From the NCBI GenBank assembly GCA_037076615.1, contig AP029158.1, positions 133,470 to 197,469 on the forward strand: a stretch of 64,000 nucleotides of DNA, read 5' to 3'. The position numbers were made by a program, and so were the translations under genes. Source of the stretch: Candidatus Parcubacteria bacterium (lineage in GTDB: Bacteria > Patescibacteriota > Patescibacteriia > Patescibacteriales > UBA12465). Under the pieces are notes generated by a model. That model searched no databases and was not told the DNA's origin. It saw only the letters and a program-made list of their open reading frames with translations. Each line of letters starts with the position of its first letter. Position 1 is the first letter of the stretch. Positions 1 through 64,000 of the stretch are shown one piece after another.

Positions 1-1331
1 ATTGCGACGCCCAATTCCCTAAGTGGAGTGGGCGTTGTTCGGAATGCGGGTCTTGGGGGACTTTAACCGAAGAAATTAAGGATCAAAAAGAGGCGGCCAA
101 AGCCGATTTAAGTAAAATTGCGGGCGCCGAACTCTTAGATTTACGGGAAATAAAAAATGACCAGTTGCCTCGTCTGCGCACCGGTCTTAGTGAGGTTGAT
201 GGCGTTTTTGGTGGCGGTTTGGTGCCGGGGTCACTAACGCTACTCGCTGGCGAGCCGGGTATTGGTAAATCTACCTTGGTGGCGCAGGTGGCGAGCTCTT
301 TAGGGCAGACGGCCACTGATAAAAAAACACCGGTAGTTATTTATGCAAGCGGGGAAGAATCGGCCCGGCAAGTGAAGGATCGCTTTGATCGTTTAGACTG
401 CAGTTTAGATAATCTTCGTTTTATCAGTGAAACTAATATTGAAAAAATTATTGCGACCGCCACTAAAGCAAAACCTCAGCTCTTAATTATTGACTCCATT
501 CAAACGGTCTATTCCGCTTTAATTCCTTCGGAGGCCGGCAGTTTAAATCAAATTCGGGCGGCGGCGGTAAAATTATTGGAGTTAGCTAAAGGCAACGACG
601 TCACCGTAATTATGGTGGGCCACATTACCAAAGATGGCCAGGTCGCCGGCCCTAAATCTTTAGAGCATATTGTTGATACGGTGGTTTATCTGGAGGCCGA
701 AAAAGCCAATAGTTTTTGTCTACTGCGAGCGAGTAAAAATCGTTTTGGCGCTACCAGTGAATTAGGAGTTTTAGAAATGACTAGTCGGGGATTTGAAACG
801 GTTGTTAACCCCAGTTCTGTTTTTATTGAAGGGGTAAGCGGTGGTATTTCCGGCTCCGTGGTCGGTTGCGTCTTAGAAGGCGCGCGCCCCTTTTTAGTTG
901 ACCTGCAGTCGCTGGTTTCAAAAACAGTTTTTGGTTATCCGCAACGAAAAGCCAGTGGCTTTGACCTGAACCGCTTACAAGTTTTGGCAGCGGTAATTTC
1001 CAAACGCACTAAAATAAATTTAAGTAGCCAAGATATTATTTTAAATTTAGTTGGCGGCTTGCGCTTGGCTGATCCGGGCTTGGATTTAGCGGCTTGTGCG
1101 GCAATGATTTCCTCTTTTTATAATAAAAACTTTAATCGCCAAACGCTTGTTATTGGCGAGGTTGGTCTGGGCGGTGAAGTTAGGGCGGTTTCGCGCCTGG
1201 AGCAGCGCTTGAAAGAAGCTGAAAAATTAGGCTTTAAGCAAGCGCTAATCCCCGATGTTCCGATAAAGGCGGCGAAGTTAAAATTAGTGAGAGTGAAGCA
1301 TTTAAATGACTTAGTTGAGTTTATAAAATAA
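1..1331 (+). CDS. radA: DNA repair protein RadA/Sms, 5' end cut by window edge
   Basis: Frame is open from nt 3. The zinc-ribbon CDAQFPKWSGRCSECGSWGT lies upstream of the ORF-track Met. Walker A GEPGIGKST, KNRFG motif and a Lon-like C-terminal region are present. Confidence 0.9.
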   Translation, partial: CDAQFPKWSGRCSECGSWGTLTEEIKDQKEAAKADLSKIAGAELLDLREIKNDQLPRLRTGLSEVDGVFGGGLVPGSLTLLAGEPGIGKSTLVAQVASSLGQTATDKKTPVVIYASGEESARQVKDRFDRLDCSLDNLRFISETNIEKIIATATKAKPQLLIIDSIQTVYSALIPSEAGSLNQIRAAAVKLLELAKGNDVTVIMVGHITKDGQVAGPKSLEHIVDTVVYLEAEKANSFCLLRASKNRFGATSELGVLEMTSRGFETVVNPSSVFIEGVSGGISGSVVGCVLEGARPFLVDLQSLVSKTVFGYPQRKASGFDLNRLQVLAAVISKRTKINLSSQDIILNLVGGLRLADPGLDLAACAAMISSFYNKNFNRQTLVIGEVGLGGEVRAVSRLEQRLKEAEKLGFKQALIPDVPIKAAKLKLVRVKHLNDLVEFIK

Positions 1332-1341
1332 GTAGTCAAAT

Positions 1342-1378
1342 AAAAAAGCCTGAGCATTATGTCAGGCTTTATTTTTTT
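1342..1378. terminator. Bidirectional intrinsic terminator between convergent genes
   Basis: Stem AGCCTGA/TCAGGCT (1347-1353 / 1362-1368) is flanked by an A-run and a T-run. Confidence 0.6.
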
Positions 1379-1382
1379 GTTT

Positions 1383-1736
1383 TTAAATATCTACTGTAGA
1401 TAGTATATCCACGGGGATCTTTTCTTCTACCTCCACTTTTTGATAGCGAGGTTTTTTGGGTTTTTCTTTTTGGAATTTCTTAGAAATAATTTTAAACTCC
1501 TTGGTGATAAATTTAAGGTATTCCTCATCTTTGGGGTGTTGGAGCGTTATCTGGCGCAGAGAAGCGTACTGATCGCTGCCTTCAATTAAGGCGCGAACTT
1601 CTCCGGTGCCGGTTATAAATAATTTGTCAAAATTGATTAATACCCTCTCCCCATCCTTCATAGTGCAATACAGTTTTTTGTAAGTTTTTGTTTTACAGCA
1701 AAACTGGCTGCCGTCTTTTGTCTCAATTCTTGCCAT
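1383..1736 (-). CDS. Hypothetical protein (117 aa)
   Basis: Clean ORF convergent with radA. I recognise no motif. Confidence 0.45.
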   Translation of the reverse strand: MARIETKDGSQFCCKTKTYKKLYCTMKDGERVLINFDKLFITGTGEVRALIEGSDQYASLRQITLQHPKDEEYLKFITKEFKIISKKFQKEKPKKPRYQKVEVEEKIPVDILSTVDI

Positions 1737-1831
1737 GTTTTTTATTTTTAAAGTTCAACATTTATTGAAATGTTAGTGTATCATTAAATTAGTAGCTTGT
1801 CAAATAGTGCTAATTATGGTAGTTTTCAAAT

Positions 1832-3037
1832 ATGACTAAAACCGATTTTAATTACCTTTTTTCTCCGAAGTTTGCGGCTGATTACCAGAAATATCAGTCT
1901 TTTAGCGACCAGGAGCTAGATCGTCTAATTTTAAGCTCCGAAATCTCGCCCACCTTAGCGACCCAAATTAAGAATCGTCGGCGCGCAGCCAAGCGTTTTT
2001 CGCGGGCTAAGGAGCTGTTTTTTACCAGCTCGGGCCTGGAGCAGGCTAGCGGTGAGGCGGTAGCTACCTATATCGCTACCAGAGCCGCTAAGTTCCCAAA
2101 AATCGTTGATTTAGGGTGCGGTTTAGGTTTTAACAGTATTTTTTTGGCGGCCGCCGGTGCTTCTGTTTTTGCAGTGGAGCGCGATGCGGAACGCCTTGAC
2201 TTAGCTCAAGCTAACGCCAAGGTTTATCAAGTAGCGGATAAAATTAAATTTTTAGCAGGAGATTTTCTAGAGCCCTCTTTTGCCGATTTTTATAAGAATA
2301 ATTTTTCGACTTTGGACCCCGCCCCCGCCTTTTTTCTAGACCCGGCCCGTAATCTGGCCTCAGGAGCAAAAACCAGGAGTTTGCTAAATTCTCAGCCGAA
2401 TCTCTTTGCGTTGTTGCCGCAAATTTTAGAGTTTACCGAAAATGTCGCGGTTAAAATATCACCAGCTTTTGACTACCGAGAATTAGAGCAGCTTCCTGGT
2501 GACCCCGAAGTAGAAGTTGTTTCTGAGGACGGCGTTTGCAAGGTGGCCATGTTGTGGTTTGGATCTTTTAAAGAAACTAAACGTCAGGCGACGGTTTTAA
2601 AAGCTGGCCAAAAGGTATTTTCTTTAAGTTCCGGCCTAGAATCCTTGGCGTTTAGCTTGCCCGCCAATTATCTTTATTTCCCTGATAAAGCGGTGGCCCG
2701 TGCGCAGCTAACATTGGTTTTTGCCGCCTCTTATGATCTAAAACCAATCAGCCCCACCAATCCGCTTTTAAGTAGTGCCGACTTTAAGGCGGTTCCGGCC
2801 AGTCGCCATTTTAAAATTATTTCGCAGGGCCGCTTTTCCCTAAAATCTTTAAAGCGTCTTTTAAAAGAAGAGAAAGTGGAGCGTGCCGAGTTAGTAGTTA
2901 AAGGGATAAAAATAAGTGCCGAAGAGTTGCGTACTCGTCTCAAGCTCCAAGAGGGTGGCGGGCAAACAATTTTTATTTTTCCTCATGAAGGGTCGGGCAA
3001 TTATTATATTTGGGCAGAAAACATCCAAAAATTTTAA
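1832..3037 (+). CDS. Class I SAM-dependent methyltransferase with a C-terminal extension
   Basis: SAM-binding motif I VDLGCGLGFNSIFLAAAG, then acidic-loop VFAVERD and LAGDF motifs. Confidence 0.7.
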   Translation: MTKTDFNYLFSPKFAADYQKYQSFSDQELDRLILSSEISPTLATQIKNRRRAAKRFSRAKELFFTSSGLEQASGEAVATYIATRAAKFPKIVDLGCGLGFNSIFLAAAGASVFAVERDAERLDLAQANAKVYQVADKIKFLAGDFLEPSFADFYKNNFSTLDPAPAFFLDPARNLASGAKTRSLLNSQPNLFALLPQILEFTENVAVKISPAFDYRELEQLPGDPEVEVVSEDGVCKVAMLWFGSFKETKRQATVLKAGQKVFSLSSGLESLAFSLPANYLYFPDKAVARAQLTLVFAASYDLKPISPTNPLLSSADFKAVPASRHFKIISQGRFSLKSLKRLLKEEKVERAELVVKGIKISAEELRTRLKLQEGGGQTIFIFPHEGSGNYYIWAENIQKF

Positions 3038-3066
3038 GGTTAATAATTTGCCTAAACTAAGCCTAT

Positions 3067-3095
3067 TTGACAATATAGTATAAATCTGCTATAAT
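3067..3095 (+). promoter_or_regulatory. Consensus sigma70-type promoter
   Basis: TTGACA (3067-3072), 17-nt spacer, TATAAT (3090-3095), upstream of the small membrane-protein genes. Confidence 0.5.
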
Positions 3096-3132
3096 TCACT
3101 CAGAGTTATTTAACAATTAAATATAAGAAATA

Positions 3133-3414
3133 GTGAAGGAATTAAAACTTTGCTTAGCATTGCTAGGGATAATCCTTTGTTTATACTTCATCCTGATGTA
3201 TTTAGGGGTTGTAATAGCGATTATTCTCATTTTTACTGACAATCCCGGAGCGATGTTTTTCCTTCGCCCGGCACTTGACGCTTTCTGCGCACCGTCTTGG
3301 TTGCATGTAATTCTTGGCTCCATATCCTTGTTTGCTATCGTTTACTTCTATAACGATAATAATGGAGAATACTTAGAAAAGATAATTAATGAAAAATTAA
3401 CACAAAAATACTAG
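3133..3414 (+). CDS. Small membrane protein (93 aa, non-ATG start in ORF track)
   Basis: Hydrophobic segments LALLGIILCLYFILMYLGVVIAIILIF and WLHVILGSISLFAIVYF. Confidence 0.4.
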   Translation: MKELKLCLALLGIILCLYFILMYLGVVIAIILIFTDNPGAMFFLRPALDAFCAPSWLHVILGSISLFAIVYFYNDNNGEYLEKIINEKLTQKY

Positions 3415-3417
3415 AAC

Positions 3418-3675
3418 ATGGAAAAGATTAAAAACATTTTTGGAGTAATCGGAATTCTGATGCTCAGCGCTTTCGTAGTCATTTGCTTGATGCACTTATG
3501 GGGCTTTCTATCTTATGTTTTAGATGGTGGCTACCCTCACTATGGCGCCAGAGACATGTTTGAAACAATCACCAATTGGCCCTGGTATGTGCTAACAATC
3601 TTAGGCGGCTGGTCTGCTTTCGGTGTTTACCGCGCTTATCTTTGGGGCAAAGAGTGTGAAGATGCTGAGGCTTAA
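3418..3675 (+). CDS. Small membrane protein (85 aa)
   Basis: Two hydrophobic helices. Starts 3 nt after the previous ORF. Confidence 0.45.
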   Translation: MEKIKNIFGVIGILMLSAFVVICLMHLWGFLSYVLDGGYPHYGARDMFETITNWPWYVLTILGGWSAFGVYRAYLWGKECEDAEA

Positions 3676-3722
3676 AAAAATAAAAGACTTCGTAATGAAG
3701 TCTTTTTTCTTTGGTAAAAATC

Positions 3723-5801
3723 TTATTCCAAGTGTAAATTTTTCTCCCATTCACCTAAGCGCGCCTTTATTTGTGGATGTTTATTTAAATCAGGGTCCGA
3801 GTTTATTAGTTTCACAGCTTCGGCTCGAGCGGCTCTTAAAAAGGGAAGATTAAAAATAGTCCCTAGTTGCCAATCTTTGAAACCACTTTGGATTTGGCCA
3901 AATAGATCACCGCTGCCGCGGAGCTCCAAGTCCTTTTCGGCTAGTTTGAGGCCGTTATTAGTTTCGGTCATTATTGTTAGTCTTTCTAAGGTCTTCGGAT
4001 TTTTTATATTTTCCTGACTGGGGATTAGGAAACAATAAGAGGCATCTTTGCCGCGCCCCACTCGGCCACGGAATTGGTGTAACTGCGCCAGACCAAAGCG
4101 ATCGGCACCCTCAATAACCATCACCGTCGCATTGGGAAAATCAATGCCGACCTCAATCACGGAGGTTGAAACTAAAATATTTATTTTGCGGGTGGCAAAT
4201 CTTGCTAAAACCTCTTCTTTGCCTTTGGCTGTTAAACGTCCATGAAGTAGCCCCACCTTATATTCTGGAAAAACTTCTTCTTGAAGGCGGCGCTGTTCTG
4301 TTTTTGCCGATTTTACTTCCAGTTTGTCGGAATCTTCAACTAGGGGGCAAATGACAAAAACCTGCCGGCCCGCCTCAATCTCTTGGCGCAAGCGCACTTC
4401 CATGGCGGCTCTCTGCCCACTGGCGACTAAGAAAGTTTTTATTTCTTGTCGGCCTGCCGGCTGCTCCGCGATGATTGATAAATCTAAATCGCTGTAAATA
4501 GTTAGGGCGAGTGAGCGGGGGATAGGCGTGGCCGTCATGGAGAGAAAATGTGGGGCCCAATTTTTTTCTTGGCCTAAAATTTGATGACGCTGGTTAACGC
4601 CAAAACGATGCTGTTCGTCAACCACCGCTAAAGCTAGACGCGGAAAAGAAACGCCGGGCTGAATCAGAGCTTGGGTGCCGATAATTAAATCAGCCTCTTG
4701 CCGCAATAATTCTTTTTTATCTTTATTATTTAACTTCGGATCGACGGCAAAATTAGCCTCTTGATAACTGGCTGTTAGTAGGGCCACCTTAAATTTTTGG
4801 TGTTTAAAAAATTGGCTAAAAGTTTGGTAATGCTGGGTGGCTAAAACTTCGGTAGGGGTCATGAGCGCTCCCTGCCTGCCGGCGAGAATAACATTTAAAA
4901 AAGCCATGGCGGCGACCACCGTTTTGCCGCTACCCACATCACCTTCTAAAAGTCGAGACATGGGCCGGCCTTTACCTAAATCACCAATAATTTCCCAAGC
5001 TGATTTACGTTGATCATTGGTTAATTTAAAAGGTAGCTGAGCCACAAAATCTTGGGTCGTTTTTTCTTGAAAAGGGATGGCAGGCGCTTCTAAATGGGCC
5101 AATTCTTTTTTAATCGTTTGCGATTTTAATTGGCGTAAAAATAAATCACTAAAGGCTAAGCGTTGGCGGCTAGCACTAATTTCGGCCTCGGTGGCGGGTT
5201 GGTGGATATAACGCAGCGCTGTCGCTAAATCTAATAAATTAAGGCGCTCACGAATTTCTGCCGGTACCCAGTCGCTTAATTTTTTGGCTAAAGGCAAAAC
5301 CTGGCGAACGGCTTGGCGAATTTGCTTTTGAGATAATTTAGCGGTGCTCGGATAATGGGGGACTAAACCGCTAGTATTGATTAGTTCTGCTTGAGTGACT
5401 CTTTCGTAATCAGGCGAGACCATCTGCGGGGCGCCGTTATCGCTTTGAACGCGGCCGGCCACCGAAATTTCGTCGCCCACTTTTAAATTACGCGTTAAAA
5501 AACTTTGGTTAAACCAAATTAATTTTAGAAAACCAGTATCATCGCGTAAAAGCGCCTCAGTAATCTGGAGGCGGCGTCCACGGCTGCGGCGGCTCTGGAT
5601 TAAATCGATAGTCCCAATAACATTAGCAGTTTCGCCAATTTTTAAAGCATTAATACTGCGGCCGCTGGAAAAATTATCATAACGGAAGGGGGTATAAAAT
5701 AATAAATCCCCGGCGGTATTAAGGCCGAGTTTGGCAAATTGTTTCGCGGTGACTTCGCCCACGCGGTAAAGGGTGGGTAGTGGGCTGCTGAACTTTAACA
5801 T
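3723..5801 (-). CDS. recG: ATP-dependent DNA helicase RecG
   Basis: N-terminal wedge/OB region, helicase Walker A GDVGSGKT, DEQHRFG (VVDEQHRFGV) and motif VI QLHQFRGRVGRG. Confidence 0.9.
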   Translation of the reverse strand: MLKFSSPLPTLYRVGEVTAKQFAKLGLNTAGDLLFYTPFRYDNFSSGRSINALKIGETANVIGTIDLIQSRRSRGRRLQITEALLRDDTGFLKLIWFNQSFLTRNLKVGDEISVAGRVQSDNGAPQMVSPDYERVTQAELINTSGLVPHYPSTAKLSQKQIRQAVRQVLPLAKKLSDWVPAEIRERLNLLDLATALRYIHQPATEAEISASRQRLAFSDLFLRQLKSQTIKKELAHLEAPAIPFQEKTTQDFVAQLPFKLTNDQRKSAWEIIGDLGKGRPMSRLLEGDVGSGKTVVAAMAFLNVILAGRQGALMTPTEVLATQHYQTFSQFFKHQKFKVALLTASYQEANFAVDPKLNNKDKKELLRQEADLIIGTQALIQPGVSFPRLALAVVDEQHRFGVNQRHQILGQEKNWAPHFLSMTATPIPRSLALTIYSDLDLSIIAEQPAGRQEIKTFLVASGQRAAMEVRLRQEIEAGRQVFVICPLVEDSDKLEVKSAKTEQRRLQEEVFPEYKVGLLHGRLTAKGKEEVLARFATRKINILVSTSVIEVGIDFPNATVMVIEGADRFGLAQLHQFRGRVGRGKDASYCFLIPSQENIKNPKTLERLTIMTETNNGLKLAEKDLELRGSGDLFGQIQSGFKDWQLGTIFNLPFLRAARAEAVKLINSDPDLNKHPQIKARLGEWEKNLHLE

Positions 5802-5853
5802 AGGGTTATTATATCAAAAAAGCTTCGCCAAAATAAGGAGAAGCTTTATTTTC

Positions 5854-5928
5854 TGGTGTCCCCGCTAGGAATCGAACCTAGATTACGGGCTCCGCAAGCC
5901 CGTGTTCTATCCATTAAACTACGAGGAC
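5854..5928 (-). tRNA. tRNA-Arg, anticodon GCG, CCA encoded
   Basis: Hand-folded cloverleaf from the reverse complement GTCCTCGTAGTTTAATGGATAGAACACGGGCTTGCGGAGCCCGTAATCTAGGTTCGATTCCTAGCGGGGACACCA. Acceptor 7 bp, anticodon stem CGGGC/GCCCG, loop TTGCGGA, T-loop TTCGATT. Confidence 0.85.
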
Positions 5929-5943
5929 CTAAAGACCATTAAA

Positions 5944-6468
5944 TCACAATTTTAACAGCTTCGTCAACTGTTCCGAGATTGGTGGCGCCACTCGTTCCAA
6001 ATCTTCATTTAGGTGGCGCTTCAAAAAGTTCCTCATTTCAATCGGGTCCTCGTCGTATAAATTGATGGATAAGCGCGGGTATCTAAGACTATTTTTAAAA
6101 TCAAAATAAAGACGTTTTAAATCTTCATCAGGTTTATATAGTATGCAAAAATTGCTGATGATATCGTAATCGTAAAAATGATTTCCAATAGTTACACCGG
6201 TCGGCCCTAAGATACAGTCTAAAATATTTGGTTCGCGGCCTTCATTCATAATGTAGAGAATAGCAGCAGCGATTAAAATTAAAGGGAAAATAAAATTGGA
6301 ATTGGCGCCTAAAAAAACAATTTTCCAATTGATGATCTCAAAGAAAGAAAAAAACACACAGACTAAGAAGAATAGCGTGGCCAATATATACCAATTGCGG
6401 TTGCGCTCGCGAATCTCAAATTCTGGAATTTTCCAAGTAATTGAAGTGATAAGTTTGTCTTCGGACAT
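5944..6468 (-). CDS. Hypothetical membrane protein (174 aa)
   Basis: Two central hydrophobic helices. I recognise no catalytic motif. Confidence 0.45.
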   Translation of the reverse strand: MSEDKLITSITWKIPEFEIRERNRNWYILATLFFLVCVFFSFFEIINWKIVFLGANSNFIFPLILIAAAILYIMNEGREPNILDCILGPTGVTIGNHFYDYDIISNFCILYKPDEDLKRLYFDFKNSLRYPRLSINLYDEDPIEMRNFLKRHLNEDLERVAPPISEQLTKLLKL

Positions 6469-6559
6469 ATTTTTAGAAAAACGCCGCTTTTTTTGATTGA
6501 CAAGACGAAGCGTTTTTTATATATTTGATTTAGTTATTATAACATAAGAAGACAAAAAA

Positions 6560-6652
6560 GGAGAGATGGCCGAGCGGCTGAAGGCGGCAGGTTGCTAACT
6601 TGCTATAGGAGTTTACCTCCTATCCAGGGTTCGAATCCCTGTCTCTCCGCCA
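6560..6652 (+). tRNA. tRNA-Ser, anticodon GCU, long variable arm, CCA encoded
   Basis: GGAGAGA acceptor, anticodon stem GCAGG/CTTGC with loop TTGCTAA, long variable arm, T-arm CAGGGTTCGAATCCCTG, 3' end TCTCTCCGCCA. Confidence 0.9.
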
Positions 6653-6682
6653 AGACAATTTAGTATCGTGCAGACCCGAGTA
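6652..6682 (+). repeat. Left copy (T1) of the tRNA-Ser trailer repeat; putative attL region
   Basis: AAGACAATTTAGTATCGTGCAGACCCGAGTA. It shares the blocks TTTA-N-TAT and GACCCGAGTA with 24085-24142. It is 25/26 identical to the tRNA-Ser(UGA) 3' end plus trailer. Confidence 0.6.
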
Positions 6683-6764
6683 ATCGTGATTTAGTTGCGA
6701 CTCGACTGCCTAACAAATTGCTAACAAAAAACAACGATTTTCGAGTCGTTGTTTTTTGTTTAGT

Positions 6765-8087
6765 TTAATCTTCTATCAAGGTCAACTTTTTATCTTTATA
6801 CATTATTTTTGATCTCAGATTAGCTAGTAGCTCTCTTTTTTCAGATACTGCGCCTTCTTTTAATAAGTATTTAGCATAATTTCTTATATCCATTTCTTTG
6901 TCGGTTTTCAGTTTTTCCGTAGCACCCAGTACTGATCTTTGAAAGATATTAAATCGGGCTATTTCATCCTCTAATTTTTGCCTCATTCCTAACTCGTTAA
7001 TATTTACTTTGTCTAATATTTTAAGTAATTCAGCAATAAGCTCTTCTTCTCTGATATATTTATTTTTACAATTTCTATCCCTAGCTCTTGAGCATGAATA
7101 GTAGATATATCTGGCGTGTGTACCATCTTTAAGTTGTTTATATTTTTCTTCTGCTGATATGCCTGACCCGCAATGACCACAAGTAAATAGTTTAGTGAAG
7201 GCAAATTCTCTATTTTCTCTAACAATTTTATCTCTTTTTAATTGAGCTTGAGCTTTTTCAAATAAATCTTTATTTATTATCGGCTTATGTTTTCCCTGAT
7301 ACCAGTTACCGCTACCAACTGGTCTTTCAAATACTCCGTAATAAAAAGGGTTATCTAGTATTCTATATACTCCAGCCAGTGTTAATGGTTTATTTCCTCG
7401 AGTATAGAAGTTTAATTCATGTTTAAGATAGTTATATAATTTCCGACCACTATATTTTTCATAAGCTACTTTTTCAAACATTTTCTTGATAGCTGGCGCT
7501 CTTAATGGATCAATAATAACTTGGCATTTTTTATCCATTCTTTTTTGGTTTAAATAACCTAGCGGAGCAAGTCCAACCCATAAACCCATTTCTGCTCTAG
7601 TCCTTAGCCCTCGTCTAACATTAATTCCTCGATTATCATTTTCTAACTTGGCTTGCGATCCTAAAATCATAAGCAGGAATTTCTCATTTGGATTATTAGA
7701 AAATTTCTGACCATATGTCCTAATTTCTAGCAGGGCACCACTATCCATTAAATCCACTATTTTCCCTAAATCACCAGCATTACGAGATATGCGGTCAGGA
7801 GCCCAAGTCAAAATGGCGTTAAATTTACCCTCTTTGATTTCGTCCACAATCTCATTGAAGACTGGTCTTTGACCTGTTTCTTTGGCGCTGTGCGATTCTC
7901 GCTTTAATTCGACCACATCAAGGCCTTCTCGCTCGGCCAGCTCAAGCATCTCTTTTATTTGGCTATCTATTGATAAGACTTGCCTTTCCTCGCTTTCGGT
8001 CGATTTTCTTGCATAAAGGCAGTATTTTACCTTAATTTTGGTCTCTATTTTGCCTTGAGTCCCTACGGGCATTAATGTTGTATTCAT
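6765..8087 (-). CDS. Large serine recombinase (integrase)
   Basis: N-terminal resolvase-type catalytic motif YARKSTESEERQVLSIDSQ, a recombinase domain, a zinc-ribbon CGHCGS...YYSCS...C and a C-terminal coiled-coil region. Confidence 0.85.
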   Translation of the reverse strand: MNTTLMPVGTQGKIETKIKVKYCLYARKSTESEERQVLSIDSQIKEMLELAEREGLDVVELKRESHSAKETGQRPVFNEIVDEIKEGKFNAILTWAPDRISRNAGDLGKIVDLMDSGALLEIRTYGQKFSNNPNEKFLLMILGSQAKLENDNRGINVRRGLRTRAEMGLWVGLAPLGYLNQKRMDKKCQVIIDPLRAPAIKKMFEKVAYEKYSGRKLYNYLKHELNFYTRGNKPLTLAGVYRILDNPFYYGVFERPVGSGNWYQGKHKPIINKDLFEKAQAQLKRDKIVRENREFAFTKLFTCGHCGSGISAEEKYKQLKDGTHARYIYYSCSRARDRNCKNKYIREEELIAELLKILDKVNINELGMRQKLEDEIARFNIFQRSVLGATEKLKTDKEMDIRNYAKYLLKEGAVSEKRELLANLRSKIMYKDKKLTLIED

Positions 8088-8159
8088 ATACCAACATTAA
8101 TGACGCAACCGCCCTGAAGAGTCTAGGACGCCTCAAGTAGATAAACTGTTGATAACTTT

Positions 8160-8213
8160 ACACATGTTAACTTGACATAAATTTTTTATTAAGCTATAAT
8201 TAACACATGTTAA
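8160..8213 (+). promoter_or_regulatory. Consensus promoter of the hsdM operon flanked by two identical 11-mers
   Basis: ACACATGTTAA at 8160-8170 and 8203-8213. TTGACA (8172-8177), 17-nt spacer, TATAAT (8195-8200). Confidence 0.55.
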
Positions 8214-8238
8214 GTTTATTATAAATTATTTATAAAAT

Positions 8239-10035
8239 ATGTCTCTAGATAAATCCCAGTTTGTTACGCCAACACAACTAGCAAAAATGCTAGGTATTAC
8301 TCGTATTGCAATTCATCAAAAAATCAAAAAAGGTGAAATAAAAGCGGAAAATATTGGTGACCCTTCGAAGCCAACTTATGTTATACCTAAGTCTTCATTG
8401 TCTAAAGAGATTCAAGATCGCATACAGGTAGAACAAAAAAAGGCAACTGAGAGTATAGTTGGTAAGGACGTACAGCACCATGATTTAAATTTTGAAAAAG
8501 AGCTTTGGGCAGCAGCAGATAAACTTCGTGGAAATATTGATGTTTCTGAATACAAGAATATTGTTCTTGGTCTTTTATTTTTGAAATATATATCTGATGC
8601 TTTTTATACTCGCCGCAAAGAACTTGAAAGTCTTACTCGTGATAAAAATAATGAAAATTTTTATGTAGAAGATGATAAGGCTCGAGCACAAATCCTTGAA
8701 ACTAAAGATTTTTATAAAAGTGCTGGTGTATTTTATGTTCCTGAAAAATCAAGATGGGAATACTTGCAAACAAAAACCATGCAATCTGATATTGGTCAGG
8801 TGCTGGATAAGGCAATGGATTATATTGAAGAAGATAATCGAGTCGAACTTGAAGGCGTTCTTCCAAAAATTTATACACGTACAACCCTTGATTATTCTGT
8901 TATCGGTGAGCTTGTAAATATCTTTTCTCGTATTTCATTTGATCATAATTTTGATCGTGAAAAAGATATTCTTGGTCGTATCTACGAATACTTCCTTGGT
9001 CAGTTTGCGTCATCTGAAGGAAAACGTGGGGGCGAATTTTTTACTCCTCGATCGATTGTTAAATTACTCGTAGAAATTCTTGAGCCTTATGAAAATGCTC
9101 GCGTACTAGATCCAGCCTGCGGTAGCGGGGGGATGTTTGTGGCTATGGGTGAATATCTTCGTAACCATGGACAAGATTCATCAAAACTTGCTATCAACGG
9201 TCAAGAAAGTAATCAGACTACGCTTCGCCTCGCAAAGATGAATCTCGCTATTCGTGGACTTTCAGGAAAGATTGAATTAGGAAACACTTATTATCAAGAC
9301 AAATTTCCACATCTGCAGGCAGACTTCGTGATTGCAAATCCACCTTTTAACGGAGAATGGGAGCCGTCAAAACTTTCGGATAATGATCCGCGCATAACAC
9401 TCGGCACTCCACCAAGCGGAAACGCAAACTTTATGTGGGTGCAACATTTTGCACACCATCTTGCGCCAAATGGTTTGGCAGGATTTGTTATGCCAAATGG
9501 AGCACTTGCCGTATCAGGAAAAGAAGGAGAGCTTCGCAAAAAGCTTATTGAGGAAGATTTGGTTGAAGTGATTATTTCTTGCCCATCAAAGCTTTTCTAT
9601 AACGTATCACTTCCTGTTTCTCTTTGGTTTTTAGCAAAGAATAAAAAAGGTGATCGTTTTAGAAATCGTTCGGGCGAAACATTATTTATCGATGCTAGAG
9701 ATACATTTGAACAAATTTCTCGTAAGCAGGTTGTGTTTAACCCAGAACATATTGAGAAAATTTCAAATACTGTTCGTGCGTGGCGTGGAGAAAAAGATGC
9801 AGGCACATACGAAGATGTATCCGGATTCTGCAAGTCTGCATCTCTAGAAGAAATAAAGAAAAATGGATACGTTCTTACTCCTGGTCGTTATGTTGGCTTG
9901 GCTGATGTAGAAGACGATGGAATTTCTTTTGAAGAAAAAATGGAAAAACTTTCATCTGAATTGCGAGTGGCATTTGCAAAAGGTCGAGATTTGGAAAAAG
10001 AGATTGAGAAAAATCTTAAGGAACTCGGATTTTAA
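8239..10035 (+). CDS. hsdM: Type I restriction-modification methyltransferase subunit M with an N-terminal excisionase-type HTH extension
   Basis: HsdM_N-like LWAAADKLRGN..LGLLFLKYISD, motif I LDPACGSGGMF and motif IV ANPPFN. The first ~85 aa contain TPTQLAKMLGITRIAIHQKIKKGEI. Confidence 0.9.
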   Translation: MSLDKSQFVTPTQLAKMLGITRIAIHQKIKKGEIKAENIGDPSKPTYVIPKSSLSKEIQDRIQVEQKKATESIVGKDVQHHDLNFEKELWAAADKLRGNIDVSEYKNIVLGLLFLKYISDAFYTRRKELESLTRDKNNENFYVEDDKARAQILETKDFYKSAGVFYVPEKSRWEYLQTKTMQSDIGQVLDKAMDYIEEDNRVELEGVLPKIYTRTTLDYSVIGELVNIFSRISFDHNFDREKDILGRIYEYFLGQFASSEGKRGGEFFTPRSIVKLLVEILEPYENARVLDPACGSGGMFVAMGEYLRNHGQDSSKLAINGQESNQTTLRLAKMNLAIRGLSGKIELGNTYYQDKFPHLQADFVIANPPFNGEWEPSKLSDNDPRITLGTPPSGNANFMWVQHFAHHLAPNGLAGFVMPNGALAVSGKEGELRKKLIEEDLVEVIISCPSKLFYNVSLPVSLWFLAKNKKGDRFRNRSGETLFIDARDTFEQISRKQVVFNPEHIEKISNTVRAWRGEKDAGTYEDVSGFCKSASLEEIKKNGYVLTPGRYVGLADVEDDGISFEEKMEKLSSELRVAFAKGRDLEKEIEKNLKELGF

Positions 10036-10038
10036 TAT

Positions 10039-11151
10039 ATGAGTAAATTATTAGAACAAATAAATAGTGAACTTGAAACAAAGGAGACCGTGCCCTTGGC
10101 TAATCTTATGTCTCAAATTACCTCCAAGGTAAATAAAATACAGAAGTCTGACTACCTTAAGTTTGGCCTAGTGCCCATTTATGATCAGGGAGATAATGAT
10201 GTGTCGGGTTATTCTAATGATGTAAGTAATGCATATAATGGAAAGCTACCCGTTGTAATCTTTGGAGATCATACACTTAGATTGAAGAGAATCTCGTCGC
10301 CCTTCTTTTTAGGAGCAGACGGTAATCAACTTATTGAGCCTCTAGATGAGAATATTTTAGATAGGAATTATTTTTACTACCTACTTCTTTCTAAAAAACC
10401 AAGAAGTTATGGTTATGAAAGACATTTCAAATATTTAAAAGAAGTTGAGGTAAAAGTACCCAATCTTCCAACGCAAAAGAAAATAGCTGAAATTTTGAGT
10501 GCATATGATGCAAAAATTGAGAATAATAATCTAATTATCAAGAAACTTGAAGCAACCGCTCAAACATTGTTTGACGAGTGGTTTGTGAATTTTAAATTCC
10601 CTGGGTATGAGAAGGTTAAATTTGTTGATAGTGAAATGGGAGAAATTCCTGATGGATGGAATATAAAAAATGTGCTCGATGTAATCGAAAGAATTTCCCC
10701 TGGTAAGAAATACGATAATAAATCCGCATCACCTAGCGGCAGAGTTCCAATTCTTGATCAAGGAGCTTCTGGCTTTATTGGTTATCATGATGACGAACCT
10801 GGTGTTATTGCAAGCATTAATAACCCCGTTGTTATTTTCACTAACCATACTTGTTATTATCGTATTCTTACTGAGCCGTTTTCATGTATTCAAAATGTGC
10901 TTCCTTACGTTGGTAAAAACGGATATGACACATTCTTTGTGTATTTTCTCACAAAAGAAAAGATAAAAATGTCTGAGTACAAAGGTCACTGGCCAGAGTT
11001 TGAACAACAAGTTTTTGTTATGCCCATTCCAGAAATTGCTAATCAATTCTCGAAGATGGCAAAAGTATTTATTGAAAAAATTGTTTCTTGCGAAAAAGAA
11101 AATGTTTCCTTGAAATCTCAGCGGGATCTATTATTAGCTAAATTAATTTAA
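10039..11151 (+). CDS. hsdS: Type I R-M specificity subunit S
   Basis: Two variable halves are separated by a conserved helical spacer LPTQKKIAEILSAYDAKIENNNLIIKKLEATAQTLFDEWFV. There is a C-terminal helix SLKSQRDLLLAKLI. The gene starts 3 nt after hsdM. Confidence 0.8.
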   Translation: MSKLLEQINSELETKETVPLANLMSQITSKVNKIQKSDYLKFGLVPIYDQGDNDVSGYSNDVSNAYNGKLPVVIFGDHTLRLKRISSPFFLGADGNQLIEPLDENILDRNYFYYLLLSKKPRSYGYERHFKYLKEVEVKVPNLPTQKKIAEILSAYDAKIENNNLIIKKLEATAQTLFDEWFVNFKFPGYEKVKFVDSEMGEIPDGWNIKNVLDVIERISPGKKYDNKSASPSGRVPILDQGASGFIGYHDDEPGVIASINNPVVIFTNHTCYYRILTEPFSCIQNVLPYVGKNGYDTFFVYFLTKEKIKMSEYKGHWPEFEQQVFVMPIPEIANQFSKMAKVFIEKIVSCEKENVSLKSQRDLLLAKLI

Positions 11152-11154
11152 TAT

Positions 11155-12003
11155 ATGGATCCATTGATAACAAAAGAATTAGTAGAGCTTGGCTCACAGA
11201 CAGCATCAAAACCAGTCGCTAGTTTTTCAGAATTAATAGCTTTAAAGTTCTTTGGTAAATCAATAGCAAAACTTAAAGCAGAAGCGGAAGTTGAAGGAGA
11301 CAAAGTATTGTCTAGATGGGAGGAGGTTGAGAAACCTCTCTGGCTTCAAGCAGAAGCCGTAAAGATGAATAGACAATATGATAATTTTGGAAATACACTC
11401 AAGAAAGCATCAAAATACATTACAGAGGAAAATACCATCTCAAATGAAAATGATTTATTTTGGGGGTTATTAGAGCATTCAAAGGAAATTACCAATGAAG
11501 ATGTTCAAGATCTAATTGCAAAGATTATAGCTGGTGAGTACAATGCACCTGAAACATACTCAATGAGTACTCTTCAGATCTTGAAATCTTTAGGTAAAAA
11601 AGATTTAGAAAAATTTACATTTTTTGCAAGTTTTTACTTGCCAGAGCATGGTTTTTTCAAAGACTTTTTTAATATGCAGGAATCCTCTCTATTGGTACGC
11701 ACTAAACTAGGGATTAATTATGCAGACTTTTTAGAATTACAAAATCTCGGCCTGATTCAAAGTGGAGAATATACAATCTCAGTTTCGGTTAAAAAAGATG
11801 CTATATTTTCCTTGGATTATTATGGGGATAGGTTTTTATTCAAAGCTACTAAAGACTTCGATAAATGGAATTTCCCAGAGTGTTACGCATTAACTAAGGC
11901 AGGAAAAGAAATCCTTCAGCATTTAAATATAAGTAAATCTAGCGATTTTAAAGAGTGGTTAGTTGAAGATTTAAAGACTAAAGGTTTTGAACCACAAAAT
12001 TAG
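11155..12003 (+). CDS. Unknown protein embedded between hsdS and hsdR (possibly DUF2806/Abi-alpha-like; from memory only)
   Basis: 282-aa ORF with 3-nt and 5-nt junctions to its neighbours. The segment DLIAKIIAGEYNAPETYSMSTLQILKSLGKKDLEKFTFF resembles DUF2806-type proteins as I recall them. Confidence 0.45.
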   Translation: MDPLITKELVELGSQTASKPVASFSELIALKFFGKSIAKLKAEAEVEGDKVLSRWEEVEKPLWLQAEAVKMNRQYDNFGNTLKKASKYITEENTISNENDLFWGLLEHSKEITNEDVQDLIAKIIAGEYNAPETYSMSTLQILKSLGKKDLEKFTFFASFYLPEHGFFKDFFNMQESSLLVRTKLGINYADFLELQNLGLIQSGEYTISVSVKKDAIFSLDYYGDRFLFKATKDFDKWNFPECYALTKAGKEILQHLNISKSSDFKEWLVEDLKTKGFEPQN

Positions 12004-12008
12004 ATAAT

Positions 12009-15000
12009 ATGAACACATTAAACGAAAACAACCTAACAGAACAATCACTTATCGAATGGTTACAAGGTCAGGGTTATGAGTATGTGTATGGCCCAGCCAT
12101 GGCACCGAATCAACCTAACGCCGAGCGTGAGGATTTTCGAAGTGTTGTACTCAAGAATAGACTTATTACTTCTGTACGTCGTTTTAATCCACAACTTCCA
12201 GTTCAACAAGCAGAGCAAGTTGTAGATGATATTGCCTTATATCACAACGCTGATGCAATGCTTGGCAACAAAGAAATGTTTACTCTCATTACTGAAGGAG
12301 TGAAAAAGACATGGCAAGAAGACGGTATAGAAAAAACAGAAGTTGTCAAACTTATTGATTTTGAAAATGCAGAAGCAAATGATTTCTTAATAACGAATCA
12401 ATTTACCGTTCAGGGCGTAGAGAATGTTTGTCGTCTTGATGGAGTAGTTTTTGTGAACGGTATTCCGCTTTCAGTATTAGAGCTCAAGAGTCCTGTGCGT
12501 GAAAAAGCAACAATCGGCCAAGCTTATCGAGATATGGAATACTACAAAAAAGAGATTCCAAAGATGTTTTTGTATAACCAAGTGCTTTGTCTTAGCGATC
12601 TTACCGAAGCGAAACACGGAACAATTTCTTCTTCTTGGGAATGGTATGGAACATGGAAAGGAGTCAACTCAGAAGGAGATGCTCCGAGTGGTGCGACTGA
12701 ACTCGAGGTGCTTGCAAAAGGTCTTTTTAATAAAAAACGGTTTCTTGATCTCATTTACAACTTCATAGTTTTTGAAGCTGATGGTGATGGTGATGCGGTT
12801 ACGTACACAAAGAAGATGGCTTTATACCATCAATACTATGGTGTAAATAAAACTATTGATAGCACTGTTCGTTCGGTGAGTGGTGAACAAGATCGAAAAA
12901 TCGGCGTTTTTTGGCACACACAGGGATCTGGAAAGTCACTCTCTATGGTATTTTATGTGAACAAAACAAAACGCATTCCAGAATTAAAAAGTCCTGCATA
13001 TGTATTTTTAACTGATCGTGAAGATTTGGACGATCAACTCTTCAAGACATTTAGTCGTACAGGATACGGCACTCTTGCCAAGCGGGCATCGAGTATTAAG
13101 GATCTGAAGGGCAAACTTACTCATCTTGGAAGTGAACTTATTTTCACCACTATTCAAAAATTTCAAGATGACCCTGATGCAAATAATGTTTTAAGTGACA
13201 GAGAAAACATCATTGTTCTTACTGACGAGGCGCATCGAACTCAGTACAGCATGCTTGCTGGTAATGCGAGACAAGCTTTGCCTAATGCGAGTTTTTTAGG
13301 TGTGACAGGAACTCCGCTTTCAAATCATGATAAAAACACAATGCGTGTTTTCGGTGACATCATAAGTTCATACAAAATTGGGCAAGCTGTGAAAGATAAA
13401 GCAACCGTTCCTATTTACTATGAAGGTCGCTTAATCCCACTTCATTTAGCTGATAAATTTATAGACAGTAAACTCGATGAAATTCTTGGGGAAATTGTGG
13501 TTGATGAAAAAGTAAAAGCCCGCAGGGAATGGGCAGTTCTTGAAGAAGTTGTGGGCGCACCAAGTCGTATTGAACAAATCGCCAAAGATGTCGTTTCTCA
13601 CTTTAATAATCGACCGATTGAAGGAAAAGCAATGGTGGTTACAATGAGCCGATCTATTGCAGTTGCGATGTATAACGCAATAAAGAATATTGAAGGAGCG
13701 CCTGAGTGCGCCGTCATTATTTCTGGAATGGATGATTTCCCAGAGCAGATTCAAGGTGAGCATGATGTGAAAAAACTCGAGAAGAGATTTAAGAAATCAA
13801 ACGACGCACTTCGACTGGTTATCGTTTGTGATATGTGGCTCACTGGTTTTGACGTGCCTAATATGCATACAATGTATCTTGATAAGCCACTCAAGAATCA
13901 TGGGCTTATGCAGGCGATTGCTCGCGTGAATCGTGTTTATAAAGATAAGCCAGGTGGATTGATTGTTGACTATATTGGTATTGCTGAGAATTTAAAAAAA
14001 GCTCTTGCTATATATGACACAGATGTTCAAAAAGAAGCAATGATTCCGCTTGATGACGTTATTGCGGAAATGAACATCCTCCACAGAGAGGTGTCTTTAT
14101 ATTTTTCAAATATAGATTTTTCGGGATGGAGAAATAAAAAAGGTATTGAATTAGTTGAATTATTTCAATCATCAATGAATGAGGTTATTTCAAAAGATGG
14201 CATCCTGTCTGATGACAGGAAAATGGTATATATAGGGCTTGTGTCTAAACTTTCAAGTCTCCACGCTCTTGTAATGCCAGGTGAGGAAGCGATGAAGATT
14301 GCAACTGATATTCAGTTCTTTCAATCTATTCGTGAGGCGATAAATAAACAAACTGTAATACCTCATATTATCTTTCCTGAAGCTACAGAGAGCGCTATTC
14401 GCAGTCTTGTTCAAGATTCTGTACAAGCAGAAGGCGTTATTGATTTGTTTACTAAAGAAGGCGAAGAAGGAAAAAGTATTTCTATTTTTGACGAGCGCTT
14501 TTCGGAAGAGATTAAGAAGGTTAAATATCAAAACCTTGCTATCGACACTATTCGTAAGATGCTAGATAAAGAAATTAGCGTGCGTTCTCGAACGAATAAG
14601 GCTCGTTATGAAACGATGCTTACACTACTCACGGAACTTATTGAGAAATACGAAAATAATGTTATTAACTCTTCAGAAATTATAAAACATTTGCTTGAAA
14701 TCGCAGATGAAATAAAAAAGCTAGATGCAGAAAGCGAAGAACTGGGATTGTCTGAAGAAGAGATTGTTTTTTATGACACGCTTTCATCTGACCCAGACCT
14801 TAAAAAGGCTGGATTAGACATTAAGGATTTTGTGCAAGAACTCACCAAAAGAATTCGCCGAGATATTTCGATTGATTGGATTAATAACGAAACTATTAAA
14901 GCAAGAATCAGGCAAAACGTCAGACTCCTTTTAATTCAGAAAGGAATTGTTGAAGAGAAGCAAACGGAAAAAATAGTTAATATAATATTTCTAGAAACAG

Positions 15001-15032
15001 CTAGAGTTTTTAGAGAGTATGTACCATCCTAA
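12009..15032 (+). CDS. hsdR: Type I restriction endonuclease subunit R
   Basis: Walker A HTQGSGKS, DEAH box LTDEAHRTQ, motif VI QAIARVNR and a long helical C-terminal domain. Confidence 0.9.
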   Translation: MNTLNENNLTEQSLIEWLQGQGYEYVYGPAMAPNQPNAEREDFRSVVLKNRLITSVRRFNPQLPVQQAEQVVDDIALYHNADAMLGNKEMFTLITEGVKKTWQEDGIEKTEVVKLIDFENAEANDFLITNQFTVQGVENVCRLDGVVFVNGIPLSVLELKSPVREKATIGQAYRDMEYYKKEIPKMFLYNQVLCLSDLTEAKHGTISSSWEWYGTWKGVNSEGDAPSGATELEVLAKGLFNKKRFLDLIYNFIVFEADGDGDAVTYTKKMALYHQYYGVNKTIDSTVRSVSGEQDRKIGVFWHTQGSGKSLSMVFYVNKTKRIPELKSPAYVFLTDREDLDDQLFKTFSRTGYGTLAKRASSIKDLKGKLTHLGSELIFTTIQKFQDDPDANNVLSDRENIIVLTDEAHRTQYSMLAGNARQALPNASFLGVTGTPLSNHDKNTMRVFGDIISSYKIGQAVKDKATVPIYYEGRLIPLHLADKFIDSKLDEILGEIVVDEKVKARREWAVLEEVVGAPSRIEQIAKDVVSHFNNRPIEGKAMVVTMSRSIAVAMYNAIKNIEGAPECAVIISGMDDFPEQIQGEHDVKKLEKRFKKSNDALRLVIVCDMWLTGFDVPNMHTMYLDKPLKNHGLMQAIARVNRVYKDKPGGLIVDYIGIAENLKKALAIYDTDVQKEAMIPLDDVIAEMNILHREVSLYFSNIDFSGWRNKKGIELVELFQSSMNEVISKDGILSDDRKMVYIGLVSKLSSLHALVMPGEEAMKIATDIQFFQSIREAINKQTVIPHIIFPEATESAIRSLVQDSVQAEGVIDLFTKEGEEGKSISIFDERFSEEIKKVKYQNLAIDTIRKMLDKEISVRSRTNKARYETMLTLLTELIEKYENNVINSSEIIKHLLEIADEIKKLDAESEELGLSEEEIVFYDTLSSDPDLKKAGLDIKDFVQELTKRIRRDISIDWINNETIKARIRQNVRLLLIQKGIVEEKQTEKIVNIIFLETARVFREYVPS

Positions 15033-15035
15033 AAT

Positions 15036-15977
15036 ATGATTAAAAAAATACTTTCAATTGATGGTGGTGGGATAAAAGGGGTTTTTCCTCTGTCTTTTTT
15101 AAGCACAATTGAAGAGGTGACTGGCAAAAAAATATCAGATTATTTCGATCTTATTGTTGGTACTTCAACTGGTGGTATTATTGCACTTGGCATTGGCGCT
15201 GGCTTTTCCGCAAAGGAACTATTAGAATTTTATGAAAAACTAGGCCCAGATGTGTTTGTTGGCAATAGGTATATTAAATTTTTAAGAAGCATGGGGGTAT
15301 CGAAATATAGCAATAAAGCATTAAAGAATTCCTTATTTGAAAAGTTTGGAGATAAAAAACTTGGTGAAAGCAAGAATAGACTTGTAATTCCTAGTTTAAA
15401 TCTTGAAAATGGAGAGGTTCATGTATATAAAACCGCTCATCATGAAAGATTCCAAAGAGATTATAAAGAAAATATTGTTGACATAGCCCTGGCGACATCA
15501 GCGGCTCCGACATATTTTCCGACTCATACTTCAGTTTCAGGCACCCCCTTGGTTGACGGTGGGTTATGGGCAAACAATCCAGCTGGCCTTGCTGTTGTCG
15601 AGGCGATAGGCATTCTTGAATGGCCTCGTGATCAATTAAAAGTGCTAAGTATAGGATGCACAGATGAGCCATTAAATATTAAGAGGGCACGCAATCACCC
15701 AGCAGGTTTATTTTATTGGGGAACAAGAATAGTTAAGTTGTTTATGTCGGCTCAATCCTCCGCTTCTTACGGAACCGCTCAATTGCTCGCAGGCCATTCC
15801 AATATTACAAGGATTAATCCTGTTGTCTCAAGTGGAAAATTTGGATTAGACGTTGTTAAAGAAATTAAATCACTTAAGGGGCTGGGAGAAACTGAGGCAC
15901 GCAAAGCTCTGCCAAATATTGAATTATTTTTTACTGACAAAGTTGACCCTTTTATTCCTAAACATCAATTACTATGA
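15036..15977 (+). CDS. Patatin-like phospholipase (CapV-like CBASS effector candidate)
   Basis: Oxyanion motif DGGGIKG, nucleophile elbow GTSTGG and catalytic Asp VDGGLWANNP. Confidence 0.85.
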   Translation: MIKKILSIDGGGIKGVFPLSFLSTIEEVTGKKISDYFDLIVGTSTGGIIALGIGAGFSAKELLEFYEKLGPDVFVGNRYIKFLRSMGVSKYSNKALKNSLFEKFGDKKLGESKNRLVIPSLNLENGEVHVYKTAHHERFQRDYKENIVDIALATSAAPTYFPTHTSVSGTPLVDGGLWANNPAGLAVVEAIGILEWPRDQLKVLSIGCTDEPLNIKRARNHPAGLFYWGTRIVKLFMSAQSSASYGTAQLLAGHSNITRINPVVSSGKFGLDVVKEIKSLKGLGETEARKALPNIELFFTDKVDPFIPKHQLL

Positions 15978-17362
15978 AATTGGAATCATCATTTAATGAC
16001 TTTTTAGAAAATACCGTTAATCTTAATGGGACGCGATATCAAATTGCAAAATCTGGGATCGAAACCATGAAAAGTATTTTGCAAAATGATGAAATTTTTG
16101 GAGATAAATTTATCTCTATTAAACCGCAGGGTTCTTTTAGACAAGAAACTATTATTAAGCCAGTTCGTTGTGGTACGGATTTTGATGTAGACATTCTTTT
16201 TGAGGTGAAGGCGACAGCTGGATGGGAGTCCAAAGATTATTTAAATAAACTTTCTTCCCAATTTAAAAAACTAGATAGATATAAAGATAAAGTTGACACA
16301 AGAGGAAAATCACGCTGTGTTACTATAGATTATGAGAACGATTTCCATATCGATATTGTTCCCGCTATAAATATTAGCAATCAGTCACTTGTGATGAATA
16401 AAACTGAGAATAAATTTGAGTTAACAGATGGAGATGGTTATGCAGAATGGTTTTATCGTCAGGATAGTATTACTGGTAAAAAATATCTTAAGAAAATAGT
16501 TAGACTTTTAAAATACATTCGTGATTTTAAGCAAGAGTTTGATATAAAATCTGTTGCATTAACAACTTTTGTCGGCAATCAAGTACTGTCTAGCGATAAC
16601 CTTGTTGATCAATATCCTGACCTATCCACTTCTTTTGTTCTTTTGCTTAGTCGTTTAGATTTATATTTACAATCTAATGCGGTAATGCCAATTATTGTAA
16701 ATCCAGTTCTTCCATCTGAAAATTTTAATCGTCATTTAAAGCAAGATGACTATCTAAAATTTAGAGACGCAATACACAAATATTCTCAAATAGCTCTTGA
16801 CGCATATAATGATGTTGACGAGCATAGAAGTTTATCTAAGTGGCAAAAGATCTTTGGCGATTCGTTTACCGTTAAAGAAAATAGAAATTTATCAGTTTCA
16901 ATAAATGGATTACATTTGGCAAATTTTAGTCACAAACAAGAATTGGCAGATTTAAATATACCAATTATTGATACTTTTGCATCTGTGGAAATTAGAGCAG
17001 GCCTATATTGGGGAAAGGGTGACTATAAAATAGTAAATAGAAGATTTAAAGGGTCCTTTTCTACAAAAAACGAATTGCCCAGATTCCATTGGCTAAAATA
17101 TACTGCAATTACAAATTATAACAAACCCTATGATGTGTATTGGCAGGTTGTTAACACTGGAGCCAGTGCTCAAAGCCAAGGCGCTAAAGGTTTGAGGGGT
17201 GAAATTAAATTGGGTTCCAATGAACAATGGGAAAGAAGTTTATATACAGGTGTTCATTGGGTAGAGTGTTTTATTGTTGATATAGCTACAAACGCATGTG
17301 TGTGTCGTAGCGGACCATTTTATGTAGGCTTTCAGGAAAGAGTTGGTGATGTGTCCGATTAA
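15974..17362 (+). CDS. CD-NTase/SMODS-type nucleotidyltransferase with a C-terminal AGS-C-like sensor domain
   Basis: Pol-beta NTase signature QGSFRQET..(14 aa)..DFDVDILF plus a third acidic motif FHIDIVPA. ATGA overlap with the patatin gene. The C-terminal ~150 aa are non-NTase; the AGS-C call is from memory. Confidence 0.7.
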   Translation: MKLESSFNDFLENTVNLNGTRYQIAKSGIETMKSILQNDEIFGDKFISIKPQGSFRQETIIKPVRCGTDFDVDILFEVKATAGWESKDYLNKLSSQFKKLDRYKDKVDTRGKSRCVTIDYENDFHIDIVPAINISNQSLVMNKTENKFELTDGDGYAEWFYRQDSITGKKYLKKIVRLLKYIRDFKQEFDIKSVALTTFVGNQVLSSDNLVDQYPDLSTSFVLLLSRLDLYLQSNAVMPIIVNPVLPSENFNRHLKQDDYLKFRDAIHKYSQIALDAYNDVDEHRSLSKWQKIFGDSFTVKENRNLSVSINGLHLANFSHKQELADLNIPIIDTFASVEIRAGLYWGKGDYKIVNRRFKGSFSTKNELPRFHWLKYTAITNYNKPYDVYWQVVNTGASAQSQGAKGLRGEIKLGSNEQWERSLYTGVHWVECFIVDIATNACVCRSGPFYVGFQERVGDVSD

Positions 17363-17370
17363 TTAGTAAT

Positions 17371-17631
17371 ATGAGAAAATTTTATATAGACAACAGGATA
17401 GATTGGCTTAGTACCATATTTTATATTATAGGTATGCCATTTAGATTAATCGATTGGTTAATAAAAAAGATGTTCAAGTATTTAAAAATTATAATTTCAG
17501 ATATTTTCCACGGTGTATATAAAAAACTTATAGCTATTATTGTGTTTGTTATTGTAATTTTTATTATGCTTTATATTTCTAACCTTACTCATGTTCAGGA
17601 GTTAAAAAGTTTACCTTTAATTGTTAAGTAA
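17371..17631 (+). CDS. Small two-helix membrane protein (86 aa)
   Basis: Hydrophobic segments WLSTIFYIIGMPF and LIAIIVFVIVIFIMLYI. Starts 8 nt after the NTase gene. Confidence 0.45.
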   Translation: MRKFYIDNRIDWLSTIFYIIGMPFRLIDWLIKKMFKYLKIIISDIFHGVYKKLIAIIVFVIVIFIMLYISNLTHVQELKSLPLIVK

Positions 17632-17675
17632 ATAAAGGTCGAATAAAAAATACAAAAATTATTAACTAAAAATAT

Positions 17676-17888
17676 ATGGATAAGCCAAAGTATATTCGCA
17701 ATGCTGGCAAACCATGGACTCCTCAGGAAGAGAAAAAATTGTTTCAACTTGCTAAAGTCAATACTCCAACCAGAGTTATGGGTCTTGAGCTTGGAAGACC
17801 AGTAGGAGGAATTCAAAGCAAGGCTAGTCAATTAGGAATTAGTTTGAAGCCAACTAACCAATCCCCCTATAATCGCAAAACCAAATAG
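17676..17888 (+). CDS. Small SANT/Myb-like HTH protein (70 aa)
   Basis: KPWTPQEEKKLFQLAKVNTPTRVMGLELGRPVGGIQSKASQLGI resembles a single Myb-type repeat. Confidence 0.4.
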   Translation: MDKPKYIRNAGKPWTPQEEKKLFQLAKVNTPTRVMGLELGRPVGGIQSKASQLGISLKPTNQSPYNRKTK

Positions 17889-17906
17889 TAAATTTAATAG
17901 AAATTT

Positions 17907-17935
17907 TAAAATACGCCCAAATGGGCGTATTTTTG
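17907..17935 (+). terminator. Intrinsic terminator ending the long R-M/CBASS gene string
   Basis: ATACGCCC-AAAT-GGGCGTAT (17911-17930) followed by TTTTT. Confidence 0.65.
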
Positions 17936-17999
17936 TAATTGTAGACAAACTGTAGGTAACTTTTCTTTACTTTTAGGCCTGTTTAAGCTATATTTTAAG

Positions 18000-18147
18000 T
18001 GCGAAACCACAATTGAATATTCCGAAAGAAGCATGAAAAATGCTGTCATTTGTATACAGGAACGGGCACTCCGACCCTATACAAGTGGCAGTCTTTCGGG
18101 ACACCAATTGTGGTTTCGCAACCAAGGTCGGGTGTCCGTTTTTGTTT
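18000..18147 (+). promoter_or_regulatory. Riboswitch-like structured 5' leader with a terminator-type expression platform
   Basis: Perfect 16-bp long-range helix 18000-18015 / 18105-18120 encloses nested helices 18022-18029/18092-18099, 18030-18034/18040-18044 and 18050-18056/18078-18084. Alternative pairings end at a T-run (18139-18143). Confidence 0.5.
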
Positions 18148-18175
18148 AGTGAAATTAAATATTAATATAAAAAAT

Positions 18176-18844
18176 ATGGATAATATTATTGGATTTATAC
18201 TTTTTATTTCTTTCCTATCCTTTTTTGTCGGGCTAATAAAGCCCAGCATTTTTAGCAGAGTTTTTAAAAATAAAAAGGAGATAAATCGCAAATTTATACT
18301 AAAAGTTTTTGGCTCTAGCACTTTCGCCCTATTATTAATACTAGGAATGGTATCTGAAAACAAGTCTGATAATATTGATCCAATAGTTAATAATTCGGCT
18401 GAGGTGTTTGTTGAAGAAAAGGCTGAAAGTTTTGTAGAAGAAATTCAAGAAGATGAGGCACTGTCTCAGGATGAGCTTGTTAGTGCCAATCAAGCAGAGC
18501 CTGTAACGACTAAAATCGTGACTGAAAACAAAGAGGAGGTCGCCCATGTCACCAATCAGCCCGCCAAAGAGATAAATAATGCAAAAACAGATAACGCTCC
18601 TGGTACAGAAATAATTAAGACAGACCTAACTCCACCCACAGAAGAAAGTGAGCCAGTTCAGCCAACTAAAGCTGTAGTTAGCGGGAAGTTTTATACCTCA
18701 TCTCATGGTAGTGCCAAGTACTATTATCCTGCAAGTTGTTCTGACTGGCAAAATTTAAGTCAAAGCTATTTACGAGAGTTTGATTCTTTAGAATCTTTAT
18801 TAAAAAAATATCCGTCTAGGACCTTAAGTCCTACGTGTAATTAA
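18176..18844 (+). CDS. Membrane-anchored protein with an acidic linker and a small Cys-containing C-terminal domain
   Basis: Start moved to MDNIIGF because the ORF-track N-terminus reads through the structured leader. Two N-terminal TM helices. C-terminus is GKFYTSSHGSAKYYYPASCSDW...SPTC. Confidence 0.5.
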   Translation: MDNIIGFILFISFLSFFVGLIKPSIFSRVFKNKKEINRKFILKVFGSSTFALLLILGMVSENKSDNIDPIVNNSAEVFVEEKAESFVEEIQEDEALSQDELVSANQAEPVTTKIVTENKEEVAHVTNQPAKEINNAKTDNAPGTEIIKTDLTPPTEESEPVQPTKAVVSGKFYTSSHGSAKYYYPASCSDWQNLSQSYLREFDSLESLLKKYPSRTLSPTCN

Positions 18845-18853
18845 TAAAAATAT

Positions 18854-19057
18854 ATGAAAAAGAAAACACCCGCCGCTTTATTAGCACTTTTTCTAGGAGG
18901 ATTTGGAATTCATAAGTTCTACCTAGGCAAAACCACTCCAGGAGTTTTTTACCTTTTATTTTGCTGGACATTTATACCGGCGATTTTGGCATTCATCGAT
19001 TTTATAATAATATTATCGACCAACAAAGAAGCATTTAATAAAAAGTATAACGTTTAG
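18854..19057 (+). CDS. TM2 domain protein (67 aa)
   Basis: LALFLGGFGIHKFYLGKTTPGVFYLLFCWTFIP matches the TM2-domain pattern. Confidence 0.6.
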   Translation: MKKKTPAALLALFLGGFGIHKFYLGKTTPGVFYLLFCWTFIPAILAFIDFIIILSTNKEAFNKKYNV

Positions 19058-19509
19058 TTCGGCTGATTATCAATAGGATAGTGACCGTATTTTTGCTTAT
19101 ACATGTTAAATGCTTCATAAATTGATTTACTCTGTTGCTTGTTAAAACCTTTACTTTTTGTAGTCCCGCATTGGTCACATTTTTCTCCGATTTTAACCTC
19201 TTTTTTCGGAGGCTGAAAAATGACTGGCATTTTAGGGTAGTATCTCGAATCGTTGTTAGCAAGGAAATACCTAATTGACGGCCCGTCTCCTTCGTTTATT
19301 TTCTTATATAAAGCCATTTCTGTAATATCAATCAATTCTTTTCTGCCAAAATGCAAAGCATTGTCTACTTTCTCTTTGAAATTAGCATTGTTTTTTATCC
19401 AGCGATATATTGTTGCCTTGCTAATCCCAACTTTTTTACAGGCATAGCTTATAAAAGGTCTTTCTCTAAGAATTTCCAGAAATTTAGATTTTTCTAGATT
19501 AGTTCTCAT
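19054..19509 (-). CDS. HTH DNA-binding protein (terminase-small-subunit-like N-terminus)
   Basis: ACKKVGISKATIYRWIKNN helix-turn-helix. Overlaps the upstream ParB-MTase gene by 11 nt. Confidence 0.45.
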   Translation of the reverse strand: MRTNLEKSKFLEILRERPFISYACKKVGISKATIYRWIKNNANFKEKVDNALHFGRKELIDITEMALYKKINEGDGPSIRYFLANNDSRYYPKMPVIFQPPKKEVKIGEKCDQCGTTKSKGFNKQQSKSIYEAFNMYKQKYGHYPIDNQPN

Positions 19510-20833
19510 ATATTTTCACTCTTTTTTTGCCCGTCATTTTTTCCCAGCGATTAAGTATTACCTCTGCATAGACAGGTGATTTTTCCATCAGAAAACAACG
19601 GCGACCTATTTTATTAGAAGCAATAAGAGTGCTTCCGCTTCCACCAAAAGGCTCAAGTACTAACTGCCCCCGAGTCGTTAGTACTTTTATGTATGGGATA
19701 AGTATTTCTAGTGGCTTAGTGCCAAAGATTATGCCTTGTCCTGATGATTGCTCGTCGGCCGCTTTAAACTCTATAAAATCTGTAGGGCAATACTTTTTAC
19801 CTTTGCCATATGATTCCCAGTGAGGTTTGCCAGAAATAGCAAACAGAGCAGTCTCGTATTCATTTTTTACTAACTCATCTTCTGGCTCTTCATTAGCCTC
19901 AGTAAAATTTTCACTGGTGCCAACCATAGCGATGTCATACTTTGAAAAGAATTTATGCTTTGAAGCATAACCCTGGTTTCTGTTAGGTAAATGCCAGACT
20001 AACATATTCCTTACTTTCCAATATTTTTCCATCTCGCCCCAAATGATGCGAATATTTTTCCAATTCTCATAAACAATAATTGAAAAGTTTTCTGCTTGTA
20101 CTTTAGAAACATTGGCCATCCATAGCTCTGTAAAGTTGTCGGGCAAAGAATCCGTCTCCAAATAGCGCCTATTTTTCTTAGCGCCAAATCCAGTGGTTGC
20201 CTCGCCGTGCCTAGATTTACCGTGCAGATAATCCAGAATATATGGTGGGTCAGTCATGACCATATCGATCTTGTGATCTCCGACCAGTCTTAGCATGTCA
20301 GCTTCGATGGTACTATCTCCGCACATTAGCCGTGAACCGTCCAGATCATAGACATCGCCTTTCTTGACGCTTATCTCCTCAATATTTAGCTTTTTCAATT
20401 CTTTCTCTAAATCGAAGATTTCGGTATTGTCCTCATCCTCGAAGATATCATCCAATTCTTCGGAATCGAAGCCAATGTCCTGCAAGAACGCTTCATCAAA
20501 TTCGGCAAGTAGACCGTAGTCGAATTCGCCAAGATTCTTATTGAGCCTGAGATTTAGTTCTTTTTCCTTTTCTAAATCAGGAATGTTTATATAGCAGACT
20601 GGCACAGTCTCGAAGCCTAGTTCCTTGGCCATCTGCCAGCGAAAGTGTCCGCCGATTATGACATTCATCCGCTCCGGAGCGGAATTGACTACGAAGGGAT
20701 CGACGAGGCCGAAGCGTCGTAGGCTCTCCTTGAGCTGTTCACTTGCTTCCTTATCCCACTTGCGGGGATTGTATTCAGCGGGTCTTAACTCGCCGATGGG
20801 CAGGTAAGTCACCTGCAAATCTTTTCTTTCCAT
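19499..20833 (-). CDS. ParB-like nuclease domain fused to a DNA (N4/N6) methyltransferase
   Basis: ParB N-terminal LPIGELRPAEYNPRKW, catalytic motif TDPPY and SAM motif EPFGGSGSTLIAS. Confidence 0.8.
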   Translation of the reverse strand: MERKDLQVTYLPIGELRPAEYNPRKWDKEASEQLKESLRRFGLVDPFVVNSAPERMNVIIGGHFRWQMAKELGFETVPVCYINIPDLEKEKELNLRLNKNLGEFDYGLLAEFDEAFLQDIGFDSEELDDIFEDEDNTEIFDLEKELKKLNIEEISVKKGDVYDLDGSRLMCGDSTIEADMLRLVGDHKIDMVMTDPPYILDYLHGKSRHGEATTGFGAKKNRRYLETDSLPDNFTELWMANVSKVQAENFSIIVYENWKNIRIIWGEMEKYWKVRNMLVWHLPNRNQGYASKHKFFSKYDIAMVGTSENFTEANEEPEDELVKNEYETALFAISGKPHWESYGKGKKYCPTDFIEFKAADEQSSGQGIIFGTKPLEILIPYIKVLTTRGQLVLEPFGGSGSTLIASNKIGRRCFLMEKSPVYAEVILNRWEKMTGKKRVKIYEN

Positions 20834-21105
20834 ATTTTTAGTCGGGGTATTTTTGTAATAAAAAAGTCCAAGAAAAACTCAAAAATACCCCTATTAGAAA
20901 ATAGGAATTCTTGAACTTTTCTCGGACTTTCCTTTAGGGGTGCATTTTATTGCTACCTGGTCAGGATTACCGAACGGTAATATCTATGATATTGGTCGTG
21001 TGGCGGTTTAAAACGTTTAGAGCTTATAGCTGTTTCACGTCCTCGTTTTTGCCTGTTTCCGTGAGGCTCACGAGCACCCGCCCGGGGGGAATAAAGAACT
21101 CAGAA

Positions 21106-21133
21106 ACTATATTCATCTTACCACGGATGTCAA
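21106..21133 (-). promoter_or_regulatory. Near-consensus promoter for the ParB-MTase transcript (~265-nt leader)
   Basis: On the minus strand: TTGACA (plus coordinates 21128-21133), 16-nt spacer, TATAGT (21106-21111). Confidence 0.45.
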
Positions 21134-21292
21134 TATTGGTTAATAATAACTGTTTTAGGATGGGATTGTAAGTTGTAAATAACCTTGATTTTACTGGGTT
21201 TTTGTGATATTTTAAATTGATACATAAATTCTTGACCCTGTCATAGCATATCCCTAAAAATGATTATGACATGTGGATAAAGCACCTCATCT

Positions 21293-22057
21293 ATGAAGAT
21301 AATTAAAAAGATTATCGCAAAGAATAGAATAAAGAGAGAGATGAATGACGTTCTGGCTATAAAGCAGCTGGTGTTAGCTCATCTGCATGAATTAATAAAG
21401 CGTCGCAAAGAGATTGATGAAAATCTTTTTGAAGTGACAGCCTTTTTATTAGATGAAATAGGAGATGCTCTTGCCGCTATTATAACTTTAAAAAAGGATC
21501 ATTTGAAAAGTAGTATCATGATTTCTAGATATATATTAGAGGACTGTGTTAATTTGCAATATATCTATAAAGAAGATTCAGAAAAAAGAGCTTTAAATTA
21601 CAGAGCTTTTTCGGCAAAGGAATTATTAAATAGAGCAGAGATGTATGAGGGGGATGATGACAGAATTAAAAAAGAAATTCCAAGAATTAAAGAAAGGGCT
21701 GAAAAATATTCTCCTTCTGGAAAAAATTCTAATCATTGGGATGGTTTGTCTACTAAAAAAATAATGTCCGATTTAAATTTAGAAGGTATATATCAAATTT
21801 GGTATGTTAGAATGTCTTCTTACATCCACCCACAGTATAGGGGAAGCAAAATAAGATCTAGTGATAAGGGTGAGTATATAGAATTTTTGAAGAAAATGGT
21901 GTTTAAAGATTTAAATCTTCCAATACTCGAATCTTTAAGAGCGGTAAATAAGAAATTTGATTTGCTTGAAGGCGCAGTTATCATTAGTAATTATCCAAAA
22001 GAAAAAGCTACCTTAGTTTTTAGTATCAATGAGCGCAGAGAGCCAAAAAGGCCATGA
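21293..22057 (+). CDS. Hypothetical protein, possible HEPN-type (AbiV/DUF5677-like) abortive-infection protein
   Basis: All-helical 254-aa ORF. Candidate Rx4-6H motif RMSSYIH, and SRYILEDCVNLQYIY resembles DUF5677-type proteins (from memory). Confidence 0.35.
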   Translation: MKIIKKIIAKNRIKREMNDVLAIKQLVLAHLHELIKRRKEIDENLFEVTAFLLDEIGDALAAIITLKKDHLKSSIMISRYILEDCVNLQYIYKEDSEKRALNYRAFSAKELLNRAEMYEGDDDRIKKEIPRIKERAEKYSPSGKNSNHWDGLSTKKIMSDLNLEGIYQIWYVRMSSYIHPQYRGSKIRSSDKGEYIEFLKKMVFKDLNLPILESLRAVNKKFDLLEGAVIISNYPKEKATLVFSINERREPKRP

Positions 22058-22073
22058 AAAAAATTCATTAAAT

Positions 22074-22101
22074 TTGACTTTTCATTAATTTATGCTATAA
22101 T
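22074..22101 (+). promoter_or_regulatory. Near-consensus promoter
   Basis: TTGACT (22074-22079), 16-nt spacer, TATAAT (22096-22101). Confidence 0.55.
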
Positions 22102-22107
22102 ATAATT

Positions 22108-22300
22108 GTACTTAACAAACATAACTCTAGCACTGAGTCTAAAAAGTGCCATTTATTTCTCCTGTTTTATACAGGTAGGCAAGCTGGGAAATCTGTGGCA
22201 AGCTAAATGGAATAAGTGACTGATCGCTGAAGGCGGTTGGGAGATTTCAATCTAAGAGATAGCAATATCTTTTGATGAAATCTCTTAGCCGCTTTTTTTT
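22108..22300 (+). ncRNA. About 190-nt non-coding transcript or attenuator leader ending in a strong intrinsic terminator
   Basis: No ORF longer than about 11 codons found by manual scan of the plus strand. Hairpins GCACT..AGTGC and CCTGT..ACAGG. Terminator arms GCGGTTGGGAGATTTCA (22233-22249) and TGAAATCTCTTAGCCGC (22276-22292) followed by T8. Confidence 0.5.
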
Positions 22301-22332
22301 GTTTGTTGAGCTAGAAAGAGAGGTGATAAAAT

Positions 22333-22860
22333 ATGATAAAATTAAATAGTATTGAAGAAATGATGCAAGAGCATTGCTCTAGAATTTATTGGGAAATAGA
22401 TGATATTGATGAAAATGTTATGTTTATGGTAGCTAAAATTAACGAACAGAATTTATCTGCAGATTTAGAGAAGATGGCACGAGACCTTTTGGCTGATTTC
22501 ATTGGAGCCACTACAATTCTTAGAAGTGCTGCTATAGAGCTGGGTGAAAAGTTCGCTTGGTTTATGTTTGACCCTGGAGTAGAAAGAATAAAATTGCCAG
22601 AACTAGACACTGGAGATATTGCTCAGCTAATAAGCGATTTACTAAATGAGCAAGCAGTTAAATTTAATGACTTTATTAAGGTTCTTGAGAAAAAAAGAAA
22701 AAACAAGGAAATTGATAGTGGCATGATTGTCTTATTCTGTGAATCAGGTGGAAACATCATGAGAGATAAAGGAGAGGTCATTAACTCCTTAAGATTTTTA
22801 GCTAATAATTATAATAAATACCAATATGAAATTAACTCAAAAAATACAACAAGCAATTAA
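22333..22860 (+). CDS. Hypothetical acidic helical protein (175 aa)
   Basis: Preceded by AGAGAGGTGA 8 nt upstream, the strongest Shine-Dalgarno-like site among the starts I checked. The 3' end overlaps the next gene by 35 nt. Confidence 0.55.
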   Translation: MIKLNSIEEMMQEHCSRIYWEIDDIDENVMFMVAKINEQNLSADLEKMARDLLADFIGATTILRSAAIELGEKFAWFMFDPGVERIKLPELDTGDIAQLISDLLNEQAVKFNDFIKVLEKKRKNKEIDSGMIVLFCESGGNIMRDKGEVINSLRFLANNYNKYQYEINSKNTTSN

Positions 22861-23407
22861 TCTAGCTAGTCGCCTGCATTTAGGCCAAGTTAGAAAGGGC
22901 GATTCAGGTTTGCCTTATATCAGCCACCCTTTTTCGGTAGCCTGGATATTAAGTAATTATACTGAAGATGAGGATGTGATTATCGGTGGACTGCTTCACG
23001 ACGTTTTAGAGGACGTCAAAGGTTATTACTATGATGATCTGGTTAGGGATTTCGGCGAAAGAGTGGCTCAGATAGTTAAGGGTGTAAGCGAGGATAAAGA
23101 TCCTAATATTGAAAGTGATGAAAGGGCTACTTGGGAAGAACGAAAGTCAAAGTACTTGGCCGGCTTAGAGCACGATAGCGATGAAGCTCTAATGGTTTGC
23201 GCGGCTGATAAAATTCACAATCTTCAGTCCATGATAGACGCTTATCAAGAGAAAGGCGAAGAACTTTGGGCAAATTTTAACTCTCCAAAAGAGAAGAAGC
23301 TCTGGCTTTATTATGAGATTTTAAAGTTTATGAAGGGAAAGCTTAATAATCCAATAGTTGATGAGCTAGAAGAGGTTTATGGTCGGGCAGAGAAAATATT
23401 GTTATAA
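22826..23407 (+). CDS. RelA/SpoT-type HD-domain hydrolase (small alarmone hydrolase-like)
   Basis: LHLGQVRKGDSGLPYISHPFSVAWIL...LLHDVLEDV is the HD(p)ppGpp-hydrolase signature. No synthetase domain is present. Confidence 0.75.
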   Translation: MKLTQKIQQAINLASRLHLGQVRKGDSGLPYISHPFSVAWILSNYTEDEDVIIGGLLHDVLEDVKGYYYDDLVRDFGERVAQIVKGVSEDKDPNIESDERATWEERKSKYLAGLEHDSDEALMVCAADKIHNLQSMIDAYQEKGEELWANFNSPKEKKLWLYYEILKFMKGKLNNPIVDELEEVYGRAEKILL

Positions 23408-23426
23408 TAAAATAAATATCAAATTT

Positions 23427-23855
23427 ATGACTAAAACAATAAAAATTTGGCTCTTAAAACTTTTTCCTTTAATCATTATTTATCTGTTATTTTTAATTAA
23501 ATTTATTGGTAACAGTGATTATGAATCTTTAATTGTTTTGCTGGCAGCGCTACCTTTAACTATTTATATTTTTACTGAAAATATAAAGCTAAAGAAAAAT
23601 TTACAATATTTACTTTATTTTTTTATTGTAGGAATTATAATTTATTGGGTATTTGCATCTTATGGTTTAATATGGGGGATCTTTAATGGACAATTTATGT
23701 TCTCTGGCTTCTCCTGTTTTTTTACTGGCTGTTACGGAGAAACAGGTTGGGGTTTATTTACTCAAAGCGCATTATTTACTGTTGATTTAAAGGTATTACT
23801 TTATTTAGCTGTTATTTTTCTTGCAATTAAAAATAGAAGATTAGTTCGTAATTAA
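23427..23855 (+). CDS. Multi-pass membrane protein (142 aa from MTKTIKIW)
   Basis: Four hydrophobic segments. Start moved from the ORF-track 23379 to the first ATG past the overlap with the SAH gene end. Confidence 0.45.
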   Translation: MTKTIKIWLLKLFPLIIIYLLFLIKFIGNSDYESLIVLLAALPLTIYIFTENIKLKKNLQYLLYFFIVGIIIYWVFASYGLIWGIFNGQFMFSGFSCFFTGCYGETGWGLFTQSALFTVDLKVLLYLAVIFLAIKNRRLVRN

Positions 23856-23869
23856 GGCGCACAGATTAT

Positions 23870-24025
23870 ATGGTTAGCATGAAGGAATTTAAAAAAAGAT
23901 TAGGAAATACGGCAAATAATTATAGCGAAGAAGAGTTGATAAAATTAAGGGAAGATATGGACGGACTAGCTAACTTTTTGCTAGATGAATATGTTGATAA
24001 ATTAAAGGGCGGTAAAAAGGTTTAA
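23870..24025 (+). CDS. Small helical protein (51 aa), below the ORF-track cutoff
   Basis: Hand translation MVSMKEFKKRLGNTANNYSEEELIKLREDMDGLANFLLDEYVDKLKGGKKV. It is the last ORF before the island's right repeat. Confidence 0.3.
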   Translation: MVSMKEFKKRLGNTANNYSEEELIKLREDMDGLANFLLDEYVDKLKGGKKV

Positions 24026-24084
24026 TTCGCCTTGTATTTGTATAACGCTGATTATGTCTATGTTTGTCAAATAATACATAAAAT

Positions 24085-24142
24085 AAGATTTATTATAGTG
24101 TCTCATTTGTCTCATTTTTATTCTCAGACCCCGACCCGAGTA
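24085..24142 (+). repeat. Right copy (T2) of the tRNA-Ser trailer repeat; putative attR region
   Basis: AAGATTTATTAT..CTCATTTGTCT..GACCCGAGTA is co-linear with the trailers at 6652-6682 and 34750-34807. Contains a tandem TGTCTCATT x2 (24099-24116). Confidence 0.55.
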
Positions 24143-24185
24143 CTTAAAATCAGTTTTAGAATTATCTTTTAAAACCCCTTATAAT

Positions 24186-24425
24186 ATTGCTATAGGGTGG
24201 TACTTAACCCGACTGGCCCGCATCTAAAAATACAACCCGAAAGGGTTGTATTTTTAGATGTGTGTAACAATGATGAGAACCTTTAGGTTCGACTGCCGAG
24301 GATAACGAGCGAAATGAAAACTTGGTTTTCATTTTTGAGCGACGCAGGCAGAAAAGGGCGGCTTGGCCGCCCTGTTATCCCTTGCTCTCCGCCCATAAAA
24401 AAAACACCCTTCCGGGTGTTCTTTT
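24186..24425 (+). ncRNA. Candidate structured non-coding RNA (class unknown)
   Basis: TATAAT at 24180-24185 and no ORF longer than 15 codons. Perfect 18-bp hairpin with a GAAA loop (24221-24260). Further hairpins AAATGAAAAC/GTTTTCATTT and GGGCGGC/GCCGCCC. Terminator AACACCC-TTCC-GGGTGTT (24403-24420). Confidence 0.35.
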
Positions 24426-24442
24426 ATAGTTAAGACTTTATT

Positions 24443-24664
24443 TTACTTCTCCCTAATCAGCCTTAAAGTCAAAGGAATTATCAGTAACCACAAAATTGTC
24501 GCGATAATCGTGGCAATCAATGCCGGCCAAGTGACATAGCTCATCCTTAACGCTTCTATATCGCCAAGGACACCGCCAATAATAATATAAACAAAAAATC
24601 CCCCGGTAAAAAACAAGGAAATTAGTAAACCAATGATCATTGCTTTTAGAATTTTTCTCAACAT
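24443..24664 (-). CDS. Small membrane protein (73 aa)
   Basis: Two long hydrophobic helices. Confidence 0.45.
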   Translation of the reverse strand: MLRKILKAMIIGLLISLFFTGGFFVYIIIGGVLGDIEALRMSYVTWPALIATIIATILWLLIIPLTLRLIREK

Positions 24665-24754
24665 ATTTGCAATTATAGCAAATTAAGGCCCAATCTGTTA
24701 AACTTATTACAAGTTTAAATCTTGAGCCCTCTGAGGCTCGCCAAAAATAAAATT

Positions 24755-25054
24755 ATGTCTAACGAAAACCAAGAAGAAAAAATAACCGAGGTTATCGAGC
24801 CGGTGGTAGTTGATAACCGTAAAAAGGAGATTTTTGAAGTGCTAAGTTTTAAAGATTGGATGATTACCATTCTGGTCACCTCGATTCCAGTCGTTAACTT
24901 AATCATGTTTTTTATCTGGGGCTTTTCTAAAGAAGAAAATCCTAATAAGGCTAATTGGGCCAAGGCTAATTTAGCTTGGATGGCGATTGGTATCATTCTG
25001 ACAATCGTTTTTTTCGGCGCTATTGCCTCTTTTATCATTGCCGCTTTAAGATAG
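24755..25054 (+). CDS. Small membrane protein (99 aa from MSNENQ)
   Basis: Start moved to the first ATG. Two hydrophobic helices. Confidence 0.45.
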   Translation: MSNENQEEKITEVIEPVVVDNRKKEIFEVLSFKDWMITILVTSIPVVNLIMFFIWGFSKEENPNKANWAKANLAWMAIGIILTIVFFGAIASFIIAALR

Positions 25055-25170
25055 TATCTAAATTAATGCTCTAACCTTCGGGCTACCTTAGCGGGTAGCC
25101 TTTTGATTTTTTATTTAATAAATGTTAGAGTTTTCCCGTAAAGATAATCCTTATTTTCTAAGCAGTTTTT

Positions 25171-26358
25171 ATGAAAAATATCGTGACCGAGCCGCAGCTA
25201 GTTGCTGAGGTTCTAAATCGAGGAGTTGACGAAATAATTGATAAAGAACATTTGGAAAAACGTTTACAAAGCGGTGAGTGCTTGCGGGTTAAGCTGGGTA
25301 TTGACCCTACTAGTCCCAATATTCATCTGGGGCGGTCTATTCCACTTTTGAAGCTCCGCGATTTTCAAAAACTGGGCCACCAAATAGTTTTGATCATTGG
25401 CGATTTTACCGGCACGATTGGCGATACTTCTGATAAGGATAGCGAGCGACCGATGCTGTCCGAAGAAACAGTTCAGGAAAATTTAAAAAATTATATCAAG
25501 CAAGCGGCCAAAATTATTGATATTGATCAGGCGGAAATTCATTATAATAGTCGCTGGTTGGGCGAATTGAAGTATAAAGAAATTACCAATCAGGCCAACG
25601 CTTTTTCTCTAAATGAGTTTATTTCTCGCGATAATATTCGCCGCCGCCTAGAGGCGGGTAAGCGCATTTCGCTTCGCGAGGTGCTCTATCCACTGATGCA
25701 AGGCTATGATTCTGTTGAAGTTAAGGCGGATGTGGAAATTGGCGGCACTGACCAACGTTTTAATGTTCTCTCCGGCCGCCATCTTCAGAAAGCCGCCGGC
25801 CAAGAACCGCAAGATATTATCACCAATCCTCTAATTGAAGGTTTGGATGGCCGCAAAATGAGTTCCAGTTTTGGCAATACTGTTAATCTTCTAGATGAGC
25901 CTAATGAGATGTTTGGCAAGATTATGTCTTTAAAGGATGAGTTTATTATCAAATATTTTACTCTGCTTACTCGTCTAGATTTAGAAATTATTACCAGTTA
26001 TGAAAAAGAATTGGCAAGTGGTGCCAACCCTCGCGATTACAAAATGATTCTGGCCGCCGAGCTGGTCAAGATGTATCACTCCGAAGCAGAAGCGGCCGCG
26101 GCCACCGAATACTTTGTTAACACTTTCTCTAAAAAAGAGATTCCGAGCGCTGAGATTGATGAGTTCTCACCTCAGGATTACAGTCTCGGCGCCGTCTTGT
26201 TAGCATCTGGCCTCGCCTCATCTAAATCCGAAATTCGCCGTCTTCTGGAGCAGGGAGGAATAAAAGTTGATAGTCAGGTAGTTTCCGATATTAATTTTGA
26301 GCTCAAGGTTGGCAATATTCTGCAACGGGGGAAAATCAAATTTATTAAAATTGTTTAA
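25171..26358 (+). CDS. tyrS: Tyrosyl-tRNA synthetase
   Basis: HIGH-type PNIHLGRS, KMSKS-type KMSSSFGN, and a C-terminal S4-like domain SKSEIRRLLEQGGIKVD. Confidence 0.9.
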   Translation: MKNIVTEPQLVAEVLNRGVDEIIDKEHLEKRLQSGECLRVKLGIDPTSPNIHLGRSIPLLKLRDFQKLGHQIVLIIGDFTGTIGDTSDKDSERPMLSEETVQENLKNYIKQAAKIIDIDQAEIHYNSRWLGELKYKEITNQANAFSLNEFISRDNIRRRLEAGKRISLREVLYPLMQGYDSVEVKADVEIGGTDQRFNVLSGRHLQKAAGQEPQDIITNPLIEGLDGRKMSSSFGNTVNLLDEPNEMFGKIMSLKDEFIIKYFTLLTRLDLEIITSYEKELASGANPRDYKMILAAELVKMYHSEAEAAAATEYFVNTFSKKEIPSAEIDEFSPQDYSLGAVLLASGLASSKSEIRRLLEQGGIKVDSQVVSDINFELKVGNILQRGKIKFIKIV

Positions 26359-26365
26359 TTTAAAG

Positions 26366-26397
26366 AAACAGCCCTTTTTAAGAAGGCTGTTTTTTTG
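26366..26397 (+). terminator. Intrinsic terminator after tyrS
   Basis: ACAGCC...GGCTGT followed by TTTTTT. Confidence 0.55.
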
Positions 26398-26551
26398 AAA
26401 CAAAAAAGATCTTTAAAAAATATTCGACTTCAGTTAAAAGCAACAGGCTGGTTGTTTTTAACTGGAGTAGAATCAACAATGATTTGAGACCAGCTTTAAC
26501 CCTTTAATATTCTTAGACTAAAAATAAGCATCTTTTAAAAATTTAAAAAAC

Positions 26552-26977
26552 ATGACAGAGGTAGAAGCAAAGAAATTTTTGGCGGTTGATGCTCAACCAA
26601 CTTATTTTATCGGCTGGTCTGTGCTAGAGCACAAACAGAGTGATTGGACTGGTTTTAACCCGAAACAGGTTAATCTCTATCAGTCGCCGCGACAACAAAA
26701 TGGCGGCTTGTCCGGTCTGGACTTACAAAAAGAATTGGCCAGCGCGCTAATTTTAAATGGTAATGTTCTCGACTATTTATTGTCGCAACCACGAATTATC
26801 CCCGAAGAGTGGGAGTGTAAAAAAATCTTTTTTGCCGGGACGGTTTATCAAAATTGCCATGGTGATTATTTCATCAGGTACTTGATTGGCTGTCGGCATA
26901 ATTGGTTTTGGGGCTATCAAAATTTAGAGGATAAAATCTCGGCTGATTCTTATGTAGCCATTGGGTTTTGTCCCTAA
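26552..26977 (+). CDS. Hypothetical protein (141 aa)
   Basis: Clean ORF followed by a terminator (CCCCGAG...CTCGGGG TTTTTT at 26996-27036). Confidence 0.45.
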   Translation: MTEVEAKKFLAVDAQPTYFIGWSVLEHKQSDWTGFNPKQVNLYQSPRQQNGGLSGLDLQKELASALILNGNVLDYLLSQPRIIPEEWECKKIFFAGTVYQNCHGDYFIRYLIGCRHNWFWGYQNLEDKISADSYVAIGFCP

Positions 26978-27088
26978 TTTGTTCTTTTTAACCCCCCCCG
27001 AGTATTTGGTGTAAACCAAAAAGCTCGGGGTTTTTTATTTCCCCCCAATTAATGCTATAATAACTGCAGGAAATTAAATTTTATAACT

Positions 27089-28090
27089 ATGAAAAAACTA
27101 CTTTTTGGCGGCACTCTATTATTGCTCGCTTTTATGTTGAGCGCTTGTGGCTCAGCGCCTGATCAAAATAATTTGTCGGGGGGTTGTTCAAAAGAAACAA
27201 AAACCTGCGCTGACGGTTCGGTAGTGACGCGCACTGGGGAAAATTGCGAATTTACCCCTTGCCCTGAGGAGGCTGCGGCCAGCGATATGATTAGAGTCTT
27301 TAATCCGGGGGCCGGAGAAGTAATTACACGCCCCTTGCAGATTATTGGTGAAGCGCGCGGGCCTTGGTTTTTTGAAGCTTCCTTTTTAATTCAACTGCTT
27401 GATGGCAAGGGTAATCTTATTGGTCAAACAATTGCCACGGCTGAAAGTGATTGGATGACGGAAGATTATGTCCCCTTCTCAGCGCTGATGGAATATTCCC
27501 TAAACGTGAGTGGGGCCGGAACCTTGGTCTTTATTAAAAATAACCCCTCTGGTTTAACGGATAATGACGCGCAGTTGCGCCTGCCGATTTTACTGACAGG
27601 CACTGACAACAACCTCTTAGAAACCGAGAACCTTCCTGCAATTAATCCTTCTGAGTTAGGTGAGCAAATTAATCCTGATCAGGCCCAGGCGCAAGAAGTT
27701 AAACTTTATTATTATAATGCCCATATTGATCAAGACGAGGCGGGAAATTTAAGGTGTAGTCCTACCGCTTTAGGCAGTGTTAGCCGCGAATTGTCGCCCA
27801 CCGACACCCCGATAGCGGATACAATTCAGACCTTAATACTGGGTGGACTTGGACAAGCCGAGCTGGATGCCGGTTTAAGCACCGAGTTTCCTCTCCCCGG
27901 TTTCGCTCTTAATAGCGCTAATTTAGACAATAATGGAGTTTTAACTTTAGAATTTTCTGATCCGGAAAATAAGTCTAGTGGCGGCTCTTGTCGTGTCGGC
28001 ATTCTTCGCGCTCAGATTGAAGCGACCGCTAAACAGTTTCCGGAGGTAAAAGAAGTAAATTTTATTCCCGAAACCATTTTTCAACCCTAA
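27089..28090 (+). CDS. Lipoprotein with Gmad2 Ig-like and GerMN-like domains
   Basis: Lipobox LSAC. The IRVFNPGAGEVITRPLQIIGEARGPWFFEASF segment is Gmad2-like. The C-terminal VKLYYYN...CSP...TLILG segment is GerMN-like. Confidence 0.6.
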   Translation: MKKLLFGGTLLLLAFMLSACGSAPDQNNLSGGCSKETKTCADGSVVTRTGENCEFTPCPEEAAASDMIRVFNPGAGEVITRPLQIIGEARGPWFFEASFLIQLLDGKGNLIGQTIATAESDWMTEDYVPFSALMEYSLNVSGAGTLVFIKNNPSGLTDNDAQLRLPILLTGTDNNLLETENLPAINPSELGEQINPDQAQAQEVKLYYYNAHIDQDEAGNLRCSPTALGSVSRELSPTDTPIADTIQTLILGGLGQAELDAGLSTEFPLPGFALNSANLDNNGVLTLEFSDPENKSSGGSCRVGILRAQIEATAKQFPEVKEVNFIPETIFQP

Positions 28091-28312
28091 ATAATTAGTA
28101 AAAAAGAAGATTTTAAAAAACGCCTTAATTATTGAGGCGTTTTTTTGTTTTTTTGATTAGCCGGATTATTACCCCGGCCAGGAGCACAAGGGATAAAGTT
28201 ACCATTGTTAATATATTTAGTTGTTAATGACCTCTGTTTAAGTTACCGTCTTTAGCGCGGGTTGTCAAAACCGGTTCGCACAGCTACCCCGCTTTCTGGT
28301 ATAATATAAAAT

Positions 28313-28798
28313 ATGGCAAAAAAAACACCTCGAACTTTGATCGTCTGCGTTTCCCGGCATCGGGGCAACACCCTTAAAATAGCGAGCGCGCTAGCGGAAG
28401 TCTTATCTGCCGACCTTATTTCTCCGGCCGAATTTTCTCCGGAATTGGCGACTTCTTATGATTTATTGGGCTTTGGCTCAGGCGTTTATCGCCAACACTT
28501 GGATAGTAAAATTAGAGAAGCGGTTTCTTGGCTTTCTAAAGATTATCAGAGGCCGGTTTTTATATTCTCTACTAGCGCGTCCGGGATTAAAGAGCCGCAC
28601 CAAGATTTAAAAGCCCATTTTAATGAAATGAACTACCCGCTTATTGGCGAATTTTCTTGCCGGGGCCGAATGACTTATGGCCTGCTCAAATTTTTTGGCG
28701 GCATTAATCCGACCCGGCCGAACGCCAGCGATTTAGATGCGGCCGCCTTCTTTGCCCAGGAATTATTAGCTAACCCCCTTTTTAAAAAAATTGATTAA
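28313..28798 (+). CDS. Flavodoxin-like fold protein
   Basis: The N-terminal TLIVCVSRHRGNTLKIA pattern is typical of flavodoxin-family proteins. Weak call. Confidence 0.45.
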   Translation: MAKKTPRTLIVCVSRHRGNTLKIASALAEVLSADLISPAEFSPELATSYDLLGFGSGVYRQHLDSKIREAVSWLSKDYQRPVFIFSTSASGIKEPHQDLKAHFNEMNYPLIGEFSCRGRMTYGLLKFFGGINPTRPNASDLDAAAFFAQELLANPLFKKID

Positions 28799-28863
28799 AA
28801 ATAGAGCTTTACTTGATAAAAACTAAGACTTAGAGTACTCTGGGGAAGTAAAATAAAAATTAT

Positions 28864-30258
28864 ATGTCCTATATTTTGCTTAAAAAACTGCATCAAGAGA
28901 CCGCTTCCTACCTAAATAAGACGGTAACGGTGGCTGGTTGGGTGCGCACGATTCGCTCGTCCAAAGGTTTCGGTTTTATGGATTTAAACGATGGGTCATT
29001 TTTTAAAGGCATTCAGGTTGTCTTTGCTGACACTTTGGAGAATTTTGCGGAGATTGAAAAATTAACTATTGGCTCTTCGGTCGAGGTCAGCGGCCTGATG
29101 GTTGAATCACCGGCGGTTGGCCAATCTTTTGAATTAAAAGCGGAGGCAATTAAGGTTATTGGTCGCGCTGCTGAGGATTATCCTCTACAAAAGAAAAAGC
29201 ACAGTTTTGAATTTTTACGAGAAATCGCTCATTTGCGCGGTCGCAGCAACACTTTTTCGGCTGTTTATCGCCTGCGCTCCGAATTAAGTATTGCCATTCA
29301 TAAATTTTTTCACGATGAAGGGTTCTCTTATGTCCACACCCCGCTTATTTCCGCCTCTGATGCTGAAGGGGCGGGAGAGCTCTTTACTGTTACGACTTTT
29401 GATTTAGAAAAACCTTTGCCAAAAAATGCGGCCGGCGAAACCGATTTCAGCCGCGATTTTTTCGGCAAAAAGGCCGGGCTGACGGTGAGCGGCCAGCTGG
29501 AAGCGGAGGCCTTAATTGCCGGCCTTAACCGCGTTTATACTTTTGGGCCGACTTTTCGGGCGGAAAATTCTAATACTACTCGACACGCCAGCGAATTCTG
29601 GATGATCGAGCCGGAAATGGCCTTTGCCGACTTAACTGCCGATATGGATTTGGCCGAGCGGATGCTTAAATATCTGATTAAGCATGTTTTGACTGCTTTG
29701 CCAGAAGAGATGGAATTTTTTAATAAGTTTATTGATCCGGGCTTGAAGGATCGTTTAGAAGCTGTTGTTGCGGCCGGCTTTGTTCGCTTAACTTACACCG
29801 AAGCAATCAAACATTTAGAGGCTAGCGGCGAAAAGTTTAACTATCCGGTTAAATGGGGAATTGATTTACAAACCGAGCATGAGCGTTATTTAAGTGAGAA
29901 AGTTTTTGGCAGGCCTGTCTTTTTAATTGATTATCCCAAAGACATCAAGGCTTTTTATATGCGCTTAAATGATGATGGGAAAACGGTGGCGGCGATGGAT
30001 TTATTGGTTCCCGGCATTGGCGAATTAATTGGTGGTAGCCAGCGTGAAGATCGCCTGGAGTTATTACAAGCCCGCCTAAAGGAATTAGGCTTGTCGGAAC
30101 AAGAATACTATTGGTATTTAGATTTACGAAAGTATGGCAGCGTTCCGCACGCCGGTTTTGGCCTCGGCTTTGAACGCTTAATTATGTATTTATCGGGCAT
30201 GACCAATATTCGCGATGTGATTCCATTTCCCCGGACGCCGAAAAATTTACACTTTTAA
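28864..30258 (+). CDS. asnS: Asparaginyl-tRNA synthetase
   Basis: N-terminal OB fold. Class II motifs include [21 protein letters not shown] and GFGLGFERL. Confidence 0.9.
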
Positions 30259-30266
30259 TCAGATTT

Positions 30267-31226
30267 ATGAATACTCATCGTCGTCTTTTAACTATCAGCG
30301 CTTTTTTATTCTTAGCACTCTTAGTGGTTGGCGGTGTTTTTTTATGGGCAAAAAAAGGAACAACCCCCGCACCTAATGAAAACCGCCTGGTAATTTTAAC
30401 AACCATCTTTCCTTTAGAAGAGTTGGCGGCGGCCGTGGGTGGTGAGCAGGCCTTAGTTAGCTCCTTATTGCCGGCCGGGGTTGATGTCCATCATTTTGAG
30501 CCGCGCCCGAGCGACTTAATAAAACTTCAAGGCGCCGACTTATTTATTTATGGTGGTGAAGTTTTAGAGCCCGGAATGGCGAAGATGTTAAACAGTTTAG
30601 AGGTATCGGATTTAGAGATTTTAGACGCCAGCCAAGTCAGTAATTTGATCGCCAGCACTCATGATGAGGAAGCGGATGATCATGATCATTCTGAGTCCAT
30701 CGACCCTCATTTTTGGTTAGACTTTGAAAATGATGAAAAAATAGTGGTCGCCATTTCTGAAAAATTAAGCATTCTTGATTCCGCTAACACCTTTATTTAT
30801 CAGGCCCGGGCTGATGATTATCAGAAAAAACTTCAGAATTTAAATATTGCTTACGAATCAGGTTTAAAAAATTGCGCTAGTCGCGAAATTATTTATGGCG
30901 GACATTATACTTTTGCTTATTTAGCCGAGCGTTATGATTTGGATTATTTGGCCGCTCAAGGCGTATCGCCGGATGCGGAACCGGGTGCACAAACTTTAAT
31001 TGATTTGAGTAAACAAGCTGGAAACCAAGCTGATCCCTATGTTTTCTACGAAGCGCAAGAGAGCAGCAAAGTGGCCGCGACCATTGCCGCCGAAAGTGGC
31101 GCCAAGCTTCTACCTTTAAGCTCCGGCCATATTTTATCGCCCGCACAAAAAGAGGCGGGCCTGACTTTTATTGAAATCATGGAAAATAATTTAACTAATC
31201 TGCGCCAAGGTTTAAATTGCCAATAA
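30267..31226 (+). CDS. Metal (Zn/Mn-type) ABC transporter substrate-binding protein
   Basis: TroA/ZnuA-like fold with a His/Asp-rich loop HDEEADDHDHSESIDPHFW. Confidence 0.75.
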   Translation: MNTHRRLLTISAFLFLALLVVGGVFLWAKKGTTPAPNENRLVILTTIFPLEELAAAVGGEQALVSSLLPAGVDVHHFEPRPSDLIKLQGADLFIYGGEVLEPGMAKMLNSLEVSDLEILDASQVSNLIASTHDEEADDHDHSESIDPHFWLDFENDEKIVVAISEKLSILDSANTFIYQARADDYQKKLQNLNIAYESGLKNCASREIIYGGHYTFAYLAERYDLDYLAAQGVSPDAEPGAQTLIDLSKQAGNQADPYVFYEAQESSKVAATIAAESGAKLLPLSSGHILSPAQKEAGLTFIEIMENNLTNLRQGLNCQ

Positions 31227-31227
31227 A

Positions 31228-31959
31228 ATGACCATCGTTTCTGTCAAAAATTTAACTTTTGCTTATCTAACTAATCCGGTGCTAGAGAATGTTTCTTTTG
31301 CGATTGAGGCCGGTGATTTTGTGGCGCTCGCCGGTCCGAATGGAGCCGGCAAAACAACTTTAGTCCGCTTGTTGTTGGGTTTAAATCAGGGGGCGACCGG
31401 AGACATCCAGTTATTTGGAAAGCCGTTGGCTAAATTTTCGGACTGGTCAAAGATTGGTTATTTGCCCCAGCGGGTAAACAAGTTTAATCCTTTATTCCCG
31501 GCCACGGTTAGCGAAGTTGTTGGCCTAGGTTTCAAAAAACGCGGTCCTAAACATAAAGAAGCGATTAATCGGGCTTTAGAATTTTTAGAAATTGATAATT
31601 TACACGACCGGCCGGTGGCTTCGCTTTCCGGCGGTCAGCAACAAAAAGTTTTTTTAGCTCGCGCTTTAGTCAATCAGCCCGAGCTGTTAATTTTAGATGA
31701 GCCCAGTAGCGCTTTAGATCCTGAGTCGCGGCACAGTTTTTTCTCCGCGCTTAAAAAACTTAATCAGGAGCAGGGCGTGACGATTATTATGATCACTCAC
31801 GACAGTGCTTCCGCGGGCGACTACGCCAAAAAATTATTATATTTGGACAAGACACTAATCTTCTTTGATTCCTTCCGGGTTTTTTGCCAGTCTGAGGAAA
31901 TGCATTCGCGCTTTGGTGGTTTTTTACAGCATTTAATTTGCCACCAGCATCAGGATTAA
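31228..31959 (+). CDS. Metal ABC transporter ATP-binding protein
   Basis: Walker A GPNGAGKTT, signature LSGGQQQ and Walker B LLILDEP. Confidence 0.85.
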   Translation: MTIVSVKNLTFAYLTNPVLENVSFAIEAGDFVALAGPNGAGKTTLVRLLLGLNQGATGDIQLFGKPLAKFSDWSKIGYLPQRVNKFNPLFPATVSEVVGLGFKKRGPKHKEAINRALEFLEIDNLHDRPVASLSGGQQQKVFLARALVNQPELLILDEPSSALDPESRHSFFSALKKLNQEQGVTIIMITHDSASAGDYAKKLLYLDKTLIFFDSFRVFCQSEEMHSRFGGFLQHLICHQHQD

Positions 31960-31962
31960 TTT

Positions 31963-32775
31963 ATGGAAATTCTGGATTTTTTAAATTACGGTTTTATTCA
32001 GCGCGCTTATTTAGCCGGGGCGGCGGTGGCCGCTTTGAGTGCTATTTTGGGGGTGATTTTAGTTTTGCGCCAACTGTCTTTAATTGGTGATGGTCTCAGC
32101 CACATTAGTTTTGGCGCTTTAGCCTTAGGTTTATTTTTAGGGATTTATCCGATTTACGTTGCCCTGCCGGCAGCGATTCTGGCCTCTTGTTTTATTATCG
32201 TTTTAAAAGATAAGGCCCAGCTTTATGGCGATGCCGCTATTGCGATTGTTTCGGCGGTTGGCATTGCCGGCGGCGTTATTTTAGCTAGTCTGGCGAGCGG
32301 TTTTAATGTTGATCTCTTTTCTTATCTCTTTGGCAATATTCTCGCCATCAGTTCCTCTGAAGTCCTATTATCAATAATTGTGTCTATTTTGGTAATCGCG
32401 ATTATCGTTTATTTATATCGTGACATTTTGGCGGCCACTTTTGACGAAGAGCTAGCGCAGGTTAGCGGCGTCAAGGTGCGGCGGCTCAATATTATTCTTT
32501 CTTCTCTAACCGCCGTTTCTGTGGTTTTGGCGATTAAGGTGGTGGGGGTGATGTTAGTTTCGGCACTGCTGGTGATTCCGGCCGTTTCCGCTTTACAGCT
32601 GGCTAAGAGTTTTAAGGCGGCCTTAATTTGGGCCTTACTGTTTGCGGTTATTTCGGTATTAATTGGCGTCTCCTTGTCATTTTTAACTGATTTACCCGCC
32701 GGCGCCACAATCGTGATGGTTAATTTCTTCATTTTTGTCTTTTGTTGGTTCGGCCGACAGCTTCCAAAAAATTAG
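31963..32775 (+). CDS. Metal ABC transporter permease
   Basis: Polytopic ZnuB/TroCD-like protein in operon with the ATPase and binding protein. Confidence 0.75.
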   Translation: MEILDFLNYGFIQRAYLAGAAVAALSAILGVILVLRQLSLIGDGLSHISFGALALGLFLGIYPIYVALPAAILASCFIIVLKDKAQLYGDAAIAIVSAVGIAGGVILASLASGFNVDLFSYLFGNILAISSSEVLLSIIVSILVIAIIVYLYRDILAATFDEELAQVSGVKVRRLNIILSSLTAVSVVLAIKVVGVMLVSALLVIPAVSALQLAKSFKAALIWALLFAVISVLIGVSLSFLTDLPAGATIVMVNFFIFVFCWFGRQLPKN

Positions 32776-32858
32776 CCAAAAAATAAAGCTTTTCGTCTTT
32801 TCCGCCTAAAAATGCTACTATTATTAGAAGTTCGGGCGGTTTTTTTATTTTTAAACAT

Positions 32859-34619
32859 ATGAAAAAACAACTAAAAAGAGGGCTTTTGATTTTGATCTTA
32901 GCTTTAGGCTTAGGTGTGATATACCTTTTGGTGAATTATATTTCGGAGGGGGAATCAGATTTAGGAATTGAGACCCCCTCACTAGTAGAATCAAAAATAA
33001 AAAAAGAAACTCTTAGCCCTGAGATGGCGACTTTTATTGAGGCTCGTCAGGCCTTGCCGACAAATAGCGAGGTAGCGTCTCTGCTCGCGGTGGGTGATCT
33101 CTCTTTTTCTCGAGGGGTGGAGCGGATGATTATTAAAAATGATAATTTTGAATATCCCTTTACCGAGTTGGGCGATTTTTTAAGTCAGGCCGATATTACT
33201 TTTGGCAATTTAGAAACGCCGCTGACTCCGGGGCGCGTCATTCAAAGCGGGGAGATGATTTTTCGTTCTGACCCCAAGATGGCCAAGATTTTAAGCGATC
33301 AAGGCTTTGATATTGTTTCTTTAGCCAATAATCATACTCCGAATTTTGGCGCCCAAGGGATGCGTGACACTTTTAACTATTTAGATGAAGCCGGGGTGGC
33401 TTATGTCGGTGCCGGCGAAGATGGCCCGCGCGCTTATGCGCCGGTTTATCTAGAAAAGAAGGGAATTAAATTTGCCTTTATTGCTCATAATGATTCCGAT
33501 GTTGTCCCCGCTTATTACCGGGCTGATGAAAAAGGCCCCGGCACAGCGCTAATTGACGAGGCGGAATTAAAAGCTGCGATTACGGTTGCTAAAGAAGAAG
33601 CGGATTTGGTGATTGTTTCAATGCATTCTGGCACTGAGTACGTACCTGGTCCCAACAGTCGGCAAACTAAATTTGCGCGGGCGGCCATTGATTACGGTGC
33701 GGATTTAGTTATTGGCCATCACCCGCATGTTATTCAGACCGTAGAAAAATATAAAGATAAATACATTTTTTATAGTTTAGGAAATTTTGTTTTTGATCAA
33801 TCCTGGTCGCAGGAAACGGCCGATAGTTTAGCGGCCAAATTTTATTTTACTAAAGACGGCTTAGTTAGTTTTACGCTCCATCCTTTACGAATGTATCAAT
33901 TAGCCCAGCCGGCACCGGCGGCCGAAGTGGATGCGGCGAGAATTTTGGCGCGCCTGGATTGGCCGCTTACCGAAGCCAATAATTATACTTGGCAGGGCGG
34001 GGAATTGAGTTTGGATTTAGAAACGGCGGTCTTGGTTAATTCTATGGCTTCTGGTAATTTTGAGAAAAAAGAAGCGGCCGATTTAAATCATGATGATATT
34101 GATGAAGAATATTCTTTAGAATCCGGGCGTTTAGTGGCGCGGCAGGGTGACGAGATTTTATGGCAAACCCCGGAAACCTGGTGGGTGGAAGATTTTGTCG
34201 TTGGCGATAGTAACCATGATGATCAAGCAGAGGTAGCAATTGCTTTGTGGCGCTCTGGTGATTTTAATTCCACTAATTCTTTTTGGCCCAGTCGTCAATC
34301 AGAAAATCTAACGGTGCGACAATTTTTGTTAGTCTTACAATCCGATGTTAATGGCTTTAAACCTTTTTGGGTGTCCGAAGCTCTTGAGACGCCTCAATGT
34401 TCATTATCTTTAAAAGATGTTGATGATGATGGTTATCAAGAACTAGTTAGTGTAACCGGCGATTATCAAACTTCTCCGGTCTGCCAGCCGCAACAAGTTA
34501 ATGTTTGGCGCTGGAGTAGTTGGGGCTTTGTTCCTGAATGGCAAAGCGAATTTTTAGGTGATTGGCTTAACTCTGGTTTGGCTGGGGAAGAATTAGTTTC
34601 CGACTCCGCCGTTGATTAG
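32859..34619 (+). CDS. CapA-family metallophosphatase-like protein with C-terminal FG-GAP/VCBS-like repeats
   Basis: CapA-type motifs GDLSFSR, GNLETP, ANNH and GHHPH. C-terminal DxDxDG-type segments DLNHDDIDEEY, GDSNHDDQAEV and DVDDDGYQEL. Confidence 0.65.
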   Translation: MKKQLKRGLLILILALGLGVIYLLVNYISEGESDLGIETPSLVESKIKKETLSPEMATFIEARQALPTNSEVASLLAVGDLSFSRGVERMIIKNDNFEYPFTELGDFLSQADITFGNLETPLTPGRVIQSGEMIFRSDPKMAKILSDQGFDIVSLANNHTPNFGAQGMRDTFNYLDEAGVAYVGAGEDGPRAYAPVYLEKKGIKFAFIAHNDSDVVPAYYRADEKGPGTALIDEAELKAAITVAKEEADLVIVSMHSGTEYVPGPNSRQTKFARAAIDYGADLVIGHHPHVIQTVEKYKDKYIFYSLGNFVFDQSWSQETADSLAAKFYFTKDGLVSFTLHPLRMYQLAQPAPAAEVDAARILARLDWPLTEANNYTWQGGELSLDLETAVLVNSMASGNFEKKEAADLNHDDIDEEYSLESGRLVARQGDEILWQTPETWWVEDFVVGDSNHDDQAEVAIALWRSGDFNSTNSFWPSRQSENLTVRQFLLVLQSDVNGFKPFWVSEALETPQCSLSLKDVDDDGYQELVSVTGDYQTSPVCQPQQVNVWRWSSWGFVPEWQSEFLGDWLNSGLAGEELVSDSAVD

Positions 34620-34660
34620 GCATTGGCTTTTTTTGAAAAACTTGATAATCTAGAGAAATT

Positions 34661-34815
<155 letters not shown>

Positions 34816-34887
34816 AAATCGCTCTCTGGGCGATTTTTTTTTATAATTACTTTGGCTATCAACATATTGTTGATTAATTTAAACCAT

Positions 34888-35220
34888 ATGAAAACCATTA
34901 AATGGTCAGCTCGAATAATCTCATTATGTATTTTGGTGTTTGCTTTGCCGTTTTATTTCGGTTACGGCAATCCATTGCCATTTGCTAATCCAAATTATTC
35001 TCTATGGGAGAATATTGCCTTATCTATGATGCCATTGGTTTTTATCGGTTTGGCTTTAGGTTGGAAATATCCAAAAATTGCAGGGTGGCTTATTATTGTT
35101 GCGATTGTAATAGGTTTTGTTGTTGGGATTTTAACAGAAGCAAATCTTAGTATTAACTTAGCTGTCCCTATTATTCCAGGGATTTTATATTTGATAGACG
35201 GATATAAAAGACATGAATAA
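34888..35220 (+). CDS. Membrane protein (110 aa from MKTIKW)
   Basis: Start moved to the ATG at 34888. Four hydrophobic segments. Confidence 0.45.
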   Translation: MKTIKWSARIISLCILVFALPFYFGYGNPLPFANPNYSLWENIALSMMPLVFIGLALGWKYPKIAGWLIIVAIVIGFVVGILTEANLSINLAVPIIPGILYLIDGYKRHE

Positions 35221-35377
35221 AAATATCAAAATAATGCTTTCCGCCCTGGCCATATTGCTTGGAATATTCTTTATTATATTCGGCGGATATGATGACAGTC
35301 CTGGACTACAAGGAATCGGTCTTATTTTAATAGTTGCCATTGTCGTTATTTTGATCAGAGGCAAGAGGAAAAAATAA
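35213..35377 (+). CDS. Small membrane protein (54 aa), below the ORF-track cutoff
   Basis: Hand translation MNKNIKIMLSALAILLGIFFIIFGGYDDSPGLQGIGLILIVAIVVILIRGKRKK. Overlaps the upstream stop. Confidence 0.35.
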   Translation: MNKNIKIMLSALAILLGIFFIIFGGYDDSPGLQGIGLILIVAIVVILIRGKRKK

Positions 35378-35382
35378 CCACT

Positions 35383-35766
35383 ATGATTTTTGAGAAAGCG
35401 ACTTTAGAAAATAATTATTTTCGTAAAGTTCTTTATTCCGGGAAACATAGCCAATTAGTTTTGATGTCTTTAAAACCTAAGGAAGAAATCGGTTTAGAAA
35501 TTCATCCTGAAAATGATCAATTTTTCCGTTTTGAACAAGGCCAAGGAAAATGCATCATCGATGGTAACGAATATTTAGTTGAAGATGGTTCAGCCATAAT
35601 TGTTCCGGCCGGGGCCGAACATAATATTATAAACGTCTCTGCAACAGAAGAATTAAAACTTTATACTATTTATTCTCCCGCTCATCATAAAGATCAAATT
35701 GTCAGATTAACCAAGGAAGAGGCGGAAGCTAATGATGAAGAATTTGATGGCCAAACGACGGAATAG
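35383..35766 (+). CDS. Cupin domain protein
   Basis: Cupin motifs GLEIHPENDQFF and AIIVPAGAEHNIINV. Confidence 0.65.
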   Translation: MIFEKATLENNYFRKVLYSGKHSQLVLMSLKPKEEIGLEIHPENDQFFRFEQGQGKCIIDGNEYLVEDGSAIIVPAGAEHNIINVSATEELKLYTIYSPAHHKDQIVRLTKEEAEANDEEFDGQTTE

Positions 35767-35794
35767 CATTTTAATTTATTAAAATTAATAAAAA

Positions 35795-36025
35795 TGGAAT
35801 CCGATAAAATTAAAAATTGTTTATTGGTCTTTTTCCGGAAAAGGCGGTGTTGGTAAATCGACTGTAGCTGTAAATTTAGCTATGACTTTAGCTAATAAGG
35901 GATTAAAAGTTGGATTGCTTGATGCTGACATTCATGGACCTAATTTAGCCTTAATGTTTGGTGTAACCAAAAATAAAATTTTTTCTTGCGGTGAAGATTT
36001 TATTTTGCCTGTTAAAATAAATTAA
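35795..36025 (+). pseudogene. N-terminal fragment of a Mrp/NBP35 (ApbC)-type P-loop ATPase
   Basis: The frame reads [49 protein letters not shown] then stops after about 76 codons. There is no in-frame ATG, and the nearby ATG (35794) is in another frame and stops after 20 codons. Confidence 0.6.
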
Positions 36026-36288
36026 GAAAAATAATCAAACCAGAGGGGCTGGTATTTTTAAACGATGGACTAAAAAGGTTAGAAAATGATAAACAGCAGT
36101 CATGGCAATAAGTTTTTTTATATTTTCTTGACAGTTTTTTTCAATCCCGATAATCTTAATTCAGATATAATTTAAAATTAATCTCTTTTTATAGTTCGTA
36201 ATTAAATAGCGGCCAGCCATTGTCTTAAGGAAAAAGACAACTTTTTTACTATTCAAACCGTTTGAGCCGCTAAAAATAAATCATTCTT

Positions 36289-37638
36289 ATGAAGAAAATA
36301 TTTCATCTTTCTGGCCTTCATTGTGCCAGTTGTGAGCTTTTAATTGAGGATAGTATTAAAGAAAATATAAAGGATGCTCAGGTAAATGTCTCTTATCGCC
36401 GCGGTACTTTAAAGATTGCCGCTCCGGCAATTAATGACAATCGTGTAAAAAAGATTGTTGAACAGTGCGGCTATCAGGTTTTATCTGATACGAAAAAGCC
36501 TGATGTTAAAAAGTTAAGACAAAAAGACTGGTGGCAAATTCTCGCTGTTTTTGCCGGGATTGCCTTGATGATTTATTTTATTTCTTTTTTTAAACTCACT
36601 GAATTTATTCCTGATCTAAATCAAGAAATTAGTTTCACCCTCGCTTTTTTCATTGGTATCGTTGCGTCCCTGTCTACCTGTTTAGCAATTGTTGGCGGCC
36701 TGGTAATTAGCTTGTCCGCTGGCCTTAAAACTGATAGTAACGGCAAGACCTCTTTAAGAGATAGAAGCCGACCGCAAATTTATTTTCAAATTGGCCGAAT
36801 AGTTGGTTTTTTTATTCTCGGCGGTTTGCTTGGCGTTATCGGTAAAGGGTTGCAATACTCGCCGTCTGTGTCTGGATTCTTAATGATTCTAGCGGCTGTA
36901 ATTATGCTCTATGTCGGGTTAAATATTCTCGGCCTTGTTCCCAGTATTACCAAGCTTGGCGTTTATTTACCCAAAAAATGGAGCCGCAGAATTTTGAATA
37001 TTAACGCCGGTCATAACCCCGCTGTAATCACTTTACTTGGAGCGTTAACTTTTTTCTTGCCTTGCGGTTTTACGCAGTCAATGCAATTAACGGCGGTGGC
37101 GTCTGGAAATTTTTGGTCCGGGGCCTTGATTATGGCTTTTTTTGCCCTCGGCACTAGCCCGATTTTATTTTCTGTGGGCCTCGGGGCGAACTACGCTCAA
37201 GGTGATCGCTTCAACTTAGCGAAAAAAATAATTGCCGCCATTATTATTGTTTTTGGATTCTACTCTTTAAATAGCGGCTTAATCTTGTCTGGGGCTAATT
37301 TTCCCGTTGAACCTTTAAAGGCGTTTTCAGGGATTAAAACGGCCCTGATTCAGGATGAGCCAGTCGAGGATTATCAAACTGTCCAGCTAGATATTAATAA
37401 CGGCTTCGTACAGAAAGAATTTAGAATCAAAAAAGGTGTTCCGGTTAAATTTGTTGTTAACGCTATTCGCGTCAATGGCTGTAGTGATGAAGTTATTATT
37501 AGACGTCTAAATTTAACTACCGGAAAATTAAAAAATGGTGACCGCGCCGTCTTGGAATTCACACCTACTAAGACTGGAGTTATTCCTTTTTCTTGCTGGA
37601 TGGGAATGATAAACGGTCGCTTTATTGTAGAAGAATAA
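36289..37638 (+). CDS. HMA domain / polytopic DsbD_2-or-TauE-like membrane domain / cupredoxin-like C-terminal fusion protein
   Basis: N-terminal GLHCASCE metal-binding motif. TM region with LSTCLA and FFLPCGFTQ. C-terminal beta domain with GCSDE and FSCWMGM. Confidence 0.6.
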   Translation: MKKIFHLSGLHCASCELLIEDSIKENIKDAQVNVSYRRGTLKIAAPAINDNRVKKIVEQCGYQVLSDTKKPDVKKLRQKDWWQILAVFAGIALMIYFISFFKLTEFIPDLNQEISFTLAFFIGIVASLSTCLAIVGGLVISLSAGLKTDSNGKTSLRDRSRPQIYFQIGRIVGFFILGGLLGVIGKGLQYSPSVSGFLMILAAVIMLYVGLNILGLVPSITKLGVYLPKKWSRRILNINAGHNPAVITLLGALTFFLPCGFTQSMQLTAVASGNFWSGALIMAFFALGTSPILFSVGLGANYAQGDRFNLAKKIIAAIIIVFGFYSLNSGLILSGANFPVEPLKAFSGIKTALIQDEPVEDYQTVQLDINNGFVQKEFRIKKGVPVKFVVNAIRVNGCSDEVIIRRLNLTTGKLKNGDRAVLEFTPTKTGVIPFSCWMGMINGRFIVEE

Positions 37639-37642
37639 ATAT

Positions 37643-39841
37643 ATGACAAAAATAAGTTTAGATATTAGTGGCATGACTTGCGCTTCTTGTTCTGCCTATA
37701 TTCAAAAAACATTAGCTAAAGATCCGCGCATCCTGGAGTCTCAGGTTAGCCTAGCGACCAATAAGGCCTTTATTTCCTTTGTTGAAGATAAAATTTCTAC
37801 TGCAGAAATTATTAACCTCATAAAGAAGTCTGGTTACGGCGCTAGCCTGCCAAAGTTGAGCATTGAAAATAAAAACGACCCCGTTAAGAAGCGCTTAAAG
37901 ATTTTCTCAATTTCTCTATTTTTTGGTTTACCGCTCTTTTACCTTTCAATGGGCGGAATGTTTTCTTGGCCTTTACCAAACATCACCACTTTAGAGAATT
38001 ATCTCTGGCAATTAGCTTTCTCTCTGGTCATCATTATTATTAATTGGCGGATTTACCGCTCCGGGTTTTCAAAGTTGTTCAAGTTTAAGCCAAATATGGA
38101 TAGCCTTATCGCCATCGGCACAGCGGCCGCTTTCTTGTATTCAGTCGGCGTTTTATTAACAACTGAAGTTGCTGCTAATAGCCATGTCTATTTTGAAAGT
38201 GCCGGCTTTATCTTGATTTTTATATCCTTAGGGAAGTATCTAGAAGAGAAAACTACTGGCCGAGCCGGGGAAGCGATCAAGAAACTAATCGGCCTTCAGC
38301 CGAGCACGGCTATTATCTGGCGCAATAATCAAGAAGAAGTCGTGGAGATCGCGACCGTTACGCCTGGCGATATTTTAATCGTCAAGCCTGGCGACAAGAT
38401 TCCTTTAGATGGTGAGATAATTTTTGGTCAATCGACGATTGACGAGAGCGCTATTACCGGAGAAAGTATTCCAACCTTTAAGCAGGTGGGTGACTTGGTT
38501 ATTGGCGGTACAATTAATAAGACTAGCGTTCTTCGATTCAAAGTTTCTGGTGTCGGCGAAGAGACAATGTTGGCGCAAATTATTAAAGTCATGGAAAAAG
38601 CGATTGCTTCTAAATCATCAATTCAGCTTTTAGTTGATAAAGTTTCTTATTATTTTGTTCCTATTGTTATCGCCTTAGCCTTATTAACTTTAATTATTTG
38701 GCTTCTATTAGGATTTGACTTTTCCTTAGCCTTAACCGCCTTTGTTTCTGTTTTAATTATCGCCTGTCCCTGCTCATTAGGGCTTGCTACGCCTACGGCT
38801 GTGATGATGGGTGCCGGTTTGGCAGCGAAGAAGGGAATTTTGATAAAAAGTTTAGCCGCTCTGGAGACTGCTAATAAGGTAGATGCTTTTGTCTTTGACA
38901 AGACTGGAACTTTAACTAAGGGCGCGCCGGAAATTGTAGAAATTTTAACTTTTAATTTTCCCGAGGAGAAAGTTTTAAAAATGGCCGGCTCTTTGGCGCG
39001 CCATTCTAAACATCCTCTATCAGAGGCGGTGGCCGCGGAAGCTTTAGAGAGAGATATTTTAATAATGGAAATTAGTGATCTTGAAGAAAAGGAAGGTCGC
39101 GGCATGAAAGGTTTTTGTAGCGAGCACAAAACTAAATTACTTTTAGGCAATAAAAAACTTTTATTAGAAGAGGGGGTAAGTATTCCATTAGAGGTTGAAG
39201 AAAAATTTAATTCTTTGGCGGAGACAGGGAAGACGCCTTTGTATGTGGCTCATGGCTCGCAAGTTGCCGGGTTAATTGCCCTAATTGACGATATTAAAGA
39301 TAGTAGCTTAGAGGCAATTTCGGATTTAAAAAAACAAGGACGAAAAATTTATTTAATTAGTGGTGATAATGAAAGGGTGGCTGAGGCGATTGCTGATAAG
39401 TTAGGGATTGATAATGTTTTAGCTAACGTTTATCCGGCCGATAAAGCCAAAAAAATAAAAGAGCTTCAAGATTCTGGCCTAGTTGTGGCCATGGTCGGTG
39501 ATGGCATTAATGATGCTCCCGCCTTAGCTCAAGCTGATTTAGGAATCGCGATGGCTTCGGGGACAGATATCGCTATCGAAGCTGGTGAGATAATTCTAAT
39601 GAATAATGACTTAAGAAGTGTTAATTCGGCTATCAAAATCTCTAAATTTACTTTAAAGAAAATTAAGCAGAACTTATTTTGGGCCTTTGTCTATAATTCT
39701 CTCGGGATCCCAGTGGCGGCCGGTTTGCTATATCCGATTTGGGGGGTGATGCTTAGTCCCACAATTGCCGCGCTCGCCATGTCTTTATCATCGGTTAGTG
39801 TAGTGGCTAATTCCTTGGCGATGAAGTTTTATCGAGATTAA
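37643..39841 (+). CDS. copA: Copper-translocating P1B-type ATPase
   Basis: HMA GMTCASCS, TGES, CPC (IIACPCSLG), DKTGTLT and GDGINDAP. Confidence 0.9.
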   Translation: MTKISLDISGMTCASCSAYIQKTLAKDPRILESQVSLATNKAFISFVEDKISTAEIINLIKKSGYGASLPKLSIENKNDPVKKRLKIFSISLFFGLPLFYLSMGGMFSWPLPNITTLENYLWQLAFSLVIIIINWRIYRSGFSKLFKFKPNMDSLIAIGTAAAFLYSVGVLLTTEVAANSHVYFESAGFILIFISLGKYLEEKTTGRAGEAIKKLIGLQPSTAIIWRNNQEEVVEIATVTPGDILIVKPGDKIPLDGEIIFGQSTIDESAITGESIPTFKQVGDLVIGGTINKTSVLRFKVSGVGEETMLAQIIKVMEKAIASKSSIQLLVDKVSYYFVPIVIALALLTLIIWLLLGFDFSLALTAFVSVLIIACPCSLGLATPTAVMMGAGLAAKKGILIKSLAALETANKVDAFVFDKTGTLTKGAPEIVEILTFNFPEEKVLKMAGSLARHSKHPLSEAVAAEALERDILIMEISDLEEKEGRGMKGFCSEHKTKLLLGNKKLLLEEGVSIPLEVEEKFNSLAETGKTPLYVAHGSQVAGLIALIDDIKDSSLEAISDLKKQGRKIYLISGDNERVAEAIADKLGIDNVLANVYPADKAKKIKELQDSGLVVAMVGDGINDAPALAQADLGIAMASGTDIAIEAGEIILMNNDLRSVNSAIKISKFTLKKIKQNLFWAFVYNSLGIPVAAGLLYPIWGVMLSPTIAALAMSLSSVSVVANSLAMKFYRD

Positions 39842-39879
39842 TGTTGGCGCCTTAGCCGTCTTTAGGCTAAAATAAAGCC

Positions 39880-40494
39880 ATGACCAATAAAAAAACGATA
39901 CTTTTGATTCACGGCGGACTAACCTTTAAGAGTAAGAAGGATTATTTAACTTTTCTTAAGACCGCTTCCGTTTCTCTGGAAAAGAAAAATTCTTGGAATG
40001 GAGACTGGTTGGATAAAAAACTAGGTTCAGATTATGACCTTATCCGCCCGCGCATGCCTTTGCGTGAAAACGCCAAATATGAAGAATGGAAAATTTATTT
40101 TGAAAGATTTATTCCTCTTTTAAAAAGTGGTGTTATTTTTATTGGCTACTCTTTAGGCGGCATTTTTCTTGCTAAATATTTATCGGAAAATAAATTTCCC
40201 AAAAGGATTGGCGGTGTTCTGTTGGTGGCGCCGCCTTTTGATAATAGCCTAGAAGGCGAAGATCTGGTGGGTGGTTTTAAGCTGGGGGCGGATCTTTCCG
40301 GGCTGGAAAAAAGTACAAAAAACTTATATTTATTTTTTTCTGCCGATGATCAGGTGGTGCCGCTGTCTCATGCCGAAAAATATAAACAGAAGCTAAGTAA
40401 AGCACAAATAATTGTTTATCAAAGTAAGAATGGCCATTTTCAAACTCCGGAATTTACAGAAATTATAAAAATAATAAAAAATTTTGATAAATAA
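39880..40494 (+). CDS. Alpha/beta hydrolase (YdeN/RBBP9-like serine hydrolase)
   Basis: Nucleophile elbow GYSLGG and a late DD..V and GHF pattern. Confidence 0.55.
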   Translation: MTNKKTILLIHGGLTFKSKKDYLTFLKTASVSLEKKNSWNGDWLDKKLGSDYDLIRPRMPLRENAKYEEWKIYFERFIPLLKSGVIFIGYSLGGIFLAKYLSENKFPKRIGGVLLVAPPFDNSLEGEDLVGGFKLGADLSGLEKSTKNLYLFFSADDQVVPLSHAEKYKQKLSKAQIIVYQSKNGHFQTPEFTEIIKIIKNFDK

Positions 40495-40503
40495 AATATT
40501 TTT

Positions 40504-42180
40504 ATGTTTCGATCCCCCTTTTTATTTGTAATTCTTCTATCTTTAGTATTCTTAGGGGCTCCAGCTCAAGCCCAGACTCAGCGATCAGATTGGTATATTA
40601 AAGATTTTTATACCGAAATAAAATTAGGAACGGATGAGACCGTATCAATCCAGGAGGATATTTTTGCGGATGCCGGTAATTTGCCTGATAAACACGGCAT
40701 TTTCCGCGTTCTGCCCAAAAGTTTTAACACCCCGACTTATAGTGAAGAGTTGCCTTTAGAAATTCTTGAAGCAAGTAATGGGAAAGGGGATAATTGGATT
40801 TACAAAAAAAGCCAAGCGAACAACGCCTGGGTTTTAAAAATCGGTGATCCTAATCACACCGTCTTCGGGCTAAACCATTTTCGCCTAATCTATAGAACCA
40901 AAAACGGCGTCCAAAATTATGAAACGACTGACGAATTTGCTTGGAATGTTTTAGGCCCTGATTGGCAGCTAGAGATTGATAACTTTAAAGCCGTGATTAT
41001 TTTTCCAGAGGGAATAAACTCTGACAACACTGAAATTACTATTTCTTCAGGAGCTCTTAATAGCCGCGAAAACTCACTGACTTCTTGGCACTGGTTAGAC
41101 CAGCAACGTTTAGAAATTCAATCTTTAGAAACTATTAAGCCTGGTGAAGGAATAACTATTTCGGCGGTTTTTCCTAAAGGGCTAATCACCCCCGTCTCTT
41201 TTCCTATAGAACCAATCAATCCTTGGCCGGTGATCATTATCAGTATCGCCTTTGTTTTTTTAGCTACTTCTTTTGCTATTTTTTCTTGGCGTCGTTGGGG
41301 CCGGTATTCGGTACAAAAACAAACTATTATTGCTGAATATGATATTCCTGATAATTTAAGTCCGATTGAAATCAGTGCTGTCCCGAGTTGTGGTAATATT
41401 GGTACCGGCGGCTTGGCCGCCACTTTGATTAATCTCGGGGTAAAAAAATATCTAATAATTAATAAAGAAAAAGGCCGTTTTAGTGATAAAATTTATTTTA
41501 AGCGTACTGATAAAGCGATGGTGGATGATTTATATTTTGCGGAGCGCCAGGTTTTAGAAAAGATATTTGAAAAGGGTGATAATATAGAGCTGCAGAAAAT
41601 GACCGGACTGTCTTCTCTGAGCTTAAAGTTAAGTGGTGAAATAAAAAAAGATTTTCGTGATCGTGGTTTAGTTGGTTCGCCGCTTAAAAAGTATTCCCAA
41701 TCTTTGCGAGTGGCGGCGGCAGTGATTTTAATTGCTGGTCTAATTTTTTCTGAGCTAGCCATCTTTTTAGTAGCCCTTACCATATCTTTGATTTTTGTTG
41801 TTCTTAGTTATCAATCCACCTTAAGTTTAGCTGGAGCGACGCTTAACCATAAAATTAAAGGATTTAAACTTTATCTTGATACAGCGGAAAAATATCGATC
41901 GCGTTTTCAAGAAGAGCAGGGGGAGTTGACAAAAATGCTGCCTTATGCGATTGTTTTTGGGCTTACCAAAAAATGGCTACACTTAATGGAAAGCATCCAA
42001 CAAGAAAACCCCAATCTATTATTTTATCCTGCCTTCCTAGGTAGTGGCTGGAATTTGTCCGATCTGCATCAACTGACTGCCGCGATCGAATCGGTAACTA
42101 CTGCTGTGAGCAGTCACGTTTCCACTTCCACCGGTAGTGTTGGTGGCGGCGCGGGTGGTGGTGGCGGTGGCGGTTGGTAA
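40504..42180 (+). CDS. DUF2207-type membrane protein
   Basis: Signal peptide, large extracytoplasmic N-domain, several TM segments, and a Gly-rich tail GGGAGGGGGGGW typical of this family. Confidence 0.6.
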   Translation: MFRSPFLFVILLSLVFLGAPAQAQTQRSDWYIKDFYTEIKLGTDETVSIQEDIFADAGNLPDKHGIFRVLPKSFNTPTYSEELPLEILEASNGKGDNWIYKKSQANNAWVLKIGDPNHTVFGLNHFRLIYRTKNGVQNYETTDEFAWNVLGPDWQLEIDNFKAVIIFPEGINSDNTEITISSGALNSRENSLTSWHWLDQQRLEIQSLETIKPGEGITISAVFPKGLITPVSFPIEPINPWPVIIISIAFVFLATSFAIFSWRRWGRYSVQKQTIIAEYDIPDNLSPIEISAVPSCGNIGTGGLAATLINLGVKKYLIINKEKGRFSDKIYFKRTDKAMVDDLYFAERQVLEKIFEKGDNIELQKMTGLSSLSLKLSGEIKKDFRDRGLVGSPLKKYSQSLRVAAAVILIAGLIFSELAIFLVALTISLIFVVLSYQSTLSLAGATLNHKIKGFKLYLDTAEKYRSRFQEEQGELTKMLPYAIVFGLTKKWLHLMESIQQENPNLLFYPAFLGSGWNLSDLHQLTAAIESVTTAVSSHVSTSTGSVGGGAGGGGGGGW

Positions 42181-42189
42181 TTCGTTATT

Positions 42190-42771
42190 ATGTCGGAAAA
42201 TGTAAAAGAAATCACAAATTATCTTTTTCTGCGTGCTAATCCTCAAGTAACGGATTTGGCTTTTGTCTTTGGCACTTCTCAACCGGAAGTGATCCAGAGG
42301 ACTTGGGATTTATATCGCCGGGGCTTGGTTCCGAAAATTTTGGTTACCGGCGGGGTGGCCTGTCTGAGCGGGAAGAATGAAGCGCAAACGATTAAAGACG
42401 GGCTAGTTTCTTTAGGCGTGCCCGAAGAAGTAATTATTACCGAAGAAAAAGCCACTAATACTTTAGAAAATGTTTTATTTTCTAAAAAAATCTTGGAAGC
42501 TGACGGCTCTTTAGCCAAAATAAAAAAGATTACGGCGGTAGTTAAAAATTTTCACTCCCGTCGAGCTCTAATGACTTTAAAGCGCCATTTCCCCAGCGGG
42601 ATTAAATTTTTTCCCGCCGTTTATGACGCCTATAATTTTTCTCGCGACACTTGGCCGGATAGCGAAACTGGCCGCGAAAAAGTTTTGGCCGAGTGGAATA
42701 AAATCCCCAAATATCTGGCTCAAGGCGATTTACAAGAATTAAGCGCTGCCGATGAAGAGTCTTTCAAATAA
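42190..42771 (+). CDS. YdcF/DUF218 family protein
   Basis: The LVTGG...T.ENV pattern (KILVTGGVACLSG, ATNTLENVLFS). Confidence 0.55.
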   Translation: MSENVKEITNYLFLRANPQVTDLAFVFGTSQPEVIQRTWDLYRRGLVPKILVTGGVACLSGKNEAQTIKDGLVSLGVPEEVIITEEKATNTLENVLFSKKILEADGSLAKIKKITAVVKNFHSRRALMTLKRHFPSGIKFFPAVYDAYNFSRDTWPDSETGREKVLAEWNKIPKYLAQGDLQELSAADEESFK

Positions 42772-42807
42772 AAATAAAAAAAGGGATTCGCTTGAACCCC
42801 TTTTTTC

Positions 42808-43479
42808 TTACCAATTGATTTTTTCTTGTTGCCATTTTTCGAGATAATCATTGGCTCGCGAAAAAGGGCGGCTACCAAAAAAACCATTATAGGCCGACAA
42901 GGGTGAGGGGTGAGCCGCTTCAATTATTAAATGTTTGCTGGCGTCAATCAAACTTTTTTTACTACGTGCGTAATTTCCCCAAAGGATAAAAACTAAATGC
43001 TCTCGTTTATCTGATAAAGTTTGGATGACGGTATCGGTAAATTTTTCCCAGCCACGGTCACGATGAGAGGTTGGGGTATTAGCAACGACTGTTAAAATAG
43101 CGTTTAATAAAAAAACTCCTTCCTCGGCCCAGGCTTCTAGATTCCCGCCGGAAACTGAAGTTGGCTGTCCGAGGTCACTAGCGATTTCTTTGAAGATGTT
43201 CTTTAGTGATGGCGGCTCCGGTATTCCCTTAGGCACAGAAAAGCAAAGGCCGTGGGCTTGGCCGGGTCCGTGGTAGGGGTCTTGCCCGAGAATAACGACT
43301 TTTACTTGAGAAAATGGCGTTAACCAAAAAGCCTTAAATATATTCTCTGGGCGCGGATAAATAGTTTTGTTTAAATATTCTTGGCGCACAAAATCGGCCA
43401 GGTTAGTAAAATCCGGACTCGCTAAATAAGGCGCTAAAACTTTTTTCCATTCGGGCTCAATATTTACTTCTTTGGCCAT
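42808..43479 (-). CDS. ung: Uracil-DNA glycosylase, family 1
   Basis: GQDPYHGPGQAHGLCFSV and HPSPLSA motifs. Confidence 0.9.
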   Translation of the reverse strand: MAKEVNIEPEWKKVLAPYLASPDFTNLADFVRQEYLNKTIYPRPENIFKAFWLTPFSQVKVVILGQDPYHGPGQAHGLCFSVPKGIPEPPSLKNIFKEIASDLGQPTSVSGGNLEAWAEEGVFLLNAILTVVANTPTSHRDRGWEKFTDTVIQTLSDKREHLVFILWGNYARSKKSLIDASKHLIIEAAHPSPLSAYNGFFGSRPFSRANDYLEKWQQEKINW

Positions 43480-43551
43480 AGACTATTATTTTATCACATA
43501 AAGAAAAAAGACGACCAGTTAGAGGTCGCCTTCTTCTTAAAGGGCAACAAA

Positions 43552-44163
43552 TTAATGATGCCCGAACTCACGGATTATTTTAACCACAATGCCTCTAATT
43601 TCTACATCTTTCCGATAAATCGGCGAAAAGGTAGGGTTCGCGGGCTGTAACCTGATGCGATCTTTCTCCCGATAAAATCGCTTCAGCGTGGCTTCATTAT
43701 CATCAATCACTGCCACAACGGTGTCACCGTCGGCAGCGTAATCCTGCTTTTTAATAATGGCAAAGTCGCCATCAAAGATACCGTCACCAATCATGGAGTT
43801 TCCGTGAACTTTTAAGGCGTATAATTCGCCTTCTTGAAAGCGGCGATCTTTAGCAATTTCCACCACTTGGTCAGGGATTTCAATCGCCTCAATGGGTTTG
43901 CCGGCGGTAATGGTGCCAACTAGAGGAACTTCCATCATGTCGGTTAAACGTTGGCCAACCAATTCTAAGCTCCGAGAAACATTTTTTGCCCGTTTCAAAA
44001 AGCCTTTTTTTACGAGCGCCGTCACATGTTCATGGACGGTGGAGACAGCGGAAATTTGGAAATGATCGCGGATCTCCGGCAGAGAAGGGGCGTAACCATT
44101 CTCGTCGATTTGATCTTCGATAAAGTCGTAAACTTCCTTTTGTTTTTTAGTGAGTGTAGGCAT
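43552..44163 (-). CDS. lexA: LexA repressor
   Basis: N-terminal winged HTH, Ala-Gly cleavage site TITAGKPIEA, Ser nucleophile HGNSM and Lys in ATLKRF. Confidence 0.85.
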   Translation of the reverse strand: MPTLTKKQKEVYDFIEDQIDENGYAPSLPEIRDHFQISAVSTVHEHVTALVKKGFLKRAKNVSRSLELVGQRLTDMMEVPLVGTITAGKPIEAIEIPDQVVEIAKDRRFQEGELYALKVHGNSMIGDGIFDGDFAIIKKQDYAADGDTVVAVIDDNEATLKRFYREKDRIRLQPANPTFSPIYRKDVEIRGIVVKIIREFGHH

Positions 44164-44269
44164 AGGGATAATAAAAAATTTATCACAATAGTATTATACC
44201 GAAAATAAACCGAAAGCGCAAGAGGAGCCTTTGATTTGCCCGAATTGGTTTATTCTATATAATAAACTT

Positions 44270-44917
44270 ATGAAAAATTTCATATTTTTTATTTTTTTCT
44301 TTTTAGCCCTGGGGGCTCTACCCACTCAGGCCGTTTCGGATATAGTTCCTTTTACCCCGCAGGCGCCAACCGCTAACTGGGATGACCCCCGCCAGCAAGA
44401 TGGCTGTGAGGAGGCCTCGGCTTTAATGGCGATGGCCTGGGTGCGCGGTGAAAATAGTTTGCCGACGGCCGCAGCGGAGGCCGAGATTCTAAAAATATCT
44501 GATTATATTCAAGAGAAATATGGCGAGTCGCGTGATCTTTATGTAGCGGATGTGGTGACGCGAATTTTTTATGATTACTTTGATTATAATGATGTTTGTT
44601 TGCTCTATAAAGTTACTCCAGAAAAACTTGAGGAATACTTGAAAGCGGGACACTTAATTCTGGCGCCTGCCAATGGTCAGGCTTTAGCTAATCCTTACTT
44701 CACTCCGCCCGGACCAGAAAATCACATGCTGGTTTTAAAAGATTATGACGCTTCAACTTCTGAATTTATTACTAATGACCCGGGAACGAAACGCGGCGCC
44801 AATTACCGCTATGATCGCGACTTATTATTTAACGCGATTCGTGCCTATCCGACTGGTTTCCATTTACCTCATCCGGCCGTGGATGAAAAAACGGTAATTG
44901 TTATAAAGAAAAAATAA
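44270..44917 (+). CDS. Secreted C39-like peptidase-fold protein
   Basis: Signal peptide from MKNFIFF. QQDGCEEASALMAMAW looks like a papain/C39-like catalytic Cys context. Confidence 0.45.
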   Translation: MKNFIFFIFFFLALGALPTQAVSDIVPFTPQAPTANWDDPRQQDGCEEASALMAMAWVRGENSLPTAAAEAEILKISDYIQEKYGESRDLYVADVVTRIFYDYFDYNDVCLLYKVTPEKLEEYLKAGHLILAPANGQALANPYFTPPGPENHMLVLKDYDASTSEFITNDPGTKRGANYRYDRDLLFNAIRAYPTGFHLPHPAVDEKTVIVIKKK

Positions 44918-44921
44918 AAAT

Positions 44922-45509
44922 ATGCTTAAAGAAAAAACTAATTCCAAGACCCCGCCGCCCAAGTTTTTAAAAACTGCTATGGGCGCTGATCCGATCTTTT
45001 CTACCGAGACGCCGCAAGTCGCTTTTATTGGCCGCTCGAACGTGGGTAAATCTAGCACTTTAAATGCTTTGACGGGCGCTAAAAAATTAGCGATTGCCAG
45101 CGCGACCCCGGGGCGGACCCGAGGGATTAATATATTTTCTTGGGAAAATCTTTACTTAGTTGATTTGCCGGGCTACGGCTATGCCAAGCTGCCTAATAAA
45201 GAAAGGCAGCGCTTGTCCGAGCTTATGGGTTGGTACTTGTTTAATGATAGTTTTTCTCCGCGCCTGGTTGTACAAGTCATTGACGCACGCCTGGGACCGA
45301 CGCCGGCGGATTTAGAAATTTTGGAATTATTAGAAGCTAATGAACGCCGCGTTTTGATTATCGCGAACAAATCTGATAAACTAAAAGCCGGTGACCGGGC
45401 CAAAATCCGTCGCCTCTTAACTACTAAACTAGGATCTCGGCCGGTCTTTTTTTATTCCGCCCAAACAGGAATAGGTGTCCCTGAGATTCGTCAAGAAATT
45501 TTATGTTAA
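44922..45509 (+). CDS. engB: Ribosome biogenesis GTPase YihA/EngB
   Basis: G1 GRSNVGKSS, G3 DLPGYGYA and G4 NKSDK. Confidence 0.85.
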   Translation: MLKEKTNSKTPPPKFLKTAMGADPIFSTETPQVAFIGRSNVGKSSTLNALTGAKKLAIASATPGRTRGINIFSWENLYLVDLPGYGYAKLPNKERQRLSELMGWYLFNDSFSPRLVVQVIDARLGPTPADLEILELLEANERRVLIIANKSDKLKAGDRAKIRRLLTTKLGSRPVFFYSAQTGIGVPEIRQEILC

Positions 45510-46123
45510 ACATTTATCTCGCTCGTCATGGCCAAGATGAAGATAACTTCAATGGTATTTTAAATGGTCATCGCAACAACCCTCTAACGGAGTTAGGTCA
45601 AACTCAAGCGCAAACTCTCGCCGCTCACATTAAAGAACAGGGTTTATCTTTTGAAAAAATTTATGCCTCGCCTTTGCGCCGTGCTCACCAAACCGCGCAA
45701 ATTGTGGCGGCCGCTTTAGATTATCCGGAACCAACAGTGGAGCCTGATTTAATTGAGAGAGATTTTGGAGTGATGACGGGTAAAAAAATTTCCGAGATTG
45801 AAACGCTTCATCCCGATGAAATTTTTCATAGTAATGGCGTGACCTACTTTTTATCAGCCGAAGGCTCAGAAACTTTACCAGAAGCCTTAGAGCGAGCAAA
45901 AGGATTTTTAGCTAAGCTCCGCGCGGCGCACCCGGAAGGAGGTAATATTCTATTGGTCACTCATGGTGATTTTAGCAAGATGATGTTTGCTGCTTTTTAT
46001 GATTTACCTTGGAAAGAAGCTTTACAGTCTTTTCATTTTGGTAACTCCGAGCTTATACTTTTAGCGCCTGGCTTGAACCCGGACGAGGCGCACATTTTTA
46101 AAGTTGAACAATTCAATAAATAA
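45503..46123 (+). CDS. Histidine phosphatase (phosphoglycerate mutase family)
   Basis: RHGQ catalytic motif near the N-terminus and a later THG motif (LVTHGDF). Confidence 0.75.
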   Translation: MLNIYLARHGQDEDNFNGILNGHRNNPLTELGQTQAQTLAAHIKEQGLSFEKIYASPLRRAHQTAQIVAAALDYPEPTVEPDLIERDFGVMTGKKISEIETLHPDEIFHSNGVTYFLSAEGSETLPEALERAKGFLAKLRAAHPEGGNILLVTHGDFSKMMFAAFYDLPWKEALQSFHFGNSELILLAPGLNPDEAHIFKVEQFNK

Positions 46124-46175
46124 ATTTTCCATCAAAAAAGACCTCCTGTTTTCCAGAAGGTCTTTTTTTGTTTAT

Positions 46176-46814
46176 TTACTCCAGACAACAATCAATCACT
46201 TTTCTGACTAAGTCGCCGAGCTTACTTCCAATATTTTTTTTCTTCTCTGGTTCATTTTGATCAACCTCTTTGATCTCCGCTTTAACAGTTTCTTCAGTCT
46301 CAACTTTATTCGGTTCTGTCGCCGCCGGGACGGCCTCTTCATCTTTTGTCCCCAACTGTTCGTGCTGATTTAAAATGCCGTCATCAATTTTTTTTAAATC
46401 ATCGGTCTGAACTAGTTTCATGTTTAAACCCCAGAATAAAGAATAGAGTTCGTAGGCCTTGTTGAACATATCCTCGGCCTCGTCTTTCTTGCCTCGGCCT
46501 TGAGCTTTAGTCCCCACTTCCATGAGCCGGTAAGAGGCTGCTAATAAATGTTTAGAGATGCACCAAACTTCACCTTCATATTCTTTAATAATTTTCTTTA
46601 ACAATTCTTTGCGCATCTCTCGAATCTCGTTCAACAAATCGTAGTATTTAGGATTACCAGTTTTCGCGCCCGTAAAGAAAAAGTGCTCTTCAATAGAAAC
46701 TAAATTCATAATCGCAATCGTTAAATCTTGATCGCTAGATAAATCAAGTTTATGATCTTTCTTTAAATCATCAAACTTTTTAATCATTTCCTCTAAGGCT
46801 AATTTTTTAGTCAT
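46176..46814 (-). CDS. Hypothetical helical protein (212 aa)
   Basis: Last gene of a three-gene minus-strand string. No motif recognised. Confidence 0.45.
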   Translation of the reverse strand: MTKKLALEEMIKKFDDLKKDHKLDLSSDQDLTIAIMNLVSIEEHFFFTGAKTGNPKYYDLLNEIREMRKELLKKIIKEYEGEVWCISKHLLAASYRLMEVGTKAQGRGKKDEAEDMFNKAYELYSLFWGLNMKLVQTDDLKKIDDGILNQHEQLGTKDEEAVPAATEPNKVETEETVKAEIKEVDQNEPEKKKNIGSKLGDLVRKVIDCCLE

Positions 46815-46818
46815 ATAA

Positions 46819-47334
46819 TTATTTGGTTACAAAGTAGAAGATGAGGCTGAAAAAAGTGAGGGCGCCGAAAGGCATCACTACTTTTTGAAAAGGGAAGTAG
46901 GCTTTGTCGTTGTTTTCTTTTTTAAGGTAAACGTAAAGAACGCTCATCACCCAAAAAACTAAACCGCCCAAAATAGTTCCTAGTAAAACCTTATCTACTC
47001 CCCAAAGTTTATTCAAGGGGTGCCCTAAAAATCCTTGCGTATTTAAGGGCCAAGCAATTAGAGCGATGAATAATAAAATGGTGCCACACTTAACGGCGGG
47101 CCAGAATTTTTTTTGTCCTAACTTCAACCGCAACCAATTGATTGTCCACATAATCATGGCGACAGTTAAACCGCCGATCCAAAGGCCGGTGATACTGTCG
47201 TCAATGCCCAAGCGCCGGGAAAGACCTAATCCGGCCCCGACGGCCACTACACAAACCGGACAAACGGCTTGTGCGGCCGGCGCCCAACTAAGAGCAGCTA
47301 GGGTTAAGAGTCCAATTGTGGTTTGTTTTTTCAT
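46819..47334 (-). CDS. Membrane protein with an N-terminal CPVC motif
   Basis: Signal-like N-terminus, then AVCPVCVVAVGAGLG at the start of the first of several TM helices. Confidence 0.5.
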   Translation of the reverse strand: MKKQTTIGLLTLAALSWAPAAQAVCPVCVVAVGAGLGLSRRLGIDDSITGLWIGGLTVAMIMWTINWLRLKLGQKKFWPAVKCGTILLFIALIAWPLNTQGFLGHPLNKLWGVDKVLLGTILGGLVFWVMSVLYVYLKKENNDKAYFPFQKVVMPFGALTFFSLIFYFVTK

Positions 47335-47681
47335 ATTTTCTTATCTTGGAAATACTTAATGATATCAACATCGCCAAGATAGCAAGTTTCGCCATCATAG
47401 AATAAAGGCACCCCTCTTTGGTCAGGCTCAATCCCGCAGCGTTCGGCAGTTGCATTAAACATTTGCGCATTCTGCGGATTTTGTGAAACTTCTAGGGTGG
47501 TAAAATCCACGTAGTCCGTAATTTTATTTTCCACAACAAAGTCCTCAACATTCTGACAGTGCGGACAACTATCACTGGTATATAAAACTTTATTCGGCTG
47601 AGTTTTGGCCAGCAGGGCGGCTAAACCAATTAAGACAAAGGCCGCGACAACTGATAGCGTTATCTTGACGGATTTTTTCAT
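47331..47681 (-). CDS. Membrane-anchored thioredoxin/glutaredoxin-fold protein
   Basis: N-terminal anchor and CPHC active site. 4-nt overlap with the downstream gene. Confidence 0.65.
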   Translation of the reverse strand: MKKSVKITLSVVAAFVLIGLAALLAKTQPNKVLYTSDSCPHCQNVEDFVVENKITDYVDFTTLEVSQNPQNAQMFNATAERCGIEPDQRGVPLFYDGETCYLGDVDIIKYFQDKKI

Positions 47682-47787
47682 AATAATTATAAAATTATTT
47701 AATTTTTAGAGTCATTATTATACTATAAAATCAGAATTTTCAAAATACCGAAAAAGAGAGCAGCCGCGTGGCTGCTTTCTTGATAAT

Positions 47788-49545
47788 TTACTGATAGTGC
47801 TCAATTTTTTCTTGAAGCTCGGCAATGAACTCGTCCTTATTAATTTCGCGGGCCTCCCGCTGGCCGCGATCACGAACCGCCAGGACAGCGGAACCAACTT
47901 CTTTATCGCCGATAACTAACATGTAAGGCACTTTCTCATTGACCGCTTTTCTAATTTTGTTGCCGACGGTTTCGTTAGAATCATCAACTTCCACGCGGAT
48001 GCCTTGAGCTCTTAGTTCCGTTTCTAGCTGCTGACAGTAAGAGAGGTGGGCGCTGGAGACCGAAACAATCTTTACTTGCACCGGAGACAGCCAGGCCGGG
48101 AAAGCGCCGGCATAGTGCTCAATGATAACTCCTAAAAATCTCTCAATGGAGCCGAGTAGGGCGCGGTGAATAACTACCGGTGTTTTGGCACTGCCATCAG
48201 CATCGGTATATTTTAATTCAAAGCGCTGGGGCAACTGAAAGTCTAATTGAACAGTGGCCAATTGCCACTGTCGGCCAATCGCGTCTTTTACTTTGACGTC
48301 AATTTTTGGGCCATAAAAAGCGCCATCGCCTTCATTAATTTTGTAATCTAATTTGGCGTTCTCTAAGGCTTGTTTTAAATCGGCTTCCGCTTCATCCCAA
48401 ACTTCCTTTTCGCCTAAAAACTTTTCTGGACGCGTGGAGAGATGAATCTCATCAATCTTTAAGTCAAAAATTGTGTAGATGTTTTTTACCTTGGCGAGTA
48501 GTTCGGCAATCTCCTCTAAAATTTGCTCGGGGCGGGCAAAGATATGGCAATCGTCTTGCGACAAAGAGCGCACCCGGGTTAGCCCGTGGAGAGTTCCGGA
48601 TTTTTCATTACGATACAAAGTGCTTGTTTCCGCTAAGCGTAAAGGCAGATCGCGATAAGAATGGAGGTCGCGTTTAAAAACCAGCATGTGCGCCGGGCAA
48701 TTCATCGGCTTAACACCGATATCAATATTGTCTTCGGCGTGGTGCAGGCAAAACATATCTTCTTGATAATGATCCCAATGACCGGAAATTTTCCATAGTT
48801 CGGCATTTAACAGTTGGGGGGTGCGCACTTCTTTATAACCCTCGCCATAAGAAAAAGTTCGGATAAATTTGGTTAACTCTTGGAGCAAGATCATCCCTTT
48901 AGGTAAGAAGAAGGGCATGCCCGGAGCGACTTCATGGTTCATAAATAAATCTAACTCTTTGCCTAATTTGCGATGATCTCTTTTCTCCGCCTCTGCCTGC
49001 ATGGTTAAGTAATCATCAAGTTCCTGTTTGGTATTAAAAGCCAAACCGTAAATCCGAGTGAGCATGCGATTTTTTTCGTCGCCCCGCCAATAAGCGCCAG
49101 CCAACTTTTCTAATTTAAAGCTACCGGCAGCAATTTCTTTAGTGTTGGCCACATGAGGACCGCGACAGAGATCGGTAAATTCACCGACACTATAAAAACT
49201 GACGGTTGTTTCGCCGGCACTTTTTAAGTCGGCAATCAGTTCTTCTTTGTAAGGATGTTTTTCTTCTTGGGCTTCAGCTAAAGCGGCCTCAATATTTTTT
49301 TCACTGCGAGTAAAACTTAAATTTTGTTTAACCAAATGAACCATTCTTTTCTCCAGTTCTTTTAAATCGGCTTCGACGATTTTCGTTTCCCCAAAATCAA
49401 TATCGTAATAGAAGCCAGTATCGATAGCTGGGCCGATTGCCAATTGGGCGTGGGGGTATTTTTCAATTACCGCTAGCGCCAAAAGATGGGCGAGTGAATG
49501 TCGCTTGGTCGAGGCTGAATCGACGGGAAGATTTTTTTTAGACAT
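47788..49545 (-). CDS. thrS: Threonyl-tRNA synthetase (short form lacking the N-terminal TGS region)
   Basis: Begins in the editing/SAD region (HSLAHLLALA), followed by a class II catalytic core and anticodon-binding domain. Confidence 0.9.
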   Translation of the reverse strand: MSKKNLPVDSASTKRHSLAHLLALAVIEKYPHAQLAIGPAIDTGFYYDIDFGETKIVEADLKELEKRMVHLVKQNLSFTRSEKNIEAALAEAQEEKHPYKEELIADLKSAGETTVSFYSVGEFTDLCRGPHVANTKEIAAGSFKLEKLAGAYWRGDEKNRMLTRIYGLAFNTKQELDDYLTMQAEAEKRDHRKLGKELDLFMNHEVAPGMPFFLPKGMILLQELTKFIRTFSYGEGYKEVRTPQLLNAELWKISGHWDHYQEDMFCLHHAEDNIDIGVKPMNCPAHMLVFKRDLHSYRDLPLRLAETSTLYRNEKSGTLHGLTRVRSLSQDDCHIFARPEQILEEIAELLAKVKNIYTIFDLKIDEIHLSTRPEKFLGEKEVWDEAEADLKQALENAKLDYKINEGDGAFYGPKIDVKVKDAIGRQWQLATVQLDFQLPQRFELKYTDADGSAKTPVVIHRALLGSIERFLGVIIEHYAGAFPAWLSPVQVKIVSVSSAHLSYCQQLETELRAQGIRVEVDDSNETVGNKIRKAVNEKVPYMLVIGDKEVGSAVLAVRDRGQREAREINKDEFIAELQEKIEHYQ

Positions 49546-49771
49546 AAATTTTTATTTAAGAGAACCGTGGTTTTAATTGGGTTTAAAAAACCCGCCTCGG
49601 TATCAGCATAAGCTAAACTTATGCAGTTACCGGGACGGGATTTATATCTCGCGGTTCCACCCGATTTTTAAACGGCCTTAATGAAACCGTTTAACTCTTT
49701 TTATTTGTTTGCCTCTTTAGCAATTAGGCCATTTGGGTGGCGCCGGCTTGGTAGACCGGCCAATCAGAAGC
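49546..49771 (-). promoter_or_regulatory. T-box riboswitch leader of thrS
   Basis: The minus strand carries the T-box sequence AAATCGGGTGGAACCGCGAG (plus coordinates 49648-49667), preceded by the stem TTAAACGG/CCGTTTAA. Terminator arms CCCGTCCCGGTA/TACCGAGGCGGG plus T6. Candidate specifier ACC sits in the loop of GCCGG-TCTACCAAG-CCGGC. Confidence 0.75.
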
Positions 49772-49777
49772 AGTTTT

Positions 49778-49805
49778 ATTATATCAATAACTTCAGCTTT
49801 TTCAA
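49778..49805 (-). promoter_or_regulatory. Promoter for the thrS leader
   Basis: On the minus strand: TTGAAA (plus coordinates 49800-49805), 16-nt spacer, TATAAT (49778-49783). Confidence 0.5.
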
Positions 49806-49814
49806 GAGCTTAAG

Positions 49815-51098
49815 TTATTTTAAATTAATTTGGTAAATGTTGCCGGTGCGACTGTCAGAGAAGGTGAGCTGATTTTGATTATCATCGACCACTACCTGAT
49901 TGATATTATATTTACCATCAGGAATAGCGATTAAAGTGCGCGTGCCGTTTTGGAGATTGATTTTATAAATTTCGTCATGGCTATTAGCCGCTACGGCGCG
50001 GAAAATACCGGAACCCTCTTCTAGCTCGGTGGGGACGGCGCAATAAATTTCGGTGTTGGTGGCAAAAGTACATTTGTCTGCCCACGTATTAAGGCCTAAG
50101 CTTTGGCGGCCCTCGCTAATCCTGTCACCTTGGGCTTCAACAATCCAGAGCAGAGGTTTTAGGTCGCTTTTTGAATTATAAACACTGTAGAGTAAGCGAT
50201 CGCCAGTTTGTGACCAAGTGTAGTTTAAGCCGCGCCCCTCAACAATCGTTGATTTAAAATTCTCGCCATGGAGACCGACAAAAAATACTTCTTGGCGATC
50301 AAAGTCCAATCCGCGCGCATAAGTTGCGACAATCTGATTGTTTGGTGACCAGCCCGGTTGGACCTTATCGGCGTTAGTGCCAATCTCTTCCAAATTATAA
50401 ACTTGCGAACCATCGTCTGCGGCGACCGTTAAAAAGCGGTTGCCCGGATCAAGACCGATGCTTTTGGTTATTATCTGATCGCTCTGCGGTGAAAAAGAAA
50501 ATTCTTCCCAATGAGCGGGGAAGCTCACTTGTTTTTCCTTTTCAAAATTATATAAAATTTTACTGTTATCCGGATATTCTAAGACTGCTTTTTTCCCGTC
50601 TGGCGCCCAGGTCACATCTTGAACGCTATAAAAAATTTCATCGCTAATTTTTTCGGTTTTACCATCAGCGCCTAAACGGTAGAAGTAGCCATCGTCAGCA
50701 TTGTAATATTGAATACCGCTACTGCTTTTGGTCAGGCCGATGGTCGGATCGTTAACAATTAAATTAACTTTAGTGACACCGCCAAGGGCTTGGGCAGAAG
50801 GCTCATTCGGATCGGGGGGCAGGGTATCTCCCGGTCGCCAAGGAGTCACAGAAAGATTGTCTTCACTGTCTGGTAAATTCCCGGTCGTGCTGGTTCCGGT
50901 CTGGCTTTCGCTTTCGCCGGCACTCGGTAAAGTCCCGGTCGCGATCTCTCCAGGCACTAATGTCTCCGGCTCTTTATTGACTAAAGCGCCACTAAAAAAG
51001 ACGCGATAGAGTAGATAGCCTAAAAGGGTAGTGGCCAAGATGAAGCCAATGACGAGGAAAAATCTTTTTTGCTTTTCAGGTCGGGCCATATTTTTCAA
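49815..51098 (-). CDS. Membrane-anchored beta-propeller protein (TolB/PD40-like repeats)
   Basis: N-terminal TM helix, low-complexity linker, then repeated W.PDG/W.P motifs (VTWAPDGKKAVL, GWSPNNQIVA, YTWSQTGDRLLY). Confidence 0.5.
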   Translation of the reverse strand: MKNMARPEKQKRFFLVIGFILATTLLGYLLYRVFFSGALVNKEPETLVPGEIATGTLPSAGESESQTGTSTTGNLPDSEDNLSVTPWRPGDTLPPDPNEPSAQALGGVTKVNLIVNDPTIGLTKSSSGIQYYNADDGYFYRLGADGKTEKISDEIFYSVQDVTWAPDGKKAVLEYPDNSKILYNFEKEKQVSFPAHWEEFSFSPQSDQIITKSIGLDPGNRFLTVAADDGSQVYNLEEIGTNADKVQPGWSPNNQIVATYARGLDFDRQEVFFVGLHGENFKSTIVEGRGLNYTWSQTGDRLLYSVYNSKSDLKPLLWIVEAQGDRISEGRQSLGLNTWADKCTFATNTEIYCAVPTELEEGSGIFRAVAANSHDEIYKINLQNGTRTLIAIPDGKYNINQVVVDDNQNQLTFSDSRTGNIYQINLK

Positions 51099-51225
51099 AA
51101 AAACTTAATAAAAAAATGGGTCTCACTTTTCTTTTCTCTGGTAATATTATATAATACAATCATCTAAGCGGCAAATCATTCGATTGTTTTGGCGATCTTT
51201 GCTTTTAAGCTTTTTTCAATATTTT

Positions 51226-52290
51226 ATGGGCTTATTTACAAAAACACCGCCTTCTTTTCTTGGCGTGGACATCGGCGATTCTTCCATTAAGATGGTGGAG
51301 TTGGTTCGCAAGGGGAAAAAGATATATTTAAAAAATTATGCTTTTAGTGAAAATCTTAAGGATCTTAAGTTCACTAAAATTGAAGACAGTGCTTATTTAG
51401 CTAAGGCCGTGGCTAAAATTCACACCGATGCCAAGATTGCTTCTCGTCGTGTGACGGCCTCTTTACCGACCTTCGTCGTCTTCTCTTCGATTATTACTTT
51501 AAGTGGTGTTGATTCAAAAAATTTACACGAAGCAGTTTTAGAAGAGGCTCGGAAAGTGATTCCTCTGCCTTTAGACGAAATGAAAATTGATTATAAAATT
51601 ATTCCTGATGCCCCGACTGATAAAAAAGACAGCAATGTGCGCGTATTTTTGACCTGTTCGCCGCGCAAGATCGTTCGTAAATATATTGACATTTTTCGGC
51701 AAGCTGACATGGAGTTGGCTTTTTTAGAAACCGAAACTTTTTCACTCGTCCGGTCTTTGGTGGGTAATGACAAAACGACGACGATGATTGTTGAAATTGG
51801 TGCTAACAGTACCGACATCTCCGTGGTTCGCGAAAGCATCCCCGTTTTAAATCGCAGCTTGGAAATTTGCGGCTCCACCTTAACTCAGGCCTTAGCCGAT
51901 TCTTTGGGGATGACTTTTCAACAAGCGGAACAGTTAAAAATGGATTTGTCCCTATCAACCCGTTCCGGAGCTGGTGGCGCGGCTGATGATGGCGATTTTT
52001 CTGGGGTGATTATTAAGGCCTTAGGGCCAATCGTTAGTGAGATAAAGTACATGTTGGATTTTTATAACTCTTCTAATGCCACGCCGGTGGAAAAAATTGT
52101 TTTGTCTGGGGGTGGGGCGCTCTTAGGTGGTCTGCCTGATTATTTAAGTAGCCAGCTTAATTTACAAGTGATTATTGGTGATTCTTTTAGCCGGATTTTG
52201 TATCCTAATGAATTAAAACCAATTATCCATGAGGTCGGTCCGAGTTTGGCTGTGGCGGTCGGCTTGGCGCTACGTGAAGTAGAAAAGTAA
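51226..52290 (+). CDS. pilM: Type IV pilus assembly protein PilM
   Basis: Actin-like ATPase fold with N-terminal FLGVDIGDSSIKMVEL. Start moved to the ATG at 51226. Confidence 0.75.
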   Translation: MGLFTKTPPSFLGVDIGDSSIKMVELVRKGKKIYLKNYAFSENLKDLKFTKIEDSAYLAKAVAKIHTDAKIASRRVTASLPTFVVFSSIITLSGVDSKNLHEAVLEEARKVIPLPLDEMKIDYKIIPDAPTDKKDSNVRVFLTCSPRKIVRKYIDIFRQADMELAFLETETFSLVRSLVGNDKTTTMIVEIGANSTDISVVRESIPVLNRSLEICGSTLTQALADSLGMTFQQAEQLKMDLSLSTRSGAGGAADDGDFSGVIIKALGPIVSEIKYMLDFYNSSNATPVEKIVLSGGGALLGGLPDYLSSQLNLQVIIGDSFSRILYPNELKPIIHEVGPSLAVAVGLALREVEK

Positions 52291-52308
52291 AGTTCGTGAT
52301 TTTTATTT

Positions 52309-53301
52309 ATGTCCGCTTTTAAAAAACCTAAAGCTCATGCCTCTCTCGCTCCGGATTTAGCTTCTAATCCGGAAGTTTTGGAAGTGAACCTGGTGCGCGA
52401 TGAAGTGGCCGTGGAGTTTAATTGGGGTCGCCGTCTTGGTTCGCTATTTTTAGTTTTAGTTTTAGTTGCCGCTTTAGTAGTGGAGATTTATTTTGGGCTT
52501 GATTGGTGGCAAGGACAAGAGAGAACTCAGGCGGAGAAAATTAAGAGTGAGCATTTAGCTGCCACTCAGCAAATAAATAATATTAATAATAATTTTAAAG
52601 ATTTTCTCAATTTTAAAGACAAGGTATCTTTAGTAGAAAAATTAATTGATCAGCATATTTATTGGAGCGATTTTTTCACTTGGTTGGAGCAGAATACCCT
52701 GAACTCTGTCCGTTATGTTGATTTTTCCGGCGATGTCAGTGGGGAATATGCCCTAGCGGCGCAAACCAAAAATTATCGCGATGTCAGTTGGCAAGTGAAA
52801 GCCTTTAAAGATAATCCCTGGGTGGATGAAGTTTCGGTTTCGGCCGCTAACTTAGAAGAGGCGGAGGTTGAGGACTCCAGTCTTAAGGAAGAATGGATAA
52901 ACTTTAGTATTGCTTTAAAAATAAAACCGCAAATTTTTTATCGTCTGCGCTCGCAAATAGAAGCGGCGGATAGCTCTAAACCTGCTCAGAATGGCCTTAA
53001 CCAAACCGATCTTGATTCTGAGAGTCAAGATAATCTTGAGCAAGTGAATCTTAATTCTGAGGGGGGGATCTCTTTTCCTGAGATTAACTCGGCTATCATT
53101 CAGAATGATTTCCTGACCGCTACCGACACTGAAGACATTTTAAGTCCGGAAATTATTGAGATTCCCGAGTCCAACCTGCCGCCCTTAAATGATGAACCGA
53201 TCGCCCCGGAGATCGAAGATTTTGCGCCGGACCGCCCGGGTCTAAACGAAACCGTGATTGAGGGAAACACTGAAGATCCAGTTTTGATTAATTTTGAATA
53301 A
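52309..53301 (+). CDS. PilN-like bitopic pilus assembly protein with a long acidic C-terminal extension
   Basis: Single TM helix after about 45 aa. Assigned by position after pilM. Confidence 0.5.
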   Translation: MSAFKKPKAHASLAPDLASNPEVLEVNLVRDEVAVEFNWGRRLGSLFLVLVLVAALVVEIYFGLDWWQGQERTQAEKIKSEHLAATQQINNINNNFKDFLNFKDKVSLVEKLIDQHIYWSDFFTWLEQNTLNSVRYVDFSGDVSGEYALAAQTKNYRDVSWQVKAFKDNPWVDEVSVSAANLEEAEVEDSSLKEEWINFSIALKIKPQIFYRLRSQIEAADSSKPAQNGLNQTDLDSESQDNLEQVNLNSEGGISFPEINSAIIQNDFLTATDTEDILSPEIIEIPESNLPPLNDEPIAPEIEDFAPDRPGLNETVIEGNTEDPVLINFE

Positions 53302-53307
53302 TTCTTT

Positions 53308-53919
53308 ATGAATTCCGCTCTCGCCAAGAAAAACAAAATAAATACTCTACTTAATCGCTATTTTAATTTGGGCGTTATTGTTCTGGCGATTTTCTTATTA
53401 CTCTTGGCTTATATTCTAGTTTTGCGACCGAAGGCCGATGAAGTTGTTTTATCCGCTCAAGAGACTATTTATTCGCAACAGCGCTTACTTCAAGCCGAGC
53501 AGGCTCGCCTTGATCGATTGACGGCGGCCGTTGAGGCCTATAGCCAAATTAATCCGGTGGACATTGAGCGCGTCAATAATATTTTGCCGAGTGATTATGA
53601 CAAAGAGGCGCTCTTTGGTGAAGTCGAGGAGTTGATTAATAATCAGGGATTTATTTTAACTAGTTTGGTAATTAAAAAAGATACTGATAAGGTTGAAGAT
53701 GCTAGTGTGACTGAAGAAGAGGCGCCCCTCTTACCGGAAATTTCCGAAAATATTGGGACGATTTATTTACAGTTAGAGGTTGCGGCCATTGATTATGCGG
53801 GCCTAAAGAATCTTTTAATTTCCTTAGAAAAGAATTTAAAATTTCTTGAGGTTGCCAATGTTTCTTTATCGGGTGATGATACCGCCTCTTTAACTTTAGT
53901 GACTTATTATTATAAATAA
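53308..53919 (+). CDS. PilO-like pilus assembly protein
   Basis: N-terminal TM helix, coiled-coil segment (QQRLLQAEQARLDRL), C-terminal ferredoxin-like region. Assigned by position. Confidence 0.5.
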   Translation: MNSALAKKNKINTLLNRYFNLGVIVLAIFLLLLAYILVLRPKADEVVLSAQETIYSQQRLLQAEQARLDRLTAAVEAYSQINPVDIERVNNILPSDYDKEALFGEVEELINNQGFILTSLVIKKDTDKVEDASVTEEEAPLLPEISENIGTIYLQLEVAAIDYAGLKNLLISLEKNLKFLEVANVSLSGDDTASLTLVTYYYK

Positions 53920-54309
53920 ATGACTAAAACTCGCCCTTCTTATTTTATCTATTTACTAATCTTCATCCTCTTATTATTAGCGGCGTCTTTATATGTTTGG
54001 CGTGAAGATGTTACCACTTACTTCTTTTCTCGGAGTTTAAAAGTAAACAATAATGCCCTCGCTGCGGCTGATAATCGTTCGGAAGTGATTTCTTTAGACA
54101 TTTTGCGCGATCCGCGCGTTAAATCTTTGACTTCACAAACCAAACTTTTTAATTATTATGATTTAGTGAAAAGTCAGGATTTAATCATTGAACAAAGCCC
54201 GGTAATTAGTTTGCCGCCGACTGAAGAGGGGGGCGCGCCGGTAACTATCATGCCGTCAAGAGTTCGGGTGGGTAATAGTAATCCTTTTGTTAAAAAAGAT
54301 CGACGTTAG
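53920..54309 (+). CDS. Small bitopic protein in the pilus operon
   Basis: N-terminal TM helix. ATG immediately follows the upstream stop. Confidence 0.4.
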   Translation: MTKTRPSYFIYLLIFILLLLAASLYVWREDVTTYFFSRSLKVNNNALAAADNRSEVISLDILRDPRVKSLTSQTKLFNYYDLVKSQDLIIEQSPVISLPPTEEGGAPVTIMPSRVRVGNSNPFVKKDRR

Positions 54310-54316
54310 GAAAATT

Positions 54317-56068
54317 ATGACGAAAAATGATCGTATTCTCCAAAGTTTATTGGAAAAAAAATTATTGACCGAGAGCCAAGTAGAAGGCTTAAAAGCGGGG
54401 GGCGACAATAAGCGCCCTGATTTTTTGGCAATCCTAGAGGGTTTAGTTGATGAAGAAAAATTGGCTCAGGTCCGAGCGGAGATTTCCGGCTTACCTTATG
54501 TTTTAATTCAGAGCGAAGATATTCCCGAAAACATTCTTAATTTTTTGCCCGAAGAAATCGCCAAAACTTATCAAATGATTTCTTTTGATCGCGAGGAGAA
54601 CGATATTAAAATTGCCTTAGTAGAAACCGATCTTAAGGCAATGGAAGCTGTTAATTTTTTAGCCGCTGGCGAGCGCTTGCGTCCGGTTTTTTTCTTAGTT
54701 TCTTCAGGGAGTTTTAAGCGCGGCTTCAAACAATACCAAAAGATGGAGGACGAAATCTCCACCGCTTTGGAAGTAAAAGCTCAATCAGAAGGGGAAGAAT
54801 TGGTTCAAATTAAAGAGAGCGATGAGGATATTAGCGACGAGGAGATTGATAGCGCCCCGGTGGCCCGAATTGTTTCCGTTATTATCAGACACGCCGTGGA
54901 GGCGCGCGCTTCCGATATTCATATTGAGCCCTATGATAAAGAGAGTCGGGTTCGTTACCGCATTGATGGTATCTTGCATACTTCTTTAACTTTGCCGAAG
55001 AGCATTCATCCGGCGATTATTGCCCGTATTAAAGTGTTGGCGCACTTGAAGTTAGATGAAGCTCGCGTCCCCCAAGATGGCCGCATTCGGTTATTGGTTA
55101 ATGGTCGGGAAGTGGATTTTCGTGTATCAACATTACCGCTCGCTAGCCAAGAAAAAGTGGTGATGCGTATTTTAGATACTAATCAAGGGGTGCCAACTTT
55201 GGAATCTCTAGGTTTTAACTTTAACACGGTCACTTGTATTCGTGAGGGGATGAAAAAAACGAGCGGGATTATGTTAGTTACCGGTCCGACCGGTTCTGGT
55301 AAAACGACTACACTGTACGCGGTTTTAACAATTTTAAATAAAGAGGGGGTTAATATTTCCACGCTAGAAGACCCGGTTGAGTATGAGATTAAAGGTATTA
55401 ACCAAGCGCAAGTACGCCCCAAAATCGGCTTTACTTTTGCTAACGGTTTAAGATCTCTCTTGCGCCAAGACCCTAACATTATTATGGTCGGTGAAATTCG
55501 TGATGAAGAAACGGCGAGTTTGGCTATTAACGCCGCTCTCACCGGTCATTTAGTTTTATCCACTCTTCATACTAATGATGCCTTAGGAACAATTTTCCGT
55601 TTAGTGGATATGGGTATCGAATCTTTCTTATTGGCCTCCACCTTAAAAACAGTCGTTGCCCAACGTTTAGCTCGCCGTCTTTGTCCGTCTTGTCGCGAAC
55701 CGATGACGATTCCTGAAGATGAGTTAGCGGATATTCGTGAGGAGCTTAATCAAATTCCGGTGTCCGCCTTAAAAGAGGAAATTAAAGATTTTGTCTCCGT
55801 TGATGATTTTTTAGCCAAGGCGACTTTTTATAAAGCGAAAGGTTGTTCTCGTTGTGAGGAGACTGGTTATCGTGGTCGTATTTCTATTGGTGAAGCCATT
55901 GATATTAACGATAAATTAAAAGAAATTCTCAACGACGAAATGGATAAGTTAAATTTAGAAACCGTAAAAAACAGTCAGAACTTTATTTCTATTAGACAAG
56001 ATGGCTATTTAAAAGCCGTTCAAGGCATCACCACCATAGAGGAGGTGCTGCGAGTTATTGAAGACTAA
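54317..56068 (+). CDS. pilB: Type IV pilus assembly ATPase PilB (GspE family)
   Basis: Walker A GPTGSGKTTT, Asp/His boxes, and the tetracysteine motif CPSC...CSRC. Confidence 0.9.
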   Translation: MTKNDRILQSLLEKKLLTESQVEGLKAGGDNKRPDFLAILEGLVDEEKLAQVRAEISGLPYVLIQSEDIPENILNFLPEEIAKTYQMISFDREENDIKIALVETDLKAMEAVNFLAAGERLRPVFFLVSSGSFKRGFKQYQKMEDEISTALEVKAQSEGEELVQIKESDEDISDEEIDSAPVARIVSVIIRHAVEARASDIHIEPYDKESRVRYRIDGILHTSLTLPKSIHPAIIARIKVLAHLKLDEARVPQDGRIRLLVNGREVDFRVSTLPLASQEKVVMRILDTNQGVPTLESLGFNFNTVTCIREGMKKTSGIMLVTGPTGSGKTTTLYAVLTILNKEGVNISTLEDPVEYEIKGINQAQVRPKIGFTFANGLRSLLRQDPNIIMVGEIRDEETASLAINAALTGHLVLSTLHTNDALGTIFRLVDMGIESFLLASTLKTVVAQRLARRLCPSCREPMTIPEDELADIREELNQIPVSALKEEIKDFVSVDDFLAKATFYKAKGCSRCEETGYRGRISIGEAIDINDKLKEILNDEMDKLNLETVKNSQNFISIRQDGYLKAVQGITTIEEVLRVIED

Positions 56069-56072
56069 ACAT

Positions 56073-57278
56073 ATGGCTATTTTTCGTTATAAGGCTAAAA
56101 ATGCTAAAGGGCGCACCAAGAGCGGATTAGATGTCGCGATGTCGGAGGCAGATTTGTCGCAACGTTTGCGTCGCCAAAACTTGGATATCATTTCCATTGC
56201 TGCCGCTGATAATTCCCCGGAAGCAAAACTAAACTTACTTTTAAACAAACCGAAGGGGAAAGACTTGGCGGTTTTTTCTCGGCAATTTGCGGTGATGATT
56301 TCTGCTAATGTGCCGATTGTGGAGTCTTTGGTTATTTTAATTGAGCAGACTTCTAATTTCAAACTGAAGCAAGCGGTGTCGGAGGTCGCCTTTGAAGTGA
56401 CGGCTGGAAGTTTACTGTCGGATTCGCTCGGCAAGCATCCAAGAATTTTTGATAATTTCTTTATTAACATGGTCAAAAGTGGTGAAGCTTCAGGAAAACT
56501 GGATGAAGTTTTAGAATACTTGGCTGATCAAACAGAAAGAAGTTATGATACCGCTTCTAAGGTTAAAGGAGCGATGATTTATCCGGTCTTTGTGTTGATT
56601 GCGATGGTTGTTGTCGGCATTGTTTTGATGGTGAAGATTCTACCGAGCTTAACCGGCATGCTTCAAGAGAGTGGTATGGATTTGCCAGTAACTACCAAAA
56701 TAATTATTGCGACTTCCGATTTTTTAGTTAACTATCTCTGGTTAGTGATTGTCCTGGTGATTGGTTTAGTTTTTCTGGTTCGTCTTTATTTAAAAACTGA
56801 CAAAGGTCGGCGTAATTGGGACTCCTTAACTTTGCGTATTCCGATTTTTGGCAAACTAGTTAATTACGTTGTTTTAACTCGCTTTACTAGATCGCTGAGC
56901 ACCCTCTTAAAAGGCGGGGTGACCATTACCAAAAGTTTAGAAGTTGTTTCTGGGGTGGTTAGTAATAAGGTTTATGAAGATATTCTTTTACGTACCCTTC
57001 AGTCTATTAAAGATGGTAATCCTTTATCAACGGTGATGAATACGGAGTCAATCGTGCCGAAGATGGTGCCACAAATGATTTCTGTTGGTGAACGCACTGG
57101 AAAAATAGATGTGGTGTTAGATAGTATCACCGGTTTTTATACCCGCGAGTCGGAAAAAATGTTAGCTAATTTAAGTTCGTTGATGGAGCCTTTAATCATG
57201 GTGATTATGGGTATCGGTGTGGGTATTATGGTGGCGGCGGTAATTATGCCGATGTATAGCATGGCCACGCAATTTTAA
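56073..57278 (+). CDS. pilC: Type IV pilus platform protein PilC (GspF family)
   Basis: Two GspF repeats with three TM segments. Start placed at the ATATG context at 56073. Confidence 0.85.
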   Translation: MAIFRYKAKNAKGRTKSGLDVAMSEADLSQRLRRQNLDIISIAAADNSPEAKLNLLLNKPKGKDLAVFSRQFAVMISANVPIVESLVILIEQTSNFKLKQAVSEVAFEVTAGSLLSDSLGKHPRIFDNFFINMVKSGEASGKLDEVLEYLADQTERSYDTASKVKGAMIYPVFVLIAMVVVGIVLMVKILPSLTGMLQESGMDLPVTTKIIIATSDFLVNYLWLVIVLVIGLVFLVRLYLKTDKGRRNWDSLTLRIPIFGKLVNYVVLTRFTRSLSTLLKGGVTITKSLEVVSGVVSNKVYEDILLRTLQSIKDGNPLSTVMNTESIVPKMVPQMISVGERTGKIDVVLDSITGFYTRESEKMLANLSSLMEPLIMVIMGIGVGIMVAAVIMPMYSMATQF

Positions 57279-57444
57279 TAATGCTGCCACCTGACTTGCG
57301 CTTGCGGTGTTTTTAAAAATACTTTATAATTTGAGAGTCAGCATTATTGTTTGTTTTTTTTATTATGCTATTATTAGTGTAAGTCTTACAAATCCCATCC
57401 GGCTCGTCCGGTTAAAATAAAAAATTTTTTAATCTAAGTTAGTT

Positions 57445-57870
57445 ATGAAAAACAAAAAAGGTTTTACTTTAGTTGAGCTCCTAGTTGTTGTGGCTATCAT
57501 TGGTATTTTAGCGGCAATTTCTGTAGTGGCTCTAAATACGGCTCGGGCCCGTGCTCGCGATTCGCGCCGCGTGGCTGATGTTAGACAGATTCAGACCGCG
57601 TTGGAGTTGTATTATAATGACATGGGTACTTATCCAGGTACACTGGGCACAGAAATTAAGGCGGGTACCACTGTTTACATGTCTCAAGTTCCTACTCCTC
57701 CAAGCCCTCATGACGGCGGTTGTACTTCGGCAAATAATTTATACGCTTACGCTGTTCAGAACGCAAGCAGCACCAACCCTTCTTATACCATCACCTATTG
57801 TCTCGGCGCCGCTACTGGTGGATTGGATGCGGGTCTTTCGGTTGCTACTCCAGCCACTGTTCAACAGTAA
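57445..57870 (+). CDS. Type IV major pilin
   Basis: Prepilin leader and cleavage motif KKGFTLVELLVVVAIIGILAAI. Followed by a terminator CCGACCCGA-TTTTT-CGGGTCGG plus a T-run. Confidence 0.85.
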   Translation: MKNKKGFTLVELLVVVAIIGILAAISVVALNTARARARDSRRVADVRQIQTALELYYNDMGTYPGTLGTEIKAGTTVYMSQVPTPPSPHDGGCTSANNLYAYAVQNASSTNPSYTITYCLGAATGGLDAGLSVATPATVQQ

Positions 57871-57965
57871 TTTGTCTTTGGTTTTTAACTTCTATCCGAC
57901 CCGATTTTTCGGGTCGGATTTTTTTTAGTATAATAGGGAGGTAGATAATAAAATATTTTTAAATT

Positions 57966-58961
57966 ATGAAAATAGTCTCGGCGCCTTCAGAAAATTTAAT
58001 CACTGAATTTCTTAAAAACGTTTCTCAACAGAATCTTCGGGGGGCGGAATTTTTGGTTAGCCCAGAGTGGGGAGAGCTTTTGCGGGTTGAGGGGGCGGCG
58101 ATTCAAAATTTAGCCGTTTTAGATGATGGTAAAATTATCACTCTTTTTAACGAAATCAGAAAAAAGATTCCGGGCGGCTTTTTTTACTATTACCCTCGCG
58201 GCCCTTTAATTGATCCGTCTTTAGTGGCGGTGCAAAAGTCAGCGCTAGAAAAAATTCTTAAAAAAAGAGCCAAGGACCAGGGGGCAATTTTTTTAAGATT
58301 AGAGCCCAATTATCTTTGGGCTAGTTTAAGAGAAACGGTCGCCTTGCAGCCGGCGCAAACTTTGATTTTAGATTTAAACCTTAAAGAGGAGGAGCTACTA
58401 GCGGCGATGCATCAAAAGACTCGCTACAATATTCGCTTAGCAGTCAAAAAAGGAGTATGCGTTCGTCTGGGCACTAAAGATGATTTCGCTGATTTTTGGC
58501 GGCTGATGCAGCAAACCGGAGAGAGAGATAATTTTGGCACTCACTCTCAAAAACATTATGAAGCGCTGTTAGAAAATCCGGAGTTTATAAAATTATTTGT
58601 GGCTGAAGTGGGCGGGGAAGTAATTGCCGCCGGATTTTTTGCTTTTTATCTAGATAAAGTTACCTATCTTCACGGCGCTTCGGATTACAAGCACCGCGCT
58701 CTGATGGCGCCTTATCTCCTGCAATGGGAAGTGATTAAACAGGCGCAGAAAGAGGGTTACCAGCTCTATGATTTTTATGGCATTGATGAAAAAAAATGGC
58801 CGGGGGTAACGCGGTTTAAATTAGGTTTTGGCGGCCGCGTGGCGGATTATCCCGGAACTTTTGACTTAGTGTTGTGCCCCTTAAAATATAAAGTTTATAA
58901 TTTCTTGCGCCGCCTTAATCGGTATTTAAGATCAGGGGCGCGGAAAATTTATAAATCTTAA
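57966..58961 (+). CDS. FemAB-family peptidyltransferase (peptidoglycan interpeptide bridge formation)
   Basis: KTRYNIRLAVKKG and YLHGASDYKHRALMAPYLLQWE are typical of the FemAB family. Confidence 0.7.
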   Translation: MKIVSAPSENLITEFLKNVSQQNLRGAEFLVSPEWGELLRVEGAAIQNLAVLDDGKIITLFNEIRKKIPGGFFYYYPRGPLIDPSLVAVQKSALEKILKKRAKDQGAIFLRLEPNYLWASLRETVALQPAQTLILDLNLKEEELLAAMHQKTRYNIRLAVKKGVCVRLGTKDDFADFWRLMQQTGERDNFGTHSQKHYEALLENPEFIKLFVAEVGGEVIAAGFFAFYLDKVTYLHGASDYKHRALMAPYLLQWEVIKQAQKEGYQLYDFYGIDEKKWPGVTRFKLGFGGRVADYPGTFDLVLCPLKYKVYNFLRRLNRYLRSGARKIYKS

Positions 58962-58964
58962 TTT

Positions 58965-59423
58965 ATGATTTTTATAAGCAATCAAACCGATTATCATCTC
59001 CCTAAACGTCGCCTCTTAAAAATAACTAAAGATTTTCTTAAAGAGCATCAGCGGGCAGAGCAGGAGGTGTCTTTAGTTTTTGTTAGGCCGGAGTTTATGC
59101 GGCAACTGAATCTCAAATATCGCGGTTTTGACAAAACTACTGATATTTTATCTTTTCCGGTTTTAGAAACCGGGCCAATGTTGGGAGAGATTTTTATAAA
59201 CTTAGAAGCTCTGGAAGATTTAGTTTCTTATCAAGAAATTTTAGATTTACTTAAAGTTTCGTCTTTAAAACCCAAAAAACAACTTAAAGTTTTATTGGAT
59301 TTTATTTTAGTTCATGGTTTATTGCATCTGCTTGGCTATGATGACGAGGAGCCGGCAGAACGTGAGAAAATGCTGCAATTAGGTAAAGATTTTTTGGCCA
59401 AGTATGGTATAATAAAAGAATGA
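58965..59423 (+). CDS. ybeY: rRNA maturation endoribonuclease YbeY
   Basis: HGLLHLLGYDD zinc-binding motif. Confidence 0.85.
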   Translation: MIFISNQTDYHLPKRRLLKITKDFLKEHQRAEQEVSLVFVRPEFMRQLNLKYRGFDKTTDILSFPVLETGPMLGEIFINLEALEDLVSYQEILDLLKVSSLKPKKQLKVLLDFILVHGLLHLLGYDDEEPAEREKMLQLGKDFLAKYGIIKE

Positions 59424-60796
59424 AAAACGCTTTTCTAAAAATCGGATTTTTTTTGGTCGTCGTGATTTTTGGGGGCGCTTTTTTTACAATTAAACCAGCC
59501 GCCGCTGACGCTGCTCATAATATTCGTGGTCTGGCTTATAACGGATCTTATGGCTATATCAGTTTTAATTGTTTAGATGATGATTTTGGGGCGCGCTTCC
59601 CAATGACTTTCCCCTTCACATTCTATATTGGCCCTTGTACTGTTCGCCAGTCGGGCGTCAACTTGGATGAAAACAATAATTTTTCCGGCGAAGCCTGGAA
59701 TTCTATTTTAGGAATTATCACTTTTGACAGTGCGTCGCAACCCCCCACTGATCATTTTCGCAGCTATTGTAATAATAATGGTACCTGTTTAGCGGCCAAT
59801 AATTGCACGGCTTGCTACAATGAGGATGATGGCCATGTTTACGGGTACATGCAAGTGGTTAGTACCGGCGAATGGATTCGCTTAGATTCTGAAGTCATTA
59901 ATCCAAGCACCCAAATCTCTAATTATTTGTCGTCGCAGCCGGGCATTTTTTCAGGCTATGCGACCTCCACCTTAGGAGAGATTAGTTTTAATTGTGCTGA
60001 TTCCGGAGTTTGCGGCACCAATTCTTACTATGTTCGTATCGGCCCACTGCAAATTAGGCAACTGCAAGCACCGCATTGGTCGGCAGCGGAAGCTTGCAGC
60101 TTAGCCGCCAATCGAGCGGTTCTTAAATGGAATCGTCGTTCTGGAATCCAAACCGCTTATCAAATAATAGTGAGTACCCAGGATAGCACCACCAGTGGTC
60201 AAATTTTAAATACTGGCAAAATTTCTAGCGCTGCCAATCAATATAATGCTTCTGGTCTAGCTTATAATCAGTCTTATTATTGGTTTTTACGTTTGTGGGA
60301 CGGTGATGATGTGCCGACTTCTTGGCGGCAATTTGATACCAACGCGCCTAATCGTTTAGTCCAAGATTGGCTCACCGATAATCAGGCCTATAACCAAGCA
60401 AAAAATCCGAGCGGTTATACTAAAACTTTTACAACTTACAAGCACGAGTATCCGCGTCCATCCTTTACTTGGTCGCCGGAAGAAATTGTGATTGCCACTA
60501 CGAGCAATACCTTTATTAGTAATTCACGGGTGTCTCTTAGCGGTGCGCCCACCACTCTTCAGAGTTGTAACGATAGTGCCTGTGCTTATGATTGGACGAC
60601 CAGCGATTACTTGGCGGTAATTACTTCACCAACCAGCGCTTCGACTAGTATTGAATTTGCCATCGCCAGCAGTACCGCCGTGAATTTAAAGGTAACTGAT
60701 AATGACGGTTATTCTTGCGCGACTTCAACAACTCTTAATGTTAATTATCAATTGCCACTCTGGAAAGAAATTAAAGCTTCAGAGAGTTATCCTTAA
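59420..60796 (+). CDS. Secreted multi-domain protein with four G-x-ISFN-type repeats, an FN3-like module and a PKD-like C-terminus
   Basis: Signal anchor. Repeats YGYISFNC, LGIITFDS, GEWIRLDS and LGEISFNC. QTAYQIIV...YYWFLRLWD module. C-terminal NLKVTDNDGYSCA. Confidence 0.5.
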   Translation: MKNAFLKIGFFLVVVIFGGAFFTIKPAAADAAHNIRGLAYNGSYGYISFNCLDDDFGARFPMTFPFTFYIGPCTVRQSGVNLDENNNFSGEAWNSILGIITFDSASQPPTDHFRSYCNNNGTCLAANNCTACYNEDDGHVYGYMQVVSTGEWIRLDSEVINPSTQISNYLSSQPGIFSGYATSTLGEISFNCADSGVCGTNSYYVRIGPLQIRQLQAPHWSAAEACSLAANRAVLKWNRRSGIQTAYQIIVSTQDSTTSGQILNTGKISSAANQYNASGLAYNQSYYWFLRLWDGDDVPTSWRQFDTNAPNRLVQDWLTDNQAYNQAKNPSGYTKTFTTYKHEYPRPSFTWSPEEIVIATTSNTFISNSRVSLSGAPTTLQSCNDSACAYDWTTSDYLAVITSPTSASTSIEFAIASSTAVNLKVTDNDGYSCATSTTLNVNYQLPLWKEIKASESYP

Positions 60797-60797
60797 T

Positions 60798-61364
60798 ATG
60801 AAAAAATCCGGCTTTACTTTAATTGAATTAATTGTTTCTCTGGGGATTATCGCCATGATTACAGCGATCTTTTTGGTGAATTATCGGTCCAACACCCAGC
60901 GTTCCGATTTGCGCTTAACGGCGCAGCGGGTGGTTTCTGATATTCGCTTAGTCCAAAATTACGCTCTAGGTCTGATGAGTTATGGCCCCAGTCAAAATCA
61001 ACAGGCACCGGCCGGGGGCTGGGGGATGGTTTTTAATTCCGACAGTAATGAGTATTTTACTTTTGCTGACACCACACCTAATCGCTTGGCGGATCCCGGT
61101 GAGAGCGAAGAAGCTTATGGGGCGATTCGCAACGAGTTGCCAGATAATTTTTTTATTGAAAGTATTAGAATCAAACAAGTTAGCGGCACACTCATAACCG
61201 TCCCCAAGGCTACTATTGCTTTTTTACCACCCGATCCCAAAGTTTTTATTAACGCTTATGAAGAAAATCAGGAGGCCGAGCTGGTTTTGAAAGATAAAAT
61301 TAGCGGCGAAACAAAAACGATTAGAATCAATTTTCTTGGTTTAGCTGAAGTTTTAGGCGACTAA
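60798..61364 (+). CDS. Prepilin-type minor pilin
   Basis: MKKSGFTLIELIVSLGIIAMI N-terminal methylation motif. Start moved from the ORF-track 60702. Confidence 0.75.
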   Translation: MKKSGFTLIELIVSLGIIAMITAIFLVNYRSNTQRSDLRLTAQRVVSDIRLVQNYALGLMSYGPSQNQQAPAGGWGMVFNSDSNEYFTFADTTPNRLADPGESEEAYGAIRNELPDNFFIESIRIKQVSGTLITVPKATIAFLPPDPKVFINAYEENQEAELVLKDKISGETKTIRINFLGLAEVLGD

Positions 61365-61370
61365 TAATTT

Positions 61371-61901
61371 ATGAAAATAAAGGGGCGACAAAATAAAAAA
61401 TATCAGCAGCCAGGATTCTCCATCGTTGAGATTTTGGCAATTCTGTTTATTATTTCTTTAGCCATGCTTGGGGTGGTATCTTTGATTGTTCAAAATATTC
61501 AAGCCCAGAGCATCAATAAAAACCAATTGATTGCCGCTAGTCTGTCGCAAGAGGGGATAGAGTTGGTGCGCCAAATTCGGGATACTAACTGGTTGAATGG
61601 CCGAGACTTTGCTACCGGTTTAACTAATGGCAATTATGTAACAGATTTTAATCAGGGTAGCTTAATTCCTGTCGGTAGTAATTCTGATACCCGGCTTTAT
61701 TTAGATAGCGGCGGCTTTTATGTTTTAGCGGCTGCCGGTTTAGAGCCAACTATTTTTAAACGACAAATTTTTATTGAACGTTTGCCGGCGACCGCTGAAG
61801 ATCCGGGGGAGCCGCTCAAGGTGCGCTCTTTAGTTTCTTGGGAAGTGCGCGACAAACCTTATCGTTACGAATTAGGAACCTTGCTTTATGATTGGCGTTA
61901 A
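61371..61901 (+). CDS. Prepilin-type minor pilin
   Basis: QPGFSIVEILAILFIISLAML. Confidence 0.7.
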   Translation: MKIKGRQNKKYQQPGFSIVEILAILFIISLAMLGVVSLIVQNIQAQSINKNQLIAASLSQEGIELVRQIRDTNWLNGRDFATGLTNGNYVTDFNQGSLIPVGSNSDTRLYLDSGGFYVLAAAGLEPTIFKRQIFIERLPATAEDPGEPLKVRSLVSWEVRDKPYRYELGTLLYDWR

Positions 61902-62475
61902 TAAAATAAAACTTAAAAAATTATTCAAGCGGCGCGCCTTGCAGCCGGGGTTTTCTTTAACAGAAATTTTAGTTTCAGTTTTACTTTTTGCTTTAATTAT
62001 TACCGGGGCCTTAAATGTTTTTCGCTTAGTCATTGAAAGCCAGCGCACCGCTTTAGCGACCCAGAATGTTGAAGAAAATCTCAAGTATTTTTTAGAGGTA
62101 ACGAGCAAAGAAATTAGGATGGCCAAGCGCAGCACGGGTACTTGCGGTGTGCCGGTGGGGCAGATTTACGCCAATGAAACCGTGGGCAATTCTCAAGTTT
62201 TAAAATTCAAAAATTATCACGGCGAATGTGTGATTTATGATATAAATAATGAGCGTTTCCGGGTGCAACGAGGCCTTAGAACCGGTTATTTAACGCCCGC
62301 CAGTATTCGGATAACGGCCGCAGATTTTTTAATTAAACATAATGGCAATTTACCAGAGAAGCAGCAGGGAATGGTAGCGATGGGTTTGACTGCTGAGGCT
62401 CTAGGGAAAGAACTTAACCGAGCGGAGATGAAGATTCAAACCACGCTCACCTCTCGCTATTACCGCAATGACTAA
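61888..62475 (+). CDS. Prepilin-type minor pilin
   Basis: QPGFSLTEILVSVLLFALIITG. Confidence 0.7.
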   Translation: MIGVNKIKLKKLFKRRALQPGFSLTEILVSVLLFALIITGALNVFRLVIESQRTALATQNVEENLKYFLEVTSKEIRMAKRSTGTCGVPVGQIYANETVGNSQVLKFKNYHGECVIYDINNERFRVQRGLRTGYLTPASIRITAADFLIKHNGNLPEKQQGMVAMGLTAEALGKELNRAEMKIQTTLTSRYYRND

Positions 62476-62842
62476 AATGAAATTAAAAAAGGGCAGCGCC
62501 CTCTTGCTAACACTATTTATTGTTTCCGCCATTATCGTGGTCGCCTTAGGCGGTTCCTATTTTGTGATGATCGGCTTGCGCTCGGGGAATTTACAGTATG
62601 ATTCTTCCCGCGCTTATTATGTCGCCGAAACCGGGTCGGAGCGAGTGTTGAATGAGGTCCGTAAAAATGGTTTTAATTTACGCGAGGCTCCTTTTGGAGA
62701 AATTTATAATATTATTATTCCAGATATGGCTTTAAACAATGAGGCTTCTTACTCAATTTCTAACGTCAGTTGGAACCCGATTAAGTTGATTTCAGTGGGA
62801 ACCTATGGGCGGACTAAAAGGAGTGTTGAATTGGAGTTTTAA
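62468..62842 (+). CDS. PilX-like small pilus protein
   Basis: KGSALLLTLFIVSAIIVVALG hydrophobic N-terminus without the canonical G-F-T-L-x-E. Confidence 0.5.
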   Translation: MTKMKLKKGSALLLTLFIVSAIIVVALGGSYFVMIGLRSGNLQYDSSRAYYVAETGSERVLNEVRKNGFNLREAPFGEIYNIIIPDMALNNEASYSISNVSWNPIKLISVGTYGRTKRSVELEF

Positions 62843-62911
62843 GGGCCAAAAAAGCTTTGCCTTGATTTCCAAAAATTGCTATAATTTAAGAGAAATTAAG
62901 ATGGAAATTCT

Positions 62912-64000
62912 GTGTTTCAAAGAAGTGACTTAGCGATAATAAAAAAAGCACGATTATCTTTAAGAATCGGGCTTCTTGCTGGTTTAATCGCCGGGTCTTT
63001 TTTATTTGCTGGGAATGCTTTTGCTATAGTTGATCCATTGGTTTATCAAAAACCAGCTAATGGCACCTTAACGGCATTAGAGTGGAATAATTTATTGCTT
63101 GATTTTGTCGCTGTCCGTGATGGCGGCCGGGTTGGGATTGGAACCGAGACGCCAGGAGCAAAACTAGAAATTTATGACAGCTCTTTTCCGAGAATCAATT
63201 TTAATAGAGGGGGAACTGTAAGAGGGCAGATTGATATTGGCACTGGCTTCGGCGGGGCGCCGGTTCAAGATTTTGTTATCAGTAGTCCCTCAAATAATTT
63301 ACAATTTTTGACGGGAAATATAATTAGGCTAACGATTCTAAATAATGGCAATGTTGGTATTGGCTCCACAACTCCTGCTCAAAAATTAACTGTTTCTGGC
63401 ACTGGTAGTTTTTCTCAACCAGTTATTGTTGGCGTTCCTCTTAATGACGATCATGCCGCCACTAAAAATTATGTGGATTCAACTGCAACGGCTGCCGCCG
63501 GTGGTGGCGTGGGGGCAGGTACTTCTGGGCAAACCTTACGGCACAATGGCACCTCTTGGGTTGCTAATTCTAATTTATATAATAATGGTACGAATGTTGG
63601 GATTGGGACAACTAATCCGTCAGAGAAACTTTATGTTTCAGGAATTATTAAGGCGACGGAAGGTTTAGGTGTGGCGAATCAATTTCTTTCAGGTGGTGTA
63701 TATTCTTATTCAAATGGAATTTTAGTAAATACTGATATTGCAGTTTCTGGTAATTCAATGATAGAGCTTTATATTGAGGGAAACTCTTACTCTGGCTGGG
63801 GCGCTATCGGGGGAAAATTGGGCACGCATAGCGGTTCAAACAAAATAACTAGTATTCAAAATTTGGCCATGCCCACGGAAGGCGTGACAAATGAGGTTGT
63901 TTTAACGCCTAAAACGGTTATTAATAATTCCGTCGGTATCGGCACCGCTGCCCCCGCCTACACTTTAGATATCTCTGGCACTAGTCGTTTTACTCAACCA
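62912..64000 (+). CDS. Secreted tail-fibre-like repeat protein, 3' end beyond the window (absent from the ORF track)
   Basis: Frame open from the GTG at 62912 to the window end (363 codons). Signal peptide LLAGLIAGSFLFAGNAFA. Four repeats of the N-V-G-I-G-T-x-x-P-x-x-K-L-x-V-S-G type, and DDHAATKNYVD. Confidence 0.6.
   Translation, partial: MFQRSDLAIIKKARLSLRIGLLAGLIAGSFLFAGNAFAIVDPLVYQKPANGTLTALEWNNLLLDFVAVRDGGRVGIGTETPGAKLEIYDSSFPRINFNRGGTVRGQIDIGTGFGGAPVQDFVISSPSNNLQFLTGNIIRLTILNNGNVGIGSTTPAQKLTVSGTGSFSQPVIVGVPLNDDHAATKNYVDSTATAAAGGGVGAGTSGQTLRHNGTSWVANSNLYNNGTNVGIGTTNPSEKLYVSGIIKATEGLGVANQFLSGGVYSYSNGILVNTDIAVSGNSMIELYIEGNSYSGWGAIGGKLGTHSGSNKITSIQNLAMPTEGVTNEVVLTPKTVINNSVGIGTAAPAYTLDISGTSRFTQP

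What the first reader, a model, noticed from the sequence alone, without database searches (positions are those of the whole stretch)
6643..24153. Island of about 17.5 kb next to tRNA-Ser(GCU), bracketed by copies of a tRNA-Ser trailer, with an unoccupied third copy after tRNA-Ser(UGA)
Three copies of one trailer sequence are visible.
- T1 (left edge): directly after the CCA of tRNA-Ser(GCU) comes AGACAATTTAGTATCGTGCAGACCCGAGTA (to 6682). A hairpin and the stop codon of a large serine recombinase gene follow.
- T2 (right edge): at 24085-24142 the blocks AAGA, TTTATTAT, CTCATTTGTCT and GACCCGAGTA recur in the same order and orientation. GACCCGAGTA is an exact 10-bp direct repeat (6673-6682 and 24133-24142).
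- T3 (unoccupied): the trailer of tRNA-Ser(UGA) carries all blocks uninterrupted. It is 25/26 identical to the GCU locus over CTCTCCGCCAAGACAATTTA-N-TATCG. It then has CTCATTTGTCT and GACCCGAGTGCTTTAAAA, versus GACCCGAGTACTTAAAA at the island's right edge.

A single 9-11-mer match would be expected by chance in 64 kb. The co-linear set of blocks at exactly these places is not. Spot G+C counts on single 60-nt lines give about 25-42% inside and 45-48% outside.

Inference: T1 and T2 are attL and attR of a serine-recombinase element, and T3 resembles the empty site.
Basis: partly seen in the sequence, partly recalled or inferred. Interest (0 to 1): 0.7.

Follow-up and report, generated by a model that had tools for sequence, protein, structure and literature searches.

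The report
Serine-recombinase defence island in tRNA-Ser
A 17.6-kb mobile island carrying anti-phage genes sits at the very end of a serine tRNA gene, put there by a serine-type integrase.

Summary

- **Edges.** Four island-free metagenome contigs of the same species (99.6-100% identical flanks) join window 6650 directly to 24218, with a 4-bp overlap, CCGC. The island is therefore 6651-24217 (17,567 bp; GC 35.4% versus 42.8% in both flanks).
- **Native trailer.** The real trailer of tRNA-Ser(GCU) is a terminator hairpin at 24221-24262. It has no T-blocks.
- **T1** is the island's left end. It lies next to a 440-aa large serine recombinase gene.
- **T2** lies inside the island. It is a right-end module conserved across relatives, with GACCCGAGT 65-67 nt before the recombinase arm.
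- **T3** is not an empty site. It is the left end of a degraded second element at tRNA-Ser(UGA).
- **Family.** The recombinase has at least 517 metagenome relatives. In 41 of the 42 fetched loci that have a tRNA gene upstream of the recombinase, that gene is tRNA-Ser (any isoacceptor). Named hosts are mostly CPR/Patescibacteria.
- **Cargo.** Type I restriction-modification, a CBASS pair (patatin effector plus cyclase), a ParB-methylase and some phage-type genes.

The searched literature states that tRNA targeting by serine integrases was unreported or unproven. I rate this a new variant of a known kind.

The parts
6560..6652 (+). tRNA-Ser(GCU), the integration target. The gene stays intact; its last two bases (CA of CCA) come from the island.
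   Evidence: ARAGORN and Rfam. Island-free contigs match the window up to 6650. Promoter-like TTGACA-17-TATATT at 6497-6525.
6647..6650 (+). CCGC, the left copy of the 4-bp overlap that contains the crossover. The central dinucleotide is inferred to be CC (6647-6648).
   Evidence: Empty-site comparison. Dyad analysis of the reconstructed attP by eye, on the sequences.
6651..6682 (+). Island left end (T1): the P' arm CAAGACAATTTAGTATCG plus the GACCCGAGTA motif. This is the 'short form' of the family's left end.
   Evidence: Absent from empty sites. The same consensus follows 76 tRNA-Ser genes in the fetched loci, next to recombinase genes.
6722..6762 (.). Hairpin between the left end and the recombinase stop codon; likely a two-way terminator.
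   Evidence: Fold energy -18.5 kcal/mol, z -6.4.
6765..8087 (-). Large serine recombinase, 440 aa.
   Evidence: Pfam Resolvase, Recombinase and Zn_ribbon_recom. Aligns to SPbeta SprA/YokA, with YARKS on YLRRS. At least 517 metagenome relatives.
8239..15032 (+). Type I restriction-modification operon: hsdM 8239-10035, hsdS 10039-11151, DUF2806 gene 11155-12003, hsdR 12009-15032.
   Evidence: Pfam, PADLOC.
15036..17362 (+). CBASS pair: patatin phospholipase effector (15036-15977) and CD-NTase with AGS-C domain (15974-17362).
   Evidence: Pfam. PADLOC Effector 1.2e-105 and Cyclase 4.1e-134.
17371..19057 (+). Small genes of unknown role: 86 aa, 70 aa (D5-like regulator HTH), 264 aa, and 67 aa (phage family phrog_10680).
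   Evidence: PHROGs; no Pfam hits.
19054..20833 (-). HTH protein weakly like small terminase subunits (19054-19509) and a ParB-N-domain N6/N4 DNA methylase (19499-20833).
   Evidence: Pfam. PHROGs small terminase, E 1.7e-7. Each gene has tblastn hits in 34 family loci.
20950..23855 (+). Further cargo: 73 aa, DUF5677 (21293-22057), 175 aa, HD phosphohydrolase (22826-23407), 158 aa.
   Evidence: Pfam, PHROGs.
24085..24198 (+). Right-end module containing T2: TGTCTCATT twice (24099-24116), GACCCGAGTA (24133-24142) and the box AAAACCCCTTATAAT (24178-24192).
   Evidence: Lies inside the island. GACCCGAGT sits 65-67 nt before the P arm in 5 of 13 right ends, with degenerate copies at the same place in others. 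Nearly identical in L104. TGTCTCATTTGTCTCATTT is exact in L104 and L118.
24199..24217 (+). P arm of the recombination site, GGTACTTAACCCGACTGGC. It matches the tRNA T-arm/acceptor at 12 of 23 positions in register.
   Evidence: Unique in the window. Found at 13 right ends. The register comparison is by eye, on the sequences.
24218..24221 (+). CCGC, the right copy of the overlap. Host DNA resumes here.
24221..24262 (+). Native trailer of tRNA-Ser(GCU): a strong terminator hairpin, displaced 17.6 kb by the island.
   Evidence: Directly follows the tRNA in L003, L004, L005 and L007. Fold energy -26.3 kcal/mol, z -10.7.
34661..34750 (+). tRNA-Ser(UGA), a second target of the same element family.
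34751..36288 (+). T3 (34751-34815, the 'long form' left end) plus low-GC DNA behind it: DUF7670 gene, 54-aa gene, cupin gene and a ParA fragment. Read as a recombinase-less relic of a second element. The right limit is uncertain.
   Evidence: T3 is 96.6% identical to L072's left-end trailer, and the DUF7670 gene is 82.6% identical to its L072 copy, which lies between that trailer and a recombinase gene. Positions 35246-35393 are 82% identical to DNA behind the trailers of L023 and L058. GC is 32.4%. No recombinase or P arm lies downstream.

Best explanation
Window 6651-24217 is an integrative genomic island whose cargo is mainly anti-phage defence.

**How it got there.** A large serine recombinase (LSR), encoded at the island's left end, inserted it at the extreme 3' end of tRNA-Ser(GCU).

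**Shown**
- The exact junctions.
- A 4-bp overlap, CCGC.
- An intact tRNA after insertion.
- The recombinase domains.
- The family-wide link to tRNA-Ser genes.

**Inferred mechanism**
1. The excised circle carries an attP of about 45-50 bp: GGTACTTAACCCGACTGGC-CC-GCCAAGACAATTTAGTATCG. It is an imperfect inverted repeat (TACTTAA versus TACTAAA, and TGGC versus GCCA) around a central CC.
2. Recombinase dimers bind attP and attB. The attB is the tRNA T-arm and acceptor end plus a loosely A-rich trailer.
3. Both sites are cut with a 2-nt stagger at CC, the half-sites rotate, and the strands are rejoined.
4. attL keeps the whole tRNA. The element supplies the rest of the CCA, a new trailer and a terminator.
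5. attR joins the tRNA-like P arm to the displaced native trailer.

**The three repeats**
- T1 is the element's left end.
- T2 is a conserved module inside the right end.
- T3 is the left end of a second, decayed element at tRNA-Ser(UGA).

**The family.** It has a recombinase of 67-91% amino-acid identity among the 80 best metagenome loci, conserved ends and freely varying cargo. It is widespread in CPR/Patescibacteria metagenomes and uses any tRNA-Ser isoacceptor.
For: **Junctions**
- Four independent island-free contigs (L003, L004, L005, L007; different samples and assemblers; 97.7-100% identical on the left flank and 99.6-100% on the right) join 6650 to 24218 with the CCGC overlap. L001 carries the identical island.
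- Composition breaks at these points.

**Recombinase**
- It has all three LSR domains.
- Its closest solved structure is SPbeta SprA. The Y-x-R-x-S motif is aligned.

**Family link to tRNA-Ser**
- The 20-mer CTCTCCGCCAAGACAATTTA occurs in 43 loci of species-representative genomes, mostly Patescibacteria MAGs. Twelve of them have a full-length recombinase homologue (72-87% identity) and two more a fragment, 0.1-5 kb downstream on the opposite strand.
- At least 517 metagenome relatives were found. In the 80 fetched loci, the nearest upstream tRNA is tRNA-Ser in 41 of 42 cases: gct 15, cga 10, gga 8, tga 6, act 2.
- 76 tRNA-Ser genes carry the family's left-end consensus. 17 other tRNA-Ser genes in the same loci lacked it at my match threshold. 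Most have unrelated trailers; three or four look like diverged or truncated family ends, and two carry the second AACATCG-type end.

**Right ends**
- The 13 right ends share the P arm, and five have GACCCGAGT at a fixed 65-67 nt before it.
- TGTCTCATTTGTCTCATTT is exact in L104 and L118.

**T3**
- The DNA after T3 is colinear with the left end of L072, which still has its recombinase.

**Cargo**
- Identified.
Against: - No excised circle or attP junction of this particular element was found. The IMG/VR pattern scan found nothing.
- Recombination is untested, so the central dinucleotide and site limits rest on symmetry arguments.
- No recombination directionality factor was identified.
- For tRNA-Ser(UGA), no strain with a plain native trailer was found. 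The relic reading of T3 is therefore inference from homology and low GC.
- The conserved end modules extend far beyond a normal LSR site of about 50 bp. My model does not explain them.
- The host assignment to CPR is indirect. It rests on the labels of other MAGs that carry the motif, and 12 of the 43 loci carry a 'Gammaproteobacteria' label that I did not check.
Confidence: 0.82

Rival explanations
1. The tRNA-Ser(GCU) gene originally had a T3-like trailer. The island split it into T1 (attL) and T2 (attR), with GACCCGAGTA as the duplicated core, and T3 shows the unoccupied state.
For: The blocks are colinear and non-random. A recombinase gene lies next to T1.
Against: - Empty sites of the same species have a completely different trailer and lack every T-block.
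- T2 lies 75 bp inside the island.
- Serine recombinases leave 2-bp repeats, not 10-bp ones (PMC5704250).
- T3-type sequence is linked to recombinase genes and element cargo elsewhere.
Confidence: 0.02
2. The T-blocks are a generic, functional host trailer of tRNA-Ser genes in these bacteria (a processing signal or small RNA). The elements merely copy it or land next to it.
For: - The sequence follows 76 tRNA-Ser genes across many lineages.
- About a dozen loci with at least 4 kb of downstream sequence show no recombinase.
- The T3 long form folds into a hairpin: -19.1 kcal/mol, z -3.4.
Against: - The same tRNA gene exists with and without it in one species.
- 17 tRNA-Ser genes in the same loci lacked it at my match threshold, most with unrelated trailers.
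- It also occurs fused to P arms with no tRNA at all: L159, L072, L118, L163, L062.
- Its motifs recur at element right ends.
- No consensus RNA structure or covariation was found, and there is no Rfam hit.
Confidence: 0.06
3. The island is a phage satellite (PICI-like). It would be packaged by a helper phage using its own small-terminase-like protein, and the repeated end motifs would be the packaging or regulatory site. This adds to the main model rather than replacing it.
For: - The 151-aa HTH protein matches small-terminase families (E 1.7e-7), and other phage-type small genes are present.
- The small-terminase-like gene and the ParB-methylase gene each have hits in 34 family loci.
- 34 relatives lie in IMG/VR viral contigs, one of them 55.9 kb with an attP-type junction.
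- The size of 17.6 kb is typical for satellites (general knowledge).
Against: - The terminase match covers only the HTH part.
- No primase/replicase, capsid or other packaging genes were found.
- Complete family members L104, L074 and L121 lack the gene pair, so it is not core.
Confidence: 0.12

Closest known systems
Large serine recombinase (serine integrase) elements such as SPbeta (SprA), A118, Bxb1, phiC31 and TP901-1
   Same: - Three-domain recombinase with an N-terminal catalytic serine motif.
- Recombinase gene next to the attachment site.
- Tiny overlap between junctions.
- attP is an imperfect inverted repeat around a non-palindromic central dinucleotide.
   Different: - The target is the 3' end of a tRNA gene rather than a protein-coding gene.
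- One clade uses all tRNA-Ser isoacceptors, whose trailers are unrelated.
- About 150 bp on the right and 30-60 bp on the left of the site are conserved, with repeated GACCCGAGT and TGTCTCATT motifs.
- Tandem arrays and recombinase-less mini copies are common.
Classical tRNA-gene islands mobilised by tyrosine integrases (the Islander/TIGER type)
   Same: - They sit at the 3' end of a tRNA gene and keep it functional.
- Cargo is variable, and the site is a hotspot with several element families.
   Different: - No tyrosine integrase is present.
- There is no duplicated tRNA fragment at the far end, only CCGC.
- The element restores only the CA of CCA and the trailer.
SCC elements of staphylococci (Ccr serine recombinases at the 3' end of rlmH/orfX); comparison from general knowledge
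   Same: - Non-conjugative cargo cassettes moved by large serine recombinases.
- They insert into the 3' end of one conserved housekeeping gene without inactivating it.
- They form tandem composites and leave recombinase-less remnants.
   Different: - One recombinase gene instead of a ccrAB pair (or ccrC).
- The target is an RNA gene.
- Host phylum and cargo differ.
Defence islands carrying type I R-M and type I CBASS
   Same: Gene content: hsdMSR, plus a patatin effector with a CD-NTase.
   Different: None in kind. Only the vehicle and the host are unusual.

Membership tests
Large serine recombinase integrative element | Recombinase with resolvase catalytic domain, recombinase domain and zinc-ribbon domain | tested here: met
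   PF00239 1.1e-20, PF07508 9.4e-13, PF13408 6.5e-10
Large serine recombinase integrative element | N-terminal catalytic serine motif (Y-x-R-x-S) | tested here: met
   YARKS (residues 25-29) aligns with YLRRS of SprA, chain 9dxh_A
Large serine recombinase integrative element | Junctions share only a very short overlap with the empty site (2-bp crossover) | tested here: met
   The overlap is 4 bp, CCGC. This is compatible with a 2-bp crossover, but the exact dinucleotide is not determined.
Large serine recombinase integrative element | attP of about 40-60 bp with imperfect dyad symmetry | tested here: met
   Reconstructed attP: symmetric inner TGGC/GCCA and outer TACT.AA around CC. The analysis is by eye, without statistics.
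Large serine recombinase integrative element | Recombinase alone catalyses attP x attB; excision needs a directionality factor | not testable with these tools
No directionality factor was recognised among the small island genes.
Tyrosine-integrase tRNA island | Tyrosine integrase gene in the island | tested here: not met
   No Phage_integrase hit in any of the 18 island proteins scanned
Tyrosine-integrase tRNA island | Displaced tRNA 3' fragment (direct repeat of about 15-50 bp or more) at the far end | tested here: not met
   The right junction shares only CCGC with the tRNA end. The P arm matches the tRNA at 12 of 23 positions.
CBASS | CD-NTase cyclase next to an effector | tested here: met
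   PADLOC Cyclase 4.1e-134 and phospholipase Effector 1.2e-105; the genes overlap by 4 bp
Type I restriction-modification | hsdM, hsdS and hsdR in one operon | tested here: met
   An extra DUF2806 gene lies between hsdS and hsdR.
Phage satellite (PICI-like) | Replication module plus packaging-redirection genes, and helper dependence | tested here: inconclusive
   Only a weak small-terminase-like HTH match. No primase/replicase was found. Helper dependence cannot be tested here.

The most novel reading that the evidence does not exclude
This recombinase clade is a CPR-wide family of tRNA-specific serine integrases. Close members use tRNA-Ser, and more distant ones sit beside tRNA-Asp, Asn, Gln or Glu.

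Its attachment region may not be a simple 50-bp site. It carries conserved, directly repeated accessory motifs:
- GACCCGAGT at about -84, -10, +27 and, in the long form, +55 from the crossover;
- TGTCTCATT twice.

These could bind the recombinase or a partner protein and control direction, or allow repeated insertion next to resident copies. That would explain the tandem arrays, the mini elements and the orphan ends such as T3. It would be an arm-site-like layer on a serine integrase, in a phylum that lacks genetic tools.
Probability: 0.2. Interest if true: 0.75.

Novelty: new variant of a known kind. Interest (0 to 1): 0.55.

Why it matters
[quoted passage not shown] A later survey found only 14 of 297 cases and asked for experimental proof (PMC7192596). 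Here one clade shows the behaviour systematically, with an exact empty-site comparison, across hundreds of metagenome loci.

**A possible tool.** The hosts appear to be CPR/Patescibacteria, which are hard to manipulate genetically. A one-protein integrase whose target lies in every tRNA-Ser gene would be an obvious candidate for making tools.

**Horizontal gene transfer.** The family also shows how defence systems (type I R-M, CBASS) travel between these streamlined genomes.

**A caution for sequence readers.** Conserved element ends can look like a duplicated host trailer.

Tried and rejected
- **Conserved RNA hairpin in the long-form trailer.** RNAalifold gave no consensus structure. My hand-drawn structure paired 68.5% of cells, a value that 31 of 500 shuffles reached; the inner helix paired only 54%. 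Rejected. The long form is better described as two direct copies of a GACCCGAGTG-like motif about 29 nt apart.
- **Known RNA family at the trailers.** Rfam found only the three tRNAs.
- **Outward promoter in the right-end box (CCCTTATAAT).** The consensus scan did not call it, and the number of promoter-like sites equals the shuffle expectation. Unsupported.
- **Structured RNA across T2 to the right end.** z = 0.01. Rejected.
- **Free attP junction in IMG/VR.** No match to ACTTAACCCGANNNNNCCGCCAAGACAA. attP-type junctions were seen only in diverged relatives.
- **Intact right end for the T3 element.** No second P arm in the window at up to 3 mismatches.
- **Small-terminase-like gene plus ParB-methylase as a core of the family.** Complete elements L104, L074 and L121 lack them.
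- **Literature.** No report was found of serine-recombinase elements at tRNA-Ser in CPR. This covers only the held library.
Full report
**1. Checking the observation**

ARAGORN and Rfam place tRNA-Arg(GCG) at 5854-5928 (minus strand), tRNA-Ser(GCU) at 6560-6652 and tRNA-Ser(UGA) at 34661-34750.
- T1: ...CCA|AGACAATTTAGTATCGTGCAGACCCGAGTA, ending at 6682.
- T2: 24085-24142, with AAGA, TTTATTAT, CTCATTTGTCT and GACCCGAGTA in that order.
- T3: 34751-34815, with all blocks uninterrupted.

The 9-mer GACCCGAGT occurs exactly three times in the window, always on the + strand and always at these places. The similarity is therefore real.

The region between T1 and T2 is compositionally foreign:
- GC is 35.4%, against 42.8% in each flank.
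- Tetranucleotide distance to the rest of the window is 0.26-0.35 inside, against 0.11-0.16 outside.

**2. The true boundaries**

I looked up the exact sequence of the left-flank 174-aa protein (5944-6468) in public assemblies. This returned contigs of the same species from several samples. BLAST of the window against them gave three states.

- L001 carries the identical island.
- L003, L004, L005 and L007 come from four different samples and three assembly sources. They match the window up to 6650 and resume at 24218, and locus coordinates overlap by 4 bases. The empty site reads ...TCCCTGTCTCTCCGC|ATCTAAAAATACAACCCGAAAGGGTTGTATTTTTAGAT.
- L002, L006, L009 and L010 break at the same nucleotide but continue with AACATCGTGCTAGCACGAGGTAG, a hairpin and then mutually different DNA. 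This is a second element family, so the site is a hotspot.

Consequences:
- The inserted DNA is 6651-24217 (17,567 bp), flanked by CCGC at 6647-6650 and 24218-24221.
- The native trailer of tRNA-Ser(GCU) is a strong terminator hairpin at 24221-24262 (-26.3 kcal/mol, z -10.7). It contains none of the T-blocks and no encoded CCA.
- T1 is therefore island DNA, and T2 lies 75 bp inside the island.

**3. Content of the island**

| Coordinates | Strand | Product |
|---|---|---|
| 6765-8087 | - | Large serine recombinase (LSR) with Resolvase, Recombinase and Zn-ribbon domains |
| 8239-15032 | + | Type I R-M: hsdM, hsdS, an inserted DUF2806 gene, hsdR |
| 15036-17362 | + | CBASS pair: patatin effector and CD-NTase with AGS-C domain |
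| 17371-19057 | + | Small genes; one with a D5-like regulator HTH, one in phage family phrog_10680 |
| 19054-19509 | - | 151-aa HTH protein weakly like small terminases |
| 19499-20833 | - | ParB-domain DNA methylase |
| 20950-23855 | + | DUF5677, an HD hydrolase and three unknowns |

- The recombinase's closest solved relative is SPbeta SprA (YokA). The alignment places YARKS on YLRRS.
- No tyrosine integrase, transposase, conjugation gene or capsid gene was found.

**4. What the "trailer" is**

A scan of one genome per species for CTCTCCGCCAAGACAATTTA found 43 loci. Most are Patescibacteria/CPR MAGs: Falkow-, Pacei-, Doudna-, Magasaniki- and Saccharibacteria. Twelve are labelled uncultured Gammaproteobacteria, which I did not verify.

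After the shared start the sequence comes in two forms:
- A short form, like T1: CAAGACAATTTAGTATCGG-ATA-GACCCGAGT.
- A long form, like T3: CAAGACAATTTATTATCGG-AGTCAACCCATTTGTCTATGACGAATGTGC-GACCCGAGTGC.

Twelve loci, of either form, have a full-length homologue of the window's recombinase (72-87% identity) 0.1-5 kb downstream on the opposite strand. Two more have a fragment.

Searching metagenomes with the recombinase gave at least 517 relatives, of which 80 loci were fetched (67-91% identity).
- In the 42 loci with a tRNA gene upstream of the recombinase stop, it is tRNA-Ser in 41: gct 15, cga 10, gga 8, tga 6, act 2. The exception is one tRNA-Asp.
- Over all loci, 76 tRNA-Ser genes carry the family's left-end consensus: (CCA)-[AGT]GACAAnTTAnTATCGG ... 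GACCCGAGTGC, then a terminator, then the recombinase gene.
- 17 other tRNA-Ser genes lacked that consensus at my match threshold. Most have unrelated trailers, often without CCA. Three or four look like diverged or truncated family ends, and two carry the second AACATCG-type end.

The T1/T3 sequence is therefore the left end of a mobile-element family, not a host trailer.

**5. T2 is a conserved right-end module**

A search for the sequence just left of the right junction (GGTACTTAACCCGA, a few bases, then CCGC) found 13 right ends.
- In five of them (window, L104, L137, L049, L062), GACCCGAGT with at most one mismatch lies 65-67 nt before this arm.
- Degenerate versions occupy the same place in L034, L121, L095, L028 and L074.
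- L104 sits at tRNA-Ser(GGA) and its recombinase is only 77% identical. Its right end is nevertheless almost identical to T2, including TTTATTATAGTGTCTCATTTGTCTCATTT.
- TGTCTCATTTGTCTCATTT is also exact in L118, whose recombinase is 72% identical.
- Related double repeats occur in L137, L121, L095 and L163.

At this protein divergence, neutral DNA would not keep exact 19-mers. The module is presumably functional, but I could not determine its role.

**6. The recombination site**

Joining the island's two ends gives ...GGTACTTAACCCGACTGGC-CC-GCCAAGACAATTTAGTATCG....
- By eye, TACTTAA and TACTAAA (the reverse complement of TTTAGTA) lie symmetrically, and TGGC/GCCA flank a central CC.
- That CC falls inside the CCGC overlap. 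This is what an LSR site with a 2-bp crossover should look like.
- The left (P) arm matches the tRNA's T-arm/acceptor at 12 of 23 positions in register.
- Host sequences to the right of the junction are only loosely similar to one another: A-rich, and often CAAA....
- Junctions of P arm fused to left end, with no tRNA, occur in L159 (a 55.9-kb viral contig), L072, L118/L120, L163 and L062. They are free attP sites or tandem arrays.
- Mini copies of 0.05-1.1 kb, with both ends but no recombinase, occur in L028, L034, L049, L050 and L062.

**7. T3 is not an empty site**

- No recombinase and no P arm lie downstream of T3.
- T3 is 96.6% identical to L072's left-end trailer. The DUF7670 gene that follows T3 (34887-35213) is 82.6% identical to the gene that follows it in L072, where a recombinase gene comes next.
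- Positions 35246-35393 are 82% identical to DNA about 230 nt behind the trailers of L023 and L058.
- The segment 34751-36288 has GC 32.4% and contains a 47-aa ParA fragment.
- In the same species, L012 has a different island starting CAAGACAATTTAGTGTCGGATAGACCC after this tRNA, and L019 ends in the T1-type variant.
- Many assemblies break exactly at CTCTCCGC(CA).

I conclude, by inference, that T3 is the left end of a decayed second element. I did not find a strain with a plain native trailer at this tRNA.

**8. Family backbone**

- Complete members are 4.8 kb (L121), 6.3 kb (L074), 12 kb (L104) and 17.6 kb (this one). Their cargo is unrelated apart from frequent type I R-M genes: hsdM in 23 loci, hsdR in 12.
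- The small-terminase-like gene and the ParB-methylase gene each have hits in 34 loci, but the three smaller complete elements lack both.
- Only the recombinase and the end modules are constant.
- In IMG/VR, relatives of 67% identity or more again sit at tRNA-Ser. More distant ones (43-60%) sit beside tRNA-Asp, Asn, Gln or Glu.

**9. Comparison with what is known**

- The TIGER survey found t(m)RNA use in 14 of 297 serine-integrase islands. [quoted passage not shown]
- A review of mobilizable elements describes serine-recombinase sites as lying within genes and flanked by very short repeats (PMC5704250).
- A paper on horizontal transfer in Patescibacteria reports islands, including one with a type I R-M system. 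Its text does not mention integrases or tRNA genes (PMC12455944).
- I found no description of this family, but the library is incomplete.
- In behaviour, the closest analogue from general knowledge is the staphylococcal SCC system. That is cargo cassettes moved by serine recombinases into the 3' end of one housekeeping gene, with tandem composites and remnants.

**10. Verdict**

The finding is a real, precisely delimited island and an ordinary defence cargo. Its vehicle is uncommon. I rate it a new variant of a known kind, with moderate interest. The unexplained part is the function of the repeated GACCCGAGT and TGTCTCATT motifs at both ends.

Noticed in passing
L002:1-469, L006:1-419, L009:1-212, L010:1-144 (the same point as window 6650); also L048:1326 and L061:3419: A second kind of insert uses the same nucleotide of tRNA-Ser(GCU). 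It reads CTCTCCGC|AACATCGTGCTAGCACGAGGTAG plus a hairpin, followed by at least three different cargos. The same start follows tRNA-Ser(gct) in two unrelated CPR MAG loci. Its recombinase is unknown; L002 has an HTH_17/MerR-like 59-aa gene nearby.
   Followed up: partly
window 24377-24393: ATCCCTTGCTCTCCGCC closely resembles the 3' end of tRNA-Ser(GCU), ATCCCTGTCTCTCCGCC (pattern expectation 0.06). It lies about 160 bp right of the island in DNA also present in island-free contigs. It may be a fossil displaced tRNA fragment from an older integration.
   Followed up: partly
window 6647-6652 versus L003-L007: The empty-site tRNA-Ser(GCU) gene does not encode CCA (...CTCTCCGCAT). The island supplies it (...CTCTCCGCCA). 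Other family members start ATTGACAA and do not supply CCA.
   Followed up: partly
L165, L174, L177, L181, L184 (IMG/VR); L108: More distant relatives of the recombinase (43-60% identity, and one at 76%) have tRNA-Asp, Asn, Gln or Glu genes in or near the upstream flank. This suggests a wider clade of serine integrases that target tRNA genes. Their junctions were not examined.
   Followed up: no
L028:5594-6375, L034:6738-7370, L049:92-1240, L050:405-465, L062:3158-4260: Very short copies (about 0.05-1.1 kb) have a family left end and right end but no recombinase. They are either deletion remnants or non-autonomous elements moved in trans.
   Followed up: partly
L062:~4055-4080, L072:~640-680, L118:~8720-8760, L163:~7268-7300, L159:~7200-7260 (coordinates in the reverse-complemented copies used in my scripts): A right arm is fused directly to a left end with no tRNA between them. 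These are tandem arrays or free attP sites. In L072 and L118 the copy next to the tRNA lacks a recombinase and the distal copy has one.
   Followed up: partly
window 11155-12003: A DUF2806 gene (282 aa) is inserted between hsdS and hsdR of the type I R-M operon. It has no PADLOC hit and no homologue in the other family loci.
   Followed up: no
window 19054-20833: A small-terminase-like HTH gene and a ParB-domain methylase gene lie side by side here. Each has hits in 34 of the family loci (methylase up to 74% identity), usually several kb from the recombinase. This could be a packaging or anti-restriction module.
   Followed up: partly
L013-L018, L146, L149-L152 (window about 34722-34752): Many independent assemblies end or begin exactly at the 3' end of tRNA-Ser(UGA). 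This fits strain-level variation there, or the repeat shared with the tRNA-Ser(GCU) island confusing assemblers.
   Followed up: partly
window 35800-36020: A 47-aa ParA/Mrp-like fragment sits in the low-GC stretch after T3. It looks like a pseudogene, consistent with a decaying insert.
   Followed up: no

Follow-up and report, generated by a model that had tools for sequence, protein, structure and literature searches.

Gene content and genomic setting

The window, a stretch of 64,000 nucleotides from a metagenome-assembled genome of Candidatus Parcubacteria (candidate phyla radiation, CPR), contains eight open reading frames on one strand (8239-17888), with a tRNA gene and a serine recombinase gene to the left. 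The features are the following.

6560-6652, +, tRNA-Ser(GCT), left island edge (ARAGORN; Rfam tRNA 54 bits)
6765-8087, -, large serine recombinase, 440 aa (Pfam Resolvase, Recombinase and Zn_ribbon_recom)
8160-8213, +, operon promoter (-35 TTGACA 8172-8177, 17-nt spacer, -10 TATAAT 8195-8200)
8239-10035, +, hsdM, type I methyltransferase subunit (Pfam N6_Mtase 346 bits, HsdM_N 90 bits; PADLOC MTase_I 2.9e-153)
10039-11151, +, hsdS, specificity subunit (Pfam Methylase_S; PADLOC Specificity_I 1.2e-68, residues 26-370)
11155-12003, +, DUF2806 protein, 282 aa (Pfam DUF2806 70 bits, cutoff 24.5)
12009-15032, +, hsdR, restriction/translocase subunit, 1007 aa (Pfam HSDR_N, SWI2_SNF2, T1R_D3-like, T1RH-like_C)
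15036-15977, +, patatin-like phospholipase, CapV-type CBASS effector (NCBIfam CBASS_lipase equivalog 281.7 bits, cutoff 200)
15974-17362, +, CD-NTase, SMODS nucleotidyltransferase with C-terminal AGS_C sensor domain (Pfam SMODS 94.8, AGS_C 66.2, DncV-like_NTFase 39.4 bits)
17371-17631, +, p86, small hydrophobic protein, 86 aa (9 homologous clusters among 1.8 billion representatives)
17676-17888, +, p70, three-helix Myb/HTH-like protein, 70 aa, last gene of the unit (phrog_323 'transcriptional regulator' 2.6e-9)
17908-17937, +, intrinsic terminator closing the operon (11-bp hairpin and U-run)

The junctions between the eight genes are 3, 3, 5, 3, -4 (ATGA), 8 and 44 nt, and ORF calling agrees exactly with the first-pass annotation in this respect. 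All reading frames are full length, with the motifs NPPF, DEAH, GxSxG/DGG and GS...DxD...D intact. The hsd identities assigned earlier are borne out by Pfam, PADLOC and NCBIfam, HsdR scoring 588 bits with TIGR00348 (cutoff 285) and 3e-242 with PADLOC REase_I. HsdM falls short of the NCBIfam hsdM cutoff; its HTH-like N-terminal extension of about 80 aa is kept in 6 family members (alignment A4), and residues 9-55 match HTH_17 below the Pfam cutoff.

The phospholipase and CD-NTase identities proposed in the first pass also hold in HMM and PADLOC searches. The patatin passes the CBASS_lipase equivalog cutoff, matches the PADLOC CBASS phospholipase effector (1.2e-105) and solved CapV/CBASS phospholipases (1e-41), and its translation shows the motifs DGGGIKG, GTSTG and DGG. 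The CD-NTase, whose start overlaps the patatin end, matches the PADLOC cyclase (4.1e-134), and the active-site residues G53 S54, D71, D73 and D127 are invariant (alignment A1). It falls below the NCBIfam curated cutoffs for CBASS cyclases and is distantly related to solved CD-NTases (E ~5e-9, N-terminal region). The pair resembles the type I CBASS CapV-DncV of Vibrio cholerae in the order of effector and cyclase with overlapping stop and start codons, in the minimal two-gene composition without Cap2/Cap3 or HORMA/TRIP13 genes, in a patatin of the CBASS_lipase family and in a CD-NTase with a GS/DxD/D active site. It differs from CapV-DncV in the AGS_C domain at the C-terminus of the CD-NTase and in lacking both a promoter and a dedicated regulator.

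The 282-aa gene, formerly of unknown identity, encodes a DUF2806 protein, and its AF2 model (pLDDT 86) has no fold match in PDB. Belisama, a single-gene DUF2806 anti-phage cassette in the Vibrio cholerae superintegron, makes cultures collapse at high MOI and is toxic on overexpression (bioRxiv 10.1101/2024.07.02.601686). Both are single DUF2806 proteins carried as mobile defence cargo, Belisama in an integron and the present gene embedded in an hsd operon, and the likeness is at the level of the Pfam family. The 282-aa protein is a candidate Belisama-type protein, one that would confer abortive infection as a single gene. Homology to Abi-alpha, asserted in the same preprint, was not reproduced against one Abi_alpha protein.

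Of the two last genes, p86, earlier described as a two-TM peptide, is a member of a rare, though genuine, protein family. The p70 gene is very widespread in CPR bacteria, with at least 1660 clusters at 70-86% identity. Its AF2 model (pLDDT 81) is a three-helix Myb/SANT/HTH-like domain, in line with the earlier Myb-like label; the best folds are Myb/SANT/Tc3 HTH domains, none of them significant by E-value.

The operon is carried by an integrative island of about 18 kb that extends from tRNA-Ser and the serine recombinase to a ParB-methyltransferase gene. The tRNA-Ser(GCT), separated by about 110 nt from the recombinase stop codon, is the probable integration target. The recombinase, divergent from the operon, is the mobility gene of the island; a homologue is found in the same position in the related loci L064, L065 and L068 and adjoins the operon in L004 and L156.

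Cassette boundaries and slot variation

Comparison with related loci divides the operon into a conserved scaffold, hsdM-hsdS-hsdR with p86 and p70, and swappable cargo. Homology with L064 runs up to 15036 (the patatin ATG), breaks and restarts at 19553. In L153, hsdR is 89% identical up to 15025 and no homology follows until p86 (17370-17635, 77%). By these alignments the 2.3-kb CBASS cassette, which opens with the patatin gene, is inserted precisely between hsdR and p86.

The slot between hsdM and hsdS holds Hypoth_Ymh, DUF2130, Bro-N or Shedu in sister elements. The slot between hsdS and hsdR holds DUF2806 (also in L061-L065), DUF4145 (L078), a 256-aa ORF or nothing (L004), and the slot after hsdR holds GmrSD, a Ser/Thr kinase, a 223-aa unknown or nothing. 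Both cargo cassettes in the window lie 3-8 nt from the neighbouring genes.

In L153 a p86 homologue starts 9 nt behind hsdR; in L156 the homologue comes behind hsdR-YgjP, and in L161 behind the CBASS cassette. In the last of these the whole block 15031-17873 (patatin-CD-NTase-p86-p70) is present at 81.6% nucleotide identity behind a type I operon unrelated to this one (30% identity between the HsdR proteins) and YgjP, and a T-run with a terminator-like hairpin follows p70 (by eye from the sequence). On these elements, p86 and p70 both belong to the conserved tail of type I operons. Their earlier placement on the CBASS side is to that extent not upheld, although in L161 they do travel with the CBASS lineage.

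Linkage of CBASS to type I operons

Linkage of this kind of cassette to type I R-M recurs, as the survey of gene neighbourhoods shows. The order hsdR-patatin-CD-NTase is found in L004/L077 and L078, the L161 block likewise follows a type I operon, and in L029, L126 and L054 CBASS lies between hsdS and hsdR. The hsd-linked CD-NTases fall in at least four separate places in the NJ tree, which amounts to at least four independent captures of CBASS by type I operons.

Most CBASS relatives stand alone, and many of these adjoin an S24 LexA/CI-like repressor. Among loci with at least 4.5 kb of upstream flank, hsd-like genes are found within 7 kb in 9 of 77. The S24 repressor lies beside CBASS in 35 of the 91 loci with enough flank: none of the 9 hsd-linked loci has it, against 35 of the remaining 82 (hypergeometric p ~0.01, hand-calculated, phylogeny ignored).

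CBASS expression is reportedly controlled in some systems by CapH/CapP, a pair of HTH protein and metallopeptidase, or by the WYL protein CapW. The relatives of the present cassette similarly have a repressor of their own next to them, a sign that those CBASS may be induced by damage or infection. This repressor is of the S24 LexA/CI-type HTH-peptidase kind, unlike CapH/CapP or CapW, and the cassette in the window has none.

The first-pass annotation had proposed a possible functional link between restriction and CBASS. In a guardian model of such a link, CBASS would depend on the type I enzyme in the way that PrrC depends on EcoprrI, its AGS_C CD-NTase being kept inactive by the R-M complex or sensing its state, and the trigger would be a phage anti-restriction protein that disables restriction, or restriction products. 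The independent entries of this CBASS clade into type I operons at two positions speak for such a coupling, as do the same CBASS lineage (CD-NTase 84% identical) behind two unrelated type I operons and the mutual exclusion of hsd and S24 linkage; PrrC and PARIS are precedents for guardians of R-M. Against it, the nearest relatives outside type I operons, L003/L074 (~70% identical), stand alone with their own promoter beside an S24 repressor, no hsd genes were found near three plasmid-borne relatives inspected in cultured bacteria, and hsd linkage is confined to the small fraction of loci given above. Moreover, sister elements carry unrelated cargo (GmrSD, kinase or unknown genes) in the same slot, and no sequence feature is peculiar to the hsd-linked copies of the cassette. 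The functional link is on this evidence unlikely. The repeated capture, with three lineages in the slot after hsdR, could nevertheless reflect selection for partnership rather than a permissive slot.

Transcription signals

The single bracketing promoter and terminator of the first-pass annotation are both recovered. The site at 8172-8200, TTGACA-17-TATAAT, fits the sigma-70 consensus in 12 of 12 positions (sigma-70 rules being assumed for CPR bacteria), and the 64 kb contain two such perfect sites, where shuffles give an expectation of 0.03. On either side of the promoter lies a copy of ACACATGTTAA (8160-8170 and 8203-8213); the two copies look like operators. The promoter and both ACACATGTTAA copies are kept 5' of hsdM in L004, L061, L062, L064 and L065 (alignment A2). 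The terminator hairpin at 17908-17937 has a folding energy of -15.7 kcal/mol (z = -4.1) and none of 200 shuffles folds as well; it escaped a simple terminator scan, since extending the stem to its maximum consumes the T-run.

Inside the cluster, promoter-like matches (49 against 46 +/- 5.5 in shuffles) and terminator-like matches (7 against 8.5 +/- 2.8) occur at shuffle frequency and are therefore informative neither way, consensus scans being uninformative in DNA as AT-rich as this. One weak terminator-like site (15077-15091) lies within the patatin gene. All eight starts have uniform (T/A)AAT-ATG junctions without Shine-Dalgarno sequences. Co-transcription of the eight genes is suggested by the tight spacing and the absence of recognisable signals between them.

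If the cluster is instead a defence island of genes that merely abut, the CBASS pair, p86 and p70 would be expressed from a promoter of their own within the last part of hsdR. Candidates are a TATAAT hexamer near 14985 in the AT-rich 3' end of hsdR (by eye) and a 9/12 promoter-like match at 15011-15040; in addition, 70 nt of AT-rich spacer ahead of the L161 block could contain a promoter, and in L078 an Abi_alpha gene lies 3' of CBASS across a 230-nt gap. However, the hexamer has no acceptable -35 at 16-18 nt and is not kept in L004 or L078, where the junctions are equally tight (4 nt), and the 15011-15040 site, which overlaps the patatin start and is of a kind found as often in shuffles, would place the transcription start within the patatin ORF. 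The stand-alone loci L003, L074 and L026 have a TTGAC(A/T)-17-TA(T/C)A(C/A)T promoter about 50 nt 5' of the patatin gene (by eye, unscored). No promoter-bearing region like this is present in the window, and the untranslated region of about 50-60 nt that the stand-alone relatives need is missing. Separate expression is accordingly quite improbable, and the earlier remark that the CBASS pair lacks a regulatory region of its own stands, the stand-alone relatives having either a promoter or an S24 neighbour.

That the arrangement is an assembly chimera or consists of inactive remnants is very improbable: the source is metagenome-assembled and HsdM and the CD-NTase fall under NCBIfam cutoffs, but a chimera is rejected because an independent Logan assembly contains the same eight-gene array (proteins 100% identical) and a JGI contig repeats the hsdR-patatin-NTase-p86 junctions, and decay is at odds with the full-length frames, the intact motifs and the same junctions in diverged relatives.

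Relation to embedded defence and proposed function

Type I R-M, BREX, DISARM and Hma operons can contain nested defence genes, which share the operon's orientation in 96.7% of cases, as described under the term 'guilt-by-embedding' (Payne et al. 2024, bioRxiv 10.1101/2024.01.29.577857). PrrC in EcoprrI and TgvAB in the VPI-2 type I cluster of Vibrio cholerae (PMC11411939) are worked examples of embedding. The present operon agrees with this pattern in its same-orientation accessory genes with tiny gaps in an hsdMSR operon, in cargo that varies between otherwise homologous operons and in the logic of backup or complementary layers. In contrast to the cases of Payne et al. 2024, in the main text of which CBASS does not occur, one cargo is a complete two-gene CBASS; of 16 papers that bring together CBASS, hsdR and embedding, none of the 14 with listed titles concerned such an arrangement. 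The cassette also lies after hsdR and before the tail genes rather than between hsdM, hsdS and hsdR, there is no sign of a PrrC-like dependence on the R-M enzyme, and the host is a CPR bacterium. The arrangement had been taken for an undescribed kind of system, but embedding is already described. It is not a new kind of immune system, because the relatives show cargo swapping in defence operons, and it is best read as one more case of embedded defence, which is already known.

The locus is thus probably a modular, multilayer anti-phage operon on an integrative island, with CBASS transcriptionally subordinate to the hsd promoter. The sigma-70-type promoter, probably autoregulated through the flanking operator-like repeats, would give a single polycistronic mRNA. 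Its genes may be translated one after another by termination-reinitiation, at TAA-N(1-5)-ATG junctions that have no Shine-Dalgarno sequences. HsdM2S would methylate self DNA and HsdR2M2S cut unmodified incoming DNA, while phages that escape restriction would meet the abortive-infection layers, acting without physical coupling to the restriction enzyme. In the CBASS layer an infection cue would induce the CD-NTase to make a cyclic oligonucleotide; this would switch on the phospholipase, and the phospholipase would destroy the membrane. The DUF2806 protein would act independently of CBASS. For the CBASS cassette, regulation by its own promoter and/or the S24 LexA/CI-like repressor, as in its relatives, would have given way to read-through from the hsd promoter.

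Structure of the operon and of the surrounding island

The operon, from a Candidatus Parcubacteria MAG, consists of eight ORFs in the same orientation. It is part of a low-GC island flanked by recG (3723-5801) and tyrS (25171-26358).

Genes of the operon, all on the same strand (window positions)
8239-10035: hsdM
10039-11151: hsdS
11155-12003: 282-aa ORF (DUF2806)
12009-15032: hsdR
15036-15977: patatin
15974-17362: nucleotidyltransferase (CD-NTase)
17371-17631: p86, 86-aa ORF
17676-17888: p70, 70-aa ORF

The gaps of 3, 3, 5, 3, -4, 8 and 44 nt are those of the first-pass annotation. The consensus promoter that it placed at 8172-8200 matches TTGACA-17-TATAAT at 12 of 12 positions, and its terminator after p70 was recovered as an 11-bp hairpin followed by a U-run (17908-17937, -15.7 kcal/mol, z = -4.1). 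The 64-kb window has two perfect TTGACA-17-TATAAT sites where shuffles predict 0.03; the second is found at 3067-3095, just 3' of an ORF at 1832-3037. The same annotation saw no promoter or terminator in the small gaps between the genes. Inside the cluster, both promoter-like matches (49 vs 46 +/- 5.5, consensus scan) and terminator-like matches (7 vs 8.5 +/- 2.8) are at shuffle level, a background at which internal signals are neither found nor excluded.

All eight genes start in the context (T/A)AAT-ATG without a Shine-Dalgarno sequence, and the preceding stop codon is usually 3-8 nt upstream of the start, a pattern that fits translation by termination-reinitiation coupling. A 25-nt AT-rich motif (TATTAA.TAAAAATATATGGATAA-like) is present in three copies (17660-17684, 18160-18184 and 18838-18862), each overlapping a small gene at its start codon (p70, an ORF at 18177 and a TM2 protein, respectively); it may represent a common translation-initiation or promoter context.

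Other members of the island (window positions)
6560-6652: tRNA-Ser
6765-8087: large serine recombinase, divergent from the operon
18000-18150: structured non-coding element of about 150 nt, directly 3' of the operon terminator
21293-22057: DUF5677 protein, possible defence cargo
22826-23407: HD-domain phosphohydrolase, possible defence cargo
21293-23855 (within): two unannotated ORFs, also possible defence cargo
Also present: a 264-aa ORF, the TM2 protein, a TerS-like HTH protein and a ParB-N6/N4 methyltransferase

The island has no phage structural genes, though the TerS-like HTH protein and the ParB-methyltransferase are present, and the CD-NTase has no relative in IMG/VR. A prophage origin was rejected, and the island is treated as an integrative defence island. 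The only candidates for flanking att repeats are short direct repeats at chance level.

The non-coding element folds at -66 kcal/mol (z = -8.75 vs shuffles), with a 15-bp outer stem (GCGAAACCACAATTG/CAATTGTGGTTTCGC) around a conserved CGGGCAC(U/A)CCGACC; this core could alternatively pair with a downstream GGUCGGGUGUCCG and U-run in a terminator-like structure. A homologue (z = -6.35) is located in the related contig L156 at about 6940-7090, between a serine recombinase and a GmrSD gene, and its stem changes relative to the window element are partly compensatory. The element has no Rfam match; the Rfam search of 5-26 kb gave two tRNAs and nothing else. Its possible roles are those of a riboswitch or attenuator, of a small RNA or of a recombination site.

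Identity of the encoded proteins

Pfam, PADLOC and NCBIfam concur on the identities of the operon genes. HsdM matches Pfam N6_Mtase (346 bits) and HsdM_N (90 bits) and PADLOC MTase_I (2.9e-153), and contains the motifs DPACGSGGMF and NPPF; its score for NCBIfam TIGR00497 is below the cutoff (164 vs 243 bits). HsdS aligns with PADLOC Specificity_I over residues 26-370 of 370 (1.2e-68), as expected of a specificity subunit with two target-recognition domains; Pfam Methylase_S reaches significance in the first domain only. HsdR carries Pfam HSDR_N, SWI2_SNF2/ResIII, T1R_D3-like and T1RH-like_C domains and the motifs GSGKS, DEAH and D...ELK, and scores 588 bits with NCBIfam TIGR00348 (cutoff 285). 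At the gene level the three are thus a predicted type I R-M system with HsdM methyltransferase, HsdS, and HsdR nuclease and SF2 translocase. The HsdM family has in addition a conserved, HTH_17-like N-terminal extension of about 80 aa that falls outside type I methyltransferase models.

The phospholipase and CD-NTase proposed in the first-pass annotation were borne out by the profile searches. The patatin passes the NCBIfam CBASS_lipase equivalog ('CBASS cGAMP-activated phospholipase', 281.7 vs a cutoff of 200), is recognized by PADLOC as a CBASS effector (1.2e-105) and matches solved CapV-type structures at 1e-41. The CD-NTase matches Pfam SMODS (94.8 bits, cutoff 26.5), DncV-like_NTFase and AGS_C, and the PADLOC cyclase model at 4.1e-134; its active-site residues G53, S54, D71, D73 and D127 do not vary across 36 homologues. 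It scores under the NCBIfam CBASS cyclase equivalog cutoffs and is only distantly related to solved CD-NTases. The two genes, effector and cyclase, are adjacent, co-oriented and overlap by 4 nt, and the pairing is kept in dozens of loci. Neither Cap2/Cap3 (E1/E2, JAB) nor HORMA/TRIP13 domains were found in the eight operon proteins with Pfam and PADLOC, and the pair is therefore, judged by its sequence, a minimal (type I) CBASS; some relatives, L028 among them (ThiF/E2 and JAB), do carry ancillary genes.

The 282-aa protein, which had been listed as unknown, belongs to Pfam DUF2806 (70 bits vs a cutoff of 24.5, profile positions 11-220 of 221); it has 257 homologues, the majority with no annotation beyond DUF2806. 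The only characterised member found is Belisama, which V. cholerae carries as a single-gene integron cassette; infected cultures collapse in its presence, and its overexpression is toxic (bioRxiv 10.1101/2024.07.02.601686). The window protein shares this Pfam family, but the anti-phage Abi phenotype is reported only for the V. cholerae protein. The AlphaFold model is confident (pLDDT 86, pTM 0.80) but gave no fold match among solved structures (best E 0.29); the PDB sequence search was empty, and PADLOC had neither a model nor a match. Identity with Abi-alpha was rejected: in a profile-vs-sequence comparison, the Abi_alpha protein of L078 scored a probability of 0.1%.

Exchange of cargo genes in related loci

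A CD-NTase profile retrieved 126 non-redundant loci from collections of genomes and metagenomes, and contigs with homologues of DUF2806, p86, p70 and the closest CD-NTase were also examined; loci of both sets are cited by L-number. The window belongs to a family of CPR elements that have the recombinase, the promoter, hsdM and hsdR in common (hsdM/hsdR 82-89% identity). The contents of the slots within and after the hsd genes vary among the window, L004, L061-L065, L078, L153 and L161.

Contents of the cargo slots
hsdM-hsdS slot: empty in the window; Hypoth_Ymh in L004 and L061; DUF2130 in L064; Bro-N and DUF2130 in L065
hsdS-hsdR slot: DUF2806 in the window and L061-L065; DUF4145 in L078; a 256-aa ORF in L153; empty in L004
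Post-hsdR slot: patatin and CD-NTase in the window, L004/L077 and L078; an unknown ORF and GmrSD in L061/L062; a 223-aa unknown in L064; p86 and a Ser/Thr kinase in L153; empty in L065

Nucleotide homology between the window and L064 stops at the patatin ATG (15036) and restarts in the ParB-methyltransferase. In L153, hsdR is 89% identical to the window up to 15025 and the next match is p86 (17370-17635, 77%), which begins 9 nt past hsdR. Because the breakpoints in L064 and L153 fall at gene boundaries, the 2.3-kb CBASS cassette is a precise insertion between hsdR and p86. DUF2806 is embedded between hsdS and hsdR, and CBASS between hsdR and the p86-p70 tail.

Shedu (SduA) is also found as cargo in the element family, in L161 (2281-3351, between hsdM and hsdS), and it occurs in L070 (6211-7599) 3' of S24-p70, S24 being a LexA/CI-type HTH-peptidase repressor gene.

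Recurrence of the linkage between R-M and CBASS

The neighbourhood survey called for in the first-pass annotation showed CBASS linked to type I R-M in other loci as well (L004/L077, L078, L161, L029, L126 and L054). The closest non-identical relative of the window CD-NTase is that of L161 (CD-NTase 84%, patatin 90% identity), where the block patatin-CD-NTase-p86-p70 has 81.6% nucleotide identity to window 15031-17873. This block follows a different type I operon, with HsdM and HsdR just 30-31% identical to those of the window and with YgjP 3' of hsdR.

Within the hsd family of the window, the post-hsdR slot holds three CBASS lineages that are not monophyletic in a neighbour-joining tree: the window and L004 cluster with the S24-linked, stand-alone L003/L074, and L078 clusters with the S24-linked L007. 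CBASS strictly between core hsd genes was found only in L029, L126 and L054, three loci from outside the CPR. L029, a Pseudomonadota MAG, has the order hsdM-hsdS-3 ORFs-patatin-CD-NTase-Abi_2-hsdR-YgjP; L126, a metagenome contig related to it, has CBASS between hsdS and hsdR; and L054, an Anaerolineales MAG, has hsdM-hsdS-ORF-HNH/SAVED-CD-NTase-hsdR-YgjP. Taken together, the sequences indicate at least four independent captures of CBASS by type I operons.

The linkage is a minority arrangement: hsd-like genes are present within 7 kb in 9 of the 77 loci with an upstream flank of at least 4.5 kb. The plasmid collection contains 22 distant relatives, and the three inspected, all from cultured bacteria, are stand-alone two-gene CBASS without hsd.

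The p86 and p70 genes

The p86 gene encodes a small putative membrane protein of a rare family (9 clusters among 1.8 billion representatives). In every readable context it is found at the 3' end of a type I operon: after hsdR in L153, after hsdR-YgjP in L156/L157 and after the CBASS cassette in L161. In L156/L157 a p70 homologue (71% identical) is directly 3' of p86. The p70 family is extremely widespread in CPR bacteria, with at least 1660 clusters at 70-86% identity, and matches a phage 'transcriptional regulator' family. Its model predicts a three-helix domain whose top fold matches, individually non-significant, are Myb/SANT/Tc3-type HTH proteins.

S24 repressor-p70-cargo arrays, with Shedu or SAVED and SMODS as cargo, are found in L070, L072, L010, L022, L027, L097 and L109. 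In L068, p70 ends an array of CD-NTase-153 aa-p70 beside a recombinase, and p70 homologues also end type I operons without CBASS. A role as CBASS-specific regulator was rejected, since p70 also flanks Shedu and R-M-only operons; these varied contexts mark it as a backbone gene bordering cargo slots rather than a CBASS component. Membership of p86 and p70 in the ancestral CBASS cassette was likewise rejected: both are missing from L004 and L078, and homology between the window and L004 stops at the CD-NTase stop codon. The block in L161 indicates that the four genes can nevertheless move together. The p86-p70 pair recurs as a 3' tail in two unrelated type I operon families of serine-recombinase elements. 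It may encode accessory factors, form a pair of regulators or act as an addiction module.

Regulation of the cassette

An S24 gene adjoins CBASS cassettes of the window's CD-NTase clade in 35 of the 91 loci with enough flank (L003, L006-L010, L012, L014, L015, L018, L022, L023, L026-L028, L030, L039 and 20 or more of L073-L152), an association that extends across several phyla. In L007-L009 and L084 the S24 gene is co-directional and its stop abuts the patatin start. In other loci (L003, L074) it is divergent, with a promoter between it and patatin; this promoter, TTGAC(A/T)-17-TA(T/C)A(C/A)T about 50 nt 5' of patatin, is an unscored reading by eye, as is its recurrence in L026. The association suggests that CBASS is under SOS-type control, in a manner that would parallel CapH/CapP but differ from it. 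No published work linking CBASS to an S24 LexA-type repressor was found in the searchable literature.

None of the 9 hsd-linked loci has S24 beside the cassette (hypergeometric p ~0.01, calculated by hand and ignoring phylogeny). The window cassette is no exception: no S24 or HTH repressor gene adjoins it, and the sole S24 gene of the window is located 26 kb away (43552-44163, minus strand). The cassette has neither promoter region nor regulator of its own, in keeping with the first-pass annotation, and we infer that its expression is supplied by the hsd promoter.

The hsd promoter is kept upstream of hsdM in L004, L061, L062, L064, L065 and L078. In the window (8160-8240) and in these six relatives it is flanked by the motif CACATGT(T/C)AA, of which the first copy abuts the -35 and the second follows just past the -10. 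In the relatives the second copy overlaps the hsdM ATG only about 7 nt past the -10, which makes a leaderless hsdM mRNA probable; in the window, about 30 further nt precede the ATG. The operator-like motif of the window, ACACATGTTAA, is a putative autoregulator target, and the HTH-like N-terminal extension of HsdM is a plausible candidate for a built-in autoregulator.

Interpretation and relation to known systems

The best-supported reading is layered immunity from a single transcript. Restriction would act first, and behind it would stand two independent abortive-infection modules, DUF2806 and CBASS, the latter destroying the membrane through a cyclic-nucleotide-activated phospholipase.

The repeated independent captures of CBASS by type I operons, and the mutual exclusion of S24 and hsd linkage, lend some weight to an alternative in which CBASS, like PrrC, would be wired to the R-M enzyme and respond to its state. 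Other cargo is, however, interchangeable in the very slot that CBASS occupies and the nearest relatives of the cassette stand alone, which makes such wiring unlikely. In a PrrC-type guardian the effector is an ABC-ATPase/anticodon nuclease that the type I enzyme keeps latent until anti-restriction factors release it; the operon encodes no protein matching PrrC, RloC or other ABC-ATPase defence models in PADLOC or Pfam. Separate expression of the cassette from an internal promoter, which AT-rich DNA could conceal, is improbable: there is no conserved candidate site, and comparison of the junctions gave no junction-proximal motif common to the window, L004 and L078. An artefact or decay can hardly explain the arrangement. 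The array is not an assembly artefact: an independent Logan contig has all eight genes with identical proteins and a JGI contig has the hsdR-patatin-NTase-p86 junctions.

Payne et al. (2024) describe the embedding of defence genes in operons of type I R-M, BREX, DISARM and Hma systems. Such genes are co-oriented with the operon in 96.7% of cases, and they include PrrC, GmrSD-like enzymes and many unknowns; examples are TgvAB of V. cholerae (PMC11411939) and PrrC (PMC12707154). The operon described in the first-pass annotation is real and recurs elsewhere, but its modular cargo follows a known style and it is not an undescribed kind of system: every component is in a known family, the mode of association is known, and no new immune mechanism is shown. 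No paper describing CBASS as embedded cargo was found in the literature searched, and the word CBASS does not occur in the main text of Payne et al. (2024). The p86-p70 tail, the S24-CBASS association and the apparent regulatory swap had no precedent in the searches.

A more far-reaching proposal, to be regarded as quite doubtful, is that type I operons on CPR integrative elements are dedicated docking platforms which Abi cassettes enter upstream of the conserved tail, p86 acting there as a small membrane protein and p70 as a Myb-like DNA binder. AGS_C-type CBASS would there be wired to restriction. Its S24 control (SOS-type) would have been lost because activation or licensing is signalled by the R-M complex or by p86/p70. 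If true, docked CBASS would be to cyclic nucleotides what the guardian pair PrrC/EcoprrI is to its own effector.

One CBASS lineage is found behind two unrelated R-M operons, and control of the cassette appears to switch between an S24 repressor and read-through from the hsd promoter. The S24-CBASS association could widen the idea of DNA-damage-inducible CBASS beyond CapH/CapP, and two small uncharacterised proteins, p86 and p70, can now be assigned to the 3' ends of type I operons. The 9.8-kb stretch (8160-17940) is a compact construct for testing layered R-M and Abi immunity. The CPR genome is ultra-small (its contig measures about 0.7 Mb) and yet spends about 10 kb on one stacked defence operon, and the same R-M scaffold with at least eight different cargoes shows defence operons assembled from parts.

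Follow-up and report, generated by a model that had tools for sequence, protein, structure and literature searches.

In the EcoprrI prr locus, prrC lies between hsdS and hsdR. A 64,000-nucleotide stretch of DNA from a probable Patescibacteria genome (the window) carries, in the equivalent position of a type I restriction–modification (R-M) operon, a gene for a 282-amino acid protein. The question it raises is whether this gene serves the restriction enzyme encoded around it or is a defense gene in its own right that travels in the operon. That extra genes occur inside type I operons, as the earlier note on this DNA had pointed out, is established by PrrC, RloC, and TgvAB (PMC11411939) and by the "guilt-by-embedding" survey of Payne et al. 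(2024). We therefore asked what the protein is, how constant its position is, and how often its relatives are joined to type I genes.

The open reading frame (ORF) begins with ATG and runs from 11155 to 12003 on the + strand. Pfam assignments of the genes flanking it, which are on the same strand, describe a complete type I R-M system in the order hsdM–hsdS–ORF–hsdR: hsdM (8239–10035, 598 amino acids; N6_Mtase 346 bits, HsdM_N 90 bits), hsdS (10039–11151, 370 amino acids; Methylase_S 52 bits), and hsdR (12009–15032, 1007 amino acids; HSDR_N, SWI2_SNF2, ResIII, T1R_D3-like, and T1RH-like_C). Only 3 nt separate the hsdS stop codon from the start of the ORF, and 5 nt separate its stop codon from the hsdR start; coordinates and Pfam neighbors thus agree with the position and junctions first described for it. 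The ORF is a real gene and not a chance ORF, because 257 homologs (E down to 1e-176) were retrieved from among 5.8 billion proteins, and nearly all of them have ~283 amino acids, align with it from end to end, and have the same start and end positions. The named close relatives are from Patescibacteria MAGs (Yonathbacteria and Paceibacteria), which points to such an organism as the source of the window, and close relatives carry the NCBI label "DUF2806 domain-containing protein".

The gene is part of a longer array. Three nucleotides after hsdR begins a gene for a CapV-like, patatin-like CBASS phospholipase (15036–15977, + strand; NCBIfam CBASS_lipase 282 bits against a cutoff of 200, PADLOC Effector 351 bits), and this gene overlaps by 4 nt that of a CBASS CD-NTase (15974–17362, + strand; SMODS 95 bits, AGS_C 66 bits, PADLOC Cyclase 446 bits). 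From 8172 to 17362, six co-directional genes with junctions of −4 to +5 nt have the look of a single "super-operon" of type I R-M, Abi-like, and type I CBASS genes. A sequence match to the sigma-70 consensus, TTGACA-17-TATAAT, lies at 8172–8200 on the + strand, ~40 nt before hsdM; no other 12/12 match occurs between 8000 and 18000, and this one is likely to be the promoter of the whole operon. As far as the end of the CBASS genes, we saw no + strand sequence that would make a convincing terminator. Judged from these sequence features, hsdM–hsdS–DUF2806–hsdR–capV–cdn is probably one transcription unit.

The 282-amino acid protein is a clear member of the DUF2806 family. It matches the Pfam profile PF10987 at 70 bits (E = 3.4e-19; gathering threshold 24.5) over residues 71–269 and profile positions 11–220 of 221, and all of its 54 aligned relatives (54/54) match the same profile. 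The resemblance to DUF2806 that the earlier note had suggested for one region of the protein is borne out by this match, and the motif quoted there (DLIAKIIAGEYNAPETYSMSTLQILKSLGKK...) is the best-conserved stretch of the family alignment. Seventeen residues are invariant in the 54 sequences, mostly clustered as D100-x-F102...K110...Q118...K123-I-x-A-x-E-Y-N130...M137...K144-x-L146; K123, I124, A126, E128, Y129, N130, M137, K144, and L146 are among them, as are the polar residues R73 and N77, and we recognized no catalytic signature in the set of 17. Almost all homologs have 280–295 amino acids, and in the 54 aligned sequences the central motif K-I-x-A-x-E-Y-N...M...K-x-L is invariant. When 1.84 billion cluster representatives were searched exhaustively with the profile, 5,827 proteins reached E ≤ 1e-3, of which 3,022 had E ≤ 1e-10 and 44 had E ≤ 1e-30; from these counts, DUF2806 is a very large family, in which the 282-amino acid protein falls into a small subfamily. 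The extensions of long family members contain no known domain except in one case, the only fusion to a known domain that we saw: a Saccharibacteria protein of 466 amino acids (P0042; L006, 5911–7392) that joins DUF2806 to a C-terminal NUDIX hydrolase.

Other resources added little to the family assignment. NCBIfam TIGR03899 matched residues 70–154 only, at 60.9 bits, below its curated cutoff of 155.65; no PADLOC 2.0.0 model matched, the sole match, to WH_III-A (E = 0.031), being at chance level; and in PHROGs the sole match was to the unannotated phrog_2232. With a pI of 5.1 and a net charge of ~−9, the protein is mildly acidic; it is also soluble. As the earlier note had observed by eye, it has no recognizable nuclease, ATPase, or membrane domain: none was found with Pfam, NCBIfam, or PADLOC, and the highest hydropathy over 19 residues (Kyte–Doolittle) is ~1.0. 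Two candidate classes were rejected on these properties, a membrane protein by the lack of any hydrophobic segment and a strongly acidic DNA mimic by the small net charge. More generally, we found no catalytic, membrane, or nucleic acid-binding feature that could account for killing. A confident AF2 model built on the 54-sequence alignment (mean pLDDT 86.5, pTM 0.82) is helical over residues 1–200 and has a small β-rich domain at residues 201–282. Foldseek found no structural neighbor of this model in the PDB (best E = 0.67, TM ≤ 0.26), and phmmer and profile hmmsearch against PDB sequences gave chance matches only; PDB entry 3H35, cited by Lossouarn et al., was absent from the PDB search matches. 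Among the viral structures of BFVD, Foldseek gave one real match, to the unnamed A0A291AUV8 (E = 2e-10).

The earlier note had likened the same region to Abi-alpha as well as DUF2806. Abi-alpha is EF2833 of prophage 6 in Enterococcus faecalis V583 (Pfam Abi_alpha, PF14337/DUF4393); it causes premature lysis, and a similarity to PF10987 has been reported (PMC6356687). The 282-amino acid protein gave no match to PF14337 at E ≤ 0.1, the gathering threshold being 29 bits. Weak matches to PF14337 were obtained with 5 of the 54 relatives (best E = 4.5e-4), and three broader members of the family (P0183, P0235, and P0171) scored 21–26.6 bits, under the 29-bit threshold, with alignments that cover almost the whole Abi_alpha model (E = 7e-6 to 3.6e-4). 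We then compared alignments with hhalign. As the DUF2806 alignment set against the single Abi_alpha sequence of phage phiNM1 was uninformative, we used an alignment of 53 homologs of the phiNM1 protein ABF73047, a genuine Abi_alpha protein whose homologs were confirmed as PF14337; ABF73033, another candidate for the phiNM1 Abi-alpha homolog, was discarded, as it matched neither Pfam nor the DUF2806 alignment. The two alignments matched over 147 columns with E = 3.3e-4, at a probability of only 38%, and their motifs came into register: LEHSK...LIAKIIAGE with LEASK...MFAKLIASS, STLQILKSLG with SFVEIIKQLS, and LQNLGL with NLxRLGL. From these sequence comparisons, we consider with moderate support that DUF2806 and Abi-alpha are remotely related, at the level of a superfamily and not of a family. 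Of the resemblance to Abi-alpha, then, a remote homology is supported by the hhalign result and the cross-matches, and membership in PF14337 is not.

The proteins are alike in size (272–285 amino acids for Abi-alpha), in an N-terminal helix region that begins "MDP...", and in the central motif LE(H/A)SK...(I/F)AK(I/L)IA...(L/I)K(S/Q)L..., which hhalign aligned; their C-terminal domains did not align. They also differ in their distribution. Abi-alpha is mainly prophage-borne and found in Firmicutes, whereas the DUF2806 family was absent from the phage collections that we searched: no homolog came from 50,697 phage records, searched by tblastn, or from the viral contigs of IMG/VR. No phage genes were found around the DUF2806 gene in the window, and a search of plasmids gave one distant match, in Paraburkholderia.

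A closer point of reference is Belisama, a DUF2806 single-gene anti-phage system from the chromosomal integron of Vibrio cholerae N16961 (Darracq et al., bioRxiv 10.1101/2024.07.02.601686). Belisama is toxic on overexpression, such that reduced induction was needed, and at high MOI it leads to "strong and unrecoverable culture lysis" (bioRxiv 10.1101/2024.07.02.601686). Both proteins belong to PF10987, Belisama according to that paper and the comparison being one of family assignment alone; both have a single domain without a recognizable enzymatic domain; and most relatives of the 282-amino acid protein are, like Belisama, encoded by stand-alone genes. The settings differ, in that Belisama is carried by an integron cassette in a gammaproteobacterium and the 282-amino acid protein is encoded within the type I R-M operon of what is probably a Patescibacteria genome.

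We next examined how constant this setting is. An identical protein is encoded on two other contigs in the same operon, and the hsdS–X–hsdR slot is kept by relatives that are 89%, 81%, 77%, 76%, 73%, 60%, and 53% identical. Every assessable relative from 100% down to 57% identity occupies this slot, as does the 53% identical one (L045). In six operons, the junctions measure 3–4 nt upstream and 1–5 nt downstream of the DUF2806 gene, and no Shine–Dalgarno sequence was seen at them; the tightness of the junctions, together with this absence, suggests that DUF2806 is translationally coupled to hsdS and hsdR. The surrounding enzyme is not always the same. The L042 operon encodes a DUF2806 protein that is 60% identical to that of the window next to an HsdR only 34% and an HsdM 42% identical, while in the L045 operon the corresponding values are ~53–54% for DUF2806, 72% for HsdR, and 76% for HsdM. 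On these identities, two different type I families share the slot, and the L042 values are at odds with DUF2806 having simply co-diverged with HsdR and HsdM, which we therefore reject.

Other positions in these operons take varied cargo. The slot between hsdM and hsdS is empty in the window and is filled elsewhere by Hypoth_Ymh (PF09509), DUF2130, or unannotated proteins of 254–263 amino acids; the slot after hsdR holds CBASS in the window and GmrSD (GmrSD_N) or DUF6119 elsewhere. Across L036, L039, L040, L045, and L046, we observed that the cargo of these two slots varies and the DUF2806 slot is constant. In a second clade, 35–41% identical to the 282-amino acid protein, the gene directly follows, and overlaps, a fused hsdM–hsdS gene of 806–824 codons, which in L074 and L080 comes after an hsdR gene of 853–865 codons. 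The fused HsdM–HsdS proteins of these two loci (L074, 916–8748; L080, 31–6711) have two Methylase_S domains; in L080, a KilA-N protein is encoded between hsdR and the fused gene, and in L074 the DUF2806 gene is followed by genes for an unannotated 243-amino acid protein and a Peptidase_M78 (IrrE-like) protein. Two further arrangements were seen, hsdM–x–hsdS–DUF2806 in L086 and hsdM–Fic–x–DUF2806–hsdS in L046.

How often homologs lie inside type I R-M operons, a question raised together with the original observation, was addressed by untargeted scans of species-representative genomes and JGI metagenomes. Type I genes were joined to 10 of 84 distinct homologs (12%), compared with a background joining rate of ~2%, a rough internal estimate (binomial P ~1e-5), and only type I genes and related methylases were enriched. 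Among the homologs at least 52% identical to the 282-amino acid protein in these scans, 4 of 5 were joined to type I genes. The remaining 88% of homologs had no R-M junction. Their neighbors were heterogeneous, with nothing in common: many were housekeeping genes, and there were also genes for LexA-like proteins, resolvases, a Schlafen-like helicase, and a type II R-M pair. Moreover, several embedded proteins have close sisters that stand alone (L074/L070, 88% identical; L080/L066, 80%; L045/L047, 76%), and the genes for these sisters are located outside R-M operons and have upstream intergenic regions of their own. Thus, the linkage of DUF2806 to type I R-M is recurrent but not obligate.

The explanation that we consider best, and to which we would give an even chance, is that the DUF2806 gene is an autonomous abortive-infection gene of the Abi-alpha/Belisama type carried in a type I R-M operon. 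An anti-phage role is plausible, because Belisama and Abi-alpha are both anti-phage and because the family is enriched beside type I R-M. The family membership, the anatomy of the operon, the conservation of the slot, the type I enrichment, and the close relatives outside R-M operons are shown here; beyond them, we propose that the soluble protein would be toxic when active and would respond to infection, its activation leading to early lysis or death of the infected cell. The gene would ride as a passenger in the slot equivalent to that of prrC; it would be transcribed from the hsdM promoter, and its translation would be coupled to that of hsdS and hsdR. Restriction, DUF2806, and the downstream CBASS might then be expressed, and transferred, together as a layered defense on a serine-recombinase island. 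Independence from the Hsd proteins is suggested by the 76–88% identical sisters outside R-M operons and, by analogy, by TgvAB, which is embedded in the type I R-M system of V. cholerae VPI-2 and protects without the hsd genes, albeit 10–100-fold more weakly against several phages (PMC11411939). Several observations speak against an autonomous passenger. Its strict retention in one slot in two type I families looks more specific than hitch-hiking needs, the support from Abi-alpha comes from a remote relative only (the hhalign probability being as low as given above), the protein showed neither a feature that could account for killing nor a match to a PADLOC 2.0.0 model, and no homolog turned up in the phage collections searched, unlike the mostly prophage-borne Abi-alpha.

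The slot itself invites a different explanation, modeled on PrrC, in which a putative toxin is masked by HsdM, HsdS, and HsdR and is freed once an anti-restriction protein of the phage (Ocr, ArdA, or Stp-like) has put the enzyme out of action. PrrC and RloC share with DUF2806 the position inside a type I operon, between hsdS and hsdR, and a suicide function that backs up restriction as a second line could be envisaged here too. Translational coupling across the 1–5 nt junctions would coordinate synthesis of such a guard with that of the enzyme; the slot is the same even where HsdR and HsdM have diverged much further than DUF2806 (L042); no fewer than three operon architectures show the type I linkage; and the enrichment does not extend beyond type I genes and related methylases. 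The likeness does not extend to the protein, which lacks the ABC-ATPase (AAA_13-type) and nuclease modules of PrrC and RloC and has no similarity to them in sequence or fold, nor any structural match in the PDB. PrrC is, besides, almost exclusively embedded (Payne et al. 2024), compared with R-M linkage in only ~12% of the DUF2806 family; the 76–88% identical stand-alone sisters argue against an obligate link, and Belisama and Abi-alpha are each active as a single gene. The restriction-linked fail-safe or sensor proposed in the earlier note is therefore not the reading that we favor, and we regard a guard of this kind, the main rival, as unlikely. In one version, the DUF2806 proteins of this clade would be dedicated type I guards, which would bind HsdS/HsdR, sense anti-restriction inhibition, and then trigger lysis. 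We hold this version to be quite unlikely; were it true, it would represent a functional analog of PrrC free of ATPase and nuclease, and it would explain both why two unrelated type I families use the same slot and why a second clade follows a fused hsdM–hsdS gene.

Two further explanations dispense with killing or with defense altogether. A subunit of the type I enzyme that is not toxic and has an accessory or regulatory task, for example in assembly, restriction alleviation, or expression control, would account for the tight coupling of the gene to the subunit genes on either side, for its conservation with them, and for an acidic, soluble product without an enzymatic motif, and the PADLOC winged-helix-like match could be cited in its favor were that match not at chance level. 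Such a subunit is hard to reconcile with a large family that occurs mostly away from R-M systems, with the movement of the gene between type I families without co-divergence, and with the fact that the DUF2806 protein Belisama is toxic and anti-phage by itself, and we consider it very unlikely. The gene could, alternatively, be a passenger without a role in defense, either a selfish, addiction-type gene or an unrelated one, the R-M operons being permissive hot spots on mobile islands. Many homologs do have housekeeping-type neighbors, and type I operons do take up unrelated cargo (Hypoth_Ymh, DUF2130, Fic, GmrSD, and DUF6119). The published anti-phage phenotype of Belisama and the strong conservation of the sequence, with its 17 invariant residues, weigh against this possibility, which also seems to us quite improbable.

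While embedding in type I operons is already known, we have not found the recurrent link to DUF2806 described, either in the literature that mentions DUF2806 or as a PADLOC 2.0.0 model; DUF2806/PF10987 was likewise not found in the text of Payne et al. (2024) or in those of its supplements that were searched. TgvAB and the HEC/PDC candidates of that survey resemble the present case as defense genes nested in a multi-gene immune operon, but they belong to other protein families. At 50% identity, DUF2806 falls into ~5,800 clusters, and a single member of the family has been tested by experiment; a recurrent, slot-specific association with type I systems lends the proposed role in defense independent genomic support. 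It would also extend this role to Patescibacteria, about whose immune repertoire little is known. Because the protein occurs both with and without cis-encoded Hsd partners, it offers a natural system for distinguishing direct phage sensing from the monitoring of a restriction enzyme. The order hsdM–hsdS–DUF2806–hsdR–capV–cdn, for its part, provides a compact example of layered immunity from a single putative promoter.

The operon is located in what appears as a low-GC island of the window, at 6560–24500, where GC content is 31–43% compared with 45–47% in the flanks; the operon block itself has 33–38%, compared with 46% in the adjacent recG, and the island ends before tyrS (25171–26358). At its edge, a large serine recombinase (6765–8087, − strand; Resolvase, Recombinase, and Zn_ribbon_recom) adjoins a tRNA-Ser gene (6560–6652), and a recombinase upstream of hsdM is found also in L038–L040. 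We found no convincing pair of att-type direct repeats flanking the island. HsdM has an N-terminal extension of ~85 amino acids (8239–8500) with weak HTH_17/excisionase-like matches at residues 9–55 (E = 0.0016), which could be an autoregulatory DNA-binding domain. Eight nucleotides after the CD-NTase gene, an ORF of 86 codons (17371–17631) without a Pfam match encodes a product whose C-terminal half is hydrophobic by eye and which could be a small membrane partner of CBASS. On the − strand, at 19054–20833, the gene for an HTH protein adjoins that for a ParB_N–N6_N4 DNA methyltransferase fusion of 444 amino acids. The same fusion is encoded a few kilobases downstream of the L038/L039 and L040 operons (439 amino acids in L040) and thus appears to be part of the same family of islands. 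Finally, among the small unannotated ORFs at 21293–23855 are genes for a DUF5677 protein (21293–22057) and an HD-domain protein (22826–23407), which may be further defense cargo.
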